In this document: one piece after another, positions 1 to 14,422 of the stretch
Numbering within the stretch: position 1 is the first letter of the stretch
Layout of the letters: every line of letters starts with the position of its first letter
DNA from: a virus
Lineage: Duplodnaviria > Heunggongvirae > Uroviricota > Caudoviricetes
DNA length: 14,422 nucleotides
Strand: one strand, 5' to 3'
Virus record (IMG/VR): IMGVR_UViG_2681813315_000020
Notes under the pieces: generated by a model
The model's database searches: none
Seen by the model: the letters and a program-made list of their open reading frames with translations, nothing else
Told to the model about the DNA's origin: nothing
Translations under genes and position numbers: made by a program

Positions 1-102
1 ATACTCATAACTAATTGAATTTAAACGACAAATAATATCTTAGATAACTTTAAAAATCGCAAAATGACTACACCAGTAACTACACCGTTCGGTGCACTGT
101 AT

Positions 103-130
103 GAAACAACGTGGAACAAATAGACACAAG
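103..130. repeat. Three 10-bp-phased GAACAAC-like repeats (GAAACAAC / GGAACAAA / GACACAAG), same motif family as arrays at 7092-7123 and 13111-13173
   Basis: Read directly: atGAAACAACgtGGAACAAAtaGACACAAG. The 12-mer ACAACGTGGAAC (107-118) is the exact reverse complement of GTTCCACGTTGT at 13154-13165. Confidence 0.6.
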
Positions 131-612
131 AAATATACAGGCGGGTCATCTTTCCAGGGGAAAGCACGCCAATTCATGAGGGGCGTTAATGTCGATATGG
201 GGATCCCCATAACGGGGCTACCTGGCTTTTTTTCCGGTTAAATGTCAATCAGGCTGGTGGGTTTTACATACCCTTGATCACCGTAATGATGATTCAGATC
301 TGCACCTTTCCACCAATGGTGGAAAAGCCCACAGCAGGCCGCCCAGCCTCCCCCAATGGGGGATTGTGGAAGAATCAACGGGTTAGGCCTTAATCATCTG
401 CGTAATCATAAGTAATCATAATGTTCATTCATCCAGCGCAATTTTGCGTTATCGGGAATATCAAACAGTTACCGCGCCGACTTCCTCAAATTGAGGTTTC
501 CGAAAATATCAGCGGGTTAGCGATTAAGCTGACCATTAATTAAACTGCGAAAATGTCGTAGTTGTGAGGGGTGTAGCCAACCCATTTTTGGACCGTCGGG
601 AATATCAACCAG

Positions 613-906
613 TTACCGCCGCAACCGCTCCGGCTTCTTCCAGTGGTAAGTAATTTTTTCTTTCTCCTGGTACATCTCCACGCGGCGACGATATGACAAC
701 AACTCCAGAACTCTGGTGCGTATATTGCGTATATCCACGCCGTTAAGCTCGATACCGTCACGGCGCATCACCTCAGCCACCACACGCGCGTAATTTTCGG
801 CTATCACGCTGTCCGGCTGCGTGGCCTCCTGTTTGCCTGCTTCCTGGCTGATTCCGGTAACGCGGCGGATTATTTTTAGTAGTTCGGTTTCGCTCATTCT
901 CGTCAT
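613..906 (-). CDS. Hypothetical 97-aa protein, translationally coupled to terL (ATGA stop/start overlap)
   Basis: ORF MTRMSETELLKIIRRV...; its ATG (906-904) overlaps the terL TGA (905-903). No family recognised by eye. Confidence 0.5.
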   Translation of the reverse strand: MTRMSETELLKIIRRVTGISQEAGKQEATQPDSVIAENYARVVAEVMRRDGIELNGVDIRNIRTRVLELLSYRRRVEMYQEKEKITYHWKKPERLRR

Positions 907-2564
907 ACCCCATCAAACGCCGCAAGCCGCTCTTTGTGGCTGTCGCTCATATCGAATGCAAAATCCTCGTGCTCTGCCTGGAATGTGCCAAACGCCATCA
1001 GCGCCGCAACGCTCGGGTCTATCTTGTTGGATGATTTTTTCTTGTTCGGCTTGATATTGGCGTTCGCGTCACTCTGCATCACAACATTACTCATTGACCA
1101 GGCCAGCACCGGATCGCCACGATGCACAATCACCTTCCGGTTAACAAAAACTTCGAACGATTTCGCCGCCGGACTGAAACGAAGGTATGTTTGCGGGAAC
1201 GGCTCCACCTCAAATCCTGCCCCCTGTAGCTGCGTCCTCAGGTGCGTGGCGTTCCATGTATCGAAGCCCACCAGCCTGATATTGAAATTCTCTGCATCCG
1301 CCATGATGTCATCACGGATACGGTCATAATCAATGCAGTCACCCGGTGTTGTGCGTATCCAGCCCGCCTTTACCCACTGGCGATAGATGGCGCGGTTTTT
1401 ATTGGCGGGGTTCTGTAGCTGAAATTCCGGCAGATAGTGACGGGAAACCAGCATAATCTTTTTACCGACCGGAAAGGCATAGCACACGCTGGAAATATCG
1501 CTGGTTGATGATAAGTCCAGCCCCGCGTAGCACTCCTGACCGTATAAATCCGCCTCCGCGAACGTTCCGGCGCACTCCGCCCATGCACCGTTACCCATCC
1601 ACGGCGTAGCCCCCTGACACCAGATATTGAATCGCTTGGTGAGCATTTCCACCTACTGCGACGGAATACCCCGCGCTTTCTGGATGGTTGAGGCCAGTTT
1701 TTCACGATCGACGGAAACATCGATATTGGGATTCGCCTTTATCCACATCGCCGGATCGTCAACCTCGCTTTCATCATCCAGCTCGTAAATCAGCACGAAC
1801 ATGGATTCGTTCACCTCTTCACCATCCAGTATCTGGCAGCAATAGTCATAGTGTTGTTTACAGGCTGAAACAACGTTGCTCCCCGATGTGGTGATGGCAA
1901 ATAACAGCCCCTCCGGACGCGCCCCCATTCCCAGTTCAAGCGCGGAATAAACCCCGTTGTCAGGGTGCAGGTGATATTCATCCACAATGGCAAGACTCGG
2001 GTTTGTACCTTCAATGGTTGCCGCTTTTGCTGCCAGTGGCTTTAACAGGCTGTTGGTTTTCGGGTGTATCACCTTGTGTGCCTGAATATTTACCCGCTTT
2101 CGTAACGGTCGGGATAAAAGGCACATCTGACGCGCATCATCAAACACGATCCGCGCCTGATCACGACTCACGGCGGCGGTGTAAATATCCTGCTGCCCGT
2201 TTTCCATAACCAGAAACCAGTTAGCCAGGATAGCGGCGACCGTGGATTTGGCATTTTTTCGCGGCACTTCAATGAATGCGCTGGTGTATTTGCGCCGTCC
2301 GGTGGCCTTAACCTTAAAGCCCAGGATGCACGCAAAGGCGAACTGCTGCCACGGCTCCAGCTCAATGGGGCTACCGCGCATTGCGCCTTTTACGTGCGGA
2401 CACACCCTGGAAAAGGCAATAAACCGCTCCACGACCTCCGGATCGAACGTGTAAAGGGGGTTTTCAAGGTCAGAAAAATACCGTTTAACGGCCTGTTTCA
2501 GTCGTTTACAGGCCGTAATTTTGCCGTTTTTTACGCCTTCTGCGTACTCATGCCAGGCGGTCAA
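903..2564 (-). pseudogene. terL: Terminase large subunit (HK97-like TerL) interrupted by an in-frame TAG at 1653-1655; N-terminal ATPase fragment 1656-2564, C-terminal nuclease fragment 903-1652
   Basis: ORFs 1653..2564 and 903..1652 are contiguous and in the same frame (...KARGIPSQ-TAG-VEMLTKRFNIW...). The N-terminal part carries a P-loop-like motif (VPRKNAKST) and TerL-like N-terminus; the C-terminal part resembles the terminase nuclease domain. Combined about 553 aa, typical TerL size. Apparent TTG start at 2564 preceded by AGAGGA; overlaps the terS 3' end. Confidence 0.75.
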
Positions 2565-2904
2565 GCTCGTCCTCTTCCTCTGTTTCCGGTGGATTTCTGC
2601 GGCGACTTACCGGGTCAAAACCCAGCAAAGAAGCCATTTTGATCATTATTCTTTCAGCGTCAGCCTTTGCGCTCAGGGCGGGGTTTCTGCTCTCGCTGCC
2701 CTGACTGTTAACAATGCTGAACCCGCGCGTGGCAAGGTCTTCGACGGCTTTGCGGTATATGGAGTAGTTAACGCAATACAGCTCCAGATTGCTCCAGTCG
2801 GCGGGGGTAAGGTCTTCCCGTCCGGAAAGCTGGCGCGATTTTTCCTTCCACTGCCTGACCGCGATTTCATCCAGGTAAGCGGGGGCTTTTGGTGGTCTTG
2901 CCAT
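2548..2904 (-). CDS. terS: Terminase small subunit, P27-like family
   Basis: Translation from the internal ATG at 2904 (MARPPKAPAYLDEIAVRQWKEKSRQL...GFDPVSRRRNPPETEEEDELD) matches the typical P27-family TerS N-terminus and acidic C-terminus. Lies immediately upstream of terL. Confidence 0.8.
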   Translation of the reverse strand: MARPPKAPAYLDEIAVRQWKEKSRQLSGREDLTPADWSNLELYCVNYSIYRKAVEDLATRGFSIVNSQGSESRNPALSAKADAERIMIKMASLLGFDPVSRRRNPPETEEEDELDRLA

Positions 2905-3192
2905 GTTCTTTTTTCGCCCAATTATTTTCAAAAAAATTCCCGTGCACAAAAATTTGAGGAGGCGGTCGGTGTCCGGCAGGGACGGTTTCGTCCTGAAAAC
3001 CACCCCCACCCCCTCTGACGGCCTCACCAGCGATTGCGAAAACATTCCATGACCTCGCGGTCACGGTCGGTTAATTGCTTCGCTGTGGTGCGTTCTGTGC
3101 GCCCTGTCCTGTTGGCTTTGTGCCCTGTCTCCTGTGTCTTCCATAAGTCACGCTGCCTTATCAGTCCACGTATCAGCCTGGTTTGCTCCTGT
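2905..3192. other. Candidate cos/packaging-site region between HNH and terS
   Basis: 288-bp gap in an otherwise tightly packed operon. Contains direct repeats GTGCGCCCTGTCCTGT (3098-3114) and GTGCCCTGTCTCCTGT (3120-3136), inverted repeat TGACCtcgcGGTCA (3049-3062), hairpin GGACGgtttCGTCC and C-tracts. In HK97-type phages cos lies between the HNH gene and terS. Confidence 0.35.
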
Positions 3193-3633
3193 TCAGTCAT
3201 CATCGCCATACATCCAGTCGTTACGGTGTGCTGCCCGTTCTTCCTGCTCGCGATACATGCCCGCCTTACGGTTCGCTTTCGTGGCTGGATCTTCCCGTGT
3301 CGTCTTACGGTTGTGGCACGTCTGGCACAATGCCTGGTGGTTCCACTCAGGCCAGAAGAGAACATCACCGCCGCCATTGATGGGGATGATGTGATCCACC
3401 ACAAGAGCTGGCGTATAAATCCCCTTAGCCAGACAACGCACGCATAACGGGTTTTTGCTCAGGTACAGGGCGCGGTATTTGTCCCACTGTCGGGAATACC
3501 CGCGCGCGCGGCGGTGTCCCCGTCTGGCATCCTCTGCACGCCATACAGCCCGTCTGTGCTCTTCACACTTGCCGGACTTCACGCGCTTATTACAGCCCGG
3601 CTCAGTGCATCGCCTTAATGGTTGCCACGGCAT
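3193..3633 (-). CDS. HNH endonuclease (phage packaging-associated)
   Basis: 146 aa with Cys pairs and the HNH core ...VVDHIIPINGGGDVLFWPEWNHQALCQTCHNRKT. Start overlaps the connector stop (TGATG). Sits directly upstream of terS as in HK97-type HNH-dependent cos packaging. Confidence 0.85.
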   Translation of the reverse strand: MPWQPLRRCTEPGCNKRVKSGKCEEHRRAVWRAEDARRGHRRARGYSRQWDKYRALYLSKNPLCVRCLAKGIYTPALVVDHIIPINGGGDVLFWPEWNHQALCQTCHNRKTTREDPATKANRKAGMYREQEERAAHRNDWMYGDDD

Positions 3634-3935
3634 CAGTACACCCCCACATCACGATAAACCGACCAGAGCGCAGAAATAGCCATAGGCAGTTCAGACTGCT
3701 CCACTGGTGAAACTGCTTCCCTGTTCTCGTACAGGAAAGCGATGTACATCAGGCAACCAACACGCATTGCCGGGGTAAATTCCAGCCCGTCTTCAAAACG
3801 TTTCCCGATATGCTTCTGGCAGGCTTCCAGCGCCGCATCGGTATACATTTTCAGAAGTTCGCCTTCACCGGATAAATCATCATCAAGTCGAAGATGTGCC
3901 CTGACTTCATCAGGTGTAATTCTGGCTTCACTCAT
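3633..3935 (-). CDS. Head-tail connector protein (gp6-like)
   Basis: Start at internal ATG 3935 with SD AAGGGAGA: MSEARITPDEVRAHLRLDDDLSGEGELLKMYTDAALEACQKHIGKRF..., typical N-terminal signature of gp6-like connector proteins. About 100 aa. Confidence 0.65.
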   Translation of the reverse strand: MSEARITPDEVRAHLRLDDDLSGEGELLKMYTDAALEACQKHIGKRFEDGLEFTPAMRVGCLMYIAFLYENREAVSPVEQSELPMAISALWSVYRDVGVY

Positions 3936-5142
3936 CTTTTCTCCCTTTAATTTCCACAGTCTGTTTCCATGCCTGGCTGAACTCATCACCACCTTCACGC
4001 GGCGGCATACCCTCGCGTTCGCGAGCTTCGTTCGGATTCATGATCCCGCTCTTAATCCCTTTCTCATACGTGGCATAACGTTCGGTGGGTGTGGCGCGCA
4101 GTAAATCGGCTGAATCAAACTCAACCAGATAACGGGTACCAGGTACGGGAGAAGTCACCAGCAAAGCGGCCTTGATTTGCTGTTCGAAGTTCGCCAGCCA
4201 CGGGCGCATTGTCATGGTCAGAAATGCGCGGCTCGCCTCACTGAAATTGCTGTAGGTGCTGTTGCTGTATTCCTGAAGAAAAATCGGCGACACGTTGAAC
4301 ATCCTGGCGATGTCTTCAATGGAGAAGCGACGGGAGGCCAGCCATTCCGCATCCTGGTTACTCATCCCCAGCCGCCTGTAATCCATGCCCCCTTCAAGGA
4401 TTGGCGTTTTTCCGGCATTTTTCGCCCCCTTGTAGCGTTCCAGTGCGTCTAATGCCTGTTTACCTTTCACGCCGTCCAGCCATTCACCTGACGTGATAAT
4501 CCCTGCCGCCATCATGCCATCTTTCATAATGCTGGCTCCGTGGCGCTGTTGAGCAAGGCCAAGCCCCAGCGCCTCACGGCAAATCGTGACGGGGGAACGC
4601 CCCAGAAAGCCATCATCCGAGGCATAGCGGAGATGCAGAACTTCTTCCTGTAAATACGTGCGCACCGTTCCTGTACAGGGTTCGGTGATGGTATAGCGGT
4701 ATTTGTGTGTGCCTGTGCGTTCCGGTACAACACACCCCGGCGCATAAGGATGAAGTGATTTTGGCTGCCCGTCCCGCCCCCACTCAATAACCGCATAGGC
4801 GTTACCGTTCAGCAGGCAGTGACGCATCATTGTGCGTTTAAACTGGTAAGGTGTCAGGCACGAATTAGGCTGCTCATTCAGCAGAATATCTACCGGGTGA
4901 CTGTCCAGCCATTCCCGCGCCTCTCTGCCCTTATCATTGCGTACCAGATACAGGTAACACGGCATCGTGGCCACCGCCTCAGCGATGACAGAAACCGCGT
5001 TCATCACAGCAGGCAATGATTCAGCCGTCCCGGCAGAAACATATTCTCCGGATCCGGTATTTGGTACACCAGACAACGCCAGAAAATCATCAATGGACAG
5101 GTTACGCAGATCGCTTTTTTTACGACTAAAAGGCCACCACAT
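3928..5142 (-). CDS. Portal protein, HK97 family
   Basis: About 404 aa from ATG 5142, 1 nt after the protease TGA. Portal-like segments: HPVDILLNEQPNSCLTPYQFKRTMMRHCLLNGNAYAV..., ...FSIEDIARMFNVSPIFLQ..., ...TMTMRPWLANFEQ... Confidence 0.85.
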   Translation of the reverse strand: MWWPFSRKKSDLRNLSIDDFLALSGVPNTGSGEYVSAGTAESLPAVMNAVSVIAEAVATMPCYLYLVRNDKGREAREWLDSHPVDILLNEQPNSCLTPYQFKRTMMRHCLLNGNAYAVIEWGRDGQPKSLHPYAPGCVVPERTGTHKYRYTITEPCTGTVRTYLQEEVLHLRYASDDGFLGRSPVTICREALGLGLAQQRHGASIMKDGMMAAGIITSGEWLDGVKGKQALDALERYKGAKNAGKTPILEGGMDYRRLGMSNQDAEWLASRRFSIEDIARMFNVSPIFLQEYSNSTYSNFSEASRAFLTMTMRPWLANFEQQIKAALLVTSPVPGTRYLVEFDSADLLRATPTERYATYEKGIKSGIMNPNEAREREGMPPREGGDEFSQAWKQTVEIKGRKDE

Positions 5143-5143
5143 A

Positions 5144-5704
5144 TCACAACCCCGCCAGTTCAGCCCAGCGATGACGATTATTTCCTGCCGGGCGTAATTC
5201 AGGGTACTGTGCAAACAACGAACGGTGGGCAATCTCCACGCCGGATTCGGGATAAGCAGGCATCGATGTTATCGTGATTTCACGGAGTTCTGCTGCGGTT
5301 ACAGTACGCAGATACGGTTTTTGCGCGATATTCCACTCCTCGCATAATGCGCGAAAGCCAAAGCTCATTCCTGTAATATCGCCACGTTCCACCAGCGTAA
5401 GCACATCTTTTCCAAGCTGGGTATTTGGCGGTGTCAGTTCAAAACGTAGCCCGGTGTTATCCTCAGTCAGTACCAGTGAGCCGGATTTGGTACGCCCCAG
5501 CAGTTGGGTATAGTCATGCTCATACAGACAGCGCACATCATTACCTGCCGCCAGATAGTCAGCAAAAGCCCCCGGCGTGAACTGTTCGCGAAACTCGTCC
5601 CAGATAATTTCTGAAAGGCTGTTCCAGCGAACGGCATAACCCACCAGTTTTTTATCGCTGGCGGTCAGTTCAGATGTACGGATTTCAAAATCGGTGTTTT
5701 TCAT
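5144..5704 (-). CDS. Prohead maturation protease, HK97 family (S78-like)
   Basis: Start at internal ATG 5704 (SD GGAG 7 nt upstream): MKNTDFEIRTSE...LVGYAVRWNSLSEII...GMSFGFRA...LREITITSMPAYPESG, matching the conserved blocks of HK97 prohead proteases. Confidence 0.8.
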   Translation of the reverse strand: MKNTDFEIRTSELTASDKKLVGYAVRWNSLSEIIWDEFREQFTPGAFADYLAAGNDVRCLYEHDYTQLLGRTKSGSLVLTEDNTGLRFELTPPNTQLGKDVLTLVERGDITGMSFGFRALCEEWNIAQKPYLRTVTAAELREITITSMPAYPESGVEIAHRSLFAQYPELRPAGNNRHRWAELAGL

Positions 5705-5753
5705 CGGTGTACTCCATAAAGCTGAAAAAGGAGGCCGAAGCCCCCTTTGCTCA

Positions 5754-6899
5754 TTACTTGCCAGCCTGAATTTCCAGAATCTTGATGGCGTTCGAATCCA
5801 CCACACCACCGCCCAGATATTTCTGGGTATAGATGTTAATGAATCCAGGCTCGCTGAAATCCGGACGGGTACGCGTACCGGTTTTATGGTCAACGATGAA
5901 ATAACCGCGCTTAAAGTCACCGACTGCAATCACACCGTCTGGCATAAATTCCAGATATTCAACCGGAAGCCCCAGCAGAGAATCAGGATCACCAGCCTGT
6001 AAACGATCGCGCCAGATGTAATCACCAGTGGCATTTTTCAGTTTTTGTGCGGAGGCGGCTGTATTTGAGTTCATCACCCATACAGCTTTTTTGCGGTACT
6101 TATTGCGCAGCGTAAATTTCAGGTCAATCAGCATATCGGCGCTGAGACTGCCAGTCACTTTTTTCGTCTGGAGCGTACCGAAAGGACGGGTTTTGTCATT
6201 ATCCGTAGCGCGCGGGAAAGTCAGGAAACCTTTGGCTTTTTTCTCGCCATCACCGGAAACCAGATCCGTTTCTTCGGTATCAACGAAAGTGTCGCCAATT
6301 TCAGAAGATAACCAGCCCATAATATCGACTTCGGAAAAATCGATAATTTCCTGAGTGGTTTTCGGGTAAGCGTAGATCGGATACAGGCGGATACTGACTT
6401 CATTCAGTTTTGGGGTTGCCGTCTGGTTACGTGCCGCACCTTCTTCGCCGTGTCCCACGACCGCACCCCCGGCAGAAACCAGTTGCTTAAATTCATTACT
6501 GTGAATGGTTTTAACAGTACAGATTTTACGCATCACCGACTCATCAGAAAGCTGACGCATAATTTCTCTGTTCAGTTCCGGGATAACCGTATAACCACCA
6601 TCAGCCGGAACACTGCCGGACAGGTTGCGGGTTTCCCCGGTCAGAATGTAAGAGCGTAGCTCATTTTTGGTGATTTTATCTTCGACGGGAACACCAGGCT
6701 GGTTACGTTCTTCATCAGCCACAGACTCGAGGCGGGAAATTTCTGTGTCGAGGGAATCGGCTTTTGCACGCAGTTCATCAAACTGTTTGCCTTCGTCATC
6801 GGTTAGACTGCGGTTTTCACTGTCGGCTTTTTCCAGCAGGGATCGCATCTGGTTTTTCAGGGCGGTTTTTTGCTGGCGGAGTTCGATTAATTTCTTCAT
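5754..6899 (-). CDS. Major capsid protein, HK97 fold, with N-terminal coiled-coil (delta/scaffold-like) domain
   Basis: 381 aa. N-terminal about 100 aa predicted coiled coil (MKKLIELRQQKTALKNQMRSLLEKA...). Body has HK97-family capsid blocks (GHGEEGAARNQTATPKLNEVSIRL..., ...DLVSGDGEKKAKGFLTF...). Confidence 0.85.
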   Translation of the reverse strand: MKKLIELRQQKTALKNQMRSLLEKADSENRSLTDDEGKQFDELRAKADSLDTEISRLESVADEERNQPGVPVEDKITKNELRSYILTGETRNLSGSVPADGGYTVIPELNREIMRQLSDESVMRKICTVKTIHSNEFKQLVSAGGAVVGHGEEGAARNQTATPKLNEVSIRLYPIYAYPKTTQEIIDFSEVDIMGWLSSEIGDTFVDTEETDLVSGDGEKKAKGFLTFPRATDNDKTRPFGTLQTKKVTGSLSADMLIDLKFTLRNKYRKKAVWVMNSNTAASAQKLKNATGDYIWRDRLQAGDPDSLLGLPVEYLEFMPDGVIAVGDFKRGYFIVDHKTGTRTRPDFSEPGFINIYTQKYLGGGVVDSNAIKILEIQAGK

Positions 6900-7054
6900 G
6901 AAGGTTTTCTCGCATTGGTTAAGATTCAGGACGTGAAACCAACACGGGGGGAGCGCCGCCCGACACTCTCGGCATCTCGCAGATCAACCCGGCATCGCGC
7001 AGGGGGTCAGGCGGCATTGTGGCGGCTCACGTCTGAGTGCCACACGCCAACATA

Positions 7055-7082
7055 TACATAAAAATCAGTATGTAAACATCAA
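7055..7082 (-). promoter_or_regulatory. Candidate sigma70-type promoter for the head/packaging operon
   Basis: On the minus strand: TTGATG (7082-7077) - 16 bp - TATGTA (7060-7055), immediately downstream of the GTTGTTC repeat array and upstream of the capsid gene with an about 150-nt GC-rich leader. Hexamers are imperfect; prediction by eye only. Confidence 0.3.
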
Positions 7083-7091
7083 CCAGAATCA

Positions 7092-7123
7092 CCGAACAAC
7101 CTGGAACAACCACGAACAAATAA
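7092..7123. repeat. Three 10-bp-phased GAACAAC repeats (minus strand GTTGTTC) between the terminator and the packaging-operon promoter
   Basis: Read directly: ccGAACAACCtgGAACAACCacGAACAAAt; same motif family as 103-130 and 13111-13173. Confidence 0.6.
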
Positions 7124-7142
7124 TTTACAAAACCTGAAAAAA

Positions 7143-7163
7143 GGCCCGGAAAAAATCCGGGCC
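7143..7163. terminator. Bidirectional rho-independent terminator
   Basis: GGCCCGG-aaaaaat-CCGGGCC, flanked by an A-tract upstream and T-tract downstream on the plus strand; on the minus strand it follows the stop of the 7173..7421 gene and precedes TTTTTCAGGTTTTG. Confidence 0.8.
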
Positions 7164-7172
7164 TTTATCGCT

Positions 7173-7421
7173 TTATTGTTTCACTGGCTCCCGCATTCTG
7201 CGTCTTATTTTCCACAAATATTCGATCATCGCTTCCACCTGCTCACGGTTGGTTGCGAAAATTTCCCCGGTCAGTGAGCTACGCAGAAAATCATGATGAT
7301 CCACAAAAAATAACGCATCGGAAGAAAGCAACCGACGATATTTTTTTGCTGTCGTGGTTTCCAGATCATCAAAACCATGAAGCTTTTTATGTTGCTGAAC
7401 TTCTTCAAATGTCACTGGCAT
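7173..7421 (-). CDS. Hypothetical 82-aa protein
   Basis: ORF with strong SD (AAGGGGGA) before ATG 7421; start overlaps the 3' end of the FinO/ProQ-like gene; followed by the terminator. No family recognised. Confidence 0.5.
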   Translation of the reverse strand: MPVTFEEVQQHKKLHGFDDLETTTAKKYRRLLSSDALFFVDHHDFLRSSLTGEIFATNREQVEAMIEYLWKIRRRMREPVKQ

Positions 7422-7942
7422 GTATCCCCCTTTGCTGCCCGGCGCTGGCGCTTGTGCTTCTCATTCAGCACCATCAGCCGTGTTTCTGCCTCCTGCTGTT
7501 CCTGTGGTGTCACTTCCCCACATGGCTGGCCTTTCAGATCGTAACGTGCGCCACCAGCTATCAGGGCGCGGTAATAGCGCGGAGACTGCGCATAGGATGC
7601 CAGCGTCGCACGTAATACCCCCGGCCCGAATGCCAGCCCCCTGACGGCGATATCCTGCATCAGGTCGTCGAATATCCCCACCTTAAGCGGCTTCGGTGCT
7701 TTATGGCTGAATAAGTCAGGCCACATCTCAGTGAGGCGGTTAACGCGTCGGCGGTTTTTGCGCTGCCTTTTGGTCATATGCTGCCACGGTGTCGCCCCTG
7801 TGGGCTTCTGCTGTGCGTTCTGATTGCCGGGTATCACTTTATGCGCCGATGTGGTTTTATCCTGCTCTTGCGCCGCCTGCGTCGTTTTCTGCGGCGTGCC
7901 GTAAATGCCTTTCGGCTTCCGGTTAATGGTCAGCGTTGTCAT
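7412..7942 (-). CDS. FinO/ProQ-family RNA-binding (RNA chaperone-like) protein
   Basis: 176 aa; region WPDLFSHKAPKPLKVGIFDDLMQDIAVRGLAFGPGVLRATLASYAQSPRYYRALIAGGARYDLKGQPCGEVTPQEQQEAE matches the conserved ProQ/FinO N-terminal domain pattern (PLKIGIFQDL...LR.AL..YT.S.RY...G..R.DL.G.P.GE). SD GGGGAAGG before ATG 7942. Confidence 0.65.
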   Translation of the reverse strand: MTTLTINRKPKGIYGTPQKTTQAAQEQDKTTSAHKVIPGNQNAQQKPTGATPWQHMTKRQRKNRRRVNRLTEMWPDLFSHKAPKPLKVGIFDDLMQDIAVRGLAFGPGVLRATLASYAQSPRYYRALIAGGARYDLKGQPCGEVTPQEQQEAETRLMVLNEKHKRQRRAAKGDTCQ

Positions 7943-7978
7943 GCCTTCCCCTGTAATTACTCTGTTCGCTGTTGTGAA

Positions 7979-8404
7979 TTAAAACGGTATGTTATCCCCG
8001 TACGGGTCATCGTGCTGGCTTGTCTGTTGTTTTGCCCTGTTCAGTGCGTCAGTGGCCTGGCCCTGTTGACCTTTTTTGCCGCCCGGTCGCGCCGTTCGCG
8101 CACTGATTACGCTGTCTGCAATAACCTGCCAGCCCCGCTGCGTTTCCCCGTTCTGGCCTGTCCACTGGCTCACCTGCATGTTACCCGCCACGCTCACCAG
8201 TTCGCCTTTGTGGTGTTTTGCCAGTGCGTCGGCCTGTCTGCCAAACGCCAGGACAGATAACCACATCGTCGCCGTTCCGTCATCTGCCTGGCTGCATGGC
8301 AGGGGAACCGCCATACTCGCCATCGCCATTTGTGTCCCCTTGCTGGTGGTCTTTAACTGCGGGTCAGCCACCAGCCGCCCGTAAGCCGCTATCTGTGCTG
8401 TCAT
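7979..8404 (-). CDS. ssb: Single-stranded DNA-binding protein
   Basis: 141 aa; OB-fold-like N-terminal region (AAYGRLVADPQLKTTSKG...WLSVLAFGRQADALAKHHKGELVSVAGNMQVSQWTGQNGE), Gly/Gln-rich linker and acidic C-terminal tail ending DDPYGDNIPF, cf. the canonical SSB DDDIPF tail. Confidence 0.8.
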   Translation of the reverse strand: MTAQIAAYGRLVADPQLKTTSKGTQMAMASMAVPLPCSQADDGTATMWLSVLAFGRQADALAKHHKGELVSVAGNMQVSQWTGQNGETQRGWQVIADSVISARTARPGGKKGQQGQATDALNRAKQQTSQHDDPYGDNIPF

Positions 8405-8646
8405 GCTGTCTGCTCTCCGGTTTTAACGTTGATGGTTGTCACCTGTTCCGCTTCGGCAATCTCCCGTTCTGTCAGTGTGGCAAAGTTTGCCGCTGCCGTG
8501 GTCATGAATGCGCTTACCAGTTCGGGATGTGCTTTTGCGTACCCTTCTCCCGCGTTGCGGTCGATGATTTTTATCGCCACCCTCAGCCAGTGTTCTGTCA
8601 AATCAAGGGCGTGAGATTGTGTTTTTTTTGCGTGCTGCGTTGTCAC
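8401..8646 (-). CDS. Hypothetical 81-aa protein between the origin and ssb
   Basis: ORF overlapping the ssb start (ATGA-type coupling). No family recognised. Confidence 0.45.
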   Translation of the reverse strand: MTTQHAKKTQSHALDLTEHWLRVAIKIIDRNAGEGYAKAHPELVSAFMTTAAANFATLTEREIAEAEQVTTINVKTGEQTA

Positions 8647-8691
8647 AGGCTTTACCTCACAGCAATAAAATAAAATTTTTGCATTTTAACC

Positions 8692-8920
8692 CTTCACCTG
8701 TTCACCTTTTGAGATTTTCCCTTTTTATTCATAATGTTAAGGGGTGAACAGTTTCACAAAAACTATTCACCAACTGTTCACCACTGTTCACCCTTAAAGC
8801 TCAATAAATAATCAAAAAGGTGAACAGTGAATAGTTTGGTGAACAGTTCACAAATAACTGTTCACCCTATAATGTACTGATATAAAAGATATTTATAACA
8901 GGGTGAACAGTGGTGAACAG
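8692..8920. repeat. Iteron array (about 12 copies of GGTGAACAG / CTGTTCACC in both orientations) with adjacent AT-rich tract 8663-8690; candidate replication origin
   Basis: Read directly: cttcaccTGTTCACC, GGGTGAACAG, tattcaccaaCTGTTCACCaCTGTTCACCc, aGGTGAACAGtgaatag...GGTGAACAGttcac...CTGTTCACCc, GGGTGAACAGtGGTGAACAG. Lies immediately 3' of the primase/helicase gene, the usual place for satellite and plasmid origins. Confidence 0.75.
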
Positions 8921-8933
8921 TTATTCCATAAGT

Positions 8934-10748
8934 TTAATTTTTGCTGTCGTCATTTGTGACCGATGCACATGATGGCATCCAGTCTTCTGAATCCTCTGTC
9001 AGTGTCACATTTGAACGCAAACCGTGCTTCGTTTTCCGTTTTATATACTCCCTGCCATATTCCGCCATTGCCCCCGGCATATCTTTACCGAAGCGCGTCA
9101 GTGTTACAGGTTTACCGAATCCGTGTGCCCTCATATATGCCAGATAGGCGTGATAAAGATACCTGCGCGGACTGAACGGAATAATTTCGGCATTACCCAC
9201 TAACAGACCATCACACATTACCGACGACATGAGATAGCCACAGAAGTCCACCAGCGAATCGCCCTCGCGTTTTATCACCAGAGCTTCTTCTGATTTCTGC
9301 TGCTCATACAGCAGGCGTTTAGCTTCGTCCTGGTCAGAAAAACGAGTAAGCAGATGGCGAATCACAACCGCCAGCTCTCCTTCTATTTTTTCTGCCAGCA
9401 TGGGGTCGCGCTCGTTCTCCGGTACAACCTCCGAAAAATTGAATATCACCCGACGACGTGAGATCCCCCCGCTGCGGTCACTGAATGACATGGCGTTATT
9501 GTTCACCGCCAGCACGACCGCCTGAATGCGTGTTGAGTAGGGGGCTTTATGCTTCGGGTCGATTGCCACCTTGTCACCGCCTGTAATAGCCTTAATTCCT
9601 GCGCCATCACCAGCGTAGCGGGTCATATCCGGCATGATAATCAGCGAAAAGCCAACCACTAACGCGCGTTCCCTTGCATCTTCCAGCGCCTTCATGCTTG
9701 CCGATACTGTGTTGGCCTTACCCGCCAGCATGGTGCAAATCTCCGCCATCACGCTTTTACCACTTCCCCCTGGACCTGTTACCTCAATGAATAACTGCCA
9801 GTCGTACCGGTTCGCCAGCACCATGAATAATGCAGCCAGCACGCGATCCGTCTTGCGGTCATTCTCTGCCACCGAGCAGCGTAACCACTTCCAGAAATTC
9901 GGCGCATGTGTTGCCAGCGTTTCCCCCTCTGCTGGTGGGCTGAAAGGTAATTCACTGGCAATTAACAACCAGTCGTTTTTGTTATGCTCCCGAAAATTAC
10001 CTGTTCTGGTATCAAATACCCCGTTACTGAATCCAATCAGGTTACGGGCTGTATTCCCCATTACAGGCAAACTTAACTTCATGGTATCGACCGCCGATTT
10101 AATGGCGTTCTGCGAATAGCTGATCTCCGCATCAATGAAAATCTGCGCCATAGCACGCTGTAACTCTTTATCCTGAATCGGCTCCCATACAACGCCGTTG
10201 TAATGGTGAACAGTGTCAGAGTCGGCATGAATCGCCAGTTCACCGCCATAATGTGCCAGGAGAACTTCGCCGCGCTGGCTTGCTCCCATCTGGTTAAGCG
10301 CCAGTGGTGCGGCGCTGTCTTCTGTTTTTTTCTTAACAGGAAGCTGAATCACCAGACCATCAGAAAGATTCTGGCGCTCACGGGCCAGATATTCGCGCCA
10401 GTTCTGCACCTCCTGGCCGTGCATACCCTCAGGATAAAAATTTGCATCCTGTACGCCTGCCGCCGCCAGCTTCTGACCAATCGCCTTTATCATTACTGGC
10501 GCAAGATATCCGGCCCTGAATATGCGCACGGATTTTCTGCCTTCCGGCACAATTTGCAGCTTATCCAGTTCGGATAACTGCTGCTCCCCAAGCCACACAG
10601 GAGGCTCATTATCTCCGGCCATACGCGCGTCATGTTCCTGCCATTGTTTTGCGTGTGACCAGGCATCACTACCCGCAAAAATAATGACTTCTGTTTCTTT
10701 GTGTTTTATGCCGCGTGACTGCTGTTTTACGTTCGGTGCCAGTTTCAT
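8934..10748 (-). CDS. Replication initiator: primase/helicase-type protein with D5_N-like region and P-loop NTPase domain
   Basis: 604 aa; Walker A FIEVTGPGGSGKSVMAE; upstream region resembles the D5 N-terminal-like domain found with phage/plasmid primase C-terminal NTPases. Stop codon abuts the iteron array. Confidence 0.8.
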   Translation of the reverse strand: MKLAPNVKQQSRGIKHKETEVIIFAGSDAWSHAKQWQEHDARMAGDNEPPVWLGEQQLSELDKLQIVPEGRKSVRIFRAGYLAPVMIKAIGQKLAAAGVQDANFYPEGMHGQEVQNWREYLARERQNLSDGLVIQLPVKKKTEDSAAPLALNQMGASQRGEVLLAHYGGELAIHADSDTVHHYNGVVWEPIQDKELQRAMAQIFIDAEISYSQNAIKSAVDTMKLSLPVMGNTARNLIGFSNGVFDTRTGNFREHNKNDWLLIASELPFSPPAEGETLATHAPNFWKWLRCSVAENDRKTDRVLAALFMVLANRYDWQLFIEVTGPGGSGKSVMAEICTMLAGKANTVSASMKALEDARERALVVGFSLIIMPDMTRYAGDGAGIKAITGGDKVAIDPKHKAPYSTRIQAVVLAVNNNAMSFSDRSGGISRRRVIFNFSEVVPENERDPMLAEKIEGELAVVIRHLLTRFSDQDEAKRLLYEQQKSEEALVIKREGDSLVDFCGYLMSSVMCDGLLVGNAEIIPFSPRRYLYHAYLAYMRAHGFGKPVTLTRFGKDMPGAMAEYGREYIKRKTKHGLRSNVTLTEDSEDWMPSCASVTNDDSKN

Positions 10749-11032
10749 TTTTTACCCCCTGCGACCAGCATTTCACGAATTTTGCGGATATGACTTGCTG
10801 CACGTTTCTGATTTACGGCTTTACGATGGCCCACCAGCGTGAAATCACGCCGGAACTGATAAACAGGCATCACGCAGTCATATTCGTAGCCATCACGGCG
10901 GTAAGTGATGCGCCGTTCTGCCACGCCTTTTATCGTTACCGTGCCGCCATAGTTATCCCGGAAAATATCGCCGGGGCGGATTTCAGGCCGAGCGGGGCCG
11001 CTGGCAGTAAAGCCAGAAATTTTCTGTTTCAT
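10745..11032 (-). CDS. Hypothetical 95-aa protein, translationally coupled to the primase gene
   Basis: ORF whose stop overlaps the primase ATG (ATGA); 5 nt after the stop of the upstream gene. Confidence 0.5.
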   Translation of the reverse strand: MKQKISGFTASGPARPEIRPGDIFRDNYGGTVTIKGVAERRITYRRDGYEYDCVMPVYQFRRDFTLVGHRKAVNQKRAASHIRKIREMLVAGGKK

Positions 11033-11037
11033 GGTTT

Positions 11038-11265
11038 TTATTCCGCGTTTATTTTTTTATCGTGAATTTCGATCGCTTTATTTAATTCGACGATTACCGT
11101 ATCGAGTAATGAAATAAACGCACCAGCAAGATTAGACTCACGCTCATCTTCCGGCGCATCACTTAAACCATCAAGCCAGATAAGAAATATTTGCCTCAAA
11201 CATTCACTGTTAGTCAGTGCGTTTTCTGCATGGCTCATTGATTTAAGATAACGGTCATCATGCAT
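11038..11265 (-). CDS. Hypothetical about 75-aa protein
   Basis: ATG at 11265 preceded by GGGGG (MHDDRYLKSMSHAENALT...); overlaps the stop of the upstream gene (ATGATGA context). The track ORF extends to 11310 but that start lacks an SD. Confidence 0.4.
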   Translation of the reverse strand: MHDDRYLKSMSHAENALTNSECLRQIFLIWLDGLSDAPEDERESNLAGAFISLLDTVIVELNKAIEIHDKKINAE

Positions 11266-11494
11266 GGTGCACCCCCTGAATATCTGCGGTAAGAATTTTG
11301 CCTGCCTCATTCAGCGCCATATCAGCACTAAATTGCATAAGAGCCAGTGAGTGAGGAACGAAAGCCCCGGCATATTCTGTTTCGCTGGTGGCGTGCTTAT
11401 GCGCCTTGTCTGCGATAACAGAAATATCAATCAGCGCGTGCATCAGCGTTTTGATGGCTTCGGCGGCTGCGTCCGGTGTGGTTTTATTGTGCAT
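11258..11494 (-). CDS. Hypothetical 78-aa protein
   Basis: ATG at 11494 preceded by strong SD AGGGGGAAA; overlaps the 3' end of the upstream gene. Confidence 0.5.
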   Translation of the reverse strand: MHNKTTPDAAAEAIKTLMHALIDISVIADKAHKHATSETEYAGAFVPHSLALMQFSADMALNEAGKILTADIQGVHHA

Positions 11495-11774
11495 AGGTTT
11501 CCCCCTGGCGAATACGGGCAGCGAATACCATCACGCAGCCATCAGGAGATTGCTGACGCGCTTCCTGTTCGCTGGTGGCCTCAATGGTAATCACGCGCGG
11601 TTGTGCCGTGCTCAGGGCAATAAAACGCCAGATGTATTTATTCAGGTTGTACGAGTCCCGCCCTTGCGGGTGTCTGGTATAATTTCTCATAGCTGCCTCG
11701 ATACGCTTTCTATCGTTGGTGGTTAGACGCCCTGCATGTGTGCCACCACTGCGGGGCGTTGTTGTTTGGTGCAT
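11484..11774 (-). CDS. Hypothetical about 96-aa protein, first gene of the replication operon; weak, unverified resemblance to Icd-like small proteins
   Basis: First ATG is at 11774 (MHQTTTPRSGG...YIWRFIALSTAQPRVITIEATSEQEARQQ...VMVFAARI); the longer track ORF would need a TTG start at 11861 inside the divergent promoter. Family guess is from memory only. Confidence 0.35.
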   Translation of the reverse strand: MHQTTTPRSGGTHAGRLTTNDRKRIEAAMRNYTRHPQGRDSYNLNKYIWRFIALSTAQPRVITIEATSEQEARQQSPDGCVMVFAARIRQGETYAQ

Positions 11775-11859
11775 CGCACCATTCGGTTTTAACCTATCAA
11801 TAAGTGAATCGCACCTCAAGCCTTTCTCTGAAATTTTTTTGTGTATACTGAATCGCACC
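11771..11859. promoter_or_regulatory. Divergent promoter/operator region with three ATCGCACC direct repeats
   Basis: gcATCGCACC (11771-11780), gaATCGCACC (11806-11815), gaATCGCACC (11850-11859). A good -10-like TATACT at 11844-11849 lies just before the third copy, upstream of the plus-strand RHH gene (SD AGAGAGGA, ATG 11880). Confidence 0.4.
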
Positions 11860-11879
11860 AACTTAGAGAGGATTCAGTA

Positions 11880-12059
11880 ATGGCAACAGGTTCAACAAAT
11901 AATAAGTCGCAACAGTTAAATGCCAGATTCCCGCATGATGTTGTTGCAGACTTAGAAAAAAATTTAGATGAAGGTGAAAGCAAGGCGCAATTTATAGTTA
12001 CTGCCGTTAAAGGTGAGATCAAACGCCGCCAGCGCCGCAAGGCCAAAGAGCAGGAGTAA
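11880..12059 (+). CDS. Small ribbon-helix-helix (Arc/MetJ-like) DNA-binding protein, candidate regulator
   Basis: 59 aa from ATG 11880: MATGSTNNKSQQLNARFPHDVVADLEKNLDEGESKAQFIVTAVKGEIKRRQRRKAKEQE; pattern of a short beta-strand (LNARFP) followed by two helices and a basic tail resembles the Arc repressor (FNLRWPREVLDLVRKVAEENGRSVNSEIYQRV). Confidence 0.5.
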   Translation: MATGSTNNKSQQLNARFPHDVVADLEKNLDEGESKAQFIVTAVKGEIKRRQRRKAKEQE

Positions 12060-12101
12060 CCATCACCAGCGCCGTGGTGTAAGGTATTACGGCGCATTGC
12101 T

Positions 12102-12290
12102 ATGCAGGACAACACAATGACCGATAAAGAATTGACCAAAACATTATCACCGACACGGAAAAGACGACGCAGAAAGATAGAGCATGAATCAGAAAGATTC
12201 GCGCCATGTGCTTTTGCCCTTGAGCAATTCCTTAAAGAGTACAGGGAAAAGCGCTCATTGCAGGTATGGCAACGAACTGAACCAGACTGA
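12102..12290 (+). CDS. Hypothetical small basic protein (start may be ATG 12117)
   Basis: ORF MQDNTMTDKELTKTLSPTRKRRRRKIEHESERF...; AGGA lies 9 nt before the second ATG; followed by an intrinsic terminator at 12357-12388. Confidence 0.35.
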   Translation: MQDNTMTDKELTKTLSPTRKRRRRKIEHESERFAPCAFALEQFLKEYREKRSLQVWQRTEPD

Positions 12291-12356
12291 TTGCATTGCC
12301 CACCAGCCGCAAATGTGGCATTGTTGGTGATGCTTTTGTTTTCCCTTGTTCTCACT

Positions 12357-12388
12357 GGCGACCCTTTTGCGGTCGCCTTTGTTTTGCC
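12357..12388 (+). terminator. Rho-independent terminator
   Basis: GGCGACC-cttttgc-GGTCGCC followed by TTTGTTTTG. Confidence 0.7.
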
Positions 12389-12481
12389 TGTTATCCGGCA
12401 ATTGTGGCGCTTCGCCACACGGTTGATATAATTCCCCTGCACTGATCCATTTTTTTCGCAGCAGGTTAATTGTTCAGAAAG

Positions 12482-12510
12482 GCGGTTCCTTATCGGGGCC
12501 GCTTTTTTTA
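12482..12510 (+). terminator. Second candidate rho-independent terminator
   Basis: GCGGTTCC-ttatc-GGGGCCGC (two G-U wobbles) followed by TTTTTTTA. Confidence 0.45.
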
Positions 12511-12622
12511 TGCCTGAAAATACCCGATAACATGGCTTTTTAGTTTCACCAGGACGAACGAAGCCCCGCCCCTGTTCGGGCGTATATCCAGTATTCATGG
12601 TTAGATCTCTGTGTTAGTGGAT

Positions 12623-12647
12623 GGCTGGCGGCGGTGCGCCGCCAGCC
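12623..12647. other. Perfect GC-rich hairpin 3 nt past the alpA stop (no U-tract)
   Basis: GGCTGGCGGCG-gtg-CGCCGCCAGCC, 11-bp stem. Confidence 0.5.
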
Positions 12648-12650
12648 TGA

Positions 12651-12854
12651 TTAGTGAACTGCCTCGCGGCTGTCCTTCCATGCCAGAACTTCGGATAAAG
12701 ACCAGCCAACGGAACGACCGCCGAGTTTACGCCGTGATGGGAATTGTCCAGTCTTCTCCAGGCGATACCGACATGAGCGGCTCAGGCCTGTAAGTTGCTG
12801 ACATTCTTTTTCACGTATAAAGCGATCAGCGCTTAACACTATTGCCTCCGTCAT
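12651..12854 (-). CDS. alpA: AlpA-family transcriptional regulator / excisionase-like winged-helix protein
   Basis: 67 aa (or 62 aa from GTG 12839, preceded by GGAGG): ...DRFIREKECQQLTGLSRSCRYRLEKTGQFPSRRKLGGRSVGWSLSEVLAWKDSR, matching the AlpA signature (R.....TGLSRSTIYRL...G.FP...KLG.R.V.W...EV..W). Downstream of and co-oriented with int as in CP4-57 (intA...alpA). Confidence 0.8.
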   Translation of the reverse strand: MTEAIVLSADRFIREKECQQLTGLSRSCRYRLEKTGQFPSRRKLGGRSVGWSLSEVLAWKDSREAVH

Positions 12855-13110
12855 TTCTCAAAGAGTCATTTGGTGTCTTATTGTGTCGTATTGTTCCCGC
12901 TAGAGTGATGAATGGCAAATATTGGTGACGGTCGTTTTACAGATATGGGGTAATTAGAATAAAAATACTTTTAATTCATTGTGATGTAGTAGCGTAAAAT
13001 TTTGCTTTTACGCCTTTTTTACATATTTTTAAGAGTGATTCGCCAGTGTATAAAAAAACAGTGTACATATAAAAATCAAATGGTTATGAATGAGTTTGAT
13101 TTTTAATCCG

Positions 13111-13173
13111 CTTGTCCCATTTTGTTCCTTGTTGTTCGTCGTTGTGTCTCGTTGTTCCACGTTGTGTCCGTTC
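13111..13173. repeat. Six tandem 10-bp-phased GTTGT(T/G)(T/C)C repeats between the int stop and alpA
   Basis: Read directly: CTTGTCCCat TTTGTTCCtt GTTGTTCGtc GTTGTGTCtc GTTGTTCCac GTTGTGTCcg. Opposite orientation to arrays at 103-130 and 7092-7123; shares an exact 12-mer with 103-130. Confidence 0.65.
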
Positions 13174-13192
13174 TGAAAAATCACGAAAAAAA

Positions 13193-14422
13193 TTATATTT
13201 CTCTGGCTATTGGCAGTGTGGTTACGTTTTCGTGAGTACCCGCCAGTATCTCTAACCGCTCTGTCCACATGTCCAGCGCATTACGTTTCGCATCGAGATA
13301 ACGGGAGTGGTTATAGACTCGCTGCATCCCTGGCATCTGGTGAGCGGTGAGTTGTTCGACAATATGCGGATCCACGCCTAAATCGTTCAGCATCGTGGTA
13401 AACGTGCGCCGTATATCGTGTAGTGACCAGTGCGGATGGTTTAATTTTTTGTGCGTGAATCTGCCGTATTGCGACACGCTGGCTTCCTGTTTCAGTTCCC
13501 CGAGTAATAGTCCTGTGTGTCGGTTCTGCTCCACCAGCCGTGTGACGAACGGTAAAATGCTTTCCGGTATTGGCCTGAATATGGCGACCTTCGTTTTGCT
13601 GTGCTCCTTCGGTACTGTCCAGAGCATTTCCTTAAAATCCCACTCCCTGATCTCCGACAGCCTCAGTTCTCCGGTTCGGCAACCAAACACAATCAGGAGG
13701 CGGATTAGTGCGCTGTAGTAGGGCGGGAATATTTTTTTATCCAGCGCCTGTAATAATTCGCCCAGTTCTTTGTTACTAAGCACGCGTTCGCTTATGCCCG
13801 GCTTTTTGCCAACGTCCACCACGTTGAGATCATCCAGAACGTTACTGACTGCGTAGCGACGTTTACGGCAGAACTTAAGCGCCTGTTTACACGCCTGCAT
13901 CATGTGACCAGACGTTACGGGGGATTTTTTGCGTATCCGGTCAAAACAGGCCAGCCAGTGACGTAATTCGCATTTATCCAGTGGCATGTTACCGATGTGC
14001 TGTATGACGTGATTATTCAGGCGACTTTTCAGGCATACATAATCGACACGGTTTTCCTTTACGTGCGTTTCCAGCCAGTAACTGATCGCATCGCCAACCG
14101 TTACGGGTTTTAACGCTTCCTGCACAGTGTAGTTCAGTTCATGACGTGGGTTTTTCCCTTCTGCCAGCCATGCACGACACTTTGCGGCTTTTTCCCTGGC
14201 TGCTTTAAGGCTCAGATCGGGATAGTTTCCCAGCTTCAGGCGTTCCGGTGTGGTATCCCTTCCCGTTCCAGCCCTGTAGGTGAAGTACCAGGTCAATTTA
14301 CCTGATGTTAAATATTTCACGCTCAGATTACCGCCATCGCTATAGAACGTATTTTTCTCCGCTGGCTTACCATAAAGTTTTCTTAACAATGTATCGCTCA
14401 GTTTGTTAAGCGCTCTGCTCAC
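13193..14422 (-). CDS. int: Tyrosine integrase, P4/CP4-57 type, with N-terminal arm-binding (DUF4102-like) domain; 5' end at or just beyond the window edge
   Basis: 409 aa reaching the window edge, where the first codon is GTG. N-terminus LSDTLLRKLYGKPAEKNTFYSDGGNLSVKYLTSGKLTWYFTYR resembles the P4-type integrase N-terminal domain; C-terminal catalytic region has HDIRRT and VYNHSRY (tyrosine recombinase His-x-x-Arg and Tyr motifs). Confidence 0.9.
   Translation of the reverse strand: MSRALNKLSDTLLRKLYGKPAEKNTFYSDGGNLSVKYLTSGKLTWYFTYRAGTGRDTTPERLKLGNYPDLSLKAAREKAAKCRAWLAEGKNPRHELNYTVQEALKPVTVGDAISYWLETHVKENRVDYVCLKSRLNNHVIQHIGNMPLDKCELRHWLACFDRIRKKSPVTSGHMMQACKQALKFCRKRRYAVSNVLDDLNVVDVGKKPGISERVLSNKELGELLQALDKKIFPPYYSALIRLLIVFGCRTGELRLSEIREWDFKEMLWTVPKEHSKTKVAIFRPIPESILPFVTRLVEQNRHTGLLLGELKQEASVSQYGRFTHKKLNHPHWSLHDIRRTFTTMLNDLGVDPHIVEQLTAHQMPGMQRVYNHSRYLDAKRNALDMWTERLEILAGTHENVTTLPIAREI

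Follow-up and report, generated by a model that had tools for sequence, protein, structure and literature searches.

Introduction

Phage-inducible chromosomal islands that form capsids (cf-PICIs) were first described as a family in 2022-23, and their prototype is EcCIEDL933 of Escherichia coli O157:H7 EDL933 (Alqurainy et al. 2022 preprint; He et al. 2025 preprint). Induction of this island requires alpA, and its transfer is abolished by the loss of nearly any gene of the packaging module; mutants in the head-closure gene lose transfer, and loss of gene 1792 severely reduces it. Two further members of the family, KpCIDSM30104 and EcCIGN02175, have been shown to pirate tails, the neck genes deciding which phage tails are captured (He et al. 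2025 preprint).

Here a window of 14,422 nt, the whole stretch of DNA analysed, is compared with these systems. With a probability of about 0.88 it is a nearly whole cf-PICI of E. coli, integrated in yifB/comM via its own tyrosine integrase; the full element measures ~14.6 kb. The element is an ordinary member of an already known and abundant E. coli family.

Class and boundaries of the element

The order of genes (int, alpA, primase-helicase, iteron origin, SSB, capsid, protease, portal, adaptor, HNH, TerS, TerL) is collinear with that of EcCIEDL933, and every core gene common to the two islands shows 56-95% protein identity. An earlier note, made from the sequence alone, had proposed a cf-PICI-like satellite with an integrase/AlpA module, its own replicon and a head and packaging set, free of tail and lysis genes. 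Profile-HMM searches bear this gene content out: each listed gene gave a strong Pfam or PHROG match to the expected family, all on the minus strand, and the iteron origin was recovered by repeat count. Profile scans of the window found no tail or lysis families among the ORFs of either strand, and the ten longest antisense ORFs had no PHROG match.

The flanks were followed in related contigs. The source contig, L005, is 100% identical to positions 1-12564 and then runs directly into the C-terminal part of yifB, maoP and hdfR; in loci with an identical integrase, the other side is always adjoined by the N-terminal fragment of yifB and the ilv operon. The element therefore splits yifB/comM in two, ilv genes lying beyond one half and maoP/hdfR beyond the other, and tail or lysis genes neither lie within these bounds nor adjoin them. 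The att core ATCCGCTATT(T/G)ATAAT is found just outside base 1 and is duplicated inside yifB, both att cores falling beyond the window, and of 5426 E. coli genomes, 5398 have the reconstructed empty attB as an uninterrupted sequence.

The HK97 phage type of the head and packaging genes would also suit a degraded prophage that had shed its tail and lysis genes, but this reading is very improbable in view of the precise bounds, the duplicated att core with core genes on either side and the collinearity with an experimentally proven satellite. Furthermore, the ~14-kb gene set recurs at ≥80% coverage in 67 complete genomes and occupies more than one att site (single E. coli genomes have up to 7 matching places), and the genes are tightly packed with all but one intact. 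Capsid identity to bona fide temperate phages, SfI and SfII for instance, is only ~36%, and among the three closest capsid matches are a small genome of satellite-like kind, a fragment of 3.8 kb and a Klebsiella phage record of 106 kb. Megablast against phage records gave only four matches, none of which reached 80% identity or covered more than 35% of the window; no near-identical phage was present among the 50,697 records. The two findings that the earlier note had named as overturning its reading were both looked for, and neither turned up. The assignment to the cf-PICI class is thus supported, and that to a prophage fragment is not.

Integration, regulation and replication

The P4-type tyrosine integrase (13193-14422, minus strand; Arm-DNA-bind_3 4e-18, Phage_integrase 1e-16) has its start codon in the final three bases of the window. 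At the opposite end, an att-proximal arm (1-130) bears two ACTACACC integrase arm-type repeats, at 67-74 and 79-86 (2 observed against 0.17 expected), and three TTGTNC repeats with 10-bp phasing on the minus strand at 103-129; both kinds of repeat are present at both element ends in E500002, JP538 and EcCIEDL933. The non-coding tail of the element also has four copies of the 18-nt repeat AATATCARCNGGTTASCG (371-618), a region partly kept in EcCIEDL933 and replaced in E500002.

AlpA, an activator and excisionase-type regulator, is encoded at 12651-12854 on the minus strand (3e-18). Between int and alpA are plus-strand TTGTNC arrays phased at 10 bp (12871-13171; three repeats at 12871-12897 and six at 13112-13171), which are proposed to be AlpA binding sites. 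Two small genes lie on the plus strand at 11880-12290, a YlcI/YnfO-family member (11880-12059) and a 57-aa hypothetical (12117-12290); a minus-strand ORF of 260 aa (11816-12598) is doubtful because it overlaps both. Three small minus-strand genes follow within 11038-11690 (11038-11310, 11258-11494 and the Icd-like 11484-11690), as does a DUF4222 protein (10745-11032, minus strand; profile match).

The primase/SF3 helicase (8934-10748, minus strand) is P4 alpha-like, with D5_N, DUF5906 and Pox_D5 matches. Just downstream of its gene, the A+T-rich replication origin (8698-8920) contains nine GGTGAACAG iterons in both orientations, where 0.09 copies would be expected in the whole window. On the minus strand there follow an 81-aa protein (8401-8646; phrog_1231), SSB (7979-8404; 1e-15), a ProQ/FinO-domain protein, which is an accessory gene product and putative RNA chaperone (7412-7942; 1e-23), and an 82-aa protein (7173-7421; phrog_1957).

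The integrase, AlpA and the D5_N/Pox_D5 primase-helicase are all shared with P4-like satellites and classical PICIs that form no capsids. Membership of either group can nevertheless be practically discounted: capsid, protease, portal, adaptor, HNH and TerL are all encoded by the element itself, SatelliteFinder excludes a classical PICI by the markers portal, connector and adaptor, and Pfam and PHROG scans gave no Sid, Psu or Delta-type match.

Head and packaging genes

The packaging operon is preceded by a control region (7049-7166, minus strand). Its first element is a strong intrinsic terminator (7140-7166 plus a T-run); the conserved 17-mer TTTTGTAAATTATTTGT comes next, then a set of three phased TTGTTC repeats (7093-7119) and last a promoter-like motif (-35 TTTACA / -10 TATGTT at 7076-7049). 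The genes themselves are all on the minus strand. The HK97-fold major capsid protein (5754-6899; Phage_capsid 7e-61) matches PDB chain 9gyi_B at E 1e-184, and the N-terminus of that chain is identical to that of the EDL933 capsid. It is followed by the prohead serine protease (5144-5704; Peptidase_S78 1e-44), the portal (3928-5142; 7e-91), the head-tail adaptor Ad1, an HK97 gp6-like "connector" (3633-3935; Pfam 4e-5, PHROG phrog_40 2e-28), and an HNH endonuclease of the HK97-type packaging system (3193-3633; 9e-10). A 61-aa protein (3024-3209; phrog_3173) is by position the counterpart of gene 1792, a number obtained by counting along the EcCIEDL933 locus map. TerS of the P27/Terminase_4 family (2548-2904; 4e-23) and TerL (903-2564) come next, and a 97-aa protein (613-906; phrog_1561) has a homologue after terL in EcCIEDL933 at 74% identity.

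Upstream of terS, positions 2905-3023 on the minus strand form a putative cos region with the conserved motif GGGGGTGGGGGTGGTTTTCAGGAC at 2990-3013. It is placed here because, in the related satellite vB_KppS-Ant, the linear record stops exactly after a GGGGGTGGGGGTGGTTTTCAGGAC-type motif and starts again 22 nt before terS, the ends being inferred from that record rather than mapped.

The earlier note had described the head and packaging set as complete. Every gene it listed is indeed present, but terL carries an amber codon (see below) and the head-closure gene of the prototype is absent. The adaptor gene directly abuts the portal gene, and it is between these two that EcCIEDL933 has its head-closure gene; no head-closure protein was found by tblastn (E >3) or by HMM search of all six frames (best E 0.36). 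Since the layout without this gene recurs in 133 complete genomes and in several separate clades, its absence is a trait of the lineage and not decay. With this gene missing, the mechanism of the prototype is not transferable unchanged; we propose that the neck in this lineage is made by the adaptor alone or is completed by a helper protein.

The amber codon in terL

The terL gene has an in-frame TAG at 1653-1655 (minus strand), codon 304 of 553, where close relatives have TGG. By alignment to HK97 TerL (6z6d; E 4.5e-43), the stop falls in the linker after the ATPase domain and before nuclease beta-strand 1, so that the N fragment corresponds to the ATPase domain and the C fragment to the nuclease domain.

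A sequencing or assembly error in a gene that is really intact would fit the single-base difference from TGG and the absence of the allele from all complete RefSeq genomes. Such an error is scarcely credible, as the identical 303-aa shortened TerL stands under four NCBI protein accessions, the TAG occurs in two NCBI assemblies, in ENA metagenome scaffolds and in Logan assemblies of separate runs, and it was read in all six amber loci inspected. At least 21 contigs across NCBI, ENA and Logan carry the allele, and its carriers form at least two sub-lineages that are 7-12 SNPs apart in ~7.5 kb.

The packaging set is thus incomplete in this copy, which, judged from its sequence, is probably unable to package. 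Alternatively, the island could be fully transfer-competent, either with TerL working as two polypeptides, an ATPase and a nuclease, of which the nuclease would arise by translational restart at an ATG 6 nt past the stop, or with TerL supplied in trans by a closely related cf-PICI in the same host. The position of the stop between the domains is consistent with this, as are a Shine-Dalgarno-like AGGTGG within TAG-GTG-GAA-ATG, a second terL ORF of 247 aa called by gene callers, the spread of the allele over contigs and sub-lineages, the intactness of the remaining genes, and the occurrence of up to 7 matching places in single genomes. However, amber or split terL was found in 0 of 5426 complete E. 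coli genomes, and it is intact in each of the 71 viral-contig relatives that have a complete terL, which argues that selection keeps the gene whole; a natural two-polypeptide TerL is not known. Full competence is therefore unlikely. The amber carriers examined have identical chromosomal flanks, which fits the clonal inheritance of a dead allele. With its two or more sub-lineages, the allele persists more than would be expected of a freshly dead element, but this may simply be vertical inheritance in one host clone, since L005 and L008 have identical flanks. For this copy, loss of packaging is the preferred reading; excision, replication and head formation would probably be possible, and packaging and spread would probably occur only with TerL in trans.

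Proposed life cycle

Five steps, all shown in EcCIEDL933, are inferred for the present element from homology and synteny with that prototype. A helper phage would turn on alpA, and AlpA with Int would bring about excision, the island operons being switched on. The primase-helicase and SSB would then replicate the island from the iteron origin, and its own capsid protein, protease and portal would build small HK97-fold heads. HNH, TerS and TerL would cut cos upstream of terS and load the heads with island DNA only, after which the portal-bound adaptor would dock a phage-derived tail.

Comparison with known systems

Satellite phage P4 resembles the element in its P4-type integrase, AlpA/Vis-type regulator, alpha-like primase-helicase and helper-dependent virion parts; P4, however, has the cos site of its helper and uses Sid and Psu to remodel the P2 capsid, whereas the present element has its own head and terminase. 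The classical PICIs EcCICFT073 and EcCIED1a share the int-alpA-primase left half and AlpA-dependent induction, but they rely on the helper's capsid proteins and redirect its packaging, where the present element brings capsid, protease, portal, adaptor, HNH, TerS and TerL of its own. With HK97 it has in common the capsid fold, S78 protease, portal, gp6-type adaptor and cos packaging by HNH, TerS and TerL; it differs in lacking gp7-type head-closure, tail, lysis and lysogeny-switch genes, its genome is about a third of the size, and its identity to real phages is low.

Escherichia phage vB_KppS-Ant (LR881103; 16.5 kb), which was deposited as an induced prophage, shows 68% capsid identity and agrees with the element in packaging gene order, in iterons of GTGAACA type and in the G-rich motif found where cos is presumed to lie. 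It differs in having a head-closure gene ("gp9"), another regulator instead of AlpA and a large additional ORF with a tape-measure annotation, and in its lack of phased TTGTNC arrays. KpCIDSM30104 and EcCIGN02175 are of the same family and packaging logic (He et al. 2025 preprint); compared by description, they are reported to have adaptor and connector, while the present element has the gp6-like one only.

EcCIEDL933 itself is integrated at roxA-phoQ and not in yifB, has a DUF927 replicase in place of the D5/Pox_D5 helicase (only the first 145 aa are common) and a PerC-family regulator in place of the ProQ/FinO protein, and possesses the additional neck gene; the present element differs further in the amber codon of its terL and in its capsid, which is 3 residues shorter with the gap adjoining the "connector loop". 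The two are alike in size (15.4 kb against ~14.6 kb), in how their genes are ordered and oriented from int through the post-terL ORF, in having arm-type and phased repeats at the same places (the two att arms, the int-alpA interval and the stretch upstream of the capsid operon), and in the identity of int (85%), AlpA (89%), SSB (68%), capsid (74%), protease (61%), portal (80%), adaptor (56%), HNH (84%), the gene-1792 homologue (78%), TerS (88%) and TerL (91-95%).

Boundaries and insertion site of the island

Part of the window is matched in 1991 of the 5426 complete E. coli genomes; in 67 of the 5426 the match, 96-99% identical, spans 80% or more of the window. An exact-protein look-up also yielded a contig, CYCR01000016.1 (GCA_001284745.1), that is 100% identical over window positions 1-12564 and so comes from the source or a clonal relative; NCBI assigns the looked-up protein to E. 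coli. On this contig the terL-side flank carries the C-terminal 455 codons of yifB/comM immediately beyond base 1, followed by maoP and hdfR; on the other side, in each of four loci with an identical integrase, an N-terminal piece of yifB (59 codons) lies around 180 nt upstream of int, and the ilv operon comes next. The flanking att direct repeats that the earlier note proposed to seek were found in the near-identical E500002 copy, where each of the two junctions inside yifB carries a copy of the core ATCCGCTATT(T/G)ATAAT. When the empty site was rebuilt by joining the outer flanks, the joined sequence was contiguous within an intact yifB in 5398 of the 5426 genomes. The window starts 9 nt inside one att core and ends around 190 nt short of the other. 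Because the flanks, the duplicated core and the empty site all agree, the element can be described as precisely bounded and around 14.6 kb long. No tail or lysis genes were found within this att-bounded element, and its flanks are chromosomal core genes; an ordinary prophage extending beyond the window is thereby set aside.

Repeats of the sequence ACTACACC look like integrase arm sites; they differ in the JP538 copy of the island (L001), together with the N-terminal arm-binding domain of the integrase. The JP538 integrase (L001 21208-22437) is 93.6% identical to that of the window, and the 26 differences fall mainly within its N-terminal arm-binding part. In that island the arm repeats are changed to AACTACACC, and the core, TCACGATATT(T/A)ATAAT, is different but similar and lies between smrA and abgR. 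These changes in integrase, arm and core are a natural example of retargeting.

Other variation was seen around the ends of the island. Four copies of an 18-nt repeat, AATATCARCNGGTTASCG, and a 43-nt imperfect duplication are found at 371-618, in the non-coding stretch that separates the last gene from the att arm; in the E500002 copy the matching stretch is swapped for unrelated sequence. A second terL-like match (around 30% identity, nuclease domain only) was present nearby in 15 IMG/VR relatives whose TerL is 98.5-99.6% identical (L046 at 9557-12248, L020, L039, L043-L045, L047-L050, L052-L054, L077 and L090), of which L046 alone was looked at closely. The second terL of this locus lacks its 5' part, and after it come portal and protease genes from a different HK97-type prophage, so that this island looks to have inserted into a prophage terL in a helper-embedded arrangement. 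The end of the L046 island also differs, with GCGGGTTAT repeats and no 97-aa ORF.

Gene content and order

All of the convincing genes are on the minus strand, and profile searches give their order from the right end of the window leftwards. A P4-type tyrosine integrase (13193-14422), whose start codon is formed by the final three bases of the window, is followed by AlpA (12651-12854; Phage_AlpA, 3e-18), a block of small genes and then a DUF4222 protein, a D5_N/DUF5906/Pox_D5 primase-helicase (8934-10748; phrog_864 DNA primase, 5e-193), SSB (7979-8404), a ProQ/FinO-domain protein of 176 aa (7412-7942) and an HK97-type major capsid protein (5754-6899; Pfam, 7e-61). To the left of the capsid gene lie, in turn, an S78 prohead protease, a portal protein (7e-91), a gp6-like head-tail adaptor (PHROG Ad1, 2e-28), HNH, a P27-type TerS and TerL. 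HNH and TerS are intact, but terL carries an amber codon at codon 304, which is the sole lesion among the island genes. Nine copies of the iteron GGTGAACAG, in both orientations, occupy 8698-8920 just past the primase gene, where 0.09 would be expected in the whole window, and the iteron origin proposed in the earlier note is thus borne out. That note had also described an integrase/AlpA module, a replicon and a complete HK97-type head and packaging set. Profile matches uphold the genes themselves; the word "complete" does not stand, given the terL amber and the absence of a head-closure gene.

As had been claimed from the sequence, no window ORF on either strand matched tail, baseplate, tape-measure or lysis/holin families in Pfam or PHROG. 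The ten longest antisense ORFs gave no PHROG match, no tRNA lies within the window, and the small and accessory ORFs gave no PADLOC match to defence systems. An Rfam scan of the window returned no credible family, only chance miRNA-like matches over the origin inverted repeats.

Several of the accessory genes differ from those of EcCIEDL933, the prototype island from E. coli O157:H7 EDL933. The ProQ/FinO protein occupies the slot of the PerC-family regulator of EcCIEDL933 and was found in all of the yifB-site relatives fetched; a literature search found nothing on ProQ/FinO proteins in cf-PICIs (phage-inducible chromosomal islands that form capsids). A doubtful 260-aa minus-strand ORF at 11816-12598 is rich in Cys, Ser and Arg and has no family match; the EDL933 annotation includes a counterpart that is 56% identical. 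Two plus-strand genes that look more protein-like, one of the YlcI/YnfO family (11880-12059) and one of 57 aa (12117-12290), overlap this ORF. Over its residues 1-145, the primase-helicase shares 88% identity with the start of the EcCIEDL933 DUF927 replicase, to which the protein is otherwise unrelated. Since D5-type and DUF927-type replicases are both found behind the same integrase (loci L011-L014) and share this N-terminus, the N-terminal domain looks like a swappable module.

The probable cos site and control regions

The cos site probably lies within the 119-nt gap between terS and the homologue of gene 1792, the EcCIEDL933 gene that matches the 61-aa ORF of the window. In the related satellite vB_KppS-Ant, whose record is linear, the sequence stops exactly behind the motif GGGGTGGGGG..GTTTTCAGGAC and resumes 22 nt ahead of terS, and the same motif is present at 2990-3013 in the window and in EcCIEDL933.

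Between the replication and packaging modules (7019-7166, minus strand), the control region of the capsid operon contains, in order, a strong terminator (7140-7166) with a T-run, the 17-mer TTTTGTAAATTATTTGT, which is invariant in an alignment of four diverged cf-PICIs, three phased TTGTTC repeats and a promoter-like -35/-10 pair. A conserved hairpin-like sequence, GTGGCACTCAGACGTGAGCCGCCAC (7019-7043, minus strand), is also seen in the capsid leader; it is common to vB_KppS-Ant and largely diverged in EcCIEDL933.

Repeats of the form TTGT(T/G)YC, phased at 10 bp, recur at four places: on the minus strand in the att arm (103-129, three copies) and upstream of the capsid-operon promoter (7093-7119, three copies), and on the plus strand between int and alpA (12871-12897, three copies, and 13112-13171, six copies). 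Phased triplet arrays did not arise in any of 300 shuffles. The layout is common to EcCIEDL933 and six or seven other loci, including JP538 and E500002, and is absent from vB_KppS-Ant, whose regulator differs. These repeats are suggested as candidate AlpA/excisionase sites through which excision could be coupled to switching on the packaging operon; no published definition of an AlpA binding site for PICIs was found in the literature. The conserved arrangement of terminator, 17-mer, repeats and promoter provides a testable map of where the regulator of the island may act.

An inherited amber codon in terL

The lesion in terL is an in-frame TAG at 1653-1655 in place of the TGG (Trp304) of close relatives. 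Alignment with the HK97 TerL structure (6z6d, E 4.5e-43) places it between the end of the ATPase domain and YAGLDLS, the first nuclease strand. No exact match to the amber allele was found among the 401 matching records from complete E. coli genomes, and terL is unbroken in each of the 71 IMG/VR relatives in which the gene is complete. From its absence from complete genomes, the change was initially viewed as private to one assembly, or as an error. This view was overturned when an exact-protein look-up traced the identical 303-residue truncated product to 21 or more contigs, which came from NCBI assemblies, ENA metagenomes and Logan runs; the amber allele is not an error.

At least two amber sub-lineages exist, differing by 7-12 SNPs over around 7.5 kb, and two amber carriers have identical chromosomal flanks. 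Two metagenome-derived amber loci, L009 and L010, share seven SNPs relative to the window over 623-8391. L009 has five more, and its total of 12 (five synonymous, five non-synonymous and two intergenic) is too few to judge selection. Some divergence has thus taken place while the amber allele was retained.

The function of TerL in the window copy is doubtful. In EcCIEDL933, loss of each packaging-module gene abolished transfer, except for gene 1792, whose loss reduced it severely. Because nearly every such loss is fatal to transfer in the prototype, the simplest reading is that this copy is a packaging-dead island that is inherited vertically. An ATG with an AGGTGG motif does lie 6 nt past the terL stop and could restart translation if TerL worked as a split protein; we consider this, or complementation in trans, unlikely. 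Taken as packaging-dead, this natural nonsense allele of terL, passed down in several isolates and metagenomes, would offer a ready-made packaging-null control.

The missing head-closure gene

EcCIEDL933 carries a head-closure gene (Pfam Phage_HCP type) in the interval between portal and adaptor, whereas the window has none. No head-closure gene was found in the window by tblastn (E above 3) or by a three-sequence HMM run against all six frames (best E 0.36). The small ORFs of 97, 82 and 61 aa were considered as replacements, but all three have homologues in EcCIEDL933; since these coexist there with the closure gene, the ORFs are not substitutes for it.

The portal directly abuts the adaptor in 133 complete E. 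coli genomes, and 46 near-identical IMG/VR loci show this junction too. On the portal tree and the adaptor tree alike, several adaptor-only clades are intermixed with closure-positive ones, and one relative, L014, is closure-positive although its integrase and att site are those of the window and its portal region is 94% identical. To judge from these comparisons, absence of the head-closure gene is a lineage trait and not decay. An exact 30-mer spanning the portal-adaptor junction had no match among GTDB species representatives, a test that is blind to diverged copies. No discussion of adaptor-only islands was found in the accessible cf-PICI literature. That they form a working, recurrent and unstudied sub-type of cf-PICI is a tentative reading, to which we give a probability of roughly one in three (about 0.35).

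Discussion

Assignment of the element to the cf-PICI class, as the earlier note had it, is supported: the window fits the family in size, content and order, and is collinear with EcCIEDL933, which is located between roxA and phoQ on the EDL933 chromosome. Identity to the prototype is 85% for Int, 89% for AlpA, 68% for SSB, 74% for capsid, 61% for protease, 80% for portal, 56% for adaptor, 84% for HNH, 78% for the gene 1792 homologue, 88% for TerS, 91-95% for TerL and 74% for the ORF after terL. The window capsid also matches a cf-PICI capsid structure (PDB chain 9gyi_B, E 1e-184), whose N-terminal start is identical to that of the EDL933 capsid. In common with cf-PICIs, the element is an island within the range of around 10-18 kb with its own integrase and att, the AlpA-type regulator of Gram-negative members, its own primase and origin, and capsid, protease and portal genes, but no tail or lysis genes; of the two head-tail joining genes, adaptor and connector, the gp6-like Ad1 is the sole one. 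SatelliteFinder still accepts, as Types B and C, elements in which 10 or 9 of the 11 core components are present, so the missing neck gene does not exclude membership under this operational definition; adaptor-only islands would count as Type B.

The head genes were also compared with phages, since the region might have been a prophage fragment. Only four of 50,697 phage records match the window at the DNA level, all below 80% identity and with at most 35% coverage, and no near-identity of the head genes was found among them. The capsid is around 36% identical to that of the closest bona fide phages; the closest capsid matches of all (58-69%) include two satellite-like genomes of 15-16.5 kb deposited as phages. 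A prophage remnant, in which irregular boundaries, scattered loss of genes and near-identity of what is left to complete prophages would be expected, is contradicted by the precise att-bounded insertion, the single lesion and the lack of a near-identical phage. A P4-like satellite, which would carry the psu-delta-sid capsid-remodelling operon and no capsid genes, was rejected in turn, as the element has its own capsid, portal and terminase and none of its genes matches Sid, Psu or Delta in Pfam or PHROG. Because the best adaptor matches in true phages are only 34-39% identical, the helper phage cannot be named.

The prototype suggests how such an island would move. Induction of EcCIEDL933 requires alpA; its capsids are self-made (T=4, 47.5 nm), it requires only phage tails for infectivity, and it releases tail-less, DNA-filled capsids that are able to pick up the tails of other phages. 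For the element in the window, homology and genome size lead us to infer helper-dependent induction, small T=4 capsids containing island DNA only, and infectivity derived from the tail. A helper would trigger expression of AlpA, Int and AlpA would excise the island, and the primase-helicase and SSB would replicate it from the iterons; small HK97-fold heads would then be assembled, HNH, TerS and TerL would cut cos and package the DNA, and a borrowed tail would dock via the portal-bound adaptor. The steps of this cycle have been demonstrated in EcCIEDL933, and for the window we infer them by homology.

The class call itself adds little. First described in 2022-23, cf-PICIs number 969 in the SatelliteFinder catalogue (median 14 kb, 19 proteins), 13% of Enterobacteriaceae genomes carry Type A elements, in which none of the 11 core components is missing, and dozens of complete E. 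coli genomes contain near-copies of this island; the element is a further member of a known, abundant family, from the same species as the prototype. Specialists might wish to pursue only the inherited terL nonsense allele and the adaptor-only neck. If adaptor-only islands are mobile, the head-closure (stopper) protein may come from the helper along with the tail, in which case more than tails is stolen; alternatively, DNA-filled heads may be sealed and docked by a one-protein neck. Either solution would change the range of tails that could be captured. The three cf-PICIs characterised by experiment, EcCIEDL933, KpCIDSM30104 and EcCIGN02175, the latter two being those used to show tail piracy, have both neck genes, and the recurrent, polyphyletic adaptor-only neck bears on the published claim, made for these islands, that the adaptor/connector pair sets tail specificity.

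Follow-up and report, generated by a model that had tools for sequence, protein, structure and literature searches.

The repeats at positions 67-130 of the 14,422-nt stretch of viral DNA analysed here, referred to as the window, probably constitute the int-distal att arm of a capsid-forming PICI (cf-PICI) inserted in yifB, in which pairs of the motif ACTACACC would be read by the integrase (Int) and 10-bp-phased arrays by AlpA. In the convention that draws int on the left, this int-distal arm is attR. The left-edge repeats most likely comprise two putative integrase sites and three putative AlpA sites, an assignment that draws on comparison of sequences among related islands. The feature is of a known kind, and its sites are here newly spelled out for the EcCICFT073/cf-PICI island family.

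The window is a cf-PICI inserted in the E. coli gene yifB. Elements of this class are defined by an int-alpA-primase module accompanied by their own capsid and packaging genes, a length of about 15 kb, the lack of tail and lysis genes and a specific att site (bioRxiv 10.1101/2022.09.08.507074). The genes of the window all lie on the minus strand and comprise, in this order, int, alpA, small ORFs and genes for a primase, SSB, a ProQ-like protein, capsid, protease, portal, connector, HNH, TerS and TerL; RefSeq annotation of near-identical copies and Pfam matches agree in placing the element in this class, and it has the gene set of cf-PICIs, among which is EcCIEDL933 (bioRxiv 10.1101/2022.09.08.507074). 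At least 80% of the window is found in some 67 E. coli genomes. The same island occupies yifB (L002, the window's type), phoQ/roxA (L001) and smrA/abgR (L003), with relatives in tqsA, and each of these three or four chromosomal sites has its own short direct repeat; the window copy lies in yifB, not in phoQ/roxA.

The boundary of the element lies immediately to the left of the window. In the near-identical genome L002, a copy of the core, ATCCGCTATTTATAAT, stops 4 bp short of window base 1; on the opposite flank, ATCCGCTATTGATAAT precedes the start codon of int by 185 bp. The leftward extension suggested by a sequence-only reading of the window thus recovered the expected left att repeat, a 16-bp identity block (ATCCGCTATT[T/G]ATAAT) located 4-19 bp before window base 1, in which the T/G mismatch places the crossover within ATCCGCTATT. 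In the comparison with the empty site, the outer flanks, once joined, reproduce an intact yifB with 100% identity over 264 nt, and the uninterrupted site is present in 5398 of 5426 genomes. From the att core copy and the rebuilt yifB it follows that the element ends just left of the window and that positions 67-130 lie 70-135 bp from the crossover. When copies of this island from other chromosomal locations are aligned with the window, homology begins at position 6 or 52. The conjecture that the element or its regulon continues to the left is not borne out, since the island ends at the core and beyond it lies the 3′ part of the interrupted yifB. The island interrupts this gene (L002 3633-4997 and 20007-20180), leaving a 5′ piece of 58 codons and a 3′ piece of 455 codons, with no restoration. 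The yifB product is a comM-like Mg-chelatase ATPase, and the minus strand of the island enters the 3′ piece in frame for some codons.

Within the arm, direct reading of the sequence confirms the two ACTACACC direct repeats at 67-74 and 79-86, with a period of 12 bp. The doubled motif ACTACACC-N4-ACTACACC (67-86, plus strand), a proposed arm-type site pair for the N-terminal domain of the integrase, occurs a single time in the window with up to two mismatches allowed (0.00 expected). Positions 1-66 form the spacer of the int-distal arm, running from the crossover core, itself outside the window at -19 to -4, to the integrase arm sites. Array B (103-130, minus strand), a proposed cooperative AlpA block on the same arm, consists of the three 10-bp-phased units CTTGTGTCTA, TTTGTTCCAC and GTTGTTTC, which appear on the minus strand as three TTGT units with a period of exactly 10 bp and on the plus strand as units of the GGAACAA type. 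The doubled motif and the array are separated by a 19-nt spacing that is identical on the int-proximal arm. The 12-mer that array B was said to share exactly with the array beside int is indeed common to both, as part of a longer word, the 14-mer ACAACGTGGAACAA (106-119 plus; 13152-13165 minus), and arrays A and B form a 27-nt inverted pair with 89% complementarity. Array B had also been counted as the third of its family; it is a genuine array, and the family is larger, with arrays A, B, C and D in the window and arrays E and F outside it. A 56-aa ORF that overlaps the repeats (40-210, minus strand) was treated as spurious because it is unannotated in every related genome.

The same sequence-only reading had envisaged a leftward promoter reading out of the window, and a related account would make array B and the ACTACACC pair the operator of a leftward promoter directed into the truncated yifB. 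The entry of the island's minus strand into the yifB 3′ fragment in frame for some codons is compatible with such an operator, as is the overlap of att-arm sites with a promoter in KplE1 (PMC2951348). A consensus scan of the minus strand across window positions 1-700, however, found no promoter-like site, and the best candidate located by hand scores 8/12; moreover, the yifB fragment is annotated as a pseudogene and the same arm is kept at three other insertion sites with unrelated neighbours. We regard this operator as very improbable.

The assignment of 67-130 to an att arm is based on its recurrence on the other side of the island. Upstream of int, outside the window, lies a second, co-oriented composite formed by ACTACACC-N4-ACTACACC, 19 nt and the three-unit ACAACGTGGAACAAGCTGGAACAAG (array E), and it is this co-oriented recurrence that identifies 67-130 as the int-distal arm. 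The int-proximal ACTACACC pair maps to L002 19861-19880, 39-58 bp upstream of the int start codon, and array F, weaker than array E and likewise outside the window upstream of int, adjoins the core. Counted from the int start codon, the reconstructed attP places the first doubled motif at 40-59, array E at 79-103, array F at 140-175, the core at 188-203, the second doubled motif at 273-292 (window 67-86) and array B at 309-336 (window 103-130). Excision would join the 67-130 arm with the int-upstream region to give an attP of about 350 bp, ordered as int start, ACTACACC pair, array E, array F, core, 69 bp, ACTACACC pair and array B. The int-distal doubled motif starts 69 bp from the core and array B lies about 105 bp from it, within 150 bp. 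Arrays E and F occupy the position expected of RDF sites, between the core and the integrase arm sites; array B does not, as it is distal to the arm sites and on the other arm.

Repetition of the doubled motif on both arms is also seen in EcCICFT073, L009, L004, L012 and L119, each with its own variant, and the related island on IMG/VR contig L119 carries the joined form of attP. In L012, an island at the fis site, the ACTACACC pair is present on the int-distal arm with no clear array there. A look for the IHF consensus WATCAR-N4-TTR gave no match in the reconstructed attP. The reading of the left-edge repeats as recombinase arm sites with an att core nearby is supported, the core block lying about 70 bp from the ACTACACC pair. 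Extended to the whole repeat set, the same suggestion holds in part: the most likely assignment is that the ACTACACC pair is of the integrase arm type and the GTTGT array is an AlpA site. As an observation on the L119 contig itself, its two ends (1-290 and 10440-10600) carry the same arm and core, as in circular or concatemeric DNA, delimiting a satellite of about 10.3 kb that combines a W-type Int with an L009-type AlpA.

Both proteins invoked by this assignment are encoded at the right end of the window. The int gene (13193-14422, minus strand) specifies a P4/IntS-type tyrosine integrase with matches to PF13356 (Arm-DNA-bind_3, E=4e-18) and PF00589; the product thus has the separate N-terminal arm-DNA-binding domain of a heterobivalent integrase. 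The alpA gene (12651-12839, extendable to 12854, minus strand) encodes a small winged-helix regulator/excision factor (PF05930, E=3e-18) that is 94% identical to the AlpA of EcCICFT073 and matches PDB 8c3t, an ‘AlpA family phage regulatory protein’, with E=7e-7. This entry is the sole solved relative, and our literature search found no paper mentioning it. In EcCICFT073, AlpA activates PalpA and not Pint, and suffices for excision (PMC6092414); it is both required and sufficient for excision in EcCICFT073 and in PICMI (PMC6092414, PMC10803314), and its cooperation with the integrase has been posed as an open question (PMC10803314). The accounts of EcCICFT073 and EcCIEDL933 give no binding sites (PMC6092414; bioRxiv 10.1101/2022.09.08.507074), and no definition of AlpA target sites in PICIs was found in the literature searched. 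Pseudomonas aeruginosa has a protein also named AlpA, which is a Q-like antiterminator and recognises GGGACG in the interval from -35 to -10; it was considered and then dismissed, being larger, of different architecture and mechanism, and having its DNA-contact residues (R128-H142) in a C-terminal HTH. Downstream of alpA, a 260-aa ORF (11816-12598, minus strand) has no Pfam match; L001 and L003 have the corresponding region annotated as a partial pseudogene, and in L002 it is replaced. The ORF belongs to a variable zone between alpA and the replication genes.

Natural swaps of protein modules among related islands provide evidence on which protein reads which motif. L001 combines an Int with the segment ...TWYFTYRAGTGR, the doubled motif ACTACACC, the AlpA helix SRSCRYRLEK and the units GGAACAA, GAAACAA and GACACAA. 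In L119 the Int beta-sheet segment is identical to that of L001 (DGGNLSVRHSTSGLLTWYFTYRAGTGR) and the doubled motif is again ACTACACC, accompanied by the AlpA helix CRTTRYELEK and the units CGAACAA, CGAACAA and CAAACAA. L009 carries Int FRYRTG, the doubled motif GACCACAC with a period of 11, an AlpA helix of the L119 type and units of the CGAACAA type. The doubled motif is therefore unchanged where AlpA alone differs (L119 versus L001), and the array unit base follows the AlpA type irrespective of the Int type. The first base of the unit is G in six of six units associated with the SRSCR helix (L001) and C in 11 of 12 associated with the CRTTR helix (L009 and L119), a difference of one flanking base in a sample of a handful of lineages. 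These swaps indicate that the doubled motif tracks the arm-binding domain of Int and that the array unit tracks AlpA. Further pairings are available: Int FTYRAG accompanies ACTACACC in W-type islands and L119; L012 combines Int FTYRLG and ACTACACC with the AlpA helix ICRTTRFLMEK and, by inspection, CGA-prefixed units; and Int FSYRLG accompanies the doubled motif GATACACC in L004, at the hpt site. A scan of contigs for AlpA gave at least three loci, one of them useful; a search for homologous proteins retrieved 20 proteins, and two look-ups supplied L012 and L014, which were useful.

The same data bear on the possibility that the roles are reversed, with the phased arrays acting as arm-type sites for the integrase and the ACTACACC pairs bound by AlpA or another factor. 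Both motifs are present on both arms, as such a reversal would allow. In lambda, the P′ arm sites P′1-P′2-P′3 are three adjacent direct repeats spaced by about 10-11 bp, a spacing that the arrays resemble, and the authors who described a doubled motif in helper-embedded PICIs (HE-PICIs) left the choice between Int and AlpA as its binder open (PMC10111431, section 19). Against a reversal, L119 and L009 share their AlpA type yet differ in both Int and doubled motif, and the array unit follows AlpA, not Int, in the comparison of L001 with L119. Some arrays, moreover, are situated at promoter regions inside the island and distant from att, among them the AlpA-responsive PalpA region between int and alpA, which holds arrays A and D without any ACTACACC (PMC6092414 for the promoter); in KplE1, the IntS arm sites are of the doubled type and the RDF sites of the 10-bp-phased type. 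Reversed roles consequently appear unlikely to us, and assignment of the ACTACACC pairs to Int and of the arrays to AlpA remains the preferred reading.

The phased arrays form a family. The pattern TTGTK-N5-TTGTK-N5-TTGTK has five matches in the window, at 105-129 (minus), 7095-7119 (minus) and, as three overlapping matches, 13122-13166 (plus), against 0.01 expected, and none of 200 shuffles reached five. In its strict form the pattern is confined to islands across the fetched loci, which total 312 kb with the islands included. The exact 10-bp period holds throughout, over three units in array B, six in A and three each in C and D. Array A (13111-13170, plus strand) lies between int and alpA, immediately after the stop codon of int, in what is the AlpA-responsive promoter region of EcCICFT073; between lineages, the TTGT cores of the array and their phase are kept as the intervening bases vary. 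Array D (12870-12899, plus strand), with units TTGGTGTCTT, ATTGTGTCGT and ATTGTTCCCG, is located 16-45 bp upstream of the alpA ORF, is also found in EcCICFT073 and in other lineages contains an extra ~10 bp, consistent with one additional unit in phase. EcCICFT073 carries the same int/alpA module as the window, both doubled motifs and arrays A, B, D, E and F. L009 and L012 lack an array upstream of alpA, the gap there being occupied by a gene that overlaps int, and in L119 the corresponding region has only a two-unit CGAAC pair.

Array C (7092-7122, minus strand), with three phased units and a degenerate fourth extending to about 7132, lies upstream of the capsid gene. It is flanked on one side by a terminator hairpin at 7141-7161 (GGCCCGGA...TCCGGGCC followed by a T run; -23.5 kcal/mol) that ends the ProQ/82-aa gene block, and on the other by a promoter-like site (TTTACA-16-TATGTT, 7076-7049, minus strand) that begins 16 bp beyond the array and is separated from the capsid gene by a GC-rich leader of about 150 nt. 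The promoter and terminator scans gave weak leads only, and the hairpin, evident as it is, was not among them. Against a second cf-PICI lineage (L011, L005), array C falls in a block of about 45 bp with one substitution, amid diverged surroundings. The array mixes CGAACAA and GGAACAA units and occurs with both AlpA types. It is absent from EcCICFT073, L008 and L010, and PICIs that share this AlpA and do not form capsids lack it; not every island therefore has the regulatory arrays. L004, which retains array C despite a different AlpA-like protein and att arms without clear arrays, was excluded from the covariation analysis of array C as a recent mosaic with 97.8% identity over window 303-12314.

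A different regulator could in principle occupy the arrays, either a host winged-helix response regulator or a helper-phage factor that switches on alpA, in which case array B would be regulatory. OmpR-family half-sites are 10-bp-phased and GNNACA-like, and the units TGAAACA, GGAACA and GACACA may resemble them; the persistence of array C in L004 beside a different AlpA-like protein points the same way, and the helper-phage inducer of alpA was not identified in the EcCICFT073 study (PMC6092414). This alternative is nonetheless difficult to reconcile with the confinement of the arrays to islands and their fixed spacing beside the Int arm sites on both att arms, and a host factor would not explain why the unit sequence shifts with the AlpA type of the island. 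We judge it slightly less probable even than reversed roles, and retain AlpA as the preferred reader of the arrays. The arrays upstream of alpA and the conserved block at the capsid operon suggest that one type of AlpA site serves excision, autoactivation and late-gene control. The resulting view, that phased GGAACAA sites for AlpA are placed at five or six locations spanning both att arms, the PalpA region and the capsid-operon promoter, is a tentative one, which we consider possible and somewhat short of an even chance. The earlier proposal of regulator sites probably holds for the two internal locations, ahead of alpA and ahead of the capsid operon, since a single protein appears to act both in recombination and in regulation; array B itself belongs to an att arm.

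A close described counterpart is the module shared by KplE1 (CPS-53), HK620 and Sf6, whose IntS has the same Pfam architecture, including the PF13356 arm domain, as the window Int. The IntS arm sites of KplE1 contain TAAA and are seen as GGGTAAAATAGCGGGTAAAATA, direct repeats doubled at 12 bp. For TorI there are five sites of the GTTCG/GATCG/GTCCG type, bound cooperatively, three of them at a 10-bp period (PMC2951348; PMC3509656). The stretch from the core to the Int arm sites holds these TorI sites, and PintS is a further target, repressed by TorI (PMC2951348; PMC3509656). On the int side, both elements share the order core, RDF sites, arm sites, int, and in each the RDF, TorI or AlpA, doubles as a transcriptional regulator. 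TorI nevertheless falls outside the Pfam AlpA family (it has a weak HTH_17 match) and shows 26% identity to the window AlpA over 42 residues. Its sites are reported on attL only, whereas the window island also has an array on the int-distal arm, beyond the arm sites, as well as further arrays at internal promoters; finally, int faces outward in the KplE1 prophage and inward in the window, with alpA adjoining.

A second parallel is offered by HE-PICIs, in which the doubled motif tgTGTATTGCantgTGTATTGCa was reported as not found in other PICIs and its binder was left open (PMC10111431, section 19). In the modules of EcCICFT073 and the cf-PICIs, of the fis-site island and of others, ACTACACC takes the role of that doubled motif. 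Both motifs have an 8-bp core doubled at 12 bp in two co-oriented copies, and in each case the two copies lie at unequal distances from the attP centre (81 and 132 bp in HE-PICIs; about 90 and 143 bp in the window island). The HE-PICI motif likewise occurs with a P4-type Int and AlpA and differs in sequence from ACTACACC; relative to the HE-PICI account, the covariation described here points to Int as the binder, and the adjacent phased array is an added element. Among 120 IMG/VR stretches with the doubled motif, about 24 are satellite-like and carry the ACTACACC pair directly followed by phased ACAA units; the other matches include unrelated coding tandem repeats. In some of the IMG/VR stretches L139-L258, which carry TGTATTGC-N4-TGTATTGC, the motif precedes an int start codon by about 16 nt, and the 40 nt on the other side of such pairs often hold, by eye, 10-bp-phased GTTTT(T/C) runs such as CGTGTTTTTTCGTGTTTTCTGGTTTTTACA. 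The recurrence suggests that the composite of arm pair and phased array may be general.

The lambda attP contains the Int arm sites P1, P2 and P′1-3 and the Xis sites X1-X1.5-X2, with RDF sites located between arm sites and core on one arm only. P2 Cox and P4 Vis are multifunctional RDFs that also regulate promoters. The proposed module shares with lambda, P2 Cox and P4 Vis the combination of a heterobivalent integrase with a small winged-helix RDF arrayed head to tail on phased sites; it differs from lambda in having RDF-type arrays on both arms and no IHF consensus in the reconstructed attP, and AlpA acts as an activator and master inducer, not as a repressor. The design is an instance of the classical arrangement of arm sites and RDF sites, and its description is for that reason useful and not surprising.

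Several further repeats were noted in and around the island. Between the last ORF and the att arm, the non-coding segment 370-620 contains four repeats of about 18-23 nt, AATATCA[AG]C[GA]GGTTA[GC]CG (371-388, 457-474, 505-522 and 601-618). A direct repeat of 43 nt (433-475 and 577-619; 79% identical) encloses two of the four; the repeats also occur at the end of EcCICFT073 (L018 16650-16800) and may represent a packaging (cos/TerS) region. Positions 199-208, 309-323, 349-363 and 402-421 hold the short, perfectly palindromic sequences GGGGATCCCC, TCCACCAATGGTGGA and TCCCCCAATGGGGGA together with two tandem copies of GTAATCATAA, and Rfam gave no family match anywhere in the window. Dense direct and inverted GGTGAACAG(T) repeats occupy an AT-rich segment at 8690-8935 (GC 0.40) that follows directly on the primase gene (8934-10748, minus strand) and is a likely replication origin, distinct from the GTTGT arrays; an interpretation of the arrays as origin iterons was rejected, given that these origin-like repeats differ from them in sequence and place. 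The hpt-site island of E. coli ATCC 43886 (L004 12870-12894 and 17860-21030) is a mosaic cf-PICI with replacements of int, of the gene for the AlpA-like protein (94 aa) and of the two att arms; it carries the arm motif GTGATACACC in two to three copies, no clear phased att arrays and an intact array C. Near the int-distal end of the thiM/rcnR-site cf-PICI (L009 2800-3000) we observed GCGGGTTA(T) x3 and inverted ATAACCCGCAA x3, a repeat family absent from the window.

The arrangement lends itself to a mechanistic model in which the two ACTACACC pairs would supply four sites for the N-terminal domains of an integrase tetramer, and the 10-bp-phased GGAACAA/GTTGTTCC units would act as head-to-tail sites for cooperative AlpA binding. 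By analogy with TorI and Xis, AlpA bound to the arms may bend or stiffen the DNA such that Int bridges arm and core and excision is favoured. Following induction by a helper phage, AlpA would raise its own production through arrays A and D; at arrays E and F, and possibly B, it would shape the att arms, with Int on the ACTACACC pairs bridging to the core and excising the island; and at array C, found in the late region of cf-PICIs and missing from EcCICFT073, the prototype Gram-negative PICI with the same int/alpA module, it may activate the capsid/packaging operon.

In Gram-negative phage satellites AlpA is the master switch, and candidate sites with coordinates are now given for both AlpA and Int. 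The argument from natural swaps assigns motifs to proteins in the experimentally tractable EcCICFT073/cf-PICI module, and the model predicts direct AlpA control of the cf-PICI capsid operon. Should the reading of a single AlpA site type hold, one phage-induced protein would couple excision, self-amplification and capsid production in cf-PICIs, the location of array B outside the Int arm sites would represent an intasome geometry unseen in lambda and KplE1, and array C would be the means by which a captured capsid operon joined the induction circuit of the satellite.

Follow-up and report, generated by a model that had tools for sequence, protein, structure and literature searches.

An amber codon at a conserved tryptophan in the large terminase gene of an Escherichia coli satellite island

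In the DNA analysed here (14,422 nt, referred to below as the window) the large terminase gene (terL) of a capsid-forming satellite appears as two open reading frames (ORFs) parted by a single stop codon. Such a locus might be a gene that has lost its function, a gene with a stop codon that is read through, a terminase made in two pieces by translational restart, or a sequencing error. These readings were compared by using the frame itself, intact homologues of the gene, the gene content of the island and the distribution of the stop codon in public assemblies.

One reading frame and one stop codon

The minus-strand frame from 2564 to 903 was translated and set beside the ORF list. It consists of 303 sense codons, TAG at 1655-1653, a further 249 sense codons and the terminal stop (903-905), and is listed as two minus-strand ORFs, one of 303 aa with a TTG start (1653..2564) and one of 249 aa with a GTG start (903..1652). 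The codons around the amber read CCG TCG CAG TAG GTG GAA ATG CTC; the stop is followed directly by GTG (1652-1650), then by GAA and ATG (1646-1644). The earlier note had described one frame cut by a single TAG at 1653-1655, with a GTG and then an ATG right after it, and both the translation and the ORF list agree with that description. The elements of the gene are as follows:

2570..2575, minus strand: AGAGGA, Shine-Dalgarno-like, 5 nt upstream of the TTG and inside the 3′ end of terS
1656..2564, minus strand: terL 5′ part, codons 1-303, TTG start at 2564-2562 (Pfam; alignment to HK97 TerL, 6Z6D)
1653..1655, minus strand: amber codon TAG, terL codon 304; G-to-A at window position 1654 (C-to-T on the plus strand), from TGG
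1650..1654, minus strand: AGGTG, Shine-Dalgarno-like pentamer overlapping the amber codon, 3 nt before the ATG of M307
903..1652, minus strand: terL 3′ part, codons 305-553 and stop (Pfam TerL_nuclease; alignment to HK97 TerL)

In Pfam searches the upstream piece matched TerL_ATPase (E 1.4e-26) as well as positions 5-52 of the TerL_nuclease profile, and the downstream piece took up the same profile at positions 59-284 (E 2.1e-37). Because the nuclease profile runs on across both ORFs, these are consecutive parts of a single terminase gene. Both Walker motifs, A with K103 and K106 and B with D195 and E196, are encoded in the 5′ part, whose end falls in the ATPase lid region; the 3′ part has the three catalytic aspartates of the nuclease (D350, D435, D516) and two possible restart codons, the GTG of V305 (1652-1650) and the ATG of M307 (1646-1644). 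The ATPase motifs and the RNase H-like nuclease with its three aspartates are those of a HK97/P27-type TerL (PF03354 and PF20441), and the uninterrupted polypeptide that should join the two domains is missing from the window, owing to the TAG at codon 304. A terL with both domains present and a TAG between its ends is a disrupted member (pseudogene) of the TerL family.

The TTG start, which had also been remarked on, proved to be ordinary. TTG at 2564-2562 is the only in-frame ATG, GTG or TTG before codon 45, and homology to HK97 TerL begins at codon 46. The AGAGGA in front of it has an anti-Shine-Dalgarno duplex energy of −7.3 kcal mol−1, and the motif GAGGA(A/G)GACGA(G/A)C-TTG recurs in other genera. 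The NCBI annotation of the intact allele starts at the same TTG. Of 76 species-level loci, 30 have their aligned start here, and 45 begin at an ATG overlapping the stop codon of terS. The TTG was therefore confirmed as the start and rejected as an anomaly, and judged by these comparisons it is a feature of the lineage.

The codon that was lost and the place of the break

The closest intact allele is that of E. coli E200086, which gave the best match when 5,426 complete E. coli genomes were searched and has a single annotated TerL of 553 aa. The two terL sequences differ at five of 1662 bases, one of these differences being TAG in the window versus TGG in E200086 at codon 304. TGG is found at this codon in E. 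coli E203449 as well, and in all 76 of the species-level loci. In an alignment of 128 full-length homologues from Enterobacterales and Pasteurellaceae, with identities of 69-93 %, every sequence has Trp304, which stands in the invariant block A-R-G-I-P-S-[Q/E]-W-[V/T]-E-M-[L/M]-T-K-R-F-N; position 305 is V or T, and M307, D350, D435 and D516 are also invariant. The exact TerL protein with the Trp restored is present on 73 public contigs. On these alignments the amber is the product of a G-to-A transition in the Trp codon TGG. An alignment to intact homologues had been proposed in the earlier note, with TGG among the predicted one-step neighbours of TAG, and TGG is the codon that it returned.

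In this family 75 of the 76 species-level loci are uninterrupted. The exception, L069 from Xenorhabdus stockiae, carries an unrelated CAG-to-TAG change at codon 382, which indicates that nonsense decay occurs now and then in these terminases.

The place of the break was examined on the distant HK97 TerL (6Z6D; E 4.5e-43, residues 46-539), the one relative with a solved structure that sequence searching brought up. HK97 numbering was set with a 10-residue tag offset and checked against D302 and D388. Window residues K103 and K106 align to HK97 K57 and K60, and E196 to E154; the nuclease aspartates D350, D435 and D516 align to D302, D388 and D471. W304 aligns to HK97 residue ∼259, between R254 and R270, and HK97 has Glu where the window family has this Trp, which is invariant only in the satellite-type subfamily. 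R254 and R270 are ATPase-domain residues that have been assigned to oligomerisation and core-lid movement, and their mutation reduces packaging (PMC9410871). Since W304 falls between them, the break lies inside the ATPase lid region and at no clean domain border; the first aspartate of the nuclease follows ∼45 residues later. Of the earlier description of the TAG as parting an ATPase half from a nuclease half, the contiguity of the two pieces in one frame stands; the position of the cut does not, as it is within the lid. An AlphaFold2 model of an intact homologue (P0032), built on a shallow alignment of 26 sequences, had a mean pLDDT of 63.9 and values below 50 over most of residues 177-322, too poor for placing W304, which therefore rests on the HK97 crystal structure. 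When the ATPase and nuclease domains of the phage T4 terminase gp17 are separated, each remains active by itself, and DNA translocation is lost completely (PMC9958956).

A capsid-forming island and the expected loss of packaging

The window lies between two halves of comM as a complete island of 14.4 kb. On the minus strand the order of genes is integrase, HTH regulator, small genes, a 604-aa primase (D5_N/primase), SSB and a ProQ/FinO protein, followed by the capsid module: capsid, prohead protease, portal, head-tail connector, HNH endonuclease, terS, terL and a small ORF (94 aa according to the NCBI annotation, 97 aa as the longest ORF). The island and its module upstream of terL were assigned as follows:

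1..14422, minus strand: capsid-forming PICI-type island, inserted in comM (yifB) (annotation of near-identical islands)
6899-5757, minus strand: capsid (Pfam), intact
5704-5147, minus strand: prohead protease (Pfam), intact
5142-3931, minus strand: portal (Pfam), intact
3935-3636, minus strand: head-tail connector (faint profile match), intact
3633-3196, minus strand: HNH endonuclease (HNH profile match), intact
2548..2904, minus strand: terS, P27-family small terminase, 118 aa according to NCBI (Pfam Terminase_4, E 4.2e-23)

The packaging and capsid genes at 3196..6899 are full-length, free of stop codons and 99.5-100 % identical to annotated homologues. terS, the longest ORF of which extends to 3045, shares 17 nt with the start of terL and is 100 % identical to terS of the near-identical island L001. 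From the primase through the gene after terL, alignment was full-length with 95.6-100 % identity. Of the 20 other genes annotated in an intact relative, 19 align to the window without a stop; one small hypothetical gene had no match in the window. The earlier statement that every other gene in the module looks intact thus holds; the one small hypothetical gene is the only one left unaligned.

The backbone is that of a capsid-forming phage-inducible chromosomal island (cf-PICI), with an integrase at one end, a regulator and a primase, and the island has its own capsid, protease, portal and connector genes followed in order by hnh-terS-terL. No tail or lysis gene was present among the annotated genes of the near-identical islands L001 and L012, and with 14.4 kb the window is within the ∼10-15 kb of a cf-PICI. 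Proteobacterial cf-PICIs are described as having morphogenetic genes, then hnh-terS-terL, in this order and without tail genes (10.1101/2022.09.08.507074). By its gene content the window can be likened to the cf-PICI EcCIEDL933, with the same gene order, a size of ∼14 kb and neither tail nor lysis genes; it differs in the amber codon of terL, and its insertion site is comM.

When the packaging-module genes of EcCIEDL933 were mutated singly, transfer was abolished, or severely reduced for one hypothetical gene, and replication was unaffected; mutation of the homologous packaging genes of the helper phage abolished phage transfer and left PICI transfer in place (10.1101/2022.09.08.507074). As the helper mutants spare the transfer of the PICI, phage and PICI packaging are independent of each other, and since mutants of the island lose transfer, a terL-null island should not spread. 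In the window, one G-to-A transition has turned the TGG of the invariant Trp304 into TAG, a real change that is inherited within an E. coli clone. Translation should stop at codon 303 and yield an ATPase fragment of ∼34 kDa, from which the end of the lid, the linker and all of the nuclease domain would be missing. A cf-PICI packages its DNA by its own HNH-TerS-TerL alone, and the helper phage is no substitute. Excision, replication and the building of capsids would most likely remain possible for the island; its DNA would most likely be neither cut nor packaged, and the island would be an immobilised satellite that has only begun to decay.

We therefore favour, with a probability of about 0.8, the reading in which the terL amber is a recent loss-of-function mutation with loss of packaging, and hence of transfer, as its most likely consequence. 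The loss of packaging is deduced from the mutant data of the related island and from structure-function work on the HK97 and T4 terminases; helper-dependent transfer, which for a cf-PICI takes place in small capsids of its own making fitted with phage tails, is predicted to fail for the amber-terL island. The earlier note had offered, among its options, a satellite made packaging-defective by a recent nonsense mutation and otherwise intact, and it is this option that gains support from the ancestral TGG, the invariance of the Trp, the 73 contigs that encode the Trp-restored protein and the intactness of the other genes.

The event is an ordinary pseudogenisation of a mobile element, of a known kind and without a new mechanism. 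As in other decaying prophages and satellites, a point mutation has struck a mobility gene in one clone and a second strike has followed in sister isolates: in two TAG-bearing contigs (L003 and L009) the end of an IS100 is inserted at window position ∼1205, inside the terL 3′ fragment, as expected for a dead gene. Related copies of the island have lost other genes, as also happens in pseudogenising prophages and satellites; in the island of E203449 the capsid gene is split by an IS21-like element and terL is intact. Nothing notable in the window sets it apart from the usual course of such decay.

Distribution of the amber allele and alternative readings

The window is identical to contig CYCR01000016.1 of GCA_001284745.1 (100 % identity over 12,564 bases compared). 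TAG was read directly in the DNA of nine contigs (L002-L009 and L094), which derive from GCA_001284745.1, GCA_001277715.1, ERR137824, ERR137795, ERR137791, ERR178162 (the latter four being isolate runs), ERR7737955 and two ENA metagenome assemblies. Some of these runs and assemblies may share isolates, and the number of independent isolates is therefore smaller than that of contigs; the contigs still represent different isolates and projects. The exact 303-aa and 247-aa products are held in the public protein collection under several NCBI accessions each, from at least four assemblies each; exact-protein look-ups gave 21 and 15 contigs. A 71-nt probe centred on the TAG found 442 copies of the region in the 5,426 complete E. 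coli genomes, none of them at 100 %, and exact 33-nt scans across the TAG found nothing in GTDB species-representative genomes or in IMG/VR; it was the exact-protein look-ups alone that brought the allele to light. The host flank present in three TAG contigs is identical at 2897 of 2897 bases, and E203449, which has the island with an intact terL, is 97.6 % identical to it over 1500 bases. Because the TAG contigs with host flank match fully, the allele is placed in one clone.

On two contigs (L006 and L007) the TAG stands on a second background with seven shared single-nucleotide polymorphisms (SNPs) relative to the window, at least one of which is present in an intact allele as well. Three of the seven were checked and are synonymous, at 1539 (terL), 2806 (terS) and 865 (the 97-aa gene); three are too few to judge selection after the mutation. 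With two SNP backgrounds, the allele could have persisted or moved for some time. Both contigs apparently come from mixed samples, and the variant shared with an intact allele suggests that the sequences recombined or were assembled as chimeras; it is no evidence of mobility.

Read-through of the amber, by a suppressor tRNA of the host or by near-cognate decoding, might supply enough full-length TerL for some packaging. In E. coli, UAG is naturally suppressed more readily than the other stop codons, low-level natural read-through could give traces of the full-length protein, few TerL molecules are needed per capsid, and the rest of the island is intact. Amber suppressors are rare in natural isolates, however, and a search for tRNA genes in the island found none. 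The residue to be replaced is an invariant Trp, in place of which the protein might not accept Gln, Tyr or Lys, the residues that are usually inserted, and the TAG is confined to one clone and absent from the 442 other copies, so that the stop codon itself shows no conservation. Read-through sufficient for packaging seems unlikely.

In the case of restart, ribosomes would begin anew at the ATG of M307, and fragments 1-303 and 307-553 would associate non-covalently and still package. This ATG lies 5 nt past the stop, and the AGGTG over the stop codon has an anti-Shine-Dalgarno duplex energy of −8.1 kcal mol−1, comparable with those of real gene starts of the island (−3.0 to −12.3 kcal mol−1). 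The 247-aa ORF from this ATG is called by gene callers in public assemblies. Given the ATG and the AGGTG, a C-terminal piece that holds the complete nuclease fold could be made. Each fragment retains its catalytic motifs, Walker A and B in the first and the three aspartates in the second, and the TAG allele is present in many samples. The ATG, the GTG and the Shine-Dalgarno-like sequence are, however, shared with the intact genes, in which the ATG and the GTG are conserved sense codons, and the version with TGG has the same duplex energy; they are ancestral coding sequence and no adaptation for restart, and the GTG and ATG were rejected as an evolved restart signal. The two pieces would lack the invariant W304 as well as V305 and E306, with a cut inside the lid instead of in a linker, and unlinked domains fail to translocate DNA in T4 (PMC9958956). 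None of the 128 homologous proteins and none of the 76 loci is organised as two genes, and in the sister isolates the 3′ fragment is broken further by IS100. Restart at some level may occur; that it would yield a packaging enzyme is very unlikely. Equally doubtful is the broader proposition that the amber allele is functional, whether as a two-piece packaging terminase or as a truncated ATPase kept for a benefit to the host clone, for example interference with helper-phage packaging or the fixing of a useful island in place; the spread of the allele over several isolates, metagenomes and two SNP backgrounds would agree with persistence of this kind. If the split protein were active, the ATPase lid and the nuclease of TerL would need no covalent link, contrary to the T4 result.

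An error of sequencing or assembly, with TGG as the real codon, would fit the one-base difference from the intact alleles and the two contigs (L010 and L011) that end exactly at the T of codon 304, a fork in some assembly graphs. These two were left out of the count of TAG carriers, and their ends are better explained by a fork at which both alleles were present in mixed samples. With the TAG in nine contigs across isolate runs, NCBI assemblies and metagenomes, and the products of both fragments deposited from at least four assemblies each, the error proposed in the earlier note has next to no probability and is effectively refuted.

The notion that ATPase and nuclease are normally separate genes in this family, which the earlier note had named as fatal to its reading, is refuted by the homologues, which are single proteins of 553-558 aa (545-560 aa across the 128 aligned), and by the 75 uninterrupted loci among 76. 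A few database entries bear the name 'TerL endonuclease subunit', and all of them are marked partial.

With loss of function by the W304 amber as the preferred reading, the finding has little significance beyond annotation. In annotation the two ORFs should be merged into a single terL pseudogene (W304 amber), and surveys of satellite mobility should list the island as one that probably cannot be transferred. Close copies of this cf-PICI decay by different strikes, namely the terL amber, terL::IS100 and capsid::IS21, and the clone, as a natural terL-null island, may serve as a control for transfer experiments.

Start of terL and interruptions of its reading frame

The terminase large subunit gene (terL) begins with a TTG codon and overlaps terS by 17 nt (window 2548-2564). 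In the homologues from Proteus, Xenorhabdus and Pasteurellaceae, the terL start codon is instead ATG and overlaps with the stop codon of terS (ATGA). Across the species-level set of 76 homologous loci, TTG was found as the start codon in 30, ATG in 45 and GTG in one. A separate nonsense mutation, independent of the amber codon 304, was observed in the terL homologue of Xenorhabdus stockiae (L069:2501-4162), in which CAG is changed to TAG at codon 382; this was the only interrupted copy in the set (1/76).

Two contigs from other samples, L010 (end 6783) and L011 (end 5931; an island variant with 96 % identity), both break off precisely on the T that opens the TAG/TGG codon, equivalent to window 1655. 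These ends probably represent a fork in the assembly graph, with both alleles present within one sample.

The left end of IS100 (IS21 family) was located inside the 3′ fragment of terL in two sister assemblies bearing the TAG allele, GCA_001277715.1 and ERR137791, and is a second hit on this gene besides the amber codon:

L003:11358-11481 and the end of L009 (∼window 1205): left end of IS100 in the terL 3′ fragment

Gene content and mosaic regulatory end

A single-stranded DNA-binding protein (SSB) and a ProQ/FinO-family RNA-binding protein are encoded between the primase gene and the capsid module (window 7412-8404). By comparison with the island of E. coli E200086, which carries the closest intact terL allele, the regulatory end is mosaic (window 10760-11880 and 13193-14422): identity was 82 % for the integrase and 39-85 % for the Icd-like, DUF4222 and small ORFs; the stretch from primase to terL was 95.6-100 % identical. 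The TAG-bearing contig L004 contains a cluster of seven SNPs at 10856-10941.

Insertion in comM and inactivation of other genes

The island boundaries coincide exactly with window 1 and 14422, and the host gene comM (yifB) is interrupted by the insertion, since its halves lie on either side. The same island occupies this site in E. coli E203449:

L012:133-1497 and 19149-19322: comM (yifB) halves beside the island

The major capsid gene of the E203449 island is broken by an IS21-like ISSso4 element (L012:7402-11193), and its terL is intact; different genes have therefore been inactivated among closely related copies of the island.

Follow-up and report, generated by a model that had tools for sequence, protein, structure and literature searches.

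The stretch of DNA analysed here (the window, 14,422 nucleotides) is an Escherichia coli capsid-forming PICI (cf-PICI) of the EcCIEDL933 family. Open reading frames and Pfam domains reveal the PICI backbone (int, alpA-type regulation and pri-rep) together with the element's own capsid, protease, portal, connector(s), HNH, terS and terL genes, without tail or lysis genes. All of the genes that are relevant here lie on the minus strand, and their order is that of the cf-PICIs, the prototype of which is EcCIEDL933. They include the integrase (13193-14422), the primase/replicase (8934-10748), the major capsid protein (5754-6899), the portal (3928-5232), a head-tail connector (3633-3998) and a prohead protease, each recognized from its ORF and Pfam domain.

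The packaging genes proper are an HNH endonuclease of 146 aa (3193-3633, minus strand; Pfam HNH PF01844, E=8.8e-10), a P27-family small terminase, terS, of 118 aa (2548-2904, minus strand; Pfam Terminase_4 PF05119, E=1.6e-23), and an amber-interrupted terL (903-2564, minus strand), with Pfam TerL_ATPase and TerL_nuclease domains split over two ORFs. The HNH gene is also annotated by PGAP in the identical sequence of E. coli NCCP 13717 (L001). This genome is 100% identical to the window across the HNH-terS segment, and the O157:H7 element shows 85-86% DNA identity over the same segment. A 97-aa ORF follows terL (613-906, minus strand; phrog_1561) and is conserved in EDL933 (RS08745). One further cf-PICI, LR881103.1 (L086; 'Escherichia phage vB_KppS-Ant', 16,548 bp), carries directly after terL a 2.3-kb gene (2036-4333) that is annotated as a tape measure protein. 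This annotation is unusual, as cf-PICIs are said to have no tail genes.

The interval between the HNH stop at 3193 and the terS ATG at 2904 (2905-3192) had been taken, in a preliminary description of this locus, for a 288-bp non-coding gap. That view has to be given up. A conserved ORF occupies 3024-3209 on the minus strand, ending with a TGA at 3026-3024, and only the 119 bp from 2905 to 3023 are non-coding. The ORF overlaps the HNH stop in a ATGACTGA arrangement and encodes 61 aa from the ATG at 3209, or 58 aa from a conserved M-T-E start at 3200. It matches phrog_3173 with E=8.7e-28 over profile positions 1-57 of 57. The identical E. coli genome, the O157:H7 strain ECP19-198 and EDL933 all have it in their PGAP annotation, as the hypothetical proteins WP_072126739.1 / WP_000174068.1.

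The evolution of this ORF is that of a coding sequence. Its median pairwise dN/dS is 0.49, with values below 1 in 98% of 130 pairs, and the entropy of its alignment columns, 0.70 and 0.62 at codon positions 1 and 2, rises to 0.95 at position 3. Close homologues differ in length only by in-frame indels within the linker. IMG/VR relatives host four strongly diverged types of the protein, which nevertheless have in common a helix at the N-terminus and, at the C-terminus, the motif RDRE[VL][MR]ECFRNR. AlphaFold2 models helices at residues 6-33 and 48-58, with a disordered segment at 33-42. The linker is basic. This is a real gene.

It is also an accessory, non-universal one, as a few copies contain premature stops or frameshifts and some lineages have no copy at all. 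The gene is present in Enterobacteriaceae cf-PICIs, and is absent from Pasteurella, Xenorhabdus, Photorhabdus and Haemophilus elements in which the cos core described below is retained, as well as from the phages phi644-2 and ST64B. A Pfam search with the small protein gave no match, and a word-indexed search found only close 'hypothetical' homologues. We can offer a tentative idea, and one that we think will probably turn out to be wrong: the protein may be an unrecognised accessory subunit of the HNH-dependent terminase, which tunes cos recognition or cleavage and thereby aids satellite-exclusive packaging. Mutations in hnh, terS or terL of EcCIEDL933 abolish its transfer. According to Alqurainy et al., this holds for all packaging-module mutants of the element, except for 'hypothetical gene 1792', where there is a severe reduction only. 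Gene 1792 may be the small ORF (3024-3209) or the ORF after terL (613-906); neither the text of Alqurainy et al. nor the RefSeq locus tags decide between the two.

The true intergenic region (2905-3023, read on the minus strand) is where, as judged from conservation and alignment, we place cos. In an alignment of 112 distinct relatives, invariant columns make up 38% of the region, as against 5% of the third codon positions of HNH and 15% of those of terS. The conservation is concentrated in three near-invariant blocks, all on the minus strand. Block 1 (B1, 2990-3012) is a G-tract, GGGGTGGGGGTGGTTTTCAGGAC, with the pattern GGGGTGGGGGnGGTTTTCAGGAC. It is unique in the window and lies 22-44 nt upstream of the first predicted nick, that of the plus strand at 2969/2968. 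An equivalent G-run occurs at the same distance in D3, phi644-2, ST64B, HK97 and the Pasteurella element Pmp8, and across genera. This would suit a cosQ-like element, or one that positions the terminase and HNH proteins. The 18-nt spacer that follows (2972-2989) varies in sequence and not in length: nearly all of its 41 variants are equally long. A search for covariation that would support a hairpin in the spacer returned only weak and inconsistent stems (-1 to -7 kcal/mol).

Block 2 (B2, 2940-2971) reads CACCGACCGCCTCCTCAAATTTTTGTGCACGG and is likewise unique in the window, with the consensus CACCnnCCGCCyCCTCAAATTTTTnnGCACrG. Its flanks are near-invariant, and it comprises the predicted cohesive end between them: ..AC, the overhang, then CTCAAATTTTT. 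Block 3 (B3, 2922-2937), ATTTTTTTGAAAATAA, is invariant in the alignment of relatives. The core motif that spans the last two blocks, CTCAAATTTTT..GC.C.G...TTTTTTTGAAAATAA, is found exactly in 20 species-representative genomes (L325-L344) from at least 13 genera of Enterobacterales and Pasteurellaceae. These include Pantoea, Xenorhabdus, Photorhabdus, Kluyvera, Enterobacter, Klebsiella, Kosakonia, Rahnella, Citrobacter, Haemophilus and Avibacterium. The motif is still recognisable in Pmp8, which has no small ORF. The 10-mer of the cohesive end itself varies at about four positions, with the E. coli-group consensus C[GA][AC]C[CT]GCC[CT]C, and is more variable in Xenorhabdus, Photorhabdus and Pasteurellaceae. 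It can also be seen that the G-tract (2990-3015) is complementary to the C-rich cohesive-end region (2956-2968), and RNAfold pairs the two; phi644-2 and D3 have a similar G-tract and C-rich end.

These blocks (2922-3012) lie between HNH and terS-terL, the position of an HK97/phiE125-type cos, and they are homologous to experimentally mapped nick sites, those of phi644-2 and HK97. In a MAFFT alignment the window and the phages phi644-2, HK97, D3 and ST64B are ungapped across the junction, and the phi644-2 and HK97 junctions fall at one column. Transferring the cuts from the phi644-2/HK97 alignment predicts nicks at 2959/2958 on the minus strand and at 2969/2968 on the plus strand. The predicted cosN is thus at 2968-2959 (minus strand), with a 10-nt 3' cohesive end, 5'-CGACCGCCTC-3', as transferred from relatives of about 75-78% DNA identity and from phages with only some 34% identity in TerS. 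The small gene ends 55 bp before the first of these nicks.

The better comparators are phi644-2 and ST64B, as both have a P27-family TerS. The 10-nt 3' ends of phi644-2, 5'-CGCCCGCTTC-3', are equal to the cos of phiE125 (PMC2920897), and the junction of its record reads ...GGGCGGGGAGGGGGG-N-GGGAC/CGCCCGCTTC/GTCAAATTTTCACGCCCGCGAAAAATGAAATTTAA (slashes mark the cuts), where the part after the cut is also read as GTCAAATTTT. As in the window, cos lies between HNH and terS in phi644-2 and phiE125, the HNH gene of phi644-2 being at the right genome end, and the phi644-2 TerS (PF05119) is 34% identical to that of the window. Both phages further share a G-tract about 40 nt upstream, an ungapped ..GGAC, C-rich 10-mer and G or C followed by TCAAATTTT, an A/T-rich element after this motif (GAAAAATGAAATTTAA there, ATTTTTTTGAAAATAA in the window), and a terS start about 50-55 nt past the cut. 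The differences are the overhang (CGCCCGCTTC versus CGACCGCCTC in the window), the fact that these are complete phages and not a satellite, and the small gene: phi644-2 has none, whereas the window has phrog_3173 between HNH and cos. The junction of ST64B from Salmonella, CCCGCCCCCTCGAATTTTTA, is identical to that of type B/C cf-PICIs at 20 of 21 positions, and the GAAAAATGAAATTTAA element is present as well. In Pseudomonas phage D3, GGGGTGGGG...GGACAC and 10 nt lead up to the genome end; here the record junction alone was used. Unlike the satellite, D3 and ST64B are full-size temperate phages, and the ST64B record is circular, with ends that are undefined in the record.

The similarity to HK97 is more distant. 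The two share the gene order HNH - cos - terS - terL, GAC/CGCC at the upstream nick, a 10-nt 3' overhang and a G-run upstream. In HK97, the HNH protein gp74 stimulates cleavage at cos. The HK97 record ends ...ATGACCGCCGCCAAA and starts GTTTGAATTT...CCCGATTTTTTT..., 49 nt before terS. A global alignment of this junction with the window scores 57, compared with 38.6 +/- 5.8 for shuffled sequences, 7 of 2000 of which reach the score; overall the similarity is modest, and both the overhang and its flanks differ. Since the HK97 TerS is unrelated in sequence, lacking a Terminase_4 domain and any detectable similarity to the TerS of the cf-PICI, we have downgraded HK97 as a sole comparator. Taken together, and judging from sequence, the predicted cos of the window is of the HK97/phiE125/D3 class and would be served by TerL, the HNH nuclease and TerS.

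The ends of related elements can be compared with this prediction. Two independent cf-PICI assemblies, LR881103 and the contig 3300022664_000095, break at the site. The latter (IMGVR_UViG_3300022664_000095; L256 + L154) is a complete metagenomic cf-PICI of 15,518 nt, with the order terS, terL, int, rep, capsid, HNH and small ORF, and its ends are at the predicted nicks. It starts CTCAAATTTTTACGCAC..., beginning with CTCAAATTTTT, and its first base corresponds in BLAST to window position 2958; it ends ...CAGGACAAAACCCAAGCCGCAAGGCAC (...AAGGCAC), its last base corresponding to 2969. In 41 contiguous variants the two end strings are always 10 nt apart, and the contig is without exactly the 10 nt between the predicted nicks. 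The nick prediction from the phi644-2 alignment preceded the identification of this start, in what is a single contig with a sample type and library method that are undocumented here. The 10 nt are lost and not duplicated, which fits a blunt-ended 3' overhang, while a 5' overhang would have been filled in and be present twice. It is from this loss alone that we infer the 3' polarity of the cohesive end.

The second assembly, LR881103, is an induced prophage. The record begins 22 nt upstream of terS and has ...GGTTTTCAGGAC as its end, and 68 bp that span B2 and B3 are missing, a break that could in principle result from re-orientation by the submitter. The contig ends of eight other loci (L063, L075, L102, L125, L161, L173, L203 and L239) were treated as uninformative, being either chunk boundaries of the stored sequence or random ends of contigs in which the cos region is complete.

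A candidate TerS-binding, cosB-like site can be proposed by positional analogy with HK97. The minimal site of the HK97 TerS (gp1) is located at +15 to +29 and consists of a G and a T-tract, CTAACCCGATTTTTT, next to a cos with 10-nt 3' overhangs (PMC11331095). In the window the same positions read CACGGGAATTTTTTT, again a G and then a T-tract (G + T7 in HK97) in equal register. We therefore suggest that TerS may bind at 2922-2944 (minus strand; CACGGGAATTTTTTTGAAAATAA), which corresponds to +15 to +37 from the minus-strand nick and includes B3, with the proviso that the HK97 TerS used for this analogy belongs to a different sequence family than the TerS of the window.

Could the conserved blocks serve the expression of terS and terL, as a terminator or attenuator hairpin, a promoter or the context of a ribosome-binding site, instead of, or besides, acting as cos? 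They are found just upstream of the terS start, and RNAfold pairs GAGGGGGUGG with CCGCCUCCUC, with a U-run after the pairing. However, the fold of the blocks is no more stable than that of shuffled sequences (z = -0.97), an Rfam search of the blocks gave no match, and a promoter and terminator scan returned no minus-strand promoter and only weak terminator-like matches that are off-centre from the blocks. The G-tract never varies, so it can show no compensatory covariation. Alignment also matches these blocks to cohesive ends that were mapped by experiment in phages, and a packaged genome ends there. We consider a role in terS-terL control improbable.

The preliminary description had proposed cos in the HNH-terS interval, where HK97-type phages carry it, and had assigned its parts to two direct repeats, as cosB-like TerS sites, and to a palindrome, as the nick site. 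The strings are all where they were described: GTGCGCCCTGTCCTGT at 3097-3112 and GTGCCCTGTCTCCTGT at 3120-3135, with a start-to-start spacing of 23, TGACC-tcgc-GGTCA at 3050-3063, and C-tracts at about 2997-3015. The proposed location between HNH and terS holds, as does the idea that the site is specific to the element. The anatomy does not, because the site is in the 119 bp adjoining terS. Only the C-tracts belong to cos: on the coding strand they correspond to the G-tract block and the C-rich cohesive end.

Both the direct repeats and the palindrome consist instead of codons of the conserved small gene. The repeats encode its disordered linker (..QETGH..NRTGR..), a region with in-frame indels, and the palindrome, GACCGCGAGGTC, encodes D-R-E-V. 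Neither exceeds what is expected by chance: the best direct repeat in the 288 bp, a 17-mer with 13/17 matches, is reached in 57/500 dinucleotide shuffles, and the four inverted repeats with 5-bp arms (shuffle mean 1.6) are reached in 65/500. The direct repeats occur only in the ORF type of the window (type A); of the repeats, the EDL933-type ORF keeps only a part. ORF types B, C and D lack both repeats and palindrome, the latter being non-palindromic there, yet keep the cos blocks, and the same is true of Pasteurella and Xenorhabdus elements that retain the TerS family and the blocks. Furthermore, the predicted nicks (2958/2959 and 2968/2969) and the mapped ends of the related packaged genome are some 90-170 bp away from these features. 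It is thus very improbable that they act as TerS-binding and nick sites. Headful (pac) packaging, with no fixed ends and with the blocks as a pac recognition site only, is the least credible alternative, for although TerS-dependent recognition sites occur in pac systems too, nothing points specifically to headful packaging, cohesive cos ends, through which concatemers form, have been reported for cf-PICI DNA, HNH-associated TerL systems are cos-type, and the exact ends of contig 3300022664_000095, with their 10-nt gap, match the mapped nick positions.

The reading that we favour, and regard as very probable, is that the interval consists of the small gene (3024-3209) and an HK97/phiE125/D3-class cos within 2905-3023. 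The small gene is translationally coupled to HNH, and its codons give rise to the direct repeats and the palindrome. The cos would work as follows. When cf-PICI DNA is present as concatemers, its P27-family TerS would bind the site with a G and a T-tract, some 15-37 nt past the cut in the downstream direction, and the bound TerS would position or stall TerL and HNH. TerL/HNH would then nick the minus strand at 2959/2958 and the plus strand at 2969/2968, leaving 10-nt 3' overhangs, CGACCGCCTC. The flanks, ..GGACAC on one side of the overhang and CTCAAATTTTT on the other, and the G-tract 22-44 nt upstream, may contribute to recognition or termination. Packaging would run from terS rightwards to the next cos. 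In this scheme the binding of TerS, the attribution of each nick to TerL or HNH and the function of the G-tract are inferred, whereas the analysis shows that 3024-3209 is coding, that the blocks are conserved and homologous to mapped cos sites, and where a related packaged element physically ends.

This particular copy is probably packaging-defective. Its terL contains an in-frame amber codon, TAG at 1655-1653 (minus strand; W304*, TGG to TAG), that is private to the window: none of the other loci compared has it, the wild-type 31-mer occurs in 82, and the near-identical copy of E. coli NCCP 13717 (L001) has TGG at terL codon 304. The defect would not apply if the codon is suppressed, if terL is complemented or if the change is a sequencing error. 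In the lineage of the window and L001, moreover, the portal leads directly to the connector (3633-5232), without the head-closure gene that is present in EDL933-type elements, in L002 (4527-4865), in L003 (4512-4850) and in contig 3300022664_000095. Given the terL amber codon and the missing head-closure gene, the autonomy of this copy appears doubtful. Its cos may be intact but unused unless complemented.

The cf-PICIs are recently described and widespread satellites that assemble capsids of their own, into which they package their own DNA exclusively. The literature that we searched contains statements of cos packaging for these elements, and we found no mapped site in it. What is added here is a placing of the cf-PICI cos to the nucleotide, as predicted from homology and from the ends of a related packaged genome. 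Conceptually there is nothing new in this, as an HK97/phiE125-class cos was to be expected, and in this place. The result does have some practical uses. It defines a cassette of about 95 bp (2922-3015) that is testable for the packaging of plasmids into cf-PICI capsids. The motif GGGGTGGGGG-N(37)-[10 nt]-CTCAAATTTTT-N(10)-TTTTTTTGAAAATAA can be used to find such elements, and to orient virion genomes, in metagenomes.

A nucleotide-level cos also explains, in terms of sequence, why the packaging of helper and satellite do not cross. The cos blocks are kept in related satellites, and the helper phages HK106 and HK446 carry a different cos, that of HK97 (the region is 98% identical in HK106 and 96% in HK446), together with an HK97-type TerS. 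The earlier suggestion of an element-specific cos is borne out by this comparison. As the overhang, the flanks and the TerS family of the satellite all differ from those of the helper's HK97-type system, packaging of the satellite and of the helper would be mutually exclusive, and this has been reported for cf-PICIs.

Other cos strategies of satellites have been described before. P4 and the cos-SaPIs copy the cos of their helper; in the classical E. coli PICIs, the helper TerS is redirected by Rpp. In these systems, as in the cf-PICIs, a short cis-acting cos decides which DNA enters the capsid. The difference is that the cos of the cf-PICI is not that of the helper and, as has been proposed for this group, would be read by the satellite's own TerS, TerL and HNH proteins.

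Follow-up and report, generated by a model that had tools for sequence, protein, structure and literature searches.

The capsid-first packaging operon of a 14.4-kb E. coli island follows the known gene order of proteobacterial capsid-forming PICIs

Capsid-forming PICIs (cf-PICIs) of proteobacteria share one conserved organisation of their packaging genes, running from the capsid gene to terL (Alqurainy et al, bioRxiv 10.1101/2022.09.08.507074). The capsid-to-terL order also serves as a search criterion for such elements (10.1101/2025.02.11.637232), and the SatelliteFinder survey, which calls the organisation ‘very conserved’, reports 969 cfPICIs and finds them in 13% of Enterobacteriaceae genomes (PMC10085698). 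Two further groups of cf-PICIs in Firmicutes, with an independent phylogenetic origin, begin either with portal-protease-capsid or with hnh-terS-terL (bioRxiv 10.1101/2022.09.08.507074). The proteobacterial prototype, EcCIEDL933, is experimentally functional; helper induction, small island-encoded capsids and dependence on helper tails have been shown experimentally for it and a few others only. AlpA is the master inducer of PICIs (Alqurainy et al). Classical Gram-negative PICIs (EcCICFT073 type), in contrast, have no portal, connector or TerL of their own and redirect helper capsids, and portal and connector are forbidden components for a PICI in SatelliteFinder (PMC10085698).

The DNA analysed here (the window, 14,422 nucleotides) is an E. 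coli island of ~14.4 kb with an integrase, AlpA and a D5-type primase. We consider it, with a probability of about 93%, to be a cf-PICI closely related to EcCIEDL933, its gene order being the conserved packaging-operon arrangement that defines the proteobacterial cf-PICI lineage. Genes were called from Pfam and PHROGs scans of the window, with an NCBIfam (TIGR) scan added (Table 1). Transcription along the minus strand runs through an HK97-type capsid, S78 protease, portal, Ad1 connector, HNH, P27-type TerS and TerL. A first-pass annotation, made from the letters and a list of ORFs, had read the same order, and Pfam, PHROGs and RefSeq match it; the interval it singled out, 3928–6899, gives the exact limits of the portal-protease-capsid block. 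The chance that the order is an artefact of wrong strand or coordinates, which is only an a priori risk of any tool-free reading of raw sequence, is negligible: such an error is refuted by the ORF list, the Pfam, PHROGs and NCBIfam scans and the independent RefSeq annotation of near-identical loci, which agree on one strand and one order. In RefSeq, an E. coli locus 98% identical to the window has identical genes in identical order. The protease start is placed at 5704 by homology and RefSeq, with the longest ORF beginning at 5929; for the portal gene, the longest ORF begins at 5232.

Table 1. Features of the window, listed from the integrase end.
Feature	Coordinates	Strand	Evidence and remarks
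Integrase	13193..14422	-	Pfam scan; 85% identical to EcCIEDL933 integrase
AlpA regulator	12651..12854	-	67 aa, HTH only; PF05930 Phage_AlpA, E 3e-18
Primase/replicase	8934..10748	-	D5_N, DUF5906 and Pox_D5 domains (Pfam)
Accessory genes	7412..8404	-	SSB 8404..7979; ProQ/FinO-family protein 7942..7412 (Pfam)
Intrinsic terminator	7137..7163	-	GGCCCGGA-TTTTT-TCCGGGCC plus T-run; read from sequence
Promoter-like region	7049..7131	-	Box TTTGTAAATTATTTGT 7131-7116; -35-like TTTACA 7076-7071; -10-like TATGTT 7054-7049
Structured capsid leader	6900..7043	-	H1, P2, C-rich linker, segment B, third hairpin
Major capsid protein, HK97-fold	5754..6899	-	PF05065 E 7e-61, phrog_10, TIGR01554; 74% identical to EcCIEDL933 capsid
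Prohead serine protease	5144..5704	-	Peptidase_S78, E 1e-44; 61% identical to EcCIEDL933
Portal	3928..5142	-	PF04860 E 7e-91, phrog_12; 80% identical to EcCIEDL933
Head-tail connector, gp6-like/Ad1	3633..3935	-	PF05135, phrog_40, TIGR01560
HNH endonuclease	3193..3633	-	PF01844, phrog_144; 84% identical to EcCIEDL933
HNH-terS intergenic region	2905..3192	-	Putative cos site
TerS, P27 family	2548..2904	-	PF05119, TIGR01558; 88% identical to EcCIEDL933
TerL	903..2564	-	ATPase and nuclease domains; 92–95% identical to EcCIEDL933 TerL
Small conserved gene 3' of terL	613..906	-	phrog_1561

The integrase forms one end of the island (14422..13193) and is 100% identical to that of L012, a relative integrated at yifB. 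Host genes lie on both sides of the island, with ~14.4–14.9 kb between them in loci L001 and L012. The att sites fall outside the window. The primase homolog is named ‘DNA primase family protein’ in RefSeq. No tail, holin or lysin gene came up in the ORF list, in the family scans or among the genes that RefSeq annotates across the complete island. The island combines features of a cf-PICI, namely an integrase at its end, AlpA, a primase/replicase and its own capsid, protease, portal, HNH, TerS and TerL in the conserved order, and lacks tail and lysis genes. With classical PICIs of the EcCICFT073 type it shares the int-alpA-pri left half and presumably AlpA-dependent induction, and with both Firmicutes cf-PICI groups it shares gene content and the strategy of having its own capsid and terminase.

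The closest match is EcCIEDL933 (NZ_CP008957.1, 1,680,329–1,694,760), with which the window is collinear from the integrase to the small post-terL gene at 56–95% protein identity. The two are alike in module order, protein families, size (~14–15 kb), location in the E. coli chromosome and the lack of both tail and lysis genes. They differ in the replicase (D5/DUF5906-type in the window, DUF927 in EcCIEDL933), an accessory gene (ProQ/FinO versus PerC), the integration site and the leader type; moreover, the window is missing the head-closure/adaptor gene that would separate the portal gene from the connector gene, and its terL carries an amber mutation. The phrog_1561 gene is 74% identical to the EcCIEDL933 gene at the same position and, judged by position only, probably corresponds to ‘gene 1792’, mutation of which severely reduced transfer.

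HK97-like phages share with the window the families of capsid, protease, portal, gp6-like connector, HNH, P27-type TerS and TerL, but in these phages the order is terS-terL-portal-protease-capsid-connector, followed by tail genes, and the genomes are 38–42 kb with tail, lysis and lysogeny modules. The window is permuted relative to this order. The first-pass statement that the permutation is not a simple rotation holds on inspection, as neither a cyclic order nor a mirror image fits; an inversion of the HK97 order is also ruled out, because every gene shares one strand. The nearest database phages (SfI, SfII, ST64B and phiP27) are only 25–42% identical, and a comparison with phage SfI speaks against an HK97-like temperate prophage, in which the canonical order comes with tail, lysis and immunity modules: in the window the order is different and there are no tail or lysis genes.

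The synteny comparison that had been proposed as a check places the window with EcCIEDL933 and apart from phages. Among fetched loci, capsid relatives with at least 55% identity carry the portal gene downstream of the capsid gene in 59/59 cases and terL downstream in 55/55, whereas phage-type capsid relatives below 55% identity with a detectable portal carry it upstream (21/21). Chance origin of the order is no issue, given its retention in all of these related loci. In a phage database, only four records held close capsid and portal homologs (57–86% identity). Two are complete and annotated, and these are 15–16.5 kb, satellite-like and carry the window’s full gene order. The remaining pair are a 3.8 kb fragment and a 106 kb record, and here, too, the portal gene is downstream of the capsid gene. 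Beyond these four, identity is at most 42% and the records are true phages with canonical order. Several 15–16 kb GenBank ‘phage’ records are evidently cf-PICI satellites. A single-protein scan of genome contigs yielded 7 loci, 5 of them distant Firmicutes prophages with canonical order (a thin outgroup); the scan of viral contigs was a far more informative source of loci. The island is present at ≥80% coverage in 67/5426 complete E. coli genomes.

The gene order is therefore merely typical of its lineage, because the published description of proteobacterial cf-PICIs states exactly this order; it is the already known hallmark of a family of satellites that was published in 2022–2023 and is common in Enterobacteriaceae. 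The first-pass proposal of a distinct lineage is right, but this lineage had been described before. The refuting case that it named, an order that is the norm of a large known phage group, applies, except that the group is one of satellites, not phages.

That the window is instead a degraded, rearranged remnant of an HK97-like prophage is very improbable. Its packaging proteins all belong to families of HK97-type phages, as a remnant’s would, and this copy has a defective terL gene. However, the layout is kept with intact ORFs in dozens of loci from five genera (Escherichia, Klebsiella, Salmonella, Rosenbergiella and Pasteurella) at a consistent element size of 13–18 kb, the int-alpA-pri module is of PICI type, the identity gap to any phage is large and the prototype is experimentally functional. 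In correction of the first-pass annotation, terL is split by an in-frame TAG (TGG to TAG at 1655–1653). This stop is private to the copy: 56 related loci lack it, and none of the 401 matching E. coli genomes has an identical 61-mer. On the conserved synteny in relatives and the private stop, the reading as a rearranged remnant is rejected. Carrying a nonsense mutation in terL, this particular cf-PICI copy is therefore probably packaging-deficient, that is, unable to package itself.

Within the packaging operon, the portal-to-Ad1 gap was analysed for a head-closure gene, which in EcCIEDL933 is PF05521 and counts among the 11 core components of SatelliteFinder. None lies there, because the portal stop overlaps the connector start; the gene is missing in 40/57 related loci as well. 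SatelliteFinder accepts elements with 10/11 components as ‘Type B’, the commonest type (PMC10085698). The putative cos site was placed between hnh and terS from the ends of the linear record of a relative, vB_KppS-Ant, which starts 22 nt ahead of terS and stops just beyond HNH; aligned to the window, these termini put the junction near 2991, at odds with the terS offset. If the linear record represents packaged ends, vB_KppS-Ant would have terS-terL at its left end and HNH at its right end. HK97-like phages have the same arrangement, with terS-terL at the left end and HNH, a packaging cofactor of HK97-type terminases, at the right.

The suggestion that the capsid gene comes first behind an operon promoter is borne out in anatomy, as the gene heads the packaging operon after a terminator, a -35/-10-like pair and a leader. 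The terminator (7163–7137) closes the upstream module just past the stop of an 82-aa ORF (7175–7173) and is kept in relatives, with compensatory variants. In loci whose upstream contexts are otherwise unrelated, similarity starts exactly at the TTTGTAAATTATTTGT box, and TGTAAATTA is present in 51/57 loci selected by MCP; from such sequence features we infer that 7049..7131 is a promoter. A consensus scan of 500–8000 gave no excess over shuffled sequence (promoters, 4 versus 6.3; terminators, 11 versus 9.2), but carries little weight because it overlooked the obvious terminator at 7163–7137. The leader comprises H1, an invariant 25-mer hairpin (7043–7019), P2, a long and strongly covarying hairpin (~7015–6955), a C-rich linker and the invariant segment B, GGTTTCACGTC, with a third hairpin in this type at ~6946–6911. 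Both the 25-nt 5' hairpin and the 11-nt segment downstream of it stay invariant among cf-PICIs that share only 67–70% capsid identity. An Rfam search of 6700–7400 returned only a weak match in the terminator region, the leader staying below every family threshold, and the cf-PICI literature searched for such terms does not mention a capsid leader.

The EcCIEDL933 leader is of another type, in which H1 covaries and P3 resembles a terminator. It appears to be an attenuator, with an anti-antiterminator, an antiterminator and a U8 terminator that immediately precedes the capsid AUG. A long-range A:B pairing is possible in the leader, but is 5–9 kcal/mol less stable than the minimum free energy structure, and its covariation comes from a single sequence type, EcCIEDL933. 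We tentatively suggest, at somewhat less than even odds, that the capsid-first order is tied to a dedicated and seemingly undescribed cis-regulatory unit of box, promoter and ~145-nt leader, whose EcCIEDL933 form would be a classic attenuator. We also considered whether AlpA of PICIs works in the manner of the antiterminator AlpA of P. aeruginosa; the idea was rejected as homology and kept only as a loose analogy: the P. aeruginosa protein has its HTH at residues 128–142 plus an N-terminal ring-forming segment, while the island AlpA consists of a 67-aa HTH only.

Selection for capsid-first expression, which would keep the protein required in the greatest number promoter-proximal and under direct leader control, would add to the cf-PICI explanation without giving the island another identity, and we regard it as an unlikely reason for the permuted order. 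It is in keeping with the position of the capsid gene directly after the terminator, the conserved -35/-10-like pair and the conserved leader, with the tight packing or overlap of the genes downstream, and with an order that does not vary in 59 relatives despite allele swaps of capsid, connector and accessory genes. Inheritance, however, explains conservation within a single clade equally well, the two independently evolved Firmicutes groups have other orders, and HK97-like phages make sufficient capsid protein from a gene in fifth place. The cf-PICI literature searched does not address selection on this order.

Taking the island as a cf-PICI, and going by the published prototype work, a helper phage would trigger AlpA, and the island would excise and replicate. 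Its single co-directional packaging operon, with the capsid gene promoter-proximal behind the terminator, promoter-like region and structured leader, would then be transcribed to yield its own small HK97-type capsids. The island’s own HNH, TerS and TerL would package its DNA, with tails alone borrowed from the helper; the cut at a cos between hnh and terS is our addition to this scheme. In practice, the combination of capsid-first order, int-alpA-pri and no tail genes is a fast way of telling a cf-PICI from an HK97-like prophage remnant. The promoter and leader before the capsid gene are the only part that might reward further work. They could explain how AlpA induction leads to capsid production, as well as the capsid-first placement; if real, the leader would gate the whole packaging operon, giving a functional reason for the capsid gene to come first.

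The window matches a ~14.4 kb E. coli chromosomal island that is present at ≥80% coverage in 67 of 5426 complete genomes, and partial matches occur in 1991 complete E. coli genomes. In strain JP538 the island is flanked by smrA and abgR, and in strain E500002 it splits yifB; the RefSeq annotation of both islands agrees with the window in gene content and order and includes no tail or lysis genes. Genes in the window were called using Pfam, PHROGs and NCBIfam scans (see table), and all substantial ORFs are on the minus strand. From the integrase through the small gene after terL, the window is collinear with EcCIEDL933, the prototype capsid-forming phage-inducible chromosomal island (cf-PICI, a satellite that borrows helper tails), which we located in the EDL933 chromosome (NZ_CP008957.1 1,680,329-1,694,760, between roxA and phoQ). 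In published mutants of this prototype, each packaging gene is required for transfer and the helper supplies tails only. Downstream of alpA, a 260-aa ORF (11816-12598, minus strand) with no match in the family scans overlaps an opposite-strand YlcI/YnfO-family gene (11841-12059, plus strand). The equivalent stretch of JP538 is annotated as a truncated pseudogene, and published work describes the gene after alpA as a variable region of unknown function.

Features of the window, with protein identity to the EcCIEDL933 counterpart
Feature	Coordinates	Strand	Identity	Remark
Integrase	14422..13193	minus	85%	
AlpA	12854..12651	minus		
Several small genes		minus		including Icd-like (name from RefSeq annotation of near-identical JP538 locus, L001) and DUF4222
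D5-type primase/replicase	10748..8934	minus		
SSB	8404..7979	minus	68%	
ProQ/FinO-family protein	7942..7412	minus		
82-aa ORF		minus		between ProQ/FinO-family and capsid genes
Intrinsic terminator	hairpin 7163-7143, T-run 7142-7137	minus		ends upstream ORF
-35-like TTTACA, 16 nt, -10-like TATnTT	7076-7049	minus		conserved, 3' of the box
H1 hairpin GTGGCACTCAGACGTGAGCCGCCAC	7043-7019	minus		directly after -10-like element
HK97-type major capsid protein	6899..5754	minus	74%	
S78 prohead protease	5704..5144	minus	61%	
Portal	5142..3928	minus	80%	
gp6-like (Ad1) connector	3935..3633	minus	56%	
HNH endonuclease	3633..3193	minus	84%	
P27-family TerS	2904..2548	minus	88%	
TerL	2564..903	minus	92-95%	
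Small conserved gene after terL	906..613	minus	74%	phrog_1561

The first-pass annotation had described an inverted head gene order (capsid, protease, portal, connector, HNH, terS, terL), and the ORF and family scans bear this order out, with 3928-6899 exactly bracketing the portal-protease-capsid block. It is, as claimed, no simple rotation, being neither a rotation nor a mirror image of terS-terL-portal-protease-capsid-connector. As all genes are co-directional, it is a true permutation, which requires at the least that the morphogenesis block shifted ahead of hnh and that capsid and portal were exchanged around the protease. The comparison with HK97-like phages and capsid-forming satellites that the annotation had proposed identifies this order as a published trait of the cf-PICI family. 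According to Alqurainy et al. (bioRxiv 10.1101/2022.09.08.507074), the capsid-to-terL order is conserved in proteobacterial cf-PICIs, and two Firmicutes groups of independent origin have other orders; the same ordered gene list serves as a search criterion in a later preprint from that group (10.1101/2025.02.11.637232). SatelliteFinder recovered 969 cfPICIs of "very conserved" organisation, in 13% of Enterobacteriaceae genomes (PMC10085698). The suggestion of a distinct lineage was therefore right, but the lineage is already known and the order is merely lineage-typical, an outcome that the annotation itself had allowed for.

For synteny, window proteins were compared by tblastn with all loci fetched by capsid similarity from IMG/VR viral contigs, GTDB genomes, E. 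coli genomes and GenBank phages. Among 60 capsid hits with ≥55% identity, the portal lay downstream in 59/59 and TerL in 55/55, contig ends having cut off portal or TerL in the remainder; among 25 phage-type capsid hits (24-36% identity), the portal lay upstream in 21/21. The first-pass annotation had also raised selection for capsid-first expression, a hypothesis that would explain why the order is kept. However, different orders suffice in the remaining cf-PICI clades and in every HK97-like phage, and conservation within a single clade is explicable by inheritance alone. In the lambdoid prophage adjoining EcCIEDL933 (EDL933 locus L013, 1-7205), terS and terL are followed by a protease-capsid fusion (645 aa, Peptidase_S78 plus Phage_capsid) and then the portal, so capsid-before-portal is not unique to cf-PICIs.

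Only four records of the curated phage collection have close homologs of capsid (57-69%) and portal (64-86%). These include Pasteurella Pmp8 (OR544139.1, L003, 15.3 kb) and vB_KppS-Ant (LR881103.1, L002, 16.5 kb), GenBank "phages" that, judged by their integrase, primase and cf-PICI packaging order, are evidently cf-PICIs. True phages come next, at ≤42% identity; one of them, SfI, shows the canonical order (terS-terL-portal-protease-capsid) with tail genes after it, unlike the window. Two gene names in the satellite-like records look doubtful: "tail length tape measure protein" for a 2.3 kb gene that follows terL in LR881103, and "tail terminator" for a gene directly upstream of the Pmp8 capsid gene. 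The vB_KppS-Ant record, which is linear, begins 22 nt ahead of terS and stops just past HNH; these ends fit a putative cos site between hnh and terS.

In ~17 IMG/VR loci (L024, L025, L028, L029, L031, L034, L044, L050, L054, L056, L057, L059-L061, L063, L066, L074), a cf-PICI is inserted in terL of a resident SfI/phiP27-like prophage at one of two positions, splitting it at ~residue 300 or, in L054, at ~residue 200. Their packaging modules are near-identical and their integrase is different (40-44% identity). They resemble the "helper-embedded PICI" configuration described in PMC10111431, although term searches of that paper turned up no description of capsid-forming islands or of this exact terL site.

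Portal and connector of EcCIEDL933 are separated by a head-closure (Phage_HCP) gene, whereas the window lineage has none at this junction (3928-3935). Among relatives L001-L066 the gene is absent from 40 and present in 17; the latter have a connector allele that is divergent (56-63% identity), including where the portal is 97% identical. This co-change is consistent with the adaptor/connector cassette swapping reported in 10.1101/2025.02.11.637232. Loci L039-L066 and the window present two capsid alleles that are only ~69% identical, while protease, portal, HNH, TerS and TerL share 96-100% identity across modules with either allele, which implies that recombination replaced only the capsid gene. 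The terL of the window carries an in-frame amber codon (TAG, 1653-1655) in place of the TGG (Trp) found in 56/56 related loci, and of the complete E. coli genomes, 401 of which have a match, none contains an identical 61-mer at this site. Because TerL is cut after its ATPase domain, this copy has probably lost the ability to package, provided that the amber base is not a sequencing error.

We aligned the 300 nt before the capsid ATG across divergent cf-PICIs: their upstream contexts, otherwise unrelated, can be aligned from a box, TTTGTAAATTATTTGT (7131-7116), onwards. A leader of ~145 nt (6900-7043) comprises H1, a long hairpin (P2), an invariant 11-mer (GGTTTCACGTC) and a third hairpin. The exact H1 25-mer and, further downstream, the exact 11-mer are present in 55 of 57 loci selected by capsid homology only, the exceptions being EcCIEDL933 and Pmp8. 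An exact-match scan of IMG/VR for the 25-mer returned at least 120 matching stretches, with one copy each. In 167 of 171 loci that hold the 25-mer, it is followed by a capsid homolog whose start is 96-122 nt away (locus ends cut off the capsid region in the other 4). Between the invariant 25-mer and 11-mer lies P2, whose basal stem takes 22 distinct forms in 92 unique leaders, every one perfectly complementary. The three-hairpin structure was scored on a MAFFT alignment, not fitted to it, of 19 diverse leaders, the same sequences from which the structure had been derived: 95.5% of cells are paired (36-46% in slid controls), both-sided changes occur at 13 pairs (reached in 0/500 shuffles), and 8/10 P2 pairs are compensatory. 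The region 5' of the capsid gene is thus a conserved, structured non-coding element, and the capsid gene is the first of its own unit.

The EcCIEDL933 leader (L013 37962-38126) is unlike all others. Its H1 differs in sequence, with compensatory changes at three pairs; a segment farther downstream, GCGTCCTGG, complements CCAGGACGC of H1; and the third hairpin is followed by U8 and then directly by the capsid AUG. From its sequence, this last hairpin with U8 looks like an intrinsic terminator inside a transcription attenuator. Some 270 nt separate the window's gene for a ProQ/FinO-family RNA-binding protein from the structured leader downstream of it, and EcCIEDL933 has a PerC-family regulator in this position; a functional tie between protein and leader is pure speculation. 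No Rfam family matches the leader, and term searches of the 2022 and 2025 cf-PICI preprints (10.1101/2022.09.08.507074, 10.1101/2025.02.11.637232) turned up no mention of such an element. It may serve as a promoter, stabiliser, attenuator or protein-binding site. While the gene order was observed correctly and is a family trait already in print, the leader is the one part of the finding that is perhaps worth following up.

Follow-up and report, generated by a model that had tools for sequence, protein, structure and literature searches.

The window, the whole stretch of 14,422 nucleotides that was analysed, is a capsid-forming PICI (cf-PICI) related to EcCIEDL933, the prototype of these islands (bioRxiv 10.1101/2022.09.08.507074). 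Every gene lies on the minus strand (Table 1), and the packaging operon starts with the capsid gene, followed by those for the protease, portal, connectors, HNH protein, terS and terL. In E. coli chromosomes, DNA near-identical to the window sits between phoQ and roxA, the same site that EcCIEDL933 occupies in O157:H7 EDL933. The window is a mosaic: positions 52-11732 are 99.6% identical to locus L001, and the int-alpA part shows 85% identity to L001 but 99.2-99.5% to L019 and L020, and 100% identity to L001 applies to the 701-bp query around the repeats only.

Table 1. Genes, promoter elements and repeat arrays of the island discussed in the text.
Feature	Position	Strand	Remarks
int	13193-14422	-	
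Six units, exact 10-bp spacing	13112-13168	+	just downstream of the int stop codon; opposite orientation to the capsid array
Three units (TGGTGTC, TTGTGTC, TTGTTCC), 10-bp spacing	12871-12897	+	over the predicted alpA promoter
alpA	12651-12854	-	62-67 aa; winged-helix, AlpA/Xis type; Pfam PF05930 Phage_AlpA, 3e-18
Primase/D5-type helicase gene	8934-10748	-	SSB gene next in order
Iterons, 9 exact TGTTCACC	8699-8919		just downstream of the primase gene; none at 7090-7130
ProQ/FinO-like gene	7412-7942	-	
82-aa ORF	7173-7421	-	
Intrinsic terminator	7137-7166	-	ends the upstream accessory/early operon
Anchor TTGTAAATTA	7121-7130	-	near-invariant; contains the TTGTAA unit
Fourth unit, TTGTAA	7130-7125	-	11 bp before the first TTGTTC
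Three TTGTTC units, exact 10-bp spacing	7119-7114, 7109-7104, 7099-7094	-	proposed AlpA operator array
Predicted sigma-70 promoter, capsid/packaging operon	7049-7076	-	-35 TTTACA 7076-7071, 16-bp spacer, -10 TATGTT 7054-7049
Invariant hairpin GTGGCACTCAGACGTGAGCCGCCAC	7019-7043	-	at the predicted transcript 5' end; fold -13.8 kcal/mol
Structured leader, ~120 nt	7018-6900	-	between the hairpin and the capsid ATG at 6899
Major capsid gene, HK97-type	5754-6899	-	ATG at 6899; Pfam Phage_capsid, 7e-61; annotation of a near-identical island
Three units (TTGTGTC, TTGTTCC, TTGTTTC), 10-bp spacing	103-129	-	far attachment arm

The terminator consists of a GGCCCGG stem (7163-7157), an ATTTTTT loop, a CCGGGCC stem (7149-7143) and six T residues (7142-7137). 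A simple terminator scanner missed this hairpin, but the RNA fold shows it (-21.7 kcal/mol, z = -4.47; none of 200 shuffles was as stable), confirming the first-pass annotation in its placing of the array directly after the terminator of the upstream operon. The combination TTTACA-16-TATGTT, a 9/12 match, was the sole promoter-like match returned by a promoter scan of positions 6600-7500. A weak -35, TTGATG, had been proposed before and taken as a sign of activator dependence. The scan and the conservation in relatives support TTTACA instead, with TTGATG lying 6 bp upstream and unconserved, and since the conserved -35 matches at five of six positions it is not weak here, nor is the core promoter of this window a poor one. 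In some relatives the -35 is weaker, being TTTACC in EcCIEDL933 and TTTTCT in L002 and vB_KppS-Ant. Six bases separate the -10 from the hairpin GTGGCACTCAGACGTGAGCCGCCAC, three base pairs of which are altered on both sides in the EcCIEDL933 lineage. An Rfam search of the region returned no family match, only sub-threshold chance matches.

On the minus strand the repeat region reads ttTTGTAAattaTTTGTTCgtgGTTGTTCcagGTTGTTCggtg. Four direct repeats in a single orientation follow one another, TTGTAA and then, at +11, +10 and +10 bp, the TTGTTC units, which over 7120-7091 read TTTGTTCgtg, GTTGTTCcag and GTTGTTCggt. The array had been described as three GTTGTTC repeats at 10-bp spacing; the phasing stands, but only two copies of the 7-mer are exact (7104-7110 and 7094-7100), TTTGTTC (7114-7120) making up the third, and the interval 7055-7123 allotted to the array leaves the fourth unit outside. 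If transcription starts near 7043, as predicted, the units span about -51 to -87 (the three TTGTTC units at about -51 to -76) and not at -45 to -76 as first placed. Fourteen variable bases separate 7091 from the -35 at 7076, and the array ends ~17 bp upstream of the -35. As a raw count in the window, GTTGTTC is not significantly enriched (5 observed, 2.4 expected). Exact 6-mer triples at 10-bp spacing occur at two places in the window, both formed by the TTGTTC motif, and were obtained in 1 of 1000 dinucleotide shuffles, while TTGT-N6-TTGT-N6-TTGT gave six matches at three loci against 0.01 expected. These counts, together with the conservation described below, exclude chance as the origin of the phasing.

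Of 5,426 complete E. coli genomes, 484 matched the 701-bp query around the array. Most of the ~350 E. coli records that lacked a long match aligned in one piece only, query 290/295-351, corresponding to window 7089/7094-7150, a 57-bp block with the repeats. The stretch TTTTGTAAATTATTTGTTCGTGGTTGTTCCAsGTTGTTC in EcCIEDL933 and in the tqsA island is identical to the window at 38 of 39 positions; in both islands divergence has affected the terminator, the spacer between array and promoter, and the leader, and other genes lie upstream (PerC-like in the two islands, ProQ and the 82-aa ORF in the window). IMG/VR yielded 62 further loci with 38 distinct upstream regions, and all fetched loci together gave 26 distinct promoter blocks. 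A capsid-protein search of genome contigs gave a single useful locus (Rosenbergiella), which ends before alpA.

Across these promoters TGTAAA and the hairpin are nearly always 86 bp apart; the EcCIEDL933 type has 88 bp between them and class B 98 bp. Of 32 distinct 126-bp promoter segments, 25 have the anchor, always 86 bp ahead of the +1 hairpin. The anchor and unit 1 form the most conserved block, TTTGTAAATTATTTGTtC, and the anchor is kept even where the downstream units switch class, the TTACC class included. A gapless alignment of 10 non-redundant promoters showed conservation of TTTGTAAATTATTTGTtC, the TTC of unit 2 and the tGTT of unit 3, and further of TTTACaT (-35), ATgtATAT.TTgA (-10 region, TAnnnT) and the hairpin. 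In relatives, then, the array keeps its place upstream of the -35 in a fixed 86-bp register, counted to a start that is a predicted one. A motif search in related elements had been proposed as a check on the first-pass annotation, and the block proved to be conserved across diverged cf-PICIs. As far as alignments can tell, the capsid promoter is a stereospecific architecture under selection.

Units phased at 10 bp occur at four places in the window, namely the capsid promoter, the far attachment arm, the int-alpA spacer and the alpA promoter, and the pooled consensus of ~20 units is TTGT(T/G)(T/C)C. Those downstream of int read TTGTCCC, TTGTTCC, TTGTTCG, TTGTGTC, TTGTTCC and TTGTGTC, and equivalent arrays are conserved in EcCIEDL933 and strain 2015C-3121. 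The only promoter-like site at alpA has a predicted -35 TTGCCA (12918-12913), a 17-bp spacer and a -10 AACAAT (12895-12890); the three units here overlap the predicted -10 and start region and sit in a 29-bp block that is identical in three islands. A distance of 16 bp separates the far-arm array from the direct repeats GGTGTAGTTAC / TGGTGTAGTCA (86-65) that follow it and are probable integrase sites; in related islands four units stand beside GGTGTAGTTAATGGTGTAGTTAA in the int-proximal arm, just upstream of int. Units adjoin integrase-type repeats in the far arm of the window and in the int-proximal arm of relatives. When three complete islands from two integration sites were scanned, phased units turned up at the far arm, capsid promoter, int-alpA spacer and int-proximal arm and nowhere else. 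The earlier remark that the motif occurs at two other sites was right about its recurrence and too low in its count: exact GTTGTTC at 13131 and 13151 are members of the six-unit array, and the copy at 13351 is a lone match within int.

One comparison links the class of repeat to the regulatory module. L035 and L051 are 96% identical to L047 over 12 kb, a stretch that begins with the gene after alpA and runs through the packaging module. L047 encodes AlpA and has the units TTGTTC/TTGTTC/CTGTTT at its capsid promoter, whereas L035 and L051 encode a 64-aa HTH_17 Xis-type protein at the alpA position and carry four TAACC/TTACC-type units, with one extra DNA turn, at theirs. The far attachment arm of L051 holds ATTACC-N4-GTTACC beside GTATCCCCAGA repeats, and the third HTH_17 element, L031, has TACC-type units and GTACT repeats upstream of the HTH_17 gene. 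The L035/L047 pair differs also in int, part of the ORF6N gene and the RHH repressor, so the swap is not specific to AlpA alone. AlpA proteins only ~45% identical occur in islands with identical TTGTTC arrays, and vB_KppS-Ant has an AlpA-like protein but TTGTAT/GTTTAC/TCTTAC units, which resemble the TGTTCATC array beside its own alpA. The covariation between repeats and AlpA is imperfect, with the diverged AlpA variants and vB_KppS-Ant weakening the argument; relaxed specificity is typical of these proteins of the excisionase or recombination directionality factor (RDF) type (PMC7498355). The helper-embedded relatives encode a separate Xis-like protein in addition to an AlpA-like one. Their full phased TTGT-N6-TTGT-N6-TTGT array is found at the capsid promoter only, the int-proximal arm having a single TTGTTC followed by degenerate T-rich units, an arrangement that fits a division of labour between the Xis-like and AlpA-like proteins.

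The gene beside int encodes a winged-helix protein of the AlpA family (PF05930), which also matched the PDB sequence 8c3t, 'AlpA family phage regulatory protein' (E 5e-7); we found no literature on PDB 8C3T. Pfam, this sequence match and published models agree in assigning AlpA to the Xis-like winged-helix proteins. Other proteins were considered as binders of the array. Int is unlikely, as TTGT-type arrays adjoin four different integrase-type repeats (GGTGTAGTTA, GTGTAGTCAA, GTGTGGTCAGT and TGTATAAACA). The replicase was rejected because islands with D5-type primase, DUF927 or RepA replicases all carry the array unchanged, and the gene downstream of alpA because it encodes unrelated proteins in islands that have TTGTTC repeats in common. 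Nor do the packaging proteins qualify, being 96% identical between L035/L051 and L047 where the repeats differ, and the upstream neighbours (ProQ/FinO, the 82-aa ORF and PerC) are not conserved among array-bearing islands. The RHH gene (YlcI/YnfO), named as a candidate in the first-pass annotation, has to be abandoned: it has palindromic operators of its own, unlike the capsid-promoter repeats, and between L035 and L047 its N-terminus and these operators were exchanged together in a local swap. Because Int, the replicase, the packaging proteins, RHH and the neighbouring genes all fail, the AlpA family is the only DNA-binding family that tracks the motif.

What is known of AlpA agrees with such a role. 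In Gram-negative PICIs and PICMIs it is a master positive regulator that is auto-activating and needed for excision and transfer (PMC6092414; bioRxiv 10.1101/2022.09.08.507074; PMC10803314; PMC11773190). In PICIs the protein is needed for induction and activates downstream genes as well as its own promoter (PMC6092414; bioRxiv 10.1101/2022.09.08.507074), and in PICMI, a related satellite, it is necessary and sufficient for excision and has a TorI/Xis-like fold (PMC10803314). Direct repeats spaced by one helical turn are the binding sites of RDFs, of which Apl, Cox and Vis act on promoters as well (PMC7498355). In the searchable PICI literature we found no defined AlpA binding site and no promoter analysis of a cf-PICI packaging operon. 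The suggestion that an island regulator, possibly AlpA, acts here gains from the comparative evidence, in that a phased and conserved block recurs at the attachment arms and at alpA and switches class with the AlpA module; AlpA as the binder and activation as the effect are what we infer from it.

We therefore lean, with slightly better than even confidence, towards the array being an operator for Xis-like AlpA that activates the packaging operon, in a manner comparable to promoter regulation by P2 Cox, 186 Apl and P4 Vis. That the effect would be activation is suggested by the position of the array upstream of the -35, by the role of AlpA as a positive regulator (PMC6092414) and by the production of EcCIEDL933 capsids from a strain overexpressing alpA (bioRxiv 10.1101/2025.02.11.637232). 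AlpA would accumulate when a helper phage induces alpA, or spontaneously, and its monomers would bind TTGT(T/G)(T/C)C units head-to-tail and cooperatively, one helical turn apart. At the attachment arms the protein would assist excision, and around alpA it would feed back on alpA expression. At 7094-7130 a filament would run along a single helical face, at about -51 to -87 from the sigma-70 promoter, and by bending the DNA and/or contacting RNA polymerase it would increase transcription of the capsid, protease, portal, HNH and terminase genes. Strict dependence on an activator is doubtful, because the core promoter is a 9/12 match and cf-PICI tail-less capsids are reported to form without helper phages (bioRxiv 10.1101/2025.02.11.637232).

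It is also conceivable, though we think it unlikely, that AlpA or an analogue binds the array to repress or to play an architectural part, delaying or limiting capsid synthesis, stopping read-through out of the upstream operon, or forming loops with the other arrays. For the most part Apl and Cox act on promoters as repressors (PMC7498355), the capsid core promoter is decent by itself, and in L002, L037 and vB_KppS-Ant the array precedes a terminator hairpin that abuts the -35. The same units also cover the -10 and start of the predicted alpA promoter, where they look repressive, although AlpA is reported to be auto-activating. Against repression, the capsid array ends ~17 bp before the -35 and overlaps no promoter element, its 86-bp register is fixed, as face-of-helix contacts would need, and AlpA is genetically positive, in line with the capsids obtained on alpA overexpression (PMC6092414; bioRxiv 10.1101/2025.02.11.637232).

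Quite unlikely in our view, the block could mainly be a curved, UP-like element or a binding site for a nucleoid protein of the host, such as a Fis site at GTAAATTATTTGTTC, giving stimulation independent of the island and possibly nucleating an AlpA filament. The anchor and unit 1 form this AT-rich 15-mer with G-N13-C, which presumably resembles the Fis consensus GNtYAaWWWtTRaNC, and in lambda attR Fis nucleates Xis. The most conserved columns are exactly TTTGTAAATTATTTGTtC and survive a change of repeat class; retention of the anchor in the TTACC class hints at a second, class-independent factor. The reported formation of capsids without helpers would also suit such a stimulus (bioRxiv 10.1101/2025.02.11.637232). 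However, a Fis or UP-like element leaves unexplained both the recurrence of TTGTkyC at the attachment arms and around alpA and the change of units 1-3 with the regulator module, and position -4 of the putative core is mismatched, with a centre near -78 that is not a classical position for activation by Fis.

That the array is instead a site for a late regulator of the helper phage, timing capsid synthesis as P2 Ogr does on P4 Psid, seems highly improbable. Satellites often borrow helper regulators, and island induction depends on the helper (PMC6092414). Yet the TGT-N12-ACA dyad of P2 Ogr and P4 Delta late promoters, expected near -55, is absent near 7050-7130 (the only two matches in the window are at 1855 and 3312), the known helpers are lambdoid and lambdoid late genes use antitermination, helper-free capsids have been reported (bioRxiv 10.1101/2025.02.11.637232), and the motif belongs to the island's own attachment arms and alpA region and changes with the island's regulator module.

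We give almost no credence to the repeats being replication iterons, a cos/pac site or a functionless chance or relic repeat: phased repeats are typical of origins and terminase sites and TGTTC is common to the array and the TGTTCACC iterons, on which we found nothing relevant in the literature, but these iterons (of the P4 type of origin) form a separate cluster, the array persists with three unrelated replicases and has no link to replicase type, the packaging genes of L035 and L047 are 96% identical although their repeats differ, and the linear vB_KppS-Ant record, if its ends are taken as the packaged ends, starts 22 bp ahead of terS and stops beyond the HNH-side ORFs, placing its ends between the HNH-side small ORF and terS and not at the capsid promoter.

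With AlpA-dependent activation as the preferred reading, the arrangement can be compared with known systems. P2 Cox with its cox boxes, 186 Apl and P4 Vis are likewise small winged-helix proteins encoded beside int, and the P4 late promoter PLL is activated by P2 Cox. These proteins recognise arrays of 3-7 direct repeats spaced 10-11 bp apart, one set lying in the attachment arm by the integrase sites and a second at promoters, to which they bind cooperatively and with low specificity (PMC7498355). They differ from the present case in that the array here lies upstream of the -35 of a morphogenesis operon and not between early lytic and lysogenic promoters, and in that the protein is of the AlpA family (PF05930) and not of the Cox/Apl group, with an effect that is presumed positive. 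In lambda the Fis F site overlaps X2, and here, similarly, the possible Fis-like 15-mer overlaps the first units. Unlike the role proposed here, lambda Xis is not known to act as a late-gene activator. Head-to-tail units one helical turn apart are shared with the X1-X1.5-X2 filament of lambda Xis in attR, which is bent (PMC7498355). The AlpA of EcCICFT073, EcCIEDL933 and PICMI satellites is of the same family and holds the same position after int.

The AlpA of Pseudomonas aeruginosa is a different matter. It shares with the island protein a name and the character of a positive promoter regulator only, and its Q-like antitermination model was set aside since that protein is different and much larger and its site lies between the -35 and -10, whereas the PF05930 protein here has 62-67 aa and its proposed array stands upstream of the -35. 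P. aeruginosa AlpA contacts DNA through residues 128-142, binds GGGACG between the -35 and -10, needs a sigma-dependent pause and acts on a downstream terminator (PMC7969949, PMC9371919).

More tentatively, and with rather less than even confidence, we propose that a single low-specificity AlpA box (TTGTkyC, repeated at one-turn intervals) wires together excision at both attachment arms, AlpA expression and the capsid/packaging operon, that the box is swapped as a cassette with the regulator module, and that a second, class-independent input may act through TGTAAATTA/the Fis-like core and the invariant 5' hairpin. If this is true, the class-independent input could explain the helper-free capsids.

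The motif and its five predicted locations per island are new relative to the searchable AlpA literature. Genetics has established AlpA as the master switch of Gram-negative PICIs, its DNA target is undefined in that literature, and the five predicted sites per island make the coupling of capsid expression to induction testable. The arrangement bears on why cf-PICIs release tail-less capsids without helpers and on how regulatory and packaging modules stay matched through mosaic recombination, and the motif may be useful for annotating satellites and for engineering cf-PICIs as DNA-delivery particles.

The position of the upstream-operon terminator at the capsid promoter differs among the islands. 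In the window, it precedes the repeat array. In three related loci (L002, L037 and vB_KppS-Ant, L075), it is found between the array and the -10 element, ~45-20 bp upstream of the latter, and its T-tract takes the -35 position. Both layouts maintain the register of 86-87 bp between the anchor and the 5' hairpin. Further into the capsid and packaging genes, terS, portal and protease are annotated as frameshifted in RefSeq in an island near-identical to the window (L001, 4752-7905).

Features located in the window
Feature	Coordinates	Strand	Description
Capsid mRNA leader	6900-7043	minus	Predicted transcript; 5' end is the invariant hairpin GUGGCACUCAGACGUGAGCCGCCAC
Origin-like region	8690-8925		Cluster of TGTTCACC directly 3' of the primase/helicase gene
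Repeat/palindrome region	11770-11870		Two copies of GGTGCGATTCA and the palindrome GGTGCGATGCACC
Hairpin with T-run	12992-13013	plus	GCGTAAAA/TTTTACGC, within the int-alpA spacer

The capsid leader had no family match in Rfam. In the lineage of EcCIEDL933, both partners of three base pairs in its 5' hairpin are altered, and a conserved helix (GGUUUC...GAAACC) encloses the stretch immediately 5' of the start codon. GACGUGA, in the leader hairpin, is complementary to UCACGUC further downstream, and EcCIEDL933 has a matching pair (CCAGGACGC and GCGUCCUGG), which points to alternative pairings in the leader RNA.

Arrays and hairpins were also found around alpA, the gene of the AlpA/Xis-type regulator. 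In vB_KppS-Ant, the interval from the int module to alpA contains two long arrays of 10-bp units (7125-7335), far longer than those of the E. coli islands, the first with ~11 units (CATTCAACAG, CACGTAACGA and similar) and the second with ~6 units of TGTTCATC. Two islands with another AlpA variant carry GAAC-N6-GAAC(AA) units 5' of alpA (L011, 14490-14535; L022, 1505-1545). The L011 units sit within a hairpin with a 10-bp stem, which is followed by T7 and directly abuts the alpA start, and it resembles a terminator through which transcription would have to pass for alpA to be expressed. The hairpin in the int-alpA spacer of the window is terminator-like for transcription antisense to alpA.

The origin-like region contains nine exact copies of the octamer TGTTCACC and a tenth that differs at one position. 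The copies occur in both orientations and on either side of AT-rich DNA. We take this octamer to be the P4 type I iteron, the target of the alpha protein. An equivalent cluster is present in vB_KppS-Ant (11720-11960).

The repeat/palindrome region separates two divergent units, an Icd-like operon on one side and a small plus-strand ORF (YlcI/YnfO, of the RHH type in relatives) on the other, and probably serves the RHH repressor of the island as its operator. Between L035 (2306-2584) and L047 (5060-5350), two islands that are 96% identical outside the exchanged segment, the part of the RHH gene that encodes the DNA-binding N-terminus has been swapped jointly with the palindromic operators of this gene (TGTAGACA type versus GTGTATAC type). 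The N-terminal part and the operators together form a compact specificity cassette.

Follow-up and report, generated by a model that had tools for sequence, protein, structure and literature searches.

A putative RNA-binding protein of the ProQ/FinO family encoded by an optional cassette of Escherichia capsid-forming PICIs, and conserved candidate RNA elements of the same island

Among the major classes of RNA chaperones in bacteria, FinO-domain proteins are the third. To our knowledge, every characterised case that involves a mobile element (FinO, FopA and RocC mimicry by plasmids) comes down to one antisense RNA, through which transfer, replication or DNA uptake is controlled. We are further aware of hardly any work on RNA-level control of Gram-negative PICIs, and we know of no characterised FinO-domain protein in a phage satellite. 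Passing mentions of genes for ProQ/FinO-like proteins in PICI-type satellites exist for Enterobacter cloacae and for episomal satellites of Vibrio (PMC13612085; bioRxiv 10.1101/2025.10.10.681744), and members of the family on phages and islands are noted in a review. In the literature searched, no work on the function of a FinO-domain protein encoded by a satellite was found. The original prediction, which was made from the DNA of one such satellite, implied that a gene of this kind would be novel. It is less novel than that, since the gene type appears in the literature and since RefSeq already lists the protein as a 'ProQ/FINO family protein' (WP_000209991.1), so that the domain call itself is known.

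The window referred to in this study is the whole stretch of DNA that was analysed (14,422 nucleotides of the IMG/VR record IMGVR_UViG_2681813315_000020), and from its gene content it is an E. coli capsid-forming PICI (cf-PICI). Elements of this type are defined by int, an alpA regulator, a primase-replicase, capsid, protease, portal, head-tail adaptor/connector, HNH, terS and terL, and also by the lack of tail or holin genes (PMC10085698). The window comprises int, alpA, a D5-type primase gene, an iteron origin, ssb and the genes for an HK97 capsid, protease, portal, connector, HNH, TerS and TerL, and no tail or lysis genes were found in it. It thus agrees with the published definition, though terL has an in-frame stop in this copy, and the phage-satellite context assumed in the original prediction proved correct. 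In the reading order of the minus strand, int (13193-14422) is followed by the alpA regulator gene (12651-12854; Pfam Phage_AlpA, E 3.4e-18), an Icd-like gene, a DUF4222 gene, the gene for the D5-type primase/helicase (8934-10748; Pfam D5_N, Pox_D5 and DUF5906), the origin, orf81, ssb (7979-8404; Pfam SSB, E 1.1e-15; TIGR00621), the ProQ-like gene and orf82. The replication origin (8698-8920), located between the primase gene and orf81, contains ten GGTGAACAG iterons in both orientations, a number that none of 200 shuffled sequences matched. The genes for capsid, protease, portal, connector, HNH, TerS and TerL form a module separate from these early genes. The same element is present in E. coli AST85 between allC/allD and allE/glxK, where the 2-kb ssb/ProQ-like region is 99.8% identical to the window and the entire island 93-99%. 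PHROG matches fell into four families, all of 'unknown function', and repeats of GAACAAC, located close to int and to the capsid promoter, had no overall significance (14 of 200 shuffles).

The ProQ-like gene (7412-7942, minus strand) encodes a protein of 176 amino acids with an ATG start, and its assignment is based on the open reading frame, Pfam, the predicted FinO fold, RefSeq and dN/dS. The Pfam profile PF04352 (ProQ/FinO) matches with 83.5 bits (E 1.2e-23; gathering cutoff 27 bits), aligning residues 64-168 to positions 5-108 of the 109 profile positions. This search and the fold comparison below confirm the domain that the original prediction had placed here. According to alignments to ProQ, FinO and RocC, these residues represent the FinO domain (7439-7753), and they are preceded by an N-terminal extension of 63 residues (7754-7942), delimited by family alignment, pLDDT and dN/dS; PF04352 is the only Pfam domain, and there is no C-terminal domain. 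The NCBIfam models for FinO (NF010317; 65.5 bits, cutoff 136) and for the ProQ equivalog (NF003434; 58.4 bits, cutoff 127) both score far below their cutoffs, which indicates a member of the ProQ/FinO family that is an orthologue of neither. Judged by its sequence, the satellite protein is a member of the ProQ/FinO family without being an orthologue of FinO, ProQ or FopA. Sequence matches in the PDB were the N-terminal domain of ProQ (5nb9; 1e-11, the best), FinO (1dvo; 9e-11), NMB1681, Lpp1663 and RocC, and with the family profile the PDB matches sharpened to 1.8e-19 and 1.5e-16. An AlphaFold model built with 27 homologues is confident for residues 55-171 (means of 10-residue blocks between 76 and 95), while residues 1-49 have a pLDDT below 50 and disorder is predicted up to about residue 50. 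With this model the best Foldseek match in the PDB is FinO (1dvo; E 8.5e-7, rmsd 1.9 Å over 102 columns), and the top 27 matches are all FinO-domain structures, including NMB1681, RocC and the RNA-bound RocC (7rgu). The predicted structure of the satellite protein is thus a FinO fold.

The structure of RocC with RNA revealed a pocket of Gly52, Tyr87 and Arg97 that holds the 3'-terminal nucleotide, while Arg75 touches the RNA backbone and a helix with Ser70 as its N-cap binds the hairpin; the pocket of FinO domains reads the ribose 3'-OH end of an RNA hairpin (PMC9674577). In our alignments, Gly52, Arg75, Tyr87 and Arg97 of RocC correspond to Gly89, Arg111, Tyr123 and Arg133 of the satellite protein, which are kept in at least 90% of the family, Arg111 in 24 of 27 sequences. 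The N-cap serine is highly conserved across the ProQ/FinO family, and the satellite protein has a glycine instead: the position of Ser70 is Gly106, conserved within its own family as FGxG. Glycine can also cap helices.

The N-terminal extension consists of a conserved MTxLTINRKPKG motif, a linker rich in Q, T and K, and a basic stretch (TPWxHMTKRQRKNRRR). In comparison to 26 diverged copies the dN/dS values of the gene are 0.15-0.36, which indicates purifying selection on the protein, and the 63 N-terminal residues, although predicted to be disordered, are likewise constrained (mostly 0.09-0.4). The reading frame is intact, with the key residues kept, in dozens of diverged copies. We also noticed a hairpin on the plus strand, antisense within the gene (7750-7767); since it overlaps the strongly conserved RQRKNRRR codons, its conservation is uninterpretable.

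The start of the ProQ-like gene lies 36 nt behind the stop of ssb, and its stop overlaps by 10 nt the start of orf82 (7173-7421, minus strand; phrog_1957), the last gene of the early operon. A strong intrinsic terminator follows orf82 on the same strand and closes the early/replication operon (7137-7166, AAAGGCCCGGA-UUUUU-UCCGGGCCUUUUUU); it was recognised from sequence and fold (-23.5 kcal/mol, z -4.86) and has the shape of a ProQ-type ligand. On the minus strand no terminator-like site was detected from position 10370, inside the primase gene, to the orf82 terminator, and hence none from the origin through ssb and the ProQ-like gene. The natural reading of this anatomy is that the ProQ-like gene is co-transcribed with ssb and the replication genes, as had been proposed. 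In other PICIs, too, a single small reading frame (PerC-like with 94-95 amino acids, or of 138 amino acids) overlaps the gene and follows it, with a terminator 270-660 nt past the stop of the gene, which thus usually takes the penultimate place in the early operon. At 7076-7049 a promoter-like site was seen for the capsid operon.

Of 5426 complete E. coli genomes, 1094 (approximately 20%) have relatives at the DNA level. All 1513 places in E. coli are chromosomal, with a maximum of eight per genome, and only seven phage records gave matches, all of them weak. Among 1.84 billion representative proteins, 2148 clusters were found at E ≤ 1e-3 and just nine at E ≤ 1e-30, and the clade is therefore a narrow branch of a large family. 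Among genome contigs only three loci were found (E. ruysiae, E. albertii and Crenobacter), too few for context statistics. The protein belongs to a clade of stand-alone FinO-domain proteins confined to Escherichia and close relatives. The gene was seen in three contexts. It lies in cf-PICIs, in classical PICIs, where the order is DUF4222, primase, [orf81], [ssb], ProQ-like gene and small reading frame (brackets mark genes that may be missing), and in the backbones of pathogenicity islands, where it adjoins UCP030791, AlpA and YagK/YfjJ genes.

Among the matches listed, we obtained 72 PICI loci that were retrieved independently of the ProQ-like gene and were long enough to judge its presence; 24 of them carry the gene (about one third) and 48 do not. 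The collinearity of four sibling cf-PICIs (L037, L086, L133 and L109) with the window extends to the ssb stop and resumes approximately 10-16 nt ahead of the orf82 start. In place of the 548-nt cassette there are only 8 nt (L037 and L086) or a few nt (L133 and L109), whereas in other siblings the slot is filled by an insert of about 330 nt that is unrelated. The ProQ-like gene is accordingly an optional cargo cassette and not a core replication gene, because these siblings join ssb directly to orf82. Since siblings without the cassette look intact, its function is dispensable.

As to possible partner RNAs, the stretch between alpA and icd has many RNA signals on its plus strand. An inverted cassette of small genes (11880-12290), a ylcI/ynfO-like gene (11880-12059) and orf62 (12102-12290), is located there and is convergent with alpA; equivalents of both genes were called in the loci L009-L013. 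Directly behind it, antisense to the direction of the operon, lies a conserved element of two hairpins, SL-I/T1 (12293-12386, plus strand), composed of the stem-loop SL-I (12293-12333) and the terminator T1 (12357-12377) with a U tail to 12386, and we regard it as a candidate ligand. SL-I/T1 is the predicted 3' end of the ylcI-orf62 transcript. Its fold has a z-score of -4.24, and the stems of 30 diverse copies display G-C/G.U alternations and one compensatory pair that fit the plus strand only. The element is present on at least 120 IMG/VR contigs, which were retrieved by exact match (80 among the matches listed).

The second candidate (12424-12509, plus strand) resembles an sRNA gene with an invariant extended -10 element (TGATATAAT, 12424-12432), a predicted start at about 12439, a conserved body, a terminator hairpin (12481-12502) and a U7 tract (12503-12509). 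Past the U tract conservation ceases, with flanks that form a mosaic of at least four unrelated types, while the terminator (12481-12509) varies in sequence by lineage but keeps the shape of its hairpin. This pattern is characteristic of an independent sRNA gene, with a length of approximately 70 nt. RNAalifold was confused on this candidate by the two terminator types and the promoter columns, and single-sequence folds were used. A 231-nt query over SL-I/T1 and the sRNA candidate matched 1575 of the 5426 E. coli genomes, and most of these places are unannotated. The description of 12390-12510 as terminator-flanked in the original prediction was accurate, since two intrinsic terminators of the plus strand bound this region and the conserved sRNA-like gene lies inside.

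Rfam scans of the window, both candidates included, detected no known RNA family; miRNA-like matches on the origin iterons were spurious and generic sRNA-plus-terminator matches remained below threshold. Comparison of the RNA element with phage genomes by blastn and a full-text literature search for the RNA-element sequences likewise returned nothing. We considered whether the region past alpA might encode an immunity RNA of the C4/CI type known from P4 and P1, and rejected this for the window, which is without isrK and C4. Both RNAs are present in P4 and, upstream of icd, in the sister PICIs L002 and L016, and other sister PICIs have the int-alpA RNA motif. A reading frame annotated as 'ash family' overlaps RNA genes, and in these islands it probably does not encode a real protein. 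RNA-level control thus is a trait of the family, with solutions that differ from island to island.

The terminators of the two plus-strand candidates are flanked by A-U pairs or have a U.U mismatch under the closing pair. Such flanks have been reported for ligands of the FinO domain of ProQ, whereas FinP and RepX, which are FinO ligands, have a purine-purine mismatch (PMC12001967). From these sequences, SL-I/T1 and the sRNA candidate are plausible ligands of a FinO domain, equally plausible for the host ProQ. Both candidates are also present in the 48 of 72 related PICIs without a ProQ-like gene, and when every 50-nt tile from 6800 to 13300 was compared between 24 PICIs with and 48 without the gene, no segment except the gene itself co-varied with it. 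The original prediction took the FinO domain to imply an RNA-based regulatory layer in the element; as worded, this finds no support here, and having the protein does not in itself point to an RNA layer specific to it. For the proposed partner at 12390-12510 the result is divided, since the RNA is a plausible ligand, but its occurrence in PICIs without the gene speaks against specificity for this protein. In the pathogenicity-island copies L003, L004 and L014 the candidate RNA elements are absent within approximately 9 kb of the gene. A slight excess at 12550-12600 in the PICIs with the gene looks like an effect of backbone lineage.

The best explanation that we can offer, although we hold it tentatively and give it less than even confidence, is that the protein is a binder of terminator hairpins in the manner of FinO and FopA, which modulates an antisense control of the island. 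The part of this explanation that concerns the domain is very likely. Since the gene is located at the far end of the early/replication operon, the protein would be made once the island is switched on. By analogy to FinO with FinP/traJ and to FopA with Inc/repZ, it would then grip the base of an intrinsic-terminator hairpin together with the 3' U tail, so that the RNA would become more stable and pair faster with a complementary transcript. Within the island, the most promising partners would be SL-I/T1 (12293-12386) and the sRNA-like gene (12424-12509), as both are antisense to a predicted read-through from alpA into the replication operon; transcription of these plus-strand RNAs is itself a prediction. 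A protein encoded at the far end would in this way feed back on the near end of its operon, as finO does on traJ, and this geometry has a precedent in finO, FinP and traJ (PMC9977716). RNA binding, the identity of the partners and the feedback loop are what we infer. The recurrence of FinO-domain genes beside replication functions of mobile elements and the isrK and C4 RNAs of sister PICIs also speak for this explanation. Since the candidate RNAs are present without the gene, any partnership would be non-exclusive, and host ProQ might act on them as well. The glycine at the N-cap position, the pathogenicity-island copies without the RNA elements nearby and the dispensability of the cassette count against the explanation. 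The stricter version, in which SL-I/T1 and the approximately 70-nt sRNA form an undescribed antisense-RNA module between alpA and the replication operon with the FinO-like protein as its dedicated chaperone, a FinOP-like feedback switch for the readiness or strength of satellite induction and replication, is in our view unlikely.

There are other possible roles of the protein. It might be a general protector of 3' ends, which binds many terminator hairpins (that of its own operon at 7137-7166, those of the late capsid/packaging operon and of host mRNAs) and blocks exonucleases or polyadenylation, lifting expression during a short induction without any antisense pairing. ProQ is reported to protect many mRNAs in this way (PMC12086684, PMC7367173), the operon terminator has an A-U extended shape of the ProQ type, and both the absence of a co-varying island RNA, which suits a binder of broad specificity, and the occurrence of the gene in pathogenicity islands without PICI RNAs are consistent with such a role. 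However, FinO, FopA and RocC have narrow target sets, and the gain is hard to see where host ProQ is already supplied, so that we regard this role as possible but somewhat unlikely. The protein might also be cargo that acts in trans in conflicts between mobile elements, by binding RNAs of the helper phage, of plasmids (FinP-like) or of host toxin-antitoxin systems, and that would sway the lysis-lysogeny choice of the helper, plasmid transfer or host physiology. This would fit the variable slot, empty or with another insert, as is typical of PICI accessory genes, the translational coupling in classical PICIs to a PerC-like regulator, another host-directed accessory gene, the approximately 35% identity to FinO across the domain, and the up to eight matching places per genome, spread over pathogenicity islands. 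Yet PADLOC gave zero matches to known defence systems, and the idea is a speculation from gene position, which makes it decidedly unlikely.

A further possible role is that of an accessory factor of replication, which together with SSB would bind structured single-stranded nucleic acid at the iteron origin, or the RNA primers of the D5-type primase. In PICIs the gene always lies just past primase and origin, with or without orf81 and ssb, and FinO-domain genes often adjoin replication genes; for mobile elements this is the case with FopA, the Vibrio cf-PISP and an unannotated Salmonella plasmid. The Salmonella case, a FinO-like reading frame next to a putative reading frame resembling a replication initiator, was judged by eye from the sequence. 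A pocket that reads the ribose 3'-OH end of an RNA hairpin argues against this role, as do the many sibling PICIs that have the same primase and origin without the gene and the copies in pathogenicity islands, which have no replication module close by, and we consider it very unlikely. Finally, the gene could be a non-functional passenger or be decaying, as the island in the window is damaged (nonsense codon in terL) and the capsid gene is truncated in the closest RefSeq copy. This is extremely improbable, because it is contradicted by the purifying selection described above and by the dozens of diverged copies with an intact reading frame and the key residues.

As it stands, the present analysis provides a well-supported annotation of a putative RNA-binding protein. 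Its most useful products are the conserved plus-strand RNA elements and the natural sibling islands with and without the cassette, which make a clean functional test easy. The clade is common, with DNA-level relatives in about 20% of complete E. coli genomes. If the protein works with the conserved plus-strand RNAs, an RNA switch would be added to the life cycle of satellites; if its targets are RNAs of helpers or plasmids, mobile elements would have a new kind of weapon against each other. Should it indeed be a dedicated chaperone, the siblings without the cassette would be natural, derepressed 'finO-minus' variants or would depend on host ProQ.

Among the systems described so far, the PICI AVS0889 of E. 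cloacae and the Vibrio cf-PISP are alike in context, since a FinO-domain gene, listed as accessory or maintenance gene, lies in a PICI-type element; both are mentioned only in passing. NMB1681 from Neisseria meningitidis and RocC and Lpp1663 from Legionella pneumophila share the fold and the pocket for the 3' nucleotide with the satellite protein, but they are only 24-32% identical to it, come from other hosts and contexts, and Ser70 of RocC is replaced by Gly106. ProQ (5nb9) is the best sequence match in the PDB, its key RNA-binding residues are conserved in the satellite protein and the terminators of the island have flanks of the ProQ type. Unlike ProQ, the satellite protein has no linker and no Tudor-like C-terminal domain, and it scores below the equivalog cutoff.

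FopA (YafB), encoded by the IncI plasmid pCol1B9, from which our reference sequence was taken, is built alike, with two basic stretches ahead of a FinO domain and no C-terminal domain, and it is a protein of a mobile element with a documented control of replication via the antisense RNA Inc. However, the identity to FopA is confined to the domain (35% over 83 amino acids), the N-terminal regions have unrelated motifs and did not align, and the host element is a satellite and not a plasmid, with no replicon of the Inc/repZ type here. A plasmid match (H52) that was considered as FopA turned out to be a different FinO-like reading frame of 145 amino acids. FinO of the F-like plasmids (1dvo) differs in that the satellite gene is a gene of chromosomal islands and never part of a tra operon (no tra genes were found near the ProQ-like loci examined), has a different N-terminus and is not accompanied by a FinP/traJ pair. 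On the other hand, FinO is the best structural match, with approximately 35% identity in the domain and a basic N-terminal extension ahead of it, and the two systems also share their layout, with the gene at the far end of a long operon and the antisense RNAs, which are candidates in the case of the satellite, at the near end.

The slot between ssb and orf82 (window 7431-7979), in which the ProQ-like gene is found, is a variable cargo slot across the sibling islands. Depending on the sibling, it is empty with an 8-nt junction, occupied by the ProQ-like cassette or filled with some 330 nt of unrelated sequence. Classical PICIs show translational coupling of the ProQ-like gene with a small ORF, which is either a PerC-like ORF of 94-95 aa or an ORF of 138 aa, and such a coupled ORF is present in the related PICI loci L002 (8689-8967) and L008-L013 as well as in many IMG/VR loci. 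Because of this coupling, it is suggested that the ProQ-like gene and its small partner ORF form a two-gene accessory unit in classical PICIs. In the window, the place of the partner ORF is held by orf82 (phrog_1957). An unannotated FinO-like ORF of 145 aa was also identified on the Salmonella arizonae plasmid CP053320 (L136, 2947-3384), immediately after an ORF of 375 aa resembling a replication initiator, as judged by reading the sequence alone. This plasmid may therefore represent another case of a FinO-domain gene adjoining a replication gene.

At window 12424-12509 on the plus strand, there is a candidate sRNA gene of approximately 70 nt, in antisense orientation to the sequence that follows alpA. 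Its extended -10 element (TGATATAAT) is invariant and its body, which includes AGGUUAAUUGUUC, is conserved; the terminator keeps its shape but not its sequence between lineages, with the U tract marking the end of conservation. The comparison with Rfam matched no family to this candidate, nor was it found in the searchable literature. A second conserved element with two hairpins, SL-I and the terminator T1 (window 12293-12386, plus strand), closes the inverted ylcI-orf62 cassette at its 3' end and shows mosaic flanks around a nearly invariant core of 40 nt. It occurs on at least 120 IMG/VR contigs, 80 of them among the matches listed, and about 29% of complete E. coli genomes carry it along with the sRNA candidate. 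SL-I/T1 is often masked by pseudo-ORFs annotated as "ash family protein".

There are also several groups of repeats in the window. The replication origin (8698-8920) lies in the AT-rich gap from the primase gene to orf81 and carries ten GGTGAACAG iterons in both orientations; matches to plant miRNA families of Rfam in this stretch are spurious and were produced by the origin with its iterons. Three operator-like repeats (11767-11860), namely two copies of GAATCGCACC and the palindrome TGGTGCATCGCACCA, separate the divergent genes ylcI (plus strand) and icd (minus strand), and this region is likely the main regulatory switch of the island. Clusters of GAACAAC/GTTGTTC repeats at 7094-7110, upstream of the promoter of the capsid operon, and at 13131-13157, downstream of int, could be binding sites of AlpA or Int; the window-wide count of this motif is not significant (14 of 200 shuffles).

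The large terminase gene terL (window 903-2564, minus strand) is divided into ORFs of 303 and 249 aa by an in-frame TAG at codon 304 (1653-1655); this codon is TGG (Trp) in the closest relative. Going by the sequence, this copy of the satellite should have lost DNA packaging, provided that the TAG is not a sequencing error. In the closest RefSeq copy of the island, that of E. coli AST85 (L001), the major capsid gene is annotated as partial and is short of about 825 bp, corresponding to window 5780-6604. Thus, these near-identical islands are each damaged, but in different morphogenesis genes.

In phage P4, the Pfam "Ash protein family" hits the historical "cI" ORF (L135, 8168-8584), which overlaps the C4/CI immunity RNA. 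"Ash family" pseudo-ORFs of PICIs also overlie RNA elements (for instance L002 13267-13647), and this protein family may be largely an artefact of conserved RNA genes. At Rfam thresholds, neither isrK/C4 nor the int-alpA RNA motif was detected in the window. Sister PICIs possess isrK and C4 RNAs or the int-alpA RNA motif according to Rfam (L002 13282-13470, L016 9391-9576, L008 963-1030, L031 13210-13277 and L036 11672-11739). Where isrK and C4 are present in these sister islands, they are located just upstream of an Icd-like gene, which resembles the c4-icd-ant arrangement of P1.

Follow-up and report, generated by a model that had tools for sequence, protein, structure and literature searches.

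The repeat array behind the helicase gene in the 14,422-nt stretch of DNA analysed here (the window) is, with a probability that we put at about 85%, the vegetative replication origin of a capsid-forming PICI (cf-PICI) integrated in the E. coli chromosome, an assignment that draws on sequence comparison. It is a known kind of origin, the copy in the window being a PICI/cf-PICI origin with a P4-type iteron allele. In Gram-negative PICIs the origin is the region 3' of rep, with an AT-rich region between two iteron sets (PMC6092414); the array in the window lies 3' of pri-rep, has 6+6 units around an AT-rich spacer and adjoins the gene for an initiator that combines a helicase with a winged helix. 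The satellite-type origin proposed in an earlier note on this DNA is supported by the position and layout that the array shares with the corresponding region of EcCICFT073, by its P4 type 1 unit and by the 1KA8-like domain of the neighbouring protein.

The window is a nearly complete, ~14.8-kb cf-PICI satellite of E. coli. All of its genes lie on the minus strand, in the order tyrosine integrase, AlpA regulator, DUF4222 protein, 604-aa initiator, repeats, 81-aa protein, SSB and ProQ/FinO, followed by major capsid, prohead protease, portal, head-tail connector, HNH nuclease, TerS and TerL. Int, alpA and the unidirectional operon correspond to PICI organisation, while the capsid, portal, connector and terminase genes are those of cf-PICIs, and the gene set matches the cf-PICI core components listed in PMC10085698. 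A 98.7% identical copy is present in E. coli NCCP 13717 as a 14.8-kb island inserted in yifB, and no tail or lysis genes were found in that element. In the window terL (903-2564, minus strand) contains an in-frame TAG at codon 304 (1653-1655), where the intact NCCP 13717 homologue (L080, 7052-8713) has Trp; this may reflect a pseudogene copy or a sequencing error, and the island may therefore no longer complete its life cycle. The IHF consensus WATCAANNNNTTR has four exact matches on the plus strand (373-385, 459-471, 603-615 and 13074-13086) against 0.55 expected, a number reached by 0 of 200 shuffles. Three of them lie at the terminase-distal island end and one between int and alpA, and they may be part of att or cos architecture. 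Between alpA and the replication genes lies a 260-aa ORF (11816-12598, minus strand) for which Pfam, NCBIfam, PHROGs and PADLOC gave no hit, possibly an accessory gene; close relatives of the island have different genes there. None of the neighbouring proteins without annotation matched a defence system in PADLOC.

The repeats occupy the 287-bp gap between the initiator gene and the gene for the 81-aa protein (Table 1). With up to one mismatch allowed, GGTGAACAG is matched 16 times in the window as against 2.87 +/- 1.67 expected (0 of 200 shuffles reach 16), and 10 of these matches fall in 8698-8920, nine being exact and one reading GGTGAATAG. Two degenerate units (AGTGAATAG at 8826-8834 and, on the gene strand, GGTGAAGGG at 8690-8698) stand at iteron positions where relatives have better copies, which brings the total to 12. 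The full iteron consensus is the 10-mer ACTGTTCACC, and tandem units are spaced 10-11 bp apart, or about one helical turn. GC content is 0.28-0.38 over 8600-8949 (62-72% A+T) versus 0.51-0.64 in the flanks, the spacers between units being 75-82% A+T, and the first unit (8912-8920) begins 14 nt past the TAA stop (8934-8936) of the 604-aa ORF. The earlier note had described about 12 copies of a 9-bp unit in mixed orientation, next to an AT-rich tract and directly past the stop codon of the helicase gene, and each of these points is borne out (nine exact copies, one with a single mismatch and two degenerate); its span of 8663-8925 is adequate, with the iterons proper in 8690-8920. Outside the array, exact 8-mers occur in the window only at 9500 and 10205, both single sites inside pri-rep. 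These two TGTTCACC sites were rejected as a second cluster, being absent from relatives ~75% identical, and no second iteron cluster was found in the window or in the complete element. A literature search on the bare TGTTCACC string returned primer sequences only.

Table 1. Features of the putative origin and its surroundings, in window coordinates. On the gene (minus) strand F denotes CTGTTCACC and R its complement.
Feature	Position	Strand	Details
Whole iteron array (probable origin core)	8690..8920	.	12 units of (A)CTGTTCACC
Gene-proximal arm	8819..8920	-	six iterons, F F R F F F on gene strand
Distal arm	8690..8792	-	six iterons, R R R F R R on gene strand
Iteron units, gene-proximal	8912-8920, 8902-8910, 8858-8866, 8838-8846, 8826-8834, 8819-8827		8826-8834 degenerate
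Iteron units, distal	8784-8792, 8774-8782, 8763-8771, 8743-8751, 8698-8706, 8690-8698		8763-8771 with 1 mismatch; 8690-8698 degenerate
Central spacer	8793..8818	.	26 bp, 81% A+T, on dyad axis (~8805)
Flanking tract, array to next gene	8660..8689	.	81% A+T
Pri-Rep-like initiator, 604 aa	8934..10748	-	Pfam; PHROG 864 'DNA primase'
Initiator domains (Pfam)	aa 161-290, 324-432, 495-590		D5_N; SF3 helicase DUF5906; Pox_D5 winged-helix DNA-binding
Origin-binding winged-helix domain (predicted)	8973..9263	-	codons 496-592; PDB 1KA8, E=3.3e-24
N-terminal Toprim-like domain	10344..10748	-	codons 1-135; ~97% identical to that part of EcCICFT073 Pri-Rep
81-aa protein, function unassigned	8401..8646	-	PHROG 1231; directly downstream of the putative origin
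SSB, replication module	7979..8404	-	Pfam SSB, E=1e-15; same position in EcCICFT073
Swapped cassette (helicase, DNA-binding domain, origin)	8588..10341	-	flanks nearly identical to EcCICFT073
DNA identity to EcCICFT073, Pri-Rep codons 1-135	10742-10342		93-100%
DNA identity to EcCICFT073, helicase, winged helix, origin	10341-8588		41-65%
DNA identity to EcCICFT073, 81-aa gene	8587-8388		91-92%

The two arms of six units each enclose an AT-rich spacer of their own, of 35 bp in the gene-proximal arm (8867-8901, 80% A+T) and of 36 bp in the distal arm (8707-8742, 75% A+T). When the arms are read outside-in, a mirror-image alignment yields 73 identities in 107 positions and a score of 34, as against a score of -12 in direct orientation. 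Because the arms differ by 1-3-bp indels, an ungapped palindrome test on the array is not significant (as high an identity arises in 268 of 2000 shuffles); the dyad symmetry is one of unit positions and appears only in the gapped, unit-level comparison.

The layout and the units are both retained in related elements. EcCICFT073 has the gene order of the window (DUF4222, pri-rep, an iteron-bearing gap of 289 bp, a gene for 85 aa and SSB). The gap carries CTGTCTACC units, and its 12-unit layout agrees with that of the window in its offsets; in both origins AT-rich DNA lies between two sets of iterons. On the gene strand, with the first unit as zero, the offsets are F0 F10 R53 F74 (F85) F93 / R127 R137 R148 F169 R213 R221 in the window and F0 F9 R57 F77 F88 F97 / R130 R141 (F161) R209 R218 in EcCICFT073. 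A rep-ori fragment of EcCICFT073 maintained a temperature-sensitive plasmid, a rep mutant failed to do so and an ori mutant was also assayed (PMC6092414). The origin function predicted for the window's array is carried over from this homologue, whose winged-helix domain is only 34% identical at the protein level and whose iteron core differs (TGTCTACC vs TGTTCACC in the window). The element in the window further differs in having capsid, portal and terminase genes of its own, as a cf-PICI, which EcCICFT073 is without.

A comparison of iterons across related elements, proposed in the earlier note, was run on eight origins that share the window's iteron, from Escherichia, Klebsiella, Citrobacter, Raoultella, Kluyvera and Pluralibacter (six genera), with initiators 74-78% identical to that of the window. 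Invariant columns make up 60 of 72 in the iterons versus 51 of 153 in the spacers (Fisher p=1.4e-12). Nine origins with the TGTTCACC unit have the 6+6 layout in full or almost in full, and it is also found with TGTCTACC iterons in EcCICFT073, in L014 and largely in L013, and with TCTCTACC iterons in a Symbiopectobacterium locus (L054), while its first half accompanies TGTGCACC iterons in Proteus (L046). The spacing and orientation of the units, which had been called idiosyncratic, thus represent a family design rather than a peculiarity of this element. The layout is common and not universal: TGTCTACC units are arranged differently in one E. ruysiae locus (L009), the layout is modified in Serratia loci, and with the simple k-mer method used no iterons could be called clearly for Pasteurella (Pmp7), Haemophilus, Erwinia and several Xenorhabdus loci. 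In the distal AT-rich spacer a motif unrelated to the iterons, TAAC-N5-TGAAT on the gene strand (window 8727-8742), is kept in all eight aligned origins (aligned columns of the window, L002, L006-L008 and L010-L012), and it could be a host-factor binding site.

Of 5426 complete E. coli genomes, 594 contain the 361-bp region around the repeats, taken as the replication module, as do two records of the plasmid collection. A pri-rep-type gene adjoins this region in all seven matching E. coli records whose annotation was consulted (six loci in genomes and a circular record of 10.8 kb), and the same origin region also occurs in a satellite of different gene content between clpS and cspD. The circular record (L081; NZ_CP148328.1, 1-10790), deposited as an E. 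coli plasmid of 10.8 kb, is a PICI with int, alpA, an icd-like gene, DUF4222 and pri-rep, and carries the window's pri-rep and origin at 95.6% identity; it suggests an episomal form of such islands. The 81-aa protein, which shares 88% identity with its positional counterpart in EcCICFT073, is a conserved neighbour of PICI origins.

The initiator is 55% identical overall to the Pri-Rep of EcCICFT073. Over residues 137-599 it shares 49% identity with P4 alpha (residues 313-776 of the latter), residues 496-592 match 1KA8, the solved winged-helix domain by which P4 alpha binds its origin, and the helicase core matches the SaPI PriRep structure 7OLA (E=2.8e-10). Residues 1-135, which have no Pfam match, share an invariant TEVIIFAGSDAW motif with their relatives, but no invariant DxD is present in the alignment of this Toprim-like domain, and the zinc-ribbon/Toprim primase region of P4 is missing from the protein. 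For the 'primase/helicase' of the earlier note, the helicase stands on the SF3 core, whereas 'primase' is, in view of these three absences, an annotation label; with no invariant DxD in the N-terminal domain, self-priming is doubtful. Database fragments show the same 135-aa domain fused to RepA/AAA_25 helicases, or beside SSB or PerC, and it looks like a portable PICI-specific module.

Among initiators with winged helices 67-84% identical to that of the window, the iteron is TGTTCACC, TGTCTACC or TGTCC(G/A)C. These allele groups are separated by 10 of 19 positions in residues 564-582 versus 0 of 18 in residues 546-563, and the discriminating residues are concentrated at 569-578 (IKRKTKHGLR in the window's protein), which makes this segment a candidate determinant of iteron specificity. 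As the AlphaFold model of the C-terminal domain is unusable (pLDDT 35.9), we infer from 1KA8 homology and typical winged-helix topology that the segment would lie in the 'wing'. On the DNA side the iteron alleles (TGT-TC-ACC, TGT-CT-ACC, TGT-CC-(A/G)C, TGT-GC-ACC and TCT-CT-ACC; past the pri-rep homologues of L018, L016, L017, L054, L046) differ mainly in two central bases, the outer bases being fixed. Of the proposal that unit spacing and orientation define replicon specificity, the part that assigns specificity to the repeats holds, while spacing as a code does not: specificity is tracked by the central bases and about ten residues of the protein. In Serratia phage Scapp, whose initiator is a more distant relative (38% identity), unrelated AAAGTGCA-type repeats occupy the same position past the gene.

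Along the alignment with EcCICFT073, DNA identity falls into three blocks (Table 1), and the working part of the initiator and the origin have thus been exchanged as one cassette. Such an exchange agrees with PMC6092414, in which 'allelic variants' of Pri-Rep are noted, and with PMC10085698, in which primase-replicase genes are reported to be paraphyletic between PICI and cf-PICI. The helicase/DNA-binding part of the initiator and its iterons would be inherited together as an exchangeable cassette.

The mechanism that we propose follows the picture for P4 alpha. Induction by a helper phage would lead to transcription of the operon from alpA through pri-rep, and Pri-Rep would then bind the ACTGTTCACC iterons through its C-terminal winged helix. 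The SF3 helicase would assemble on each arm, most simply as one hexamer per six-iteron arm; the match between six sites and a hexamer is suggestive only. Pri-Rep would next melt AT-rich DNA at the centre, the proposed site being the central spacer, and would start bidirectional theta replication of the excised circle, assisted by the element's own SSB encoded just downstream. The scheme also follows the published picture of the SaPI Rep proteins, which are self-loading helicases (PMC9371898).

The most serious competitor draws on P4 itself, where the cluster behind the alpha gene (46-345 bp past the stop) is crr, a cis-required element and not ori, and where the 120-bp crr repeats each have the order R F F - spacer - R R, similar to that in the inner part of the window's array. 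The array would then bind the initiator and enhance or license replication that initiates elsewhere. P4, however, needs both the ori and the crr cluster whereas the element has only one, which makes a crr-like role improbable; the P4 type 2 repeats (CACTTAAAG, up to one mismatch) give five scattered matches in the window, with no clustering and no more than chance frequency, and the layout is that of the tested EcCICFT073 origin region rather than of a duplicated crr. A different role is suggested by the place of the array in the gap upstream of a conserved gene with no terminator-like site between pri-rep and that gene, so that transcription probably crosses the array: Pri-Rep might use it mainly as an operator and control transcription into the 81-aa gene, SSB, ProQ and capsid genes, as in some plasmids. 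We regard this as very improbable. The promoter/terminator scan of the gene strand found nothing, with no sigma-70-like promoter in 8350-9100, and twelve sites in dyad symmetry around an AT-rich centre are an origin design, common to the tested SaPI and PICI origins, that an operator role does not explain. A regulatory side-effect could coexist with origin function.

It is scarcely credible that the array consists of chance or decayed repeats, that it is a piece of some unrelated repetitive element or that it serves packaging (cos/pac). Its inverted repeats do give weak Rfam hairpin matches, but all of these are far below the gathering thresholds, and an RNA gene is excluded; the repeat count was reached in none of the 200 shuffles, the iterons are kept while the spacers diverge across six genera, and the linkage to pri-rep is consistent in the copies examined, with the terminase genes 6 kb away. 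An unrelated repetitive element, which the earlier note had named as the finding that would overturn its reading, is effectively excluded by these statistics together with the conservation and the layout.

A vegetative origin at this position would locate the start of copying for a widespread satellite and be useful for annotation, for satellite-based vectors and for predicting coexistence. Its comparative value lies in a fixed 6+6 layout reused with at least four iteron sequences, and in a specificity determinant narrowed to the central iteron bases and a short protein segment, one allele sharing the P4 recognition code. Since the 9-10-bp iteron is shared and the predicted origin-binding domains are homologous, the P4 and PICI families may cross-talk in one cell. 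We hold as tentative, and on balance doubtful, the wider proposal that P4 and PICIs with this iteron do cross-talk and that specificity is re-programmed by the ~10 residues at 569-578 and moved as a cassette. If it is true, P4 alpha might trigger replication from the PICI origin or titrate it, and Pri-Rep might occupy P4 ori/crr, with cross-activation or incompatibility as the outcome. P4-like satellites, PICIs and cf-PICIs are reported to under-co-occur in E. coli (PMC10085698), to which such cross-talk could contribute. The comparative findings lead to simple predictions on specificity switching and satellite interference that can be tested; none of them overturns current understanding.

Among known replicons, the iteron plasmids of the pSC101, R6K, RK2, F and P1 type likewise have initiator-binding repeats beside AT-rich DNA, with the iteron sequence setting specificity, but these are 17-22-bp direct repeats recognised by a non-helicase Rep initiator, with DnaA boxes and the host DnaB helicase. 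In the window the units are of 9-10 bp and in mixed orientation, and the initiator is itself an SF3 helicase. No DnaA box (TTATCCACA, up to one mismatch) was found between 7306 and 14422, a result in keeping with DnaA-independent initiation of the P4 kind and one that separates the array from classical iteron plasmids; the IHF consensus is likewise absent from the array.

P4 shares the repeat itself with the window. The GenBank record of P4 (X51522) annotates TGTTCACC as 'ori type 1 repeat', with six copies in ori and ten in crr, and this core is identical in the window. In both, the core is extended to CTGTTCACC (in P4, in the ori copies), tandem units follow each other at 10-11 bp and an iteron cluster lies right behind the initiator gene. 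The window thus has the type 1 iteron with an alpha-type C-terminal domain predicted to bind it, and it does not have the bipartite ori and crr, the N-terminal primase region or the type 2 repeats of a P4-like replicon. The two clusters of P4, ori and the duplicated 120-bp crr (the latter directly past the alpha gene), are separated by 4.5 kb, where this element has a single cluster, and P4 has a terminator between alpha and crr where none separates pri-rep from the array. Alpha, of 777 aa, begins with a primase region of ~310 aa, in place of which the window's protein has an unrelated 135-aa domain, and the P4 morphogenesis genes sid, delta and psu are absent from the element.

The SaPI origins, in which an AT-rich region is flanked by two iteron sets (PMC9371898), differ in having iterons of 5-6 bp and of other sequence and Gram-positive hosts, and similarity in sequence is confined to the helicase core. 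Their organisation is nevertheless that of the window, the origin lying right behind rep with 6-12 short iterons and an AT-rich centre between opposed iterons, and the initiator being a helicase with a C-terminal winged helix (PMC9371898).

Follow-up and report, generated by a model that had tools for sequence, protein, structure and literature searches.

Which functions does a phage satellite place at the entry to its replication operon? We addressed this question in IMGVR_UViG_2681813315_000020, a stretch of 14,422 nucleotides (referred to below, at its full length, as the window), in which an earlier note had pointed to four small ORFs at 10745-11774 and regarded all of them as uncharacterised. 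The whole window is an E. coli satellite of the capsid-forming PICI type with its main genes on the minus strand, namely int, alpA, primase, SSB, HK97 capsid, protease, portal, HNH, and terminase genes. It thus combines int and alpA, a replicase with an adjacent iteron origin (an iteron-rich AT region is found at 8713-8893) and packaging genes of its own in approximately 15 kb, and tail genes are absent from the window. AlpA is known as the PICI activator (PMC6092414). The four small ORFs proved to be genuine early genes that are conserved among satellites of this kind, and we think it slightly more likely than not that they form an early regulatory and host-takeover cassette of a capsid-forming PICI, the counterpart of the P4 left operon. 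The features discussed below are listed in Table 1.

Table 1. Features of the small-gene array and its surroundings (positions counted from the first nucleotide of the window).
Feature	Position	Strand	Families and sequence marks
D5-type primase/helicase, 604 aa	8934..10748	-	Pfam D5_N, DUF5906, Pox_D5
orfD, RgdR-family (DUF4222) basic protein, 95 aa, pI 10.5	10745..11032	-	PF13973
orfC, acidic protein, 75 aa, pI 4.6	11038..11265	-	phrog_2196, without known function
orfB, predicted two-helix hairpin, 78 aa, pI 5.9	11258..11494	-	phrog_5146 and phrog_2512, both without known function
orfA, Kil/Icd-like small basic protein, 68 aa, pI 9.5	11484..11690	-	NF033153, phrog_1743, phrog_6196
Candidate cis-antisense RNA, ~80 nt, complementary to orfA SD and ATG	11690..11770	+	extended -10, hairpin, T-rich tail
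Conserved GC-rich hairpin between promoter and orfA	11727..11759		13 pairs, covariation
Three operator-like repeats, GGTGCGAT(T/G)CA (11849-11859, 11805-11815, 11768-11780)	11768..11859		family D2
Candidate sigma-70 operon promoter	11791..11819	-	-35 TTGAGG 11814-11819, 17-nt spacer, -10 TAGGTT 11791-11796
Divergent YlcI/YnfO-family gene, 59 aa	11880..12059	+	NF041551, 1.5e-17
alpA, PICI activator family gene, co-oriented, upstream of array	12651..12854	-	PF05930, 3.4e-18

The four ORFs lie in the same direction on the minus strand, directly upstream of the primase gene, and therefore lead the replication operon of the satellite as had been proposed. Their tight spacing was also confirmed: the orfA stop and the orfB start share 11 nt, orfB and orfC share 8 nt (ATGCATGA), orfD follows orfC after a 5-nt gap and its stop overlaps the primase start (ATGA). 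A simple scan of the coding strand found no consensus promoter or terminator within the array, in line with the co-oriented, translationally coupled unit described earlier. The statement that each ORF has its own SD held for orfB (GGGGG, 6 nt upstream) and orfC (GGGGG), with a weak GGAA for orfD, but not for the 96-aa start of orfA. Protein-level homologues of all four were found in approximately 90 to 100 related loci, always arranged as A-B-(C)-D-replicase and with conserved SD-plus-overlap junctions. Median dN/dS values were 0.30 to 0.34 (approximately 0.32 for orfA, 0.34 for orfB, and 0.30 for orfC), and the concern that the ORFs might be unconserved in related elements was thereby removed. 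Either the D5 primase or a RepA helicase stands behind the same array in relatives, so the array is not bound to one replicase type. Depending on the island, the first Icd-like gene is separated from the DUF4222 gene by two to six small genes, six being found only in locus L005, which has a second Icd-like gene there. By megablast, part or all of the region matched 1786 of 5426 complete E. coli genomes, about one third, with at least 80% of it covered in only 25 of the 5426. That the four ORFs are chance reading frames within a long leader would fit their very short length and the lack of a family beyond PHROGs for two of them. This explanation is already refuted by the conservation data and has, in our view, practically no likelihood: dN/dS is approximately 0.3, the proteins are conserved down to 30-40% identity, most of the diverged pairs are near or at synonymous saturation (dS at least 1.5 or not computable), order and junctions are kept, and AF2 confidence is high for the orfD core and moderate for orfB.

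The first gene had been drawn as a 96-aa ORF. The ATG at 11774 on which this version depends has no SD and is located inside a palindromic operator-like repeat (GGTGCGATGCACC), and the 84 nt before the ATG at 11690 are conserved at the nucleotide level but frame-shifted among relatives by 2-nt and 1-nt indels. In every relative inspected, PGAP annotated the 65-68 aa form of orfA, and the ATG at 11690 is preceded by a good SD (GAGG, 5-nt spacer). Because of these observations we bounded the gene at 11690 and rejected the 96-aa version, whose upstream part is read in differing frames among relatives. orfA is thus most likely 11484-11690 (68 aa), whereas orfB, orfC, and orfD stood as described. 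Its product matched NF033153 (phage_ICD_like) over all 48 model positions with 69.6 bits (cut-off 25, E-value 1.7e-19); P4 Kil scored 76.1 bits on this model and has phrog_1743 in common with orfA. Judged by these sequence matches, orfA is a member of the Icd/Kil family, as is P4 Kil. Members are expected to be small (about 60-75 aa) and to open an early operon behind a gene of AlpA/Vis type or an immunity region, and orfA, with its 68 aa, comes directly after the promoter region. By homology, it may block host cell division or be toxic when overproduced. The protein is hydrophilic and basic (GRAVY -0.75), and a type I toxin in the sense of a hydrophobic membrane peptide was rejected on this value. 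No sequence relatives of orfA were found in the PDB. The PHROG label 'transcriptional repressor' is misleading; P4 records still carry the old P4 cI ORF annotation, from which the label most likely derives.

The candidate promoters fell below or outside the threshold of a simple consensus scan. TTGA-N17-TAnnTT was nevertheless present at the same position in diverged relatives, and we infer that 11791..11819 is the operon promoter. Of the three operator-like repeats, the one at 11768-11780 is a palindrome. The repeat sequence varies by locus, in step with residues in the beta-strand of the protein encoded by the divergent YlcI-like gene. This protein appears ribbon-helix-helix-like when read by eye and is a candidate repressor that probably binds these repeats. 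The hairpin between promoter and orfA showed compensatory double changes in 8 of its 13 pairs. Paired cells reached 83% compared with 30-47% in slid controls, a value that none of 500 shuffles attained; the alignment was also run through RNAalifold. There was a clear strand bias, with 94% pairing and 31 G.U on the plus strand versus 83% and 0 G.U on the minus strand. Together with a T-rich tail, this hairpin forms the 3' end of a candidate antisense RNA (fold energy -34 kcal/mol, z -2.9) with an extended -10 (TGgTATAAT) at 11675-11683. The extended -10-like motif occupied a fixed position in 35 of 46 distinct variants, the other 11 having TATGAT or TATGCT. In all PICI-type loci tested, a covariance model of the element (R1) located it antisense to the Icd-like gene; P4-type loci gave no match with this model, and no Rfam family corresponds to the element. 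Rfam C4 or isrK had no match in the window at E up to 1 nor in 11600-12700 at E up to 10, and a c4/CI/isrK-type RNA in the leader was rejected on the absence of an Rfam match. A search for a partner or target in trans found no complementary site for the invariant 16-mer CTAACCACCAACGATA elsewhere in the window. The predicted antisense RNA, with its extended -10, covarying hairpin and T-rich tail, would overlap the initiation region of orfA, an arrangement that at the sequence level may resemble that of type I toxin-antitoxin loci. An antisense RNA not described before appears to guard the first gene of the operon.

For orfB and orfC, the description as uncharacterised proteins was correct, and our searches gave no functional lead. 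The AF2 model of orfB (pLDDT 79) has helices at residues 7-37 and 42-77, and a profile search of 1.84 billion representatives returned only 42 clusters. In most relatives orfB directly follows the Kil-like gene, with one or two small genes between them in L004 and L005, and in some it is fused to the Kil-like gene or to a second small domain. Where present, orfC is directly before the RgdR-like gene; it is missing from L006, and homologues at 30-40% identity occur in O157/O103-type islands. Its sequence character suggests a helical fold. Neither protein had a match in Pfam, the PDB, or the defence library (PADLOC gave 0 matches for the six small proteins scanned), their profiles had only chance-level matches in the PDB, and no homologue of known function was detectable by Pfam, PHROG, PADLOC, profile, and PDB comparisons. 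A pattern scan of species representatives for orfB gave 40 pattern matches, none of which encodes a relative. Both genes are confined to Escherichia/Shigella-type satellites. The proteins are small, satellite-restricted, without enzymatic or DNA-binding signature and acidic (orfB mildly, orfC clearly). Their most probable role is that of modulators acting on a host or helper factor through protein binding. Being compact, conserved, and satellite-restricted, they make good targets for interaction screens.

The last gene of the array, orfD, matched DUF4222 (PF13973) with 89.4 bits (gathering threshold 27, E-value 1.1e-25) over profile positions 1-52 of 53. It is 61% identical over 92 residues (E-value 3e-40) to the 99-aa RgdR of O157 (ECs1581; L004:6901-7200). 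The RGD tripeptide (residues 20-22) is missing in orfD, which reads I-R-P-G-D versus T-R-G-D in RgdR, and RPGD is also found in most of its closest relatives. The predicted fold is an SH3/Tudor-like barrel with a basic helix, AF2 confidence being high for the core, and the PDB held no sequence relatives. Among species representatives, the close RgdR clade was found only in those of E. albertii and Shigella flexneri. A 2012 study described RgdR (ECs1581, from O-island 51 / CP-933C of E. coli O157:H7) as a pleiotropic regulator (Flockhart et al., PMC3378721); RgdR activates LEE1 and T3S, represses motility, and binds DNA non-specifically, such phenotypes being published only for ECs1581, C1493, and ECED1_1787, and OI-51 contributes to colonisation (PMC3378721). 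Residue 20 of RgdR matters for T3S activation, and R20C itself did not abolish activity. According to a 2018 statement, RgdR is encoded by all analysed E. coli PICIs, and it is listed there among accessory virulence genes (PMC6092414). From the fold and the published RgdR data, we infer that orfD is an RgdR-type SH3/Tudor-like protein that would bind DNA non-specifically and change transcription globally. Hence two of the four 'unknown' labels of the earlier note had to be corrected, to a Kil/Icd-type putative cell-division inhibitor (orfA) and to RgdR (orfD), and a known EHEC type III secretion regulator takes a place in the core early operon of PICIs, not among their cargo.

The virulence phenotypes just cited, the contribution of OI-51 to colonisation (PMC3378721) and the listing among accessory virulence genes (PMC6092414) would agree with orfD, and perhaps its neighbours, being host-benefit cargo; the gene would then regulate virulence or fitness, as has been proposed for RgdR in EHEC, and would not serve the satellite. 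We consider this doubtful, as commensal and LEE-negative strains (PMC3378721) and islands whose packaging modules differ also have the gene. Moreover, orfD belongs to the early operon and is coupled to the replicase instead of occupying the accessory hot spots at island ends, and it lacks the RGD motif. It is also improbable that the array, notably orfD, is a replication accessory acting on copy number or origin architecture as a positional analogue of P4 Cnr. The ATGA coupling of orfD to the replicase, its constant place directly upstream, the non-specific DNA binding of RgdR (PMC3378721) and the same location of P4 cnr just upstream of alpha all point in that direction, but two unrelated replicases (D5 primase and RepA helicase) follow the same array, which argues against a specific replicase partner, similarity to Cnr/DUF5375 was not found, and the published RgdR phenotypes concern chromosomal transcription, not replication. 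The assignments of orfD to the N-terminal part of P4 ORF151 and of orfC or orfD to Cnr were rejected for want of evidence (BLAST identity of 28% over 50 aa, hhalign E 0.03, no fold support). Comparisons of orfC and orfD with Cnr and ORF151 by hhalign gave E-values of 0.03 to 0.36 from shallow alignments, no Pfam or PHROG family is shared with P4 Cnr (DUF5375) or ORF151, and ORF151 was missing among the 50 listed BFVD fold matches of orfD. Homology to routine replication accessory proteins, against which the earlier note had set its proposal, was found for none of the four ORFs.

A further explanation, which we regard as somewhat unlikely, is that orfB, orfC, or both are directed at the helper, as antirepressors derepressing a resident helper prophage, in the way that P4 epsilon acts on the P2 C repressor, or as interference factors. 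It overlaps our preferred explanation and differs from it by the claim of a specific target. P4 encodes epsilon right after its Kil/Icd gene, P1 and N15 encode antirepressors at the same position after the Icd gene, and the overlap of the orfB ATG with the orfA stop resembles that of P4 epsilon with the end of kil. Position alone does not show that orfB belongs to the epsilon family. Both proteins are small, acidic to the degrees given above and without catalytic motifs, the variable middle of the array would fit, not show, adaptation to targets, and a weak local BLAST motif is common to orfB and epsilon (VPHSLALMQFSADMALNEA vs IPHIFSYLNEDIDFVLNEL). However, while P4 epsilon matches the Pfam Derepression family PF25738 at 9e-51, none of 15 members of the orfB family (orfB and 14 diverse relatives) did so at E up to 5, no epsilon-like protein was among the results when 1.84 billion proteins were searched with the orfB profile, and a BFVD fold search with its AF2 model returned nothing informative. 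With a diversified alignment, hhalign gave a probability of only 2.8% (P 0.016, 20 columns), the epsilon profile being shallow because its IMG/VR relatives are almost only copies 97-99% identical to P4 epsilon. The idea of orfB as an epsilon-type antirepressor, one concrete form of the helper-directed role suggested earlier, was therefore not established by the Pfam, profile, fold, and hhalign comparisons. In addition, Gram-negative PICIs reportedly answer an already induced helper through alpA rather than inducing the helper (PMC6092414).

Our preferred reading, an early regulatory and host-takeover cassette, builds on direct results (gene reality, order, coupling, family memberships, orfD fold, and RNA covariation with strand bias), and each biochemical activity assigned to an array product in what follows is a putative one. 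Transcription would start near 11784, at the promoter approximately 95 nt upstream of orfA. Three operators specific to the element overlap this promoter, and the divergent YlcI-like protein probably binds them. In the quiescent state, the ribosome-binding site of orfA is probably masked by the short cis-antisense RNA. Once it is free, the 68-aa Kil/Icd-family protein would be translated first, and by analogy with P4 this translation probably prevents premature termination of the long operon transcript. As the sequence reads, ribosomes could pass via the start/stop overlap into orfB, orfC, and then orfD, and via the ATGA overlap from orfD into the replicase. More tentatively, and as a possibility rather than an expectation, the Kil/Icd gene, the ~80-nt cis-antisense RNA, and the YlcI-like repressor with its operators might constitute the quiescence and immunity switch that has long been sought in Gram-negative PICIs. 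It would gate the entire replication operon by RNA plus protein, having evolved apart from the c4/CI RNAs of P1 and P4, with orfB, orfC, and their alternates as swappable helper- or host-directed effectors. If real, the antisense RNA and YlcI-like operator system would offer a testable answer to the silence of Gram-negative PICIs. The array opens the replication operon in satellites by which virulence and defence genes are mobilised.

Compared with RgdR, orfD shares DUF4222, the 61% identity over 92 residues, a place directly upstream of the island replicase and a basic character (pI ~10). It differs by RPGD instead of RGD at residues 20-22, by a diverging C-terminal third (HRKAVNQKRAASHIRKIREMLVAGGKK type), and by its setting, since its island is of the capsid-forming PICI kind and encodes a primase, the counterparts in OI-51 being RepA and a capsid plus decoration module. 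Gram-negative PICIs have been divided into four zones, Integration, Bro, Replication, and Late, and the zone account mentions Eta/Kil as well as C4/isrK-type RNAs in some islands (PMC10111431). Like the Bro zone, the array is located between Integration and Replication genes; unlike it, the array has no Bro/KilA-N/ANT domain by Pfam, and relatives keep only an Eta-like N-terminal remnant, annotated as a pseudogene upstream of the ylcI-like gene. The small ORFs and the antisense element do not appear in the zone account (PMC10111431).

In P4, the gene order is orf88/vis, 'cI ORF' (whose last 65 aa correspond to Kil), epsilon, orf151, orf106, and alpha, and the role of kil translation has been summarised (PMC10111431). 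The P4 left operon (vis, kil nested in eta, epsilon, orf151, cnr, alpha) and the array have in common an AlpA/Vis-type gene upstream, a first translated gene of 65-68 aa of the Kil/Icd family (NF033153 and phrog_1743) and a run of small overlapping ORFs up to the primase gene. In contrast, the window has no CI/c4-type RNA by Rfam, alpA is separated here from the kil-like gene by a divergent YlcI-like gene and its operators, no homologues of epsilon, orf151, and cnr were detectable in the window, the 604-aa replicase can be swapped for RepA in relatives, and the R1 model of the antisense element has no match in P4-type loci. For two of the four genes the parallel is positional only, since the similarity between orfB and epsilon is just a 20-column motif.

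A small Icd-family ORF is also first in the operons of P1 (c4-icd-ant) and of N15 and PY54 (CA RNA-icd-antABC), and P4 Kil, which bridges the family, is 44-50% identical to the regions of N15 gp32 and PY54 icd. In these phages, a small RNA with complementarity to the icd ribosome-binding site controls translation of this ORF, and the effector genes come after it. The genes after orfA are not Ant-type proteins by Pfam and PHROG. The gating RNAs of P1, N15, and PY54 are encoded upstream on the same strand and act on repeated target sites, whereas the candidate RNA of this satellite is predicted to be a true cis-antisense transcript.

The minus strand ahead of the primase gene carries four real, translationally coupled small genes, orfA to orfD. 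An earlier note had drawn them from the sequence, and its description of orfB, orfC and orfD agrees with ours, but its 96-aa orfA was over-extended: ATG 11774 lacks an SD and lies within a palindromic repeat. Upstream of ATG 11690, the nucleotides are kept in relatives while the reading frames differ owing to 2-nt and 1-nt indels, and the PGAP call for the counterpart of orfA is 65-68 aa in all relatives inspected. We therefore took the shorter orfA listed in the table below. The note had also assigned each ORF its own SD, which holds for orfB and orfC (GGGGG in both) and weakly for orfD. As it had stated, neighbouring genes overlap or nearly abut, with orfA and orfB sharing 11 nt, orfB and orfC sharing 8 nt, and a 5-nt gap between orfC and orfD; the end of orfD and the start of the primase gene overlap as ATGA.

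Features of the small-gene array and its surroundings (positions on the whole stretch)
Feature	Position	Strand	Remarks
integrase	13193-14422	-	
alpA	12651-12854	-	
YlcI/YnfO-family gene	11880-12059	+	divergent, 59 aa
promoter-like site	-35 11814-11819; -10 11791-11796		conserved, TTGA-N17-TAnnTT
orfA	11484-11690	-	68 aa, SD GAGG
orfB	11258-11494	-	
orfC	11038-11265	-	
orfD	10745-11032	-	
D5-type primase	8934-10748	-	604 aa

Local profile searches of related loci drawn from E. coli genomes and IMG/VR, approximately 100 in number, recovered all four families, and a single-query tblastn scan of the same loci found the order A, B, (C), D, replicase to be fixed. Median dN/dS values, from pairwise Nei-Gojobori comparisons of each relative with the window, were 0.32 for orfA, 0.34 for orfB, 0.30 for orfC and 0.30 for orfD; orfC relatives extend down to 30-40% identity, where synonymous sites are saturated or nearly so in most pairs. 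Of the 5426 complete E. coli genomes compared by megablast, 1786 matched part or all of the region, but only 25 covered at least 80% of it.

The earlier note had regarded all four products as being of unknown function, yet orfA and orfD fall in known families. Against the NCBIfam model NF033153 ('host cell division inhibitor Icd-like'), orfA scores 69.6 bits where the cut-off is 25, and it also matches phrog_6196 and phrog_1743. We translated the left operon of satellite P4 for comparison and retained a 65-aa polypeptide corresponding to the final 65 residues of the obsolete 'cI ORF (aa 1-137)', which we take to be the published Kil. This polypeptide matches NF033153 at 76.1 bits and phrog_1743, both in common with orfA, and it shows 44-50% identity both to the N15 gp32 region ('secondary immunity') and to the PY54 icd region. 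Hence orfA belongs to a known family and occupies the place that kil has in P4. In PMC10111431, which summarises Forti et al. (1999), P4 Kil is described as the first translated product of the left operon and as killing cells, and translation of kil as averting premature termination. PHROG families 6196, 1743 and 6928 carry the label 'transcriptional repressor', their members being Kil/Icd-type proteins. Since P4 Kil, the end of the cI ORF, matches both NF033153 and phrog_1743, this label most likely stems from the obsolete cI ORF annotation that persists in P4 records.

At the other end of the array, orfD contains DUF4222 (PF13973, 1.1e-25) and is 61% identical to a 99-aa DUF4222 protein from an O157:H7 island located between pepT and roxA (L004:6901-7200). 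By its size, RGD motif and island, this protein is RgdR/ECs1581 of OI-51; the orfD of the window differs in having RPGD at the position of the RGD motif. Flockhart et al. (PMC3378721) showed RgdR to be an activator of LEE1 and type III secretion and a repressor of motility, with weak, non-specific binding to DNA, and Fillol-Salom et al. (PMC6092414) state that every E. coli PICI they analysed encodes it. The AlphaFold2 model of orfD (pLDDT 77, above 90 for core residues 20-68) has a basic helix placed after a five-stranded SH3/Tudor-like barrel. This predicted fold would suit a small, basic modulator associated with DNA or polymerase, but because SH3/Tudor-like folds are common we treat it as a lead and not as a diagnosis.

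For orfB and orfC the original description stands, as they match only PHROG families of unknown function, and searches of Pfam, NCBIfam, PADLOC and PDB sequences returned no match even when profiles or a diverse set of family members served as queries. With a pI of 5.9, orfB is mildly acidic, and it is predicted to fold as a two-helix hairpin, for which a BFVD fold search was uninformative; orfC is acidic (pI 4.6). An orfB profile run against 1.84 billion representative proteins retrieved only 42 clusters. Those inspected were mostly small proteins, a few being fusions with either an Icd-like or another small domain, and the named sources of close homologues were E. coli and E. albertii. No orfB relative was found in species-representative genomes (0 of 40 pattern matches encoded one). 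As the P4 antirepressor epsilon is encoded right after kil, we compared orfB with epsilon, with which it has a short motif in common. The comparison gave no match to PF25738, no epsilon-like sequence among the 1.84 billion proteins and an hhalign probability of 2.8%, and homology between orfB and epsilon is not established. Likewise, no relation was found between orfC or orfD and P4 orf151 or cnr.

Across the related islands, the Icd-like and DUF4222 genes flank a variable middle, in which two to six small genes separate the first Icd-like gene from the DUF4222 gene; the six-gene case (L005) includes a second Icd-like gene. orfB comes after the Icd-like gene in most relatives, directly in most loci, and orfC usually precedes the DUF4222 gene. 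In O157/O103 islands, orfB is fused in frame with a second 77-aa unit (L003:7423-7887, L004:7432-7896, L005:6423-7228), which other islands encode as a gene of its own. The cassette junctions repeat the motif '...CA(C/T)GCA TGA/TAA' overlapping 'ATGCA...' (also read as ...CAYGCNTGA/ATGCA...), so that the end of each gene bears the SD and start of the next, suggesting that the small genes are shuffled by recombination at shared junction motifs. Furthermore, the replicase that follows the array may be a D5-type primase or a RepA helicase, which argues against the array being an accessory to any single replicase type.

orfA is separated by 189 nt from the divergent YlcI/YnfO-family gene, whose product, read by eye, is ribbon-helix-helix-like. 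Three operator-like repeats, GGTGCGAT(T/G)CA, overlap the promoter-like site across 11768-11859: upstream of the -35, in the spacer and just downstream. The repeat sequence varies from island to island and co-varies with the predicted N-terminal beta-strand residues of the YlcI-like protein, as expected if this protein is an operator-binding repressor. The YlcI-like protein is therefore a candidate for an element-specific repressor in a Gram-negative PICI.

Between the promoter and orfA, a GC-rich hairpin (11727-11759) is followed by an invariant CTAACCACCAACGATA. Among 22 distinct variants, 8 of the 13 pairs showed compensatory double changes, and one variant class had a wholly different stem sequence. 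Hairpin cells were paired in 83% of cases versus 30-47% in slid controls, a level reached by none of 500 shuffles. Read on the plus strand, the hairpin is 94% paired with 31 G.U pairs, versus 83% and no G.U pairs on the minus strand, and a T-rich tail follows it in all variants. An extended -10, TGgTATAAT (11675-11683, +), lies within orfA codons 2-5, approximately 7 nt before the ATG complement. TGnTAnnnT occupies this exact position in 35 of 46 distinct variants, the other 11 having TATGAT or TATGCT, and the -10-like motif is kept although the encoded N-terminal residues of orfA vary. The predicted 80-nt plus-strand RNA forms two stem-loops (-34 kcal/mol, z -2.9). In all PICI-type loci tested, among them Shigella flexneri and loci outside the model-building set, a covariance model placed the element opposite the Icd-like gene, in antisense orientation; the model detected nothing in P4-type loci or E. 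albertii, and the RNA matched no Rfam family. These features point to a candidate cis-antisense RNA of approximately 80 nt (11675-11770 including the -10, +) that spans the SD and ATG of the Kil-type gene and would mask its ribosome-binding site.

The main genes of the window are all on the minus strand, including an 81-aa ORF, SSB, a ProQ/FinO-family gene and the late genes (HK97 capsid, protease, portal, head-tail connector, HNH, terminase). E. coli chromosomal islands match the whole window at 97-99% identity, for example in strain JP538, between smrA and abgR. The window is an E. coli capsid-forming PICI-type satellite, and this island type is already known. The ProQ/FinO-family gene (7412-7942, -; PF04352, 1.2e-23) encodes an RNA chaperone-like protein; it is missing from several related islands (e.g., L001-L004) and is a frameshifted pseudogene in E. 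coli ABU 83972. In the large terminase frame (903-2564, -), two ORFs (1653-2564 and 903-1652) abut where the closest relative has a single intact 1662-nt gene; a frameshift, pseudogene formation or a sequencing error could account for the split. Close to the primase gene, on its downstream side, an AT-rich region (8713-8893, 32-34% GC), which surfaced through spurious microRNA-hairpin matches, contains many GGTGAACAG-type iterons in both orientations and is likely the replication origin of the island. The stop codon of alpA is immediately followed by a perfect inverted repeat of 11 bp, GGCTGGCGGCG / CGCCGCCAGCC (12623-12647), which may be a terminator or pause site between alpA and the downstream operon. 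The interval that separates alpA from the ylcI-like gene (12060-12650, approximately 590 nt) has no convincing minus-strand gene; it holds a 62-aa plus-strand ORF (12102-12290) and two plus-strand terminator-like hairpins (12357-12387 and about 12480-12515). In its counterpart in relatives, PGAP annotates a truncated 'hypothetical' or 'Icd-like' pseudogene without a C-terminus, suggesting a remnant of an ORF like P4 Eta whose Kil-like end was split off by insertion of the ylcI-like module.

The analysis shows that the four ORFs are genes, how they are ordered and coupled, which families they belong to, the predicted fold of orfD and the covariation in the RNA; the activities we infer, and the most likely course of events is as follows. 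While the island is quiescent, the operon and its toxic first gene would be kept off by the YlcI-like protein together with the candidate antisense RNA. Helper-triggered activation via AlpA (per PMC6092414) would lead to transcription from the promoter near 11800 and translation of the Kil-like protein, which would arrest division and, by analogy with P4, support read-through. Coupled translation would then set a constant ratio among the products made next, namely orfB, orfC, the RgdR-like protein and the replicase. orfB and orfC would most likely bind host or helper proteins, and the RgdR-like protein would most likely act on DNA or RNA polymerase, reshaping transcription.

The four ORFs are thus largely accounted for by known families. 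What appears undescribed, in the part of the PICI literature available to us, is a cassette of consistent layout (Kil / orfB / variable / orfC / RgdR / replicase) that does not depend on the type of replicase, together with the candidate antisense RNA and the co-varying YlcI-like/operator pair, all of which we consider leads.

Follow-up and report, generated by a model that had tools for sequence, protein, structure and literature searches.

The window, by which we mean the whole 14,422-nt stretch of DNA analysed here, is a phage satellite of E. coli, a capsid-forming phage-inducible chromosomal island (cf-PICI) of the EcCIEDL933 type. Elements of this class are about 15 kb long and are recognised by int, alpA, pri-rep with ori, capsid, portal, protease, HNH and terminase genes, without tail or lysis genes (bioRxiv 2022.09.08.507074). 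Pfam matches in the window identified the integrase, AlpA and the D5/P4 primase, and capsid, protease, portal, connector, HNH, TerS and TerL genes are annotated by PGAP at a locus 99.4% identical to it, so that int, alpA, pri-rep with an adjacent ori and the element's own capsid and packaging genes are all in place, as in a Gram-negative PICI or cf-PICI.

The leftward operon runs from an Icd-like gene through small ORFs and DUF4222 to the D5/P4-type primase gene, and on the other side of a 189-nt intergenic region a predicted ribbon-helix-helix (RHH) protein of the YlcI/YnfO family is encoded rightward (Table 1). The first-pass annotation had described a leftward replication operon diverging from a rightward two-gene unit made up of the RHH gene and a small basic ORF. 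The operon and the RHH gene lie as described, whereas the two-gene unit proved lineage-specific. The small basic ORF (orf62) was seen only in the window, its close E. coli relative H1, EcCICFT073 (98% identity) and the O157:H7 element; it is labelled hypothetical in H1, CFT073 and O157, and it matches phrog_21027, itself of no assigned function. It was absent from all genome-collection loci of other taxa (0/41), where nothing conserved follows the RHH gene, and it is a lineage-specific passenger 3′ of that gene. A 260-aa ORF on the minus strand (11816-12598), antisense to the RHH gene and orf62, was treated as spurious because it has neither a family match nor a PGAP annotation.

Table 1 Features of the divergent region and its neighbourhood (positions in the window).
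Feature	Position	Strand	Remarks
Iteron field (origin)	8690-8925		Directly 3′ of primase gene
D5/P4-type primase gene	8934-10748	-	End of leftward operon
Icd-like gene, 68 aa	11484-11690	-	First gene of the P_L-controlled operon; NCBIfam NF033153, 70 bits; PGAP
Predicted cis-antisense RNA, ~80 nt	11678-11772	+	Complementary to Icd-like start codon, SD and 5′UTR
O1 GTGCATCGCAC	11769-11779	+	About +6 to +16 of inferred P_L
P_L, inferred sigma-70 promoter for the operon from Icd-like to primase	11791-11819	-	Recognised by conservation
O2 GTGAATCGCAC	11804-11814	+	In P_L spacer; centre about -47 of P_R
P_R -10 TATACT, RHH gene	11844-11849	+	Predicted start about 11856
O3 CTGAATCGCAC	11848-11858	+	Last 2 nt of P_R -10 and predicted +1 (about -8 to +3)
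RHH gene, YlcI/YnfO family, 59 aa	11880-12059	+	NF041551; SD GAGG 11868-11871
Small basic ORF (orf62), 57 aa from PGAP start, 62 aa from 12102	12117-12290	+	
Tandem intrinsic terminators	12357-12386 and 12478-12507	+	Stop RHH/orf62 transcript before convergent alpA gene
alpA (Pfam Phage_AlpA)	12651-12854	-	Upstream of switch, co-oriented with leftward operon; Pfam and literature

Repeat sites, predicted promoters and a predicted antisense RNA in the intergenic region

The sequence ATCGCACC occurs exactly three times in the window, each time on the plus strand (11773, 11808 and 11852), which bears out the three direct repeats reported previously. Whole-window shuffling reached three or more copies in 4 of 200 trials, and an 8-mer of any kind was found three times in the 189-nt intergenic region in 29 of 20,000 dinucleotide-preserving shuffles. 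The octamer is the right part of an 11-bp GTG-N5-CAC site, the full repeat unit being (G/C)TG(A/C)ATCGCAC, and no further copy of this unit with one mismatch or fewer was present elsewhere in the window. O1 sits within a larger palindrome, TGGTGC-ATC-GCACCA; its homologue in related loci lies -112 or about -100 from the RHH ATG, and its orientation flips between loci. The final base of O2 is also the final base of the P_L -35, and a near-invariant TCAA stands 1-2 nt from O2 in 116/123 loci but is missing in four IMG/VR loci. O3 shares 2 nt with the -10 of the RHH gene, so the earlier placing of one repeat at the -10/+1 of that gene holds, and its offset from the RHH ATG is -32 in 43/43 genome loci. 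Position 1 of O3 is C rather than G in nearly all loci, so O3 is probably the weakest of the three sites.

Both promoters were recognised by conservation, neither having been called at threshold by a simple promoter scan of the window. P_L consists of a -35 TTGAGG (11819-11814), a 17-nt spacer and a -10 TAGGTT (11796-11791) preceded by TG, with a predicted start at about 11784. Although its inner bases vary, the pattern TTGAnn-N17/18-TAnnnT recurs without exception in the genome loci (42/42), EcCICFT073 and the IMG/VR loci that were parsed (76). P_R combines a weak -35 and a T-rich spacer with a -10 at -36 relative to the ATG, where all loci have either TATACT or a one-base variant (TATGCT, TATAAT, CATACT, TATATT or TATAGT). 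A sigma-54 reading of TGGCAC on the minus strand (11744-11739) was ruled out on spacing, by inspection. The 9-nt inverted repeat TACTGAATC/GATTCAGTA around O3 and the SD was rejected as an mRNA hairpin: its first arm lies upstream of the predicted start, the 11856-11900 fold has only -2 kcal/mol (z +0.9), and the repeat is not conserved in other specificity classes.

On the left side of the region, the plus strand is predicted to encode a short cis-antisense RNA, with a -10 TATAAT (11678-11683; TG at 11675-76), a 5′ structure (11690-11725), a terminator hairpin (11726-11760) and a U-rich tail. RNAalifold gave -28.5 kcal/mol for the plus strand versus -3.8 for the minus strand, and 11 of the 23 pairs in the plus-strand consensus fold are compensatory, many of them G-U. 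The minimum free energy of the region was -35.5 (z -3.2) on the plus strand versus -23.7 (z -1.4) on the minus strand, and TAnnnT is present on the plus strand in 74 of 76 unique regions. A search of 10500-14422 against Rfam with E up to 1 returned no match, so the RNAs here do not appear to be relatives of C4, IsrK or CI. The first-pass annotation did not include this RNA, the leftward promoter or the palindromic arms that flank the cores. In a tblastn search of 50,697 phage records, the Icd-like protein itself matched a single 16.5-kb 'phage' record, probably a cf-PICI, and nothing in P4 records, and its identification with P4 Kil/Eta was dropped on that account.

Covariation of the RHH strand with the putative operator core

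Membership of the 59-aa protein in the YlcI/YnfO family is clear from NCBIfam NF041551 (63.3 bits over residues 9-50; cut-off 30), and the identical protein WP_000190566.1 is named 'YlcI/YnfO family protein' in PGAP. A beta-strand is predicted at residues 10-18 (SQQLNARFP), followed by helices at 19-30 and 35-58; the AF2 monomer, at modest confidence (pLDDT 68), has residues 1-18 extended. Across 76 unique sequences, positions 12, 14 and 16 are polar (R16 invariant) and 13, 15 and 17 hydrophobic, the pattern of an RHH strand, and dN/dS of the gene is 0.03-0.15. The hhalign comparison placed Q12/N14/R16/P18 on Q9/N11/R13/P15 of Arc (E 2.7e-4, probability 42%), the residues with which Arc reads six adjacent base pairs (PMC12645479). 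Other searches returned little: neither the RHH protein nor orf62 matched any Pfam family even at E 10, including RHH, Arc and toxin models; a PDB profile search with the RHH protein gave brinker alone (E 0.41); and Foldseek against the PDB gave nothing significant, the best hits being the RHH proteins ParB of pCXC100 (E 4, probability 0.08) and ParD, at E 4-10. We treat the protein as a candidate Arc-like RHH repressor. The idea that helper phages carry a homologue of it was dropped because tblastn against 50,697 phage records found no match.

We compared 119 loci from Enterobacterales and IMG/VR, 43 of them in genomes of more than 15 genera and 76 in IMG/VR; among E. coli genomes alone, 1,723 have the module. 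All have the same layout, with offsets from the ATG fixed at -32 and -77, and the 5-bp core of the sites co-varies with RHH residues 11-15 and 17. The set holds 18 variants of the beta-strand and 16 of the O2 core; loci sharing a strand agreed at 4.96 of 5 core positions versus 1.71 of 5 otherwise, a difference that none of 2,000 label permutations reached. The three sites of one locus change together (4.6/5 identical within a locus), with the exception of the SQQKTAR(I/V)P class, in which the O3 core is unlike the O1 and O2 cores. Among related loci the core did not covary with AlpA, the Icd-like protein, orf62, the primase or the integrase. The comparison of the window with EcCICFT073 is illustrative: the Icd-like protein is 92% identical, orf62 98%, AlpA 94% and Int 84%, yet DNA similarity is nil over 11736-12009, the stretch with the operators and the codons for RHH residues 1-43, and the core is TGGCC in EcCICFT073 (RHH protein WP_000190587.1) and AATCG in the window. 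Where a genome carries two adjacent satellites, these belonged to two different classes in 3/3 cases.

Part of this covariation could reflect linkage inside a single recombination block, because the operators lie about 30 bp from the RHH N-terminus. Linkage would not account for the concerted change of three sites while the arms and the promoter hexamers stay fixed. The comparison strongly supports the view that the neighbouring RHH protein uses the repeats as its operators, and their placement is consistent with a protein that represses both the leftward replication operon and its own gene. With the core-strand covariation and the location of the sites on conserved promoter elements, the autoregulated repressor switch proposed earlier for this region gains strong comparative support.

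Alternative readings of the repeats

The alternative that survives best, improbable as we judge it, is that the RHH protein, once bound to the sites, has a mainly activating or architectural role, for example in P_L firing, excision or packaging, rather than a repressing one. The centre of O2, at about -47 of P_R, would be compatible with activation, and some RHH proteins, among them AlgZ/AmrZ and, at its own promoter, Mnt, combine activation with repression. On the other hand, the 17-18-nt spacer of P_L is already optimal, a protein bound in that spacer, at +6 to +16 or, in the loci with short spacing, on the -10 would be expected to block RNA polymerase, and O3 covers the -10/+1 of P_R.

Many type II antitoxins are RHH proteins that autoregulate from promoter repeats, and a small ORF does follow the RHH gene in the window, which would allow the pair to be a toxin-antitoxin module with the repeats as its autoregulatory operator only. 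No conserved co-transcribed toxin gene was found: the downstream ORF is confined to one lineage as described above, it has no toxin-family match in Pfam and PHROG searches, and two of the three sites are on the divergent P_L rather than on the RHH promoter. We regard this reading as very improbable.

The chance that the repeats are instead AlpA-binding sites that switch on the leftward operon is slimmer again. AlpA is a DNA-binding protein needed for induction that activates PICI genes and its own promoter (PMC6092414), and the sites head the operon that it must ultimately turn on. But the AlpA of the O157:H7 cf-PICI is identical to that of CFT073 (WP_000953274.1), yet this element has the RHH protein and operators of the window, so that one and the same AlpA occurs with the unrelated cores TGGCC (EcCICFT073) and AATCG (O157:H7 cf-PICI). 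Conversely, loci with the core of the window have an AlpA that is just 34-51% identical, or none within 6 kb. The site positions, in the spacer, at +6 to +16 and at -10/+1, would moreover occlude RNA polymerase.

Scarcely any weight remains for the repeats as replication iterons of the P4-type primase-helicase, marking an origin or cis replication region. The octamer iterons to which the P4 alpha protein binds end in CACC (TGTTCACC), and ATCGCACC superficially resembles them; the repeats also stand at the head of the replication operon. The real iterons, however, are elsewhere, in the origin directly 3′ of the primase gene, where (C)TGTTCACC/GGTGAACA(G) occurs at least 8 times in a stretch of 31-37% GC, and the rep gene and putative ori of EcCICFT073, cloned together, drove replication (PMC6092414). 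The core does not track primase identity or type either, as the loci with the closest primases (75-78%) have the core AAATA. Lastly, short 8-mers can recur in AT-rich intergenic DNA, but a functionless chance or mutational by-product has a negligible claim here, since the shuffles and the position and concerted core changes kept across the 119 loci already refute it.

A probable repressor switch, AlpA-mediated induction and related systems

We consider it likely that the region is a compact immunity-type switch composed of the RHH repressor, three sites, two back-to-back promoters and an antisense RNA, with induction mediated by AlpA. An RHH dimer would read the 11-bp GTG-N5-CAC site, for example AAGTGAATCGCACCT, with the invariant arms contacted by the invariant Arg16 and the N-terminal arm and the variable 5-bp core read by the variable polar residues 12 and 14. 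That strand residues co-vary with the core lends indirect support to an intertwined dimer whose two-stranded sheet would enter the major groove, as in other RHH proteins. O2 would fill the 17-nt spacer of P_L and O1 would lie just downstream of its start (in relatives with shorter spacing, O1 is on the P_L -10 instead). Since both sites are placed on P_L, bound repressor would shut the Icd-like/small-ORF/DUF4222/primase operon, and with it replication and probably everything downstream. O3, whose left arm is weakened to CTG, would provide autolimitation at the -10/+1 of P_R, and because of this weakening the repressor may limit its own level only after O1 and O2 are filled, a logic that resembles lambda OR1/OR2/OR3. 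As a second, post-transcriptional layer, a predicted constitutive antisense RNA over the Icd-like ribosome site could capture transcripts that leak from P_L. The role that suits the switch best is that of a maintenance (immunity) repressor for the satellite, and with at least 12 specificities, co-resident satellites would not be expected to cross-repress.

The first-pass annotation went further and suggested that the switch is the master control of the element, freed by a helper phage. That part conflicts with published work on AlpA. Induction of EcCICFT073 and EcCIEDL933 requires AlpA (PMC6092414; bioRxiv 2022.09.08.507074), overexpression of AlpA alone leads to excision and replication of EcCICFT073, and the helper phage raises alpA transcription (PMC6092414). 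The same operator/RHH module is present in both elements. Because AlpA alone induces EcCICFT073, the RHH protein, if it is a repressor, would not suffice to hold the element off once AlpA is made. Helper induction goes through AlpA, as published, and we infer that AlpA-dependent transcription from the alpA side bypasses or overrides the repression; leftward readthrough on the antisense strand of the repressor gene would be one such route. The AlpA of P. aeruginosa, an antiterminator acting on the element GGGACG, was rejected as a model: it is larger, with eight helices and DNA contacts at residues 128-142, whereas PICI AlpA has 62-67 aa, so the two are not of the same kind.

The arrangement recalls several known systems. 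Phage P22 immI, with Arc and Mnt, likewise has small RHH repressors whose beta-strand reads DNA, the contact residues of Arc being in register with those of the window protein, and it shares operators on divergent promoters and, as predicted for the window, negative autoregulation and an antisense RNA that covers the ribosome site of a regulated gene. The small antisense RNA in immI is sar. Unlike the window, which belongs to a satellite and has one repressor with three 11-bp GTG-N5-CAC sites, P22 is a phage with two repressors, a 21-bp operator for Arc and a 17-bp one for Mnt; sequence similarity to Arc is marginal by hhalign and the Pfam searches gave no Arc/RHH match. Nor did Pfam and NCBIfam find an antirepressor (Ant, KilAC or Bro) in the first four leftward ORFs, which gave Icd-like and DUF4222 matches only.

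A parallel in operator layout is lambda CI/OR, with three related operators between back-to-back promoters, two on the 'lytic' promoter and the weakest on the repressor's own, and with specificity alleles that define immunity groups. The window has the same plan, three operators common to two divergent promoters of which one serves the repressor, with the promoters inferred from conservation. Its sites differ from those of lambda in being 11 bp with fixed arms. CI consists of an HTH and an S24 cleavage domain, whereas the window protein, at 59 aa, has no peptidase or other domain, so no RecA-dependent self-cleavage route is expected.

Among satellites, Stl/Rpr, the master repressor of the Gram-positive PICIs (SaPIs), occupies the equivalent place on the map, its gene being divergent from the replication/packaging operon (PMC6092414). 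There is no homology between Stl, a large HTH protein released by binding a helper-phage protein, and the RHH protein, and induction of the Gram-negative elements has been shown to need AlpA. Satellite P4 (P_LL-vis, P_LE, CI RNA, kil/eta ... alpha) has in common with the window, in the same order, an AlpA/Vis-type gene, an early promoter, a small gene of cell-division-inhibitor type and a P4-type primase, with TGTTCACC iterons in its origin. In P4 and in P1 immI (c4 RNA-icd-ant) an RNA acts on an icd/kil-type leader, as predicted for the window, but the P4 and P1 RNAs are trans-acting and processed (Rfam C4 family), whereas that of the window is a predicted cis-antisense RNA without a C4/IsrK match. 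P4 has no protein repressor, and the window would add a candidate protein repressor and its operators. In E. coli K-12, YlcI (DLP12) and YnfO (Qin), the name-giving members of NF041551, belong to the same N-terminal domain family as the window protein, and YlcI has the RHH-like strand TRNIRFP; ylcI adjoins cos/nohD in a lambdoid prophage, and the DNA upstream of it lacks the GTG-N5-CAC triad.

The repressor that keeps Gram-negative PICIs silent is stated not to be known (PMC6092414), and our literature search found no paper that ties PICIs to an RHH or YlcI/YnfO protein. As a tentative extension, which we think doubtful, the YlcI/YnfO RHH protein could be the global repressor still to be assigned in Gram-negative PICIs and cf-PICIs, a functional counterpart of Stl, overridden via AlpA and with its specificities as immunity groups. 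The override might take the form of AlpA-driven leftward antisense transcription through the repressor gene that collapses P_R, or of a helper-encoded or AlpA-dependent anti-repressor recognising the invariant C-terminal EIKRRQR segment. If this is true, the at least 12 swapped strand/operator specificities would decide which satellites can reside together and be induced together in one cell.

PICIs move virulence, resistance and anti-phage genes between Enterobacterales, and the present analysis offers a concrete candidate for the missing repressor of the Gram-negative ones, namely a 59-aa protein with three 11-bp sites and two promoters. This candidate can be tested at once because the module is present in both experimental prototypes, EcCICFT073 and EcCIEDL933. 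The matched protein/operator specificities may represent a natural recognition code for DNA reading by a beta-sheet and could supply a toolkit of small orthogonal repressors, and they would explain how several satellites can share a genome without silencing or inducing one another.

Putative operator sites and divergent promoters

The 8-mer ATCGCACC was found three times in the window (11773, 11808 and 11852), on the + strand every time, which confirms the three direct repeats described in the first-pass annotation. When the 189-nt intergenic region was shuffled, some 8-mer reached three copies in 29 of 20,000 trials. The full repeat unit is an 11-mer rather than an 8-mer, with palindromic outer arms (GTG...CAC) around a 5-bp core, and at the first site (O1) the palindrome is longer (TGGTGC-ATC-GCACCA). 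No further 11-mer copy with one mismatch or fewer was present elsewhere in the window, and the two 2-mismatch matches are the number expected by chance.

Among 5,426 complete E. coli genomes, 1,723 matched a 1.5-kb query around the switch, the best of them at 99.4% identity. The window is a capsid-forming phage-inducible chromosomal island (cf-PICI) of the EcCIEDL933 type, inserted beside the ilv operon; the type is defined in bioRxiv 2022.09.08.507074. In the closest E. coli relative (L001 4462-8253), an IS21-family insertion (ISSso4) splits the major capsid gene, whose probable counterpart in the window is an unbroken 381-aa ORF (5754-6899).

Features of the window, in window coordinates; genes are from the annotated best E. 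coli match and domain scans
Feature	Coordinates	Strand	Detail
Integrase	13193-14422	-	
alpA	12651-12854	-	
Small basic ORF (orf62)	12117-12290	+	
YlcI/YnfO protein (ribbon-helix-helix, RHH)	11880-12059	+	NCBIfam name
O3 (putative operator)	11848-11858	+	CTGAATCGCAC
P_R (inferred RHH gene promoter)	11844-11849	+	-10 TATACT; weak -35
P_L (inferred leftward promoter, sigma-70 type)	11819-11814; 11796-11791	-	-35 TTGAGG; 17-nt spacer; -10 TAGGTT, TG before
O2 (putative operator)	11804-11814	+	GTGAATCGCAC
O1 (putative operator)	11769-11779	+	GTGCATCGCAC
Predicted cis-antisense RNA, ~80 nt	11678-11772	+	conserved structure between Icd-like start codon and O1
Icd-like gene	11484-11690	-	
Three small ORFs, then DUF4222	between Icd-like gene and primase		
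D5/P4-type primase	8934-10748	-	
SSB and ProQ-like genes, then capsid, protease, portal, connector, HNH, TerS, TerL	beyond primase		

Homologues of the RHH protein were found across Enterobacterales, and 41 loci were retrieved from one-genome-per-species contigs. Numbered from the RHH start codon, the arrangement is common to all 41. TATACT, or a hexamer one base away from it, serves as the -10 at -36 and is overlapped by 2 nt by the site at -32; the next site, with TCAA after it, is at -77, and the last is at -112 or roughly -100 and can point either way. This conservation excludes the reading of the repeats as chance. The P_L pattern TTGAnn-N17/18-TAnnnT (minus strand) was conserved in 42/42 genome loci, in EcCICFT073 and in 76/76 parsed IMG/VR loci, with variable inner hexamer bases, and it accounts for the near-invariant TCAA beside O2.

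O2 comprises the first 10 nt of the P_L spacer and the last base of its -35. If P_L starts near 11784, as predicted, O1 falls at roughly +6 to +16; in the loci where O1 and O2 are closely spaced, O1 overlaps the P_L -10. The repeat said to overlap the -10/+1 of the RHH gene is O3, which spans about -8 to +3 of predicted P_R and overlaps its -10 hexamer; because the hexamer shares the first base of O3, that base is C, not G, in nearly all loci. Judged from these positions, binding at each of the three sites would be repressive. A simple consensus promoter scan called neither P_L nor P_R, and both starts are predicted.

Core and strand covariation

The GTG/CAC arms are constant among loci, while the core varies by locus group, changes jointly in all three sites (within-locus mean core identity 4.6/5) and tracks residues 10-18 of the RHH protein. 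Every strand/core pairing was recovered in an independent set of 80 IMG/VR loci (76 parseable), which also added two pairings. The 119 loci hold 75 unique protein/core combinations; among them, O2 core identity was 4.96/5 for same-strand loci versus 1.71/5 otherwise, a gap reached by 0 of 2,000 label permutations.

RHH strand (residues 10-18) and operator core
Strand	Core	Remark
SQQLNARFP	AATCG	
SQMTTVRIP	AAATA	
SQQIVSRVP	(A/C)ATGC	
SQLFTVRVP	AAACA	
SLQ(L/V)SVRLP	AACAC	
SQKLQARAP	GA(C/A)TC	
SQKMQARVP	TGCTC	
SQALKARVP	TGGCC	
SQS(V/I)T..	TCTTA	
SQQKTAR(I/V)P	ACTTG	added by IMG/VR set
STQ(I/L)ASRVP	CTAAC/GTTAG	mutual reverse complements; added by IMG/VR set
SKRFDVRVP	TCGGA	second copy in L008

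In the SQQKTAR(I/V)P class (9 of the IMG/VR loci L044-L123), O1 and O2 are GTGACTTGCAC and O3, at -32 from the RHH ATG, is CTGAAC(G/A)CCAC; with the autoregulatory O3 mismatching O1 and O2, autoregulation may be lost or O3 may be read differently.

The core is tracked by RHH identity only, and three natural swaps are decisive on which protein reads the sites. The prototype PICI EcCICFT073 carries the same module as the window, with identities of 92% (Icd-like), 98% (orf62), 94% (AlpA) and 84% (integrase), but blastn found no similarity over 11736-12009, which takes in operators and promoters together with the end of the antisense terminator and RHH residues 1-43; its sites are GTGTGGCCCAC (twice) and CTGTCCCCCAC (once). 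The O157:H7 cf-PICI has an AlpA identical to that of CFT073 (WP_000953274.1), but it shares its RHH protein and operators with the window. The primases closest to the window's (75-78%) occur in loci with core AAATA. Moreover, orf62 was found in 0 of the 41 genome-collection loci. The swaps and this absence thus exclude AlpA, the Icd-like protein, orf62, the primase and the integrase as site readers, and the reading of the repeats as AlpA sites falls with identical AlpA proteins facing different operators in CFT073 and O157:H7. A toxin-antitoxin pair of the RHH protein and orf62 is opposed by the lack of a conserved partner gene beside the RHH gene.

Within-class dN/dS of the RHH gene was 0.03-0.15, so the gene is real. 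Among 76 unique RHH sequences, polar residues occupy positions 12, 14 and 16 (always Arg at 16) and hydrophobic ones positions 13, 15 and 17; residues 12-15 and 17 rank among the most variable, and N7, S10, R16, E33 and E46-Q51 are invariant. Profile alignment placed Q12/N14/R16/P18 on Arc Q9/N11/R13/P15 (E 2.7e-4, probability 42%), with the Arc sequence verified against PDB entries 1arq and 1par. In Arc, these residues from both dimer strands read six adjacent base pairs (PMC12645479). Structurally, residues 12 and 14 of the RHH protein would read the core, the two Arg16 residues would contact G3 and the G opposite C9, and the invariant N-terminal arm would read the outer two positions of each site arm. 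The AF2 monomer (pLDDT 68) has an extended N-terminus and helices at 19-30 and 35-58; Foldseek with it gave no significant match, the top hits being the RHH proteins ParB of pCXC100 and ParD (E 4-10), and Pfam gave no match for the RHH protein.

The segment E-I-K-R-R-Q-R (residues 46-52, window 12015-12035), followed by an Arg/Lys-rich tail, is invariant in 76/76 unique sequences of all operator classes, and may contact the invariant DNA arms or dock a conserved partner (anti-repressor, RNA). The family's name-giving member, E. coli K-12 ylcI (L124 4252-4446, DLP12), has an RHH-like strand TRNIRFP; its neighbours are nohD and the cos site of a lambdoid prophage, and its upstream region has no GTG-N5-CAC triad, a setting that implies at least two different genomic roles in the YlcI/YnfO family.

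Predicted antisense RNA, probable origin and neighbouring elements

Between the Icd-like start codon and O1, RNAalifold gave -28.5 kcal/mol for the + strand (11/23 pairs compensatory, many G-U) against -3.8 kcal/mol for the - strand, and the MFE of the window sequence here was -35.5 (z -3.2) versus -23.7 (z -1.4) for the - strand, so that a structure is supported on the + strand only. At its end, a GC-rich hairpin (11726-11760), read as an intrinsic terminator, precedes a U-rich tail. The -10 of the predicted RNA, TATAAT with TG upstream (11678-11683, +), lies inside the Icd-like coding start, and the TAnnnT hexamer is retained in 74/76 unique regions despite two different Icd-like N-terminal coding sequences. 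The predicted RNA, which no Rfam family matches, pairs with the Icd-like start codon, Shine-Dalgarno sequence and most of the ~94-nt leader; it would form a second layer over the Icd-like gene, functionally like P22 sar and P1 c4, which acts on icd.

Farther right, TGATATAAT (12424-12432, +) is a perfect extended -10, and a strong terminator with a hairpin of -19 kcal/mol (12478-12507) lies about 45 nt beyond it. The interval 12424-12507, between orf62 and alpA, could encode another small RNA (~70 nt), which would be antisense to leftward readthrough from alpA, if any occurs. Three + strand terminator tails (12332, 12375 and 12501) share the 15-nt motif GCYTTTGTTTTSCCT. The alpA stop codon is followed immediately by GGCTGGCGGCG-gtg-CGCCGCCAGCC (12623-12647), a perfect inverted repeat of 11 bp with no T-run on either strand, which could serve for processing, pausing or protein binding between alpA and the switch.

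Against the repeats being replication iterons, the origin is probably located instead at 8690-8925, directly downstream of the primase. This AT-rich segment (31-37% GC) holds at least eight (C)TGTTCACC / GGTGAACA(G) repeats in both orientations, an octamer identical to that of the type I iterons to which the P4 alpha protein binds. The placement fits the replication of a clone carrying EcCICFT073 rep and its putative ori (PMC6092414).

Relation to AlpA and a possible role in satellite immunity

In EcCICFT073, AlpA is an activator: deletion of alpA abolished island transfer and diminished induction, its overexpression alone induced excision and replication, and helper phages increase alpA transcription (Fillol-Salom et al. 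2018, PMC6092414). EcCIEDL933 has the same alpA requirement (bioRxiv 2022.09.08.507074). The first-pass annotation had proposed an autoregulated RHH switch as the master control, derepressed by a helper phage. Core/strand covariation and site positions on the promoters make an autoregulated RHH-operator switch very likely, but helper-triggered derepression as master control conflicts with the AlpA data, and because AlpA overrides the switch, it is not the sole master control. The RHH protein is best read, from the sequence comparisons, as a repressor with a maintenance or immunity role that acts on the early replication promoter. Analogous positions are held by P4 P_LE immunity, downstream of vis, and by Stl in SaPIs.

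Where two satellites were adjacent, in tandem and within 5 kb, their RHH/operator modules fell into different specificity classes in 3/3 genomes (L005, 1128-1322 and 6001-6186, AATCG and AACAC; L008, 1437-1622 and 6001-6186, AATCG and TCGGA; L016, 796-981 and 6001-6186, TGCTC and TCTTA), which fits heteroimmunity.

Tommasini et al. described a 'dynamic zone' that separates the integration zone from the replication zone and contains Bro-N proteins and immunity RNAs, without an RHH protein (PMC10111431). Our literature search found no paper linking PICIs to an RHH or YlcI/YnfO protein; hence the switch appears unstudied, though present in both model elements. At L043 5243-6053 (CFT073, NC_004431.1 1380242-1381052), the RHH, orf57 (orf62 counted from its PGAP start) and Icd-like genes carry the tags C_RS30120, C_RS30800 and C_RS30125 among C_RS069xx neighbours. 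These late RefSeq tags suggest addition in re-annotation, which may be why the module went unstudied.

In kind, the mechanism is already known: divergent promoters carry the operators of an RHH repressor. As a concrete candidate, the RHH switch would fill a gap that is acknowledged in satellite biology, and its matched protein/operator specificities form a natural series.

Follow-up and report, generated by a model that had tools for sequence, protein, structure and literature searches.

Between int and alpA of a capsid-forming PICI lies a row of short repeats in strict 10-bp phase, which raises the question of which protein reads it and what is regulated from there. We addressed this question in a stretch of DNA of 14,422 nucleotides, analysed over its whole length and called the window hereafter. 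Judged by the genes carried, the window holds a 15-kb capsid-forming PICI that is a relative of EcCIEDL933. It matches E. coli chromosomes, and the island is inserted in yifB/comM of E. coli strain E500002, with position 1 of the window immediately inside the yifB junction and a crossover region of about ATCCGCTATT. All the main genes of the island are on the minus strand, in the following order.

14422..13193, minus strand: int, P4-type tyrosine integrase with an N-terminal arm-DNA-binding domain (Pfam PF13356, PF00589 and PF22022)
12854..12651, minus strand: alpA, winged-helix protein of 62-67 aa (Pfam PF05930, Phage_AlpA, E = 3e-18)
beyond alpA, minus strand: several small genes
10748..8934, minus strand: primase gene, then P4-type iterons GGTGAACAG at 8700-8935
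beyond the primase gene, minus strand: ssb and a ProQ-like gene
7421..7176: ORF82, an 82-aa ORF that adjoins array A2 (see below)
beyond ORF82, minus strand: major capsid, protease, portal, connector, HNH, TerS and TerL genes

The matching genome has int annotated as a tyrosine recombinase. Identity to the prototype EcCIEDL933 is 80% across the int-alpA junction, and this prototype carries the four arrays of the window described below (A1 to A4) plus the attL arrays. A scan of a genome collection with Int gave no match, and an Rfam search of the window returned no known RNA family.

Six units in strict 10-bp phase follow int

13111..13170, plus strand: array A3, six 10-bp units that read GTTGT on the plus strand and GAACAA on the gene (minus) strand

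The plus strand at 13110-13169 reads GCTTGTCCCA TTTTGTTCCT TGTTGTTCGT CGTTGTGTCT CGTTGTTCCA CGTTGTGTCC, and its TTGT core occurs six times at a spacing of exactly 10 bp (13112-13165). We generated 1000 dinucleotide-preserving shuffles of the window as a null for this chain. The longest chain comprised two units in 761 of them, three in 237 and four in 2, and five or six were never reached. Tandem Repeats Finder reported period-10 and period-20 arrays at 13122-13172. The six 10-bp-phased repeats noticed between int and alpA in a first-pass annotation of this DNA are thus real, none of the 1000 shuffles having come up to five or six. The motif given for them, GTTGT(T/G)(T/C)C, fits three units only, with strict GTTGTKYC matches at 13141, 13151 and 13161. 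The unit at 13131 is one base off, and the pair most distant from int, at 13111 and 13121, is degenerate (CTTGTCCC, TTTGTTCC). The array had also been placed 20 bp past the int stop codon; this codon lies at 13193-13195, and the gap is 23 bp.

The array is conserved among related islands

For conservation, we collected 69 viral-contig loci with an AlpA 88-100% identical to that of the window and added EDL933, which yielded 48 distinct int-alpA spacers. The possibility that the repeats are absent from related elements had been raised at the outset; the array was found in 48/48 of these spacers, each having 5-6 units that keep the 10-bp register exactly. It begins 23-45 bp beyond the int stop codon in the relatives, and the sole length change within it is the gain of one whole 10-bp unit, in L050. 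Over 36 distinct units, the ACAA positions (5-8) hold 1.8-2.0 bits each and the flanks 0.4-1.2 bits, a pattern that would be expected for sites that a protein reads on one face of the helix. The conservation in all distinct spacers, the exact phase and the ACAA core support the earlier proposal of a dense protein-binding site at the int/alpA junction, and A3 is, from its sequence, a strongly conserved putative protein-binding array.

The same GAACAA arrays were also present in PICIs without terminase and capsid genes. AlpA2-type islands have a phased A-W-ATCG motif after int instead, and in these islands GAAC units are located about 130 bp upstream of alpA.

The same box recurs at the att arms, upstream of alpA and upstream of the capsid operon

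The 10-bp unit nGRAACAAsn forms four arrays within the window, and two more were found in the attL arm of this island, just beyond the window.

102..131, plus strand: array A1, TGAAACAACG TGGAACAAAT AGACACAAGA, attR arm, with the yifB junction about 100-130 bp away
7092..7121, plus strand: array A2, CCGAACAACC TGGAACAACC ACGAACAAAT
12869..12898, minus strand: array A4, three units, GGGAACAATA CGACACAATA AGACACCAAA
17898-17927 of L001, outside the window: attL arm array of three units
17960-17999 of L001, outside the window: second attL arm array, four degenerate units abutting the core

A position weight matrix was built from 22 units, with the consensus (T/A)G(G/A)(A/C)ACAA(C)n. The 3-unit scores were 32.1 for A1, 29.6 for A2, 35.5 for A3 and 25.5 for A4, values that are circular in that the matrix was trained on these same arrays; the maximum in 200 shuffles was 21.1. 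Only those four places exceeded the null maximum, nothing else in the 14.4 kb came near, and all four are at functionally meaningful spots. Many related islands have the same array as A1 at their far end. The A2 units read TTGTTC on the gene strand and point to the capsid operon, and A4 has 2-3 units in every relative examined. The first-pass annotation had described the array after int as opposite in orientation to the other two. The orientation was correct, the arrays at 102-131 and 7092-7121 reading GAACAA on the plus strand. The count of two others was too low, given the fourth array at 12869-12898 directly upstream of alpA and the pair in the attL arm.

A2 and A4 are located at candidate promoters

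7049..7076, minus strand: candidate late promoter of the capsid/packaging operon, TTTACA (7076-7071), 16-bp spacer, TATGTT (7054-7049)
12890..12918, minus strand: candidate alpA promoter, TTGCCA-17-AACAAT, with the -10 hexamer inside the first A4 unit; a consensus match only
12992..13013: hairpin GCGTAAAA-N6-TTTTACGC between A3 and alpA, terminator-like on the plus strand
13074-13086: IHF-consensus match between A3 and the candidate alpA promoter

On the gene strand, the A2 region runs TTTGTAAATT, three units, 15 bp, TTTACA, 16 bp, TATGTT. The layout array-15 bp-TTTAC(A/T)-16 bp-TATnTT was kept at 57 loci representing 15 distinct sequences, with invariant spacer lengths and a 15-bp spacer that varies in sequence. 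It persisted in islands in which the capsid is 68-70% identical and the units have drifted. Among the three A2 units, conservation is lowest in the middle one. By its layout, A2 is placed as an activator site would be, at about -41 to -70 relative to the candidate late promoter.

The -10 hexamer of the predicted alpA promoter falls within A4, which also overlaps the start region; the TTGCCA and (A/C)ACAAT hexamers are kept in relatives. This promoter was the only promoter-like site reported by a scan of 12500-13400, and A3 lies about 215 bp upstream of it. A sigma-70 promoter between A3 and the hairpin was sought by eye, and nothing convincing was seen there. The stem of the hairpin is kept through changed bases in relatives (GGCATAAAA...TTTTATGCC), in which a T-tail on the alpA strand makes it terminator-like on that strand.

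Tandem 12-bp doublets are the likely arm-type sites of Int

65..86, plus strand: 12-bp tandem doublet, TGACTACACCAG TAACTACACC, probable Int arm-type sites in the attR arm
17859-17882 of L001, outside the window: second copy of the doublet, in attL

Each att-arm doublet is located 15-17 bp from a GAACAA triplet, and we compared the behavior of the two kinds of repeats across islands. The doublet follows the integrase family. It reads GGTGTAGTCA in islands with an Int 77-100% identical to that of the window, TGTGTGGTCAGT in those with an Int 66-70% identical, GTGCAGTCAGT in L145 and L161, whose Int is about 52% identical, and TGTGTATTGCA in the helper-embedded-PICI clade, with an Int 41-45% identical. 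The neighbouring TTGTTC units stay, being degenerate only in the most distant clade: GAACAA/TTGTTC units were kept with an Int of 66-100% identity, and only degenerate ones were seen with an Int of 41-54%. Likewise, in the natural recombinant pair L072 and L100 (AlpA 97% and Int 68% identical) the doublet differs and the units are the same; Int and AlpA are closely linked, and this recombinant evidence comes from few lineages. We also scanned viral contigs for the doublet GGTGTAGTnAnTGGTGTAGT in search of recombinants with the same Int and a different AlpA. The scan provided no usable recombinants, its new matches being mostly attR arms.

The other matches of that scan came from unrelated AT-rich gut phages with the integrase on the opposite strand. 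These phages likewise combine three phased units with a doublet, their unit motifs being TATCG, GCATATCTT and TCTAC.

The attP of P4 is organized in a similar manner. It has one 12-bp doublet ATTGGGGGCAT per arm, annotated as 'attP arm sequence repeat', at similar distances from the core, and three GTC/TTGTCC-like units that end 17 bp before the int-side doublet. The sequences differ, with the doublet ATTGGGGGCAT and units GTCTTCC/GTTGTCC in P4, as do the gene order and the type of island. In the islands, the positions equivalent to the P4 arm repeats (about 55-95 and 113-155 bp from the core) are occupied by the doublets and not by the GAACAA units. The comparison with the P4 att repeats proposed in the first-pass annotation therefore held for the doublet and the three-unit layout and failed for the array at the 3' end of int, which P4 does not have. 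In the comparison proposed with CP4-57, this element showed a P4-like doublet, TAGGCCCA, and GTCC-type units; it lacks GAACAA arrays as well as any array near its divergent alpA.

A doubled attP motif, tgTGTATTGCantgTGTATTGCa, has been described in helper-embedded PICIs as two co-oriented copies flanking the crossover, and its binder was left open (PMC10111431). This motif, the one given above for that clade, is a 12-bp tandem doublet of the same type, of which the window's version is TGACTACACC, and we found tgTGTATTGCantgTGTATTGCa in L135, L155, L164 and L166. That study differs from ours in reporting the doublet for its own integrase clade only and in making no mention of 10-bp GAACAA arrays (PMC10111431).

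Because the doublets change with the Int family and sit at the annotated arm repeats of P4, they are likely the arm-type sites of Int. If the doublets go with Int, the GAACAA arrays would belong to a second protein.

AlpA is the favored candidate for binding the arrays

Both Int and the putative excisionase AlpA had been put forward as binders of the repeats. AlpA is favored by our analyses; Int is not, since the doublets track the Int family and occupy the P4 arm-repeat positions. We consider it probable that A3 is an operator of six 'AlpA boxes', belonging to an island-wide set, with AlpA as the candidate binder.

The AlpA model (mean pLDDT 77) had the GIsul2 excisionase 8C3T as its best structural match, with TM scores of 0.73/0.84 and 39% identity, followed by MerR-type winged helices, RdfS, TorI and BldC. 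As modelled, AlpA is an excisionase-fold winged-helix protein. The arrangement expected of an operator array was found: head-to-tail 10-bp units, the same unit beside the Int sites in att, and a winged-helix recombination directionality-type protein (RDF) encoded by the island. A putative recognition helix, G-L/V-S/C-R-S/T-x-R-Y/W/F, is common to AlpA variants down to 47% identity, and these shared residues could explain the constancy of the box. Position 2 of the unit is G in AlpA1-type islands, AlpA2-type islands have C there ('CGAAC'), and this holds for the units near alpA as well as for those of the att arms. This switch is consistent with AlpA as the binder and does not discriminate, because Int differs between these islands too.

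Published work on AlpA and on RDFs points in the same direction. AlpA of EcCICFT073 activates its own promoter and not Pint, and its overexpression leads to int-dependent excision and replication (PMC6092414); the induction of EcCIEDL933 was also reported to require alpA. RDFs recognize direct repeats spaced by one turn of the helix, and they do so cooperatively and with relaxed specificity (PMC7498355); Apl, Cox and Vis have promoters as well as att among their targets (PMC7498355; PMC11963761; PMC2603039). Our literature search found no paper defining AlpA sites in PICIs, and the assignment of the boxes to AlpA in PICIs is new and putative.

In the model that we propose, AlpA would occupy the degenerate ACAA/TTGT-core units cooperatively, in head-to-tail order, in the manner of excisionases (RDFs). 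Its boxes in both att arms, beside the 12-bp doublets of Int, would serve excision. Those of A4 and A3, over and upstream of the alpA promoter, would mediate autoregulation, and those of A2, exactly 15 bp upstream of the -35 hexamer of the capsid/packaging operon, would activate late genes. We infer AlpA as the binder, and the sign of the regulation at A3 likewise. The most economical reading would make A3 the distal and A4 the proximal operator of alpA autoregulation. With AlpA accumulating, A3 could in addition shield the 3' end of int or silence it. Alternatively, it might relieve silencing of the AT-rich spacer, form a loop around int with the oppositely oriented attL arrays, or act as a roadblock at the end of int.

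Several observations speak against AlpA. The box is nearly constant even though AlpA variants are only 47-61% identical, which calls either for a recognition helix that is itself conserved, as G-L-S/C-R-S/T-x-R is, or for another binder that is conserved. A4 covers the -10 hexamer, a repressor-like position, whereas AlpA is reported as an autoactivator. The polarity of A3 and A4 relative to transcription is opposite to that of A2. Islands of the helper-embedded clade have two AlpA paralogs and a perfect A2, and their att-arm units are only degenerate.

Two other candidates were discarded. The Pseudomonas AlpA antiterminator model concerns a larger, Q-like protein that reads a single GGGACG between -35 and -10 and shares only the name. 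ORF82 always adjoins A2, but there are islands with the att and A3 arrays in which it is missing.

Resemblance to the operators of known excisionases

The closest parallels are Apl of phage 186 and Cox of P2. The likeness lies in short degenerate direct repeats with helical-turn spacing, and in one array at att combined with promoter arrays of 5-7 units. P2 Cox reportedly turns on the satellite P4 through phased Cox boxes upstream of PLL, and we take the P4 sequence at that place to be such boxes, which activate the satellite promoter. In phage 186, there are five repeats at att and seven at pR-pL, and the repeats of both phages are bound cooperatively by a small winged-helix protein (PMC7498355), a binder that is only proposed here. 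Apl and Cox differ from AlpA in protein family, and their arrays lie between face-to-face lytic and lysogenic promoters. The islands have theirs in the two att arms, at the alpA promoter and ahead of the late operon, with 15 bp separating the last of these from the -35 hexamer. Vis of P4 is a small helix-turn-helix excisionase of the AlpA family that binds attP and also regulates promoters (PMC2603039).

TorI/IntS of KplE1 shows the same association of cooperative RDF sites with Int arm sites, with five TorI sites in attL (PMC3509656). The X1-X1.5-X2 site of lambda Xis is tripartite with a weakly specific middle unit, comparable to the middle unit of A2, the least conserved of the three. The RDF sites of TorI and lambda Xis differ from the island box in being restricted to att, the latter being reused at three non-att places. 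The X1 site of lambda Xis presumably shares GTTGTGT with the units, at a spacing that does not match. By analogy with Apl, Cox and Vis, A3 is most probably a further example, as yet a predicted one, of the operators of dual excisionase/regulators.

Other possible functions of the array

The near constancy of the box across islands with very different Int and AlpA proteins could point to another protein, either a host response regulator of the OmpR/PhoB type, another conserved island protein or a protein of the helper phage. Phased direct repeats just upstream of a -35 hexamer, the geometry of A2, resemble response-regulator sites. However, the arrays are in both att arms, 15-17 bp from the Int doublets, which argues for a recombination partner, and the odd number of units (three) does not fit tandem dimers. 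The 82-aa protein encoded beside A2 is not a suitable island candidate, being absent from islands with att and A3 arrays. We therefore regard a binder of this sort as unlikely.

The units might also be arm-type sites of Int, in which case A3, A4 and A2 would be extra Int arrays regulating alpA and the late operon. The presence of units in both att arms and the arm-DNA-binding domain of Int are in keeping with this proposal, and arm-type sites such as lambda P'1-3 can be in tandem at about 10 bp. Nevertheless, the doublets already provide the 2 + 2 sites that a tetramer would be expected to have, and it is they that follow the Int family and the P4 arm-repeat positions. The GAACAA units remain unchanged when Int drops to 66-70% identity, promoter arrays of 3-6 short degenerate units are usual for RDFs, not for Int, and the reported activator is AlpA, not Int. 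Binding of the arrays by Int is thus rather improbable.

Another possibility, to which we give little credence, is that A3 receives an inducer from the helper phage, with a helper Xis/Cox-like protein or the AlpA of a co-resident element polymerising on the six boxes and thereby switching on alpA, much as P2 Cox acts on P4. This would explain the helper-dependent transcription of alpA, the constancy of the box and excisionase cross-talk. The transcription of alpA depends on the helper phage, not on SOS (PMC6092414), and excisionase cross-talk between PICI and helper has been observed (PMC11773190).

The first-pass annotation had proposed a promoter directly downstream of the array that would direct transcription antisense into int, and A3 could then be its upstream activator site. 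The hexamers TTCTGA-17-TATATT do exist at 13171-13199, starting 1 bp past A3. On the plus strand, the polarity of A3 relative to them is the same as that of A2 relative to the late promoter, and RDFs lower int expression in P4, going by the title of Piazzolla 2006, cited in PMC2603039. We found no support for the promoter itself: it matches 8 of 12 consensus positions, falls below the threshold of the promoter scan, which did not report it, and was found in about 6 of the 48 distinct relatives. Elsewhere, its place is taken by poor hexamers and a 21-bp insertion. In 31 relatives this insertion, which includes the palindrome CAGTATGCGCATACTG, parts the array from the promoter spot, and the best sigma-70-like match in insertion-bearing relatives is TGCGCA-17-AAAAAT (7/12). 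The distance from the array to the -35 hexamer is 1 bp here, against the invariant 15 bp at A2. We consider an antisense promoter activated from A3 very improbable.

Finally, phased short repeats next to an AT-rich stretch and the IHF-consensus match could suggest replication iterons or a packaging (cos/TerS) site, but this is hardly credible, as the island has its P4-type iterons beside the primase gene, with which A3 shares no sequence, and as the same arrays occur in the PICIs lacking terminase and capsid genes.

Implications for PICI regulation

It is through AlpA that Gram-negative PICIs are turned on, capsid-forming ones among them, and the literature that we searched leaves unexplained how a single protein of 7 kDa can bring about excision, expression of its own gene and expression of late genes. 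A single box at the att arms, in the alpA region and at the capsid promoter would constitute the proposed AlpA regulon, with five or six operators per island. The analysis also tells the probable arm sites of Int, the 12-bp doublets, apart from the sites of an accessory protein in these att sites. No new kind of mechanism is invoked; the regulation proposed here would extend the Apl/Cox/Vis paradigm to PICIs.

The int-alpA spacer and alpA regulation

The spacer between array A3, the six-unit array of 10-bp phased boxes next to int, and alpA includes the following features in the window:
12992-13013, hairpin GCGTAAAA-N6-TTTTACGC, between A3 and alpA
13074-13086, AATCAAATGGTTA, which agrees with the IHF consensus (WATCAANNNNTTR) at every position, some 25 bp from A3

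A conserved TGATTTTTA box was found downstream of A3 and again downstream of A2, the three-unit array upstream of the capsid operon. In most relatives, an insertion of 21 bp separates the array from the int stop codon (L071 16075-16095, in EDL933, and 31 other relatives); within the insertion lies CAGTATGCGCATACTG, a perfect palindrome of 16 bp that the window lacks.

In AlpA2-type islands, the position of A3 is taken by another 10-bp phased array, with three to four A-W-ATCG units, located beyond a terminator at the int 3′ end:
L072 15330-15375, and in L101, L105, L118 and L120, A-W-ATCG array, about 70-110 bp after int

In some capsid-forming PICIs there are genes for two proteins of the AlpA family (L135 2447-3010; L155 1414-1930; L166 3268-3837). 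The first, an Xis-like protein of 73 aa, is encoded by a gene overlapping the end of int, and the second is a 92-aa AlpA encoded after a terminator. This pair resembles alpA/alpA_1 of EcCIMP1 (PMC11773190).

The stem of the spacer hairpin is kept in relatives through changed bases (GGCATAAAA/TTTTATGCC), and their hairpin carries a T-tail on the alpA strand. A terminator was also observed directly before alpA in more distant islands (L135 2700-2730, L145 4863-4898). A terminator preceding this gene might play a part in induction by a helper.

The candidate late promoter region and the presumed replication origin

The array upstream of the capsid operon belongs to a conserved late-promoter module, and repeats adjoin the primase gene:
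7049-7131, late-promoter module: TTTGTAAATT followed by three phased units, a gap of invariably 15 bp, TTTACA, 16 bp, TATGTT
8700-8935, clusters of direct and inverted repeats GGTGAACAG / CTGTTCACC, adjoining the primase gene

A terminator hairpin (7139-7165) lies just before the module, and the capsid gene is 150 bp downstream. In EDL933-type islands, an extra phased run, TGAAACAAAC AGACACAACA GAGGAAAAAA, occurs approximately 300 bp upstream of A2, near a PerC-like gene (L071 about 10085-10120, in EDL933, and about 25 further loci); the window lacks it.

The octamer of the 8700-8935 repeats is identical to the 'ori type 1 repeat' octamer of phage P4, and these clusters presumably represent the replication origin of the island.

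An open reading frame between 11816 and 12598

The matching RefSeq genome carries no annotation for the minus-strand ORF of 260 aa at 11816-12598, and a Pfam search with this ORF returned no match. Annotated there instead are two small plus-strand genes (11841-12290), for a YlcI/YnfO family protein and a hypothetical protein. In EDL933, a minus-strand protein of 247 aa is annotated at the equivalent place.

The att arms

The junction between the island and yifB coincides exactly with the start of the window (1-20). Each att arm carries one doublet, the second arm being that of L001, a locus with the same island:
65-86 and L001 17859-17882, 12-bp tandem doublet TGACTACACCAG TAACTACACC

Among PICIs, the doublet sequence varies with the integrase family, and P4 has annotated arm repeats at the same position. 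The inverted repeat TTATAAA...TTTATAA in the reconstructed attP (window 1-20; L001 18005-18025) is probably of the core type. From the attR arm to the last gene, the near-identical island of strain E500002 exceeds the window by approximately 400 bp, so the non-coding tails of the two differ by an indel (window, about 130-560; L001, 3130-3960).

The same doublet, GGTGTAGTaAnTGGTGTAGT, was also detected in six unrelated, AT-rich phage contigs from gut metagenomes (L190, L203, L213, L229, L282 and L292), where it adjoins the 3′ end of an integrase gene and is preceded by three 10-bp phased units with motifs of other kinds (TATCG, GCATATCTT, TCTAC and TTATAT). As unrelated phages share this layout, the 'triplet plus doublet' organization of the arms seems to be widespread.
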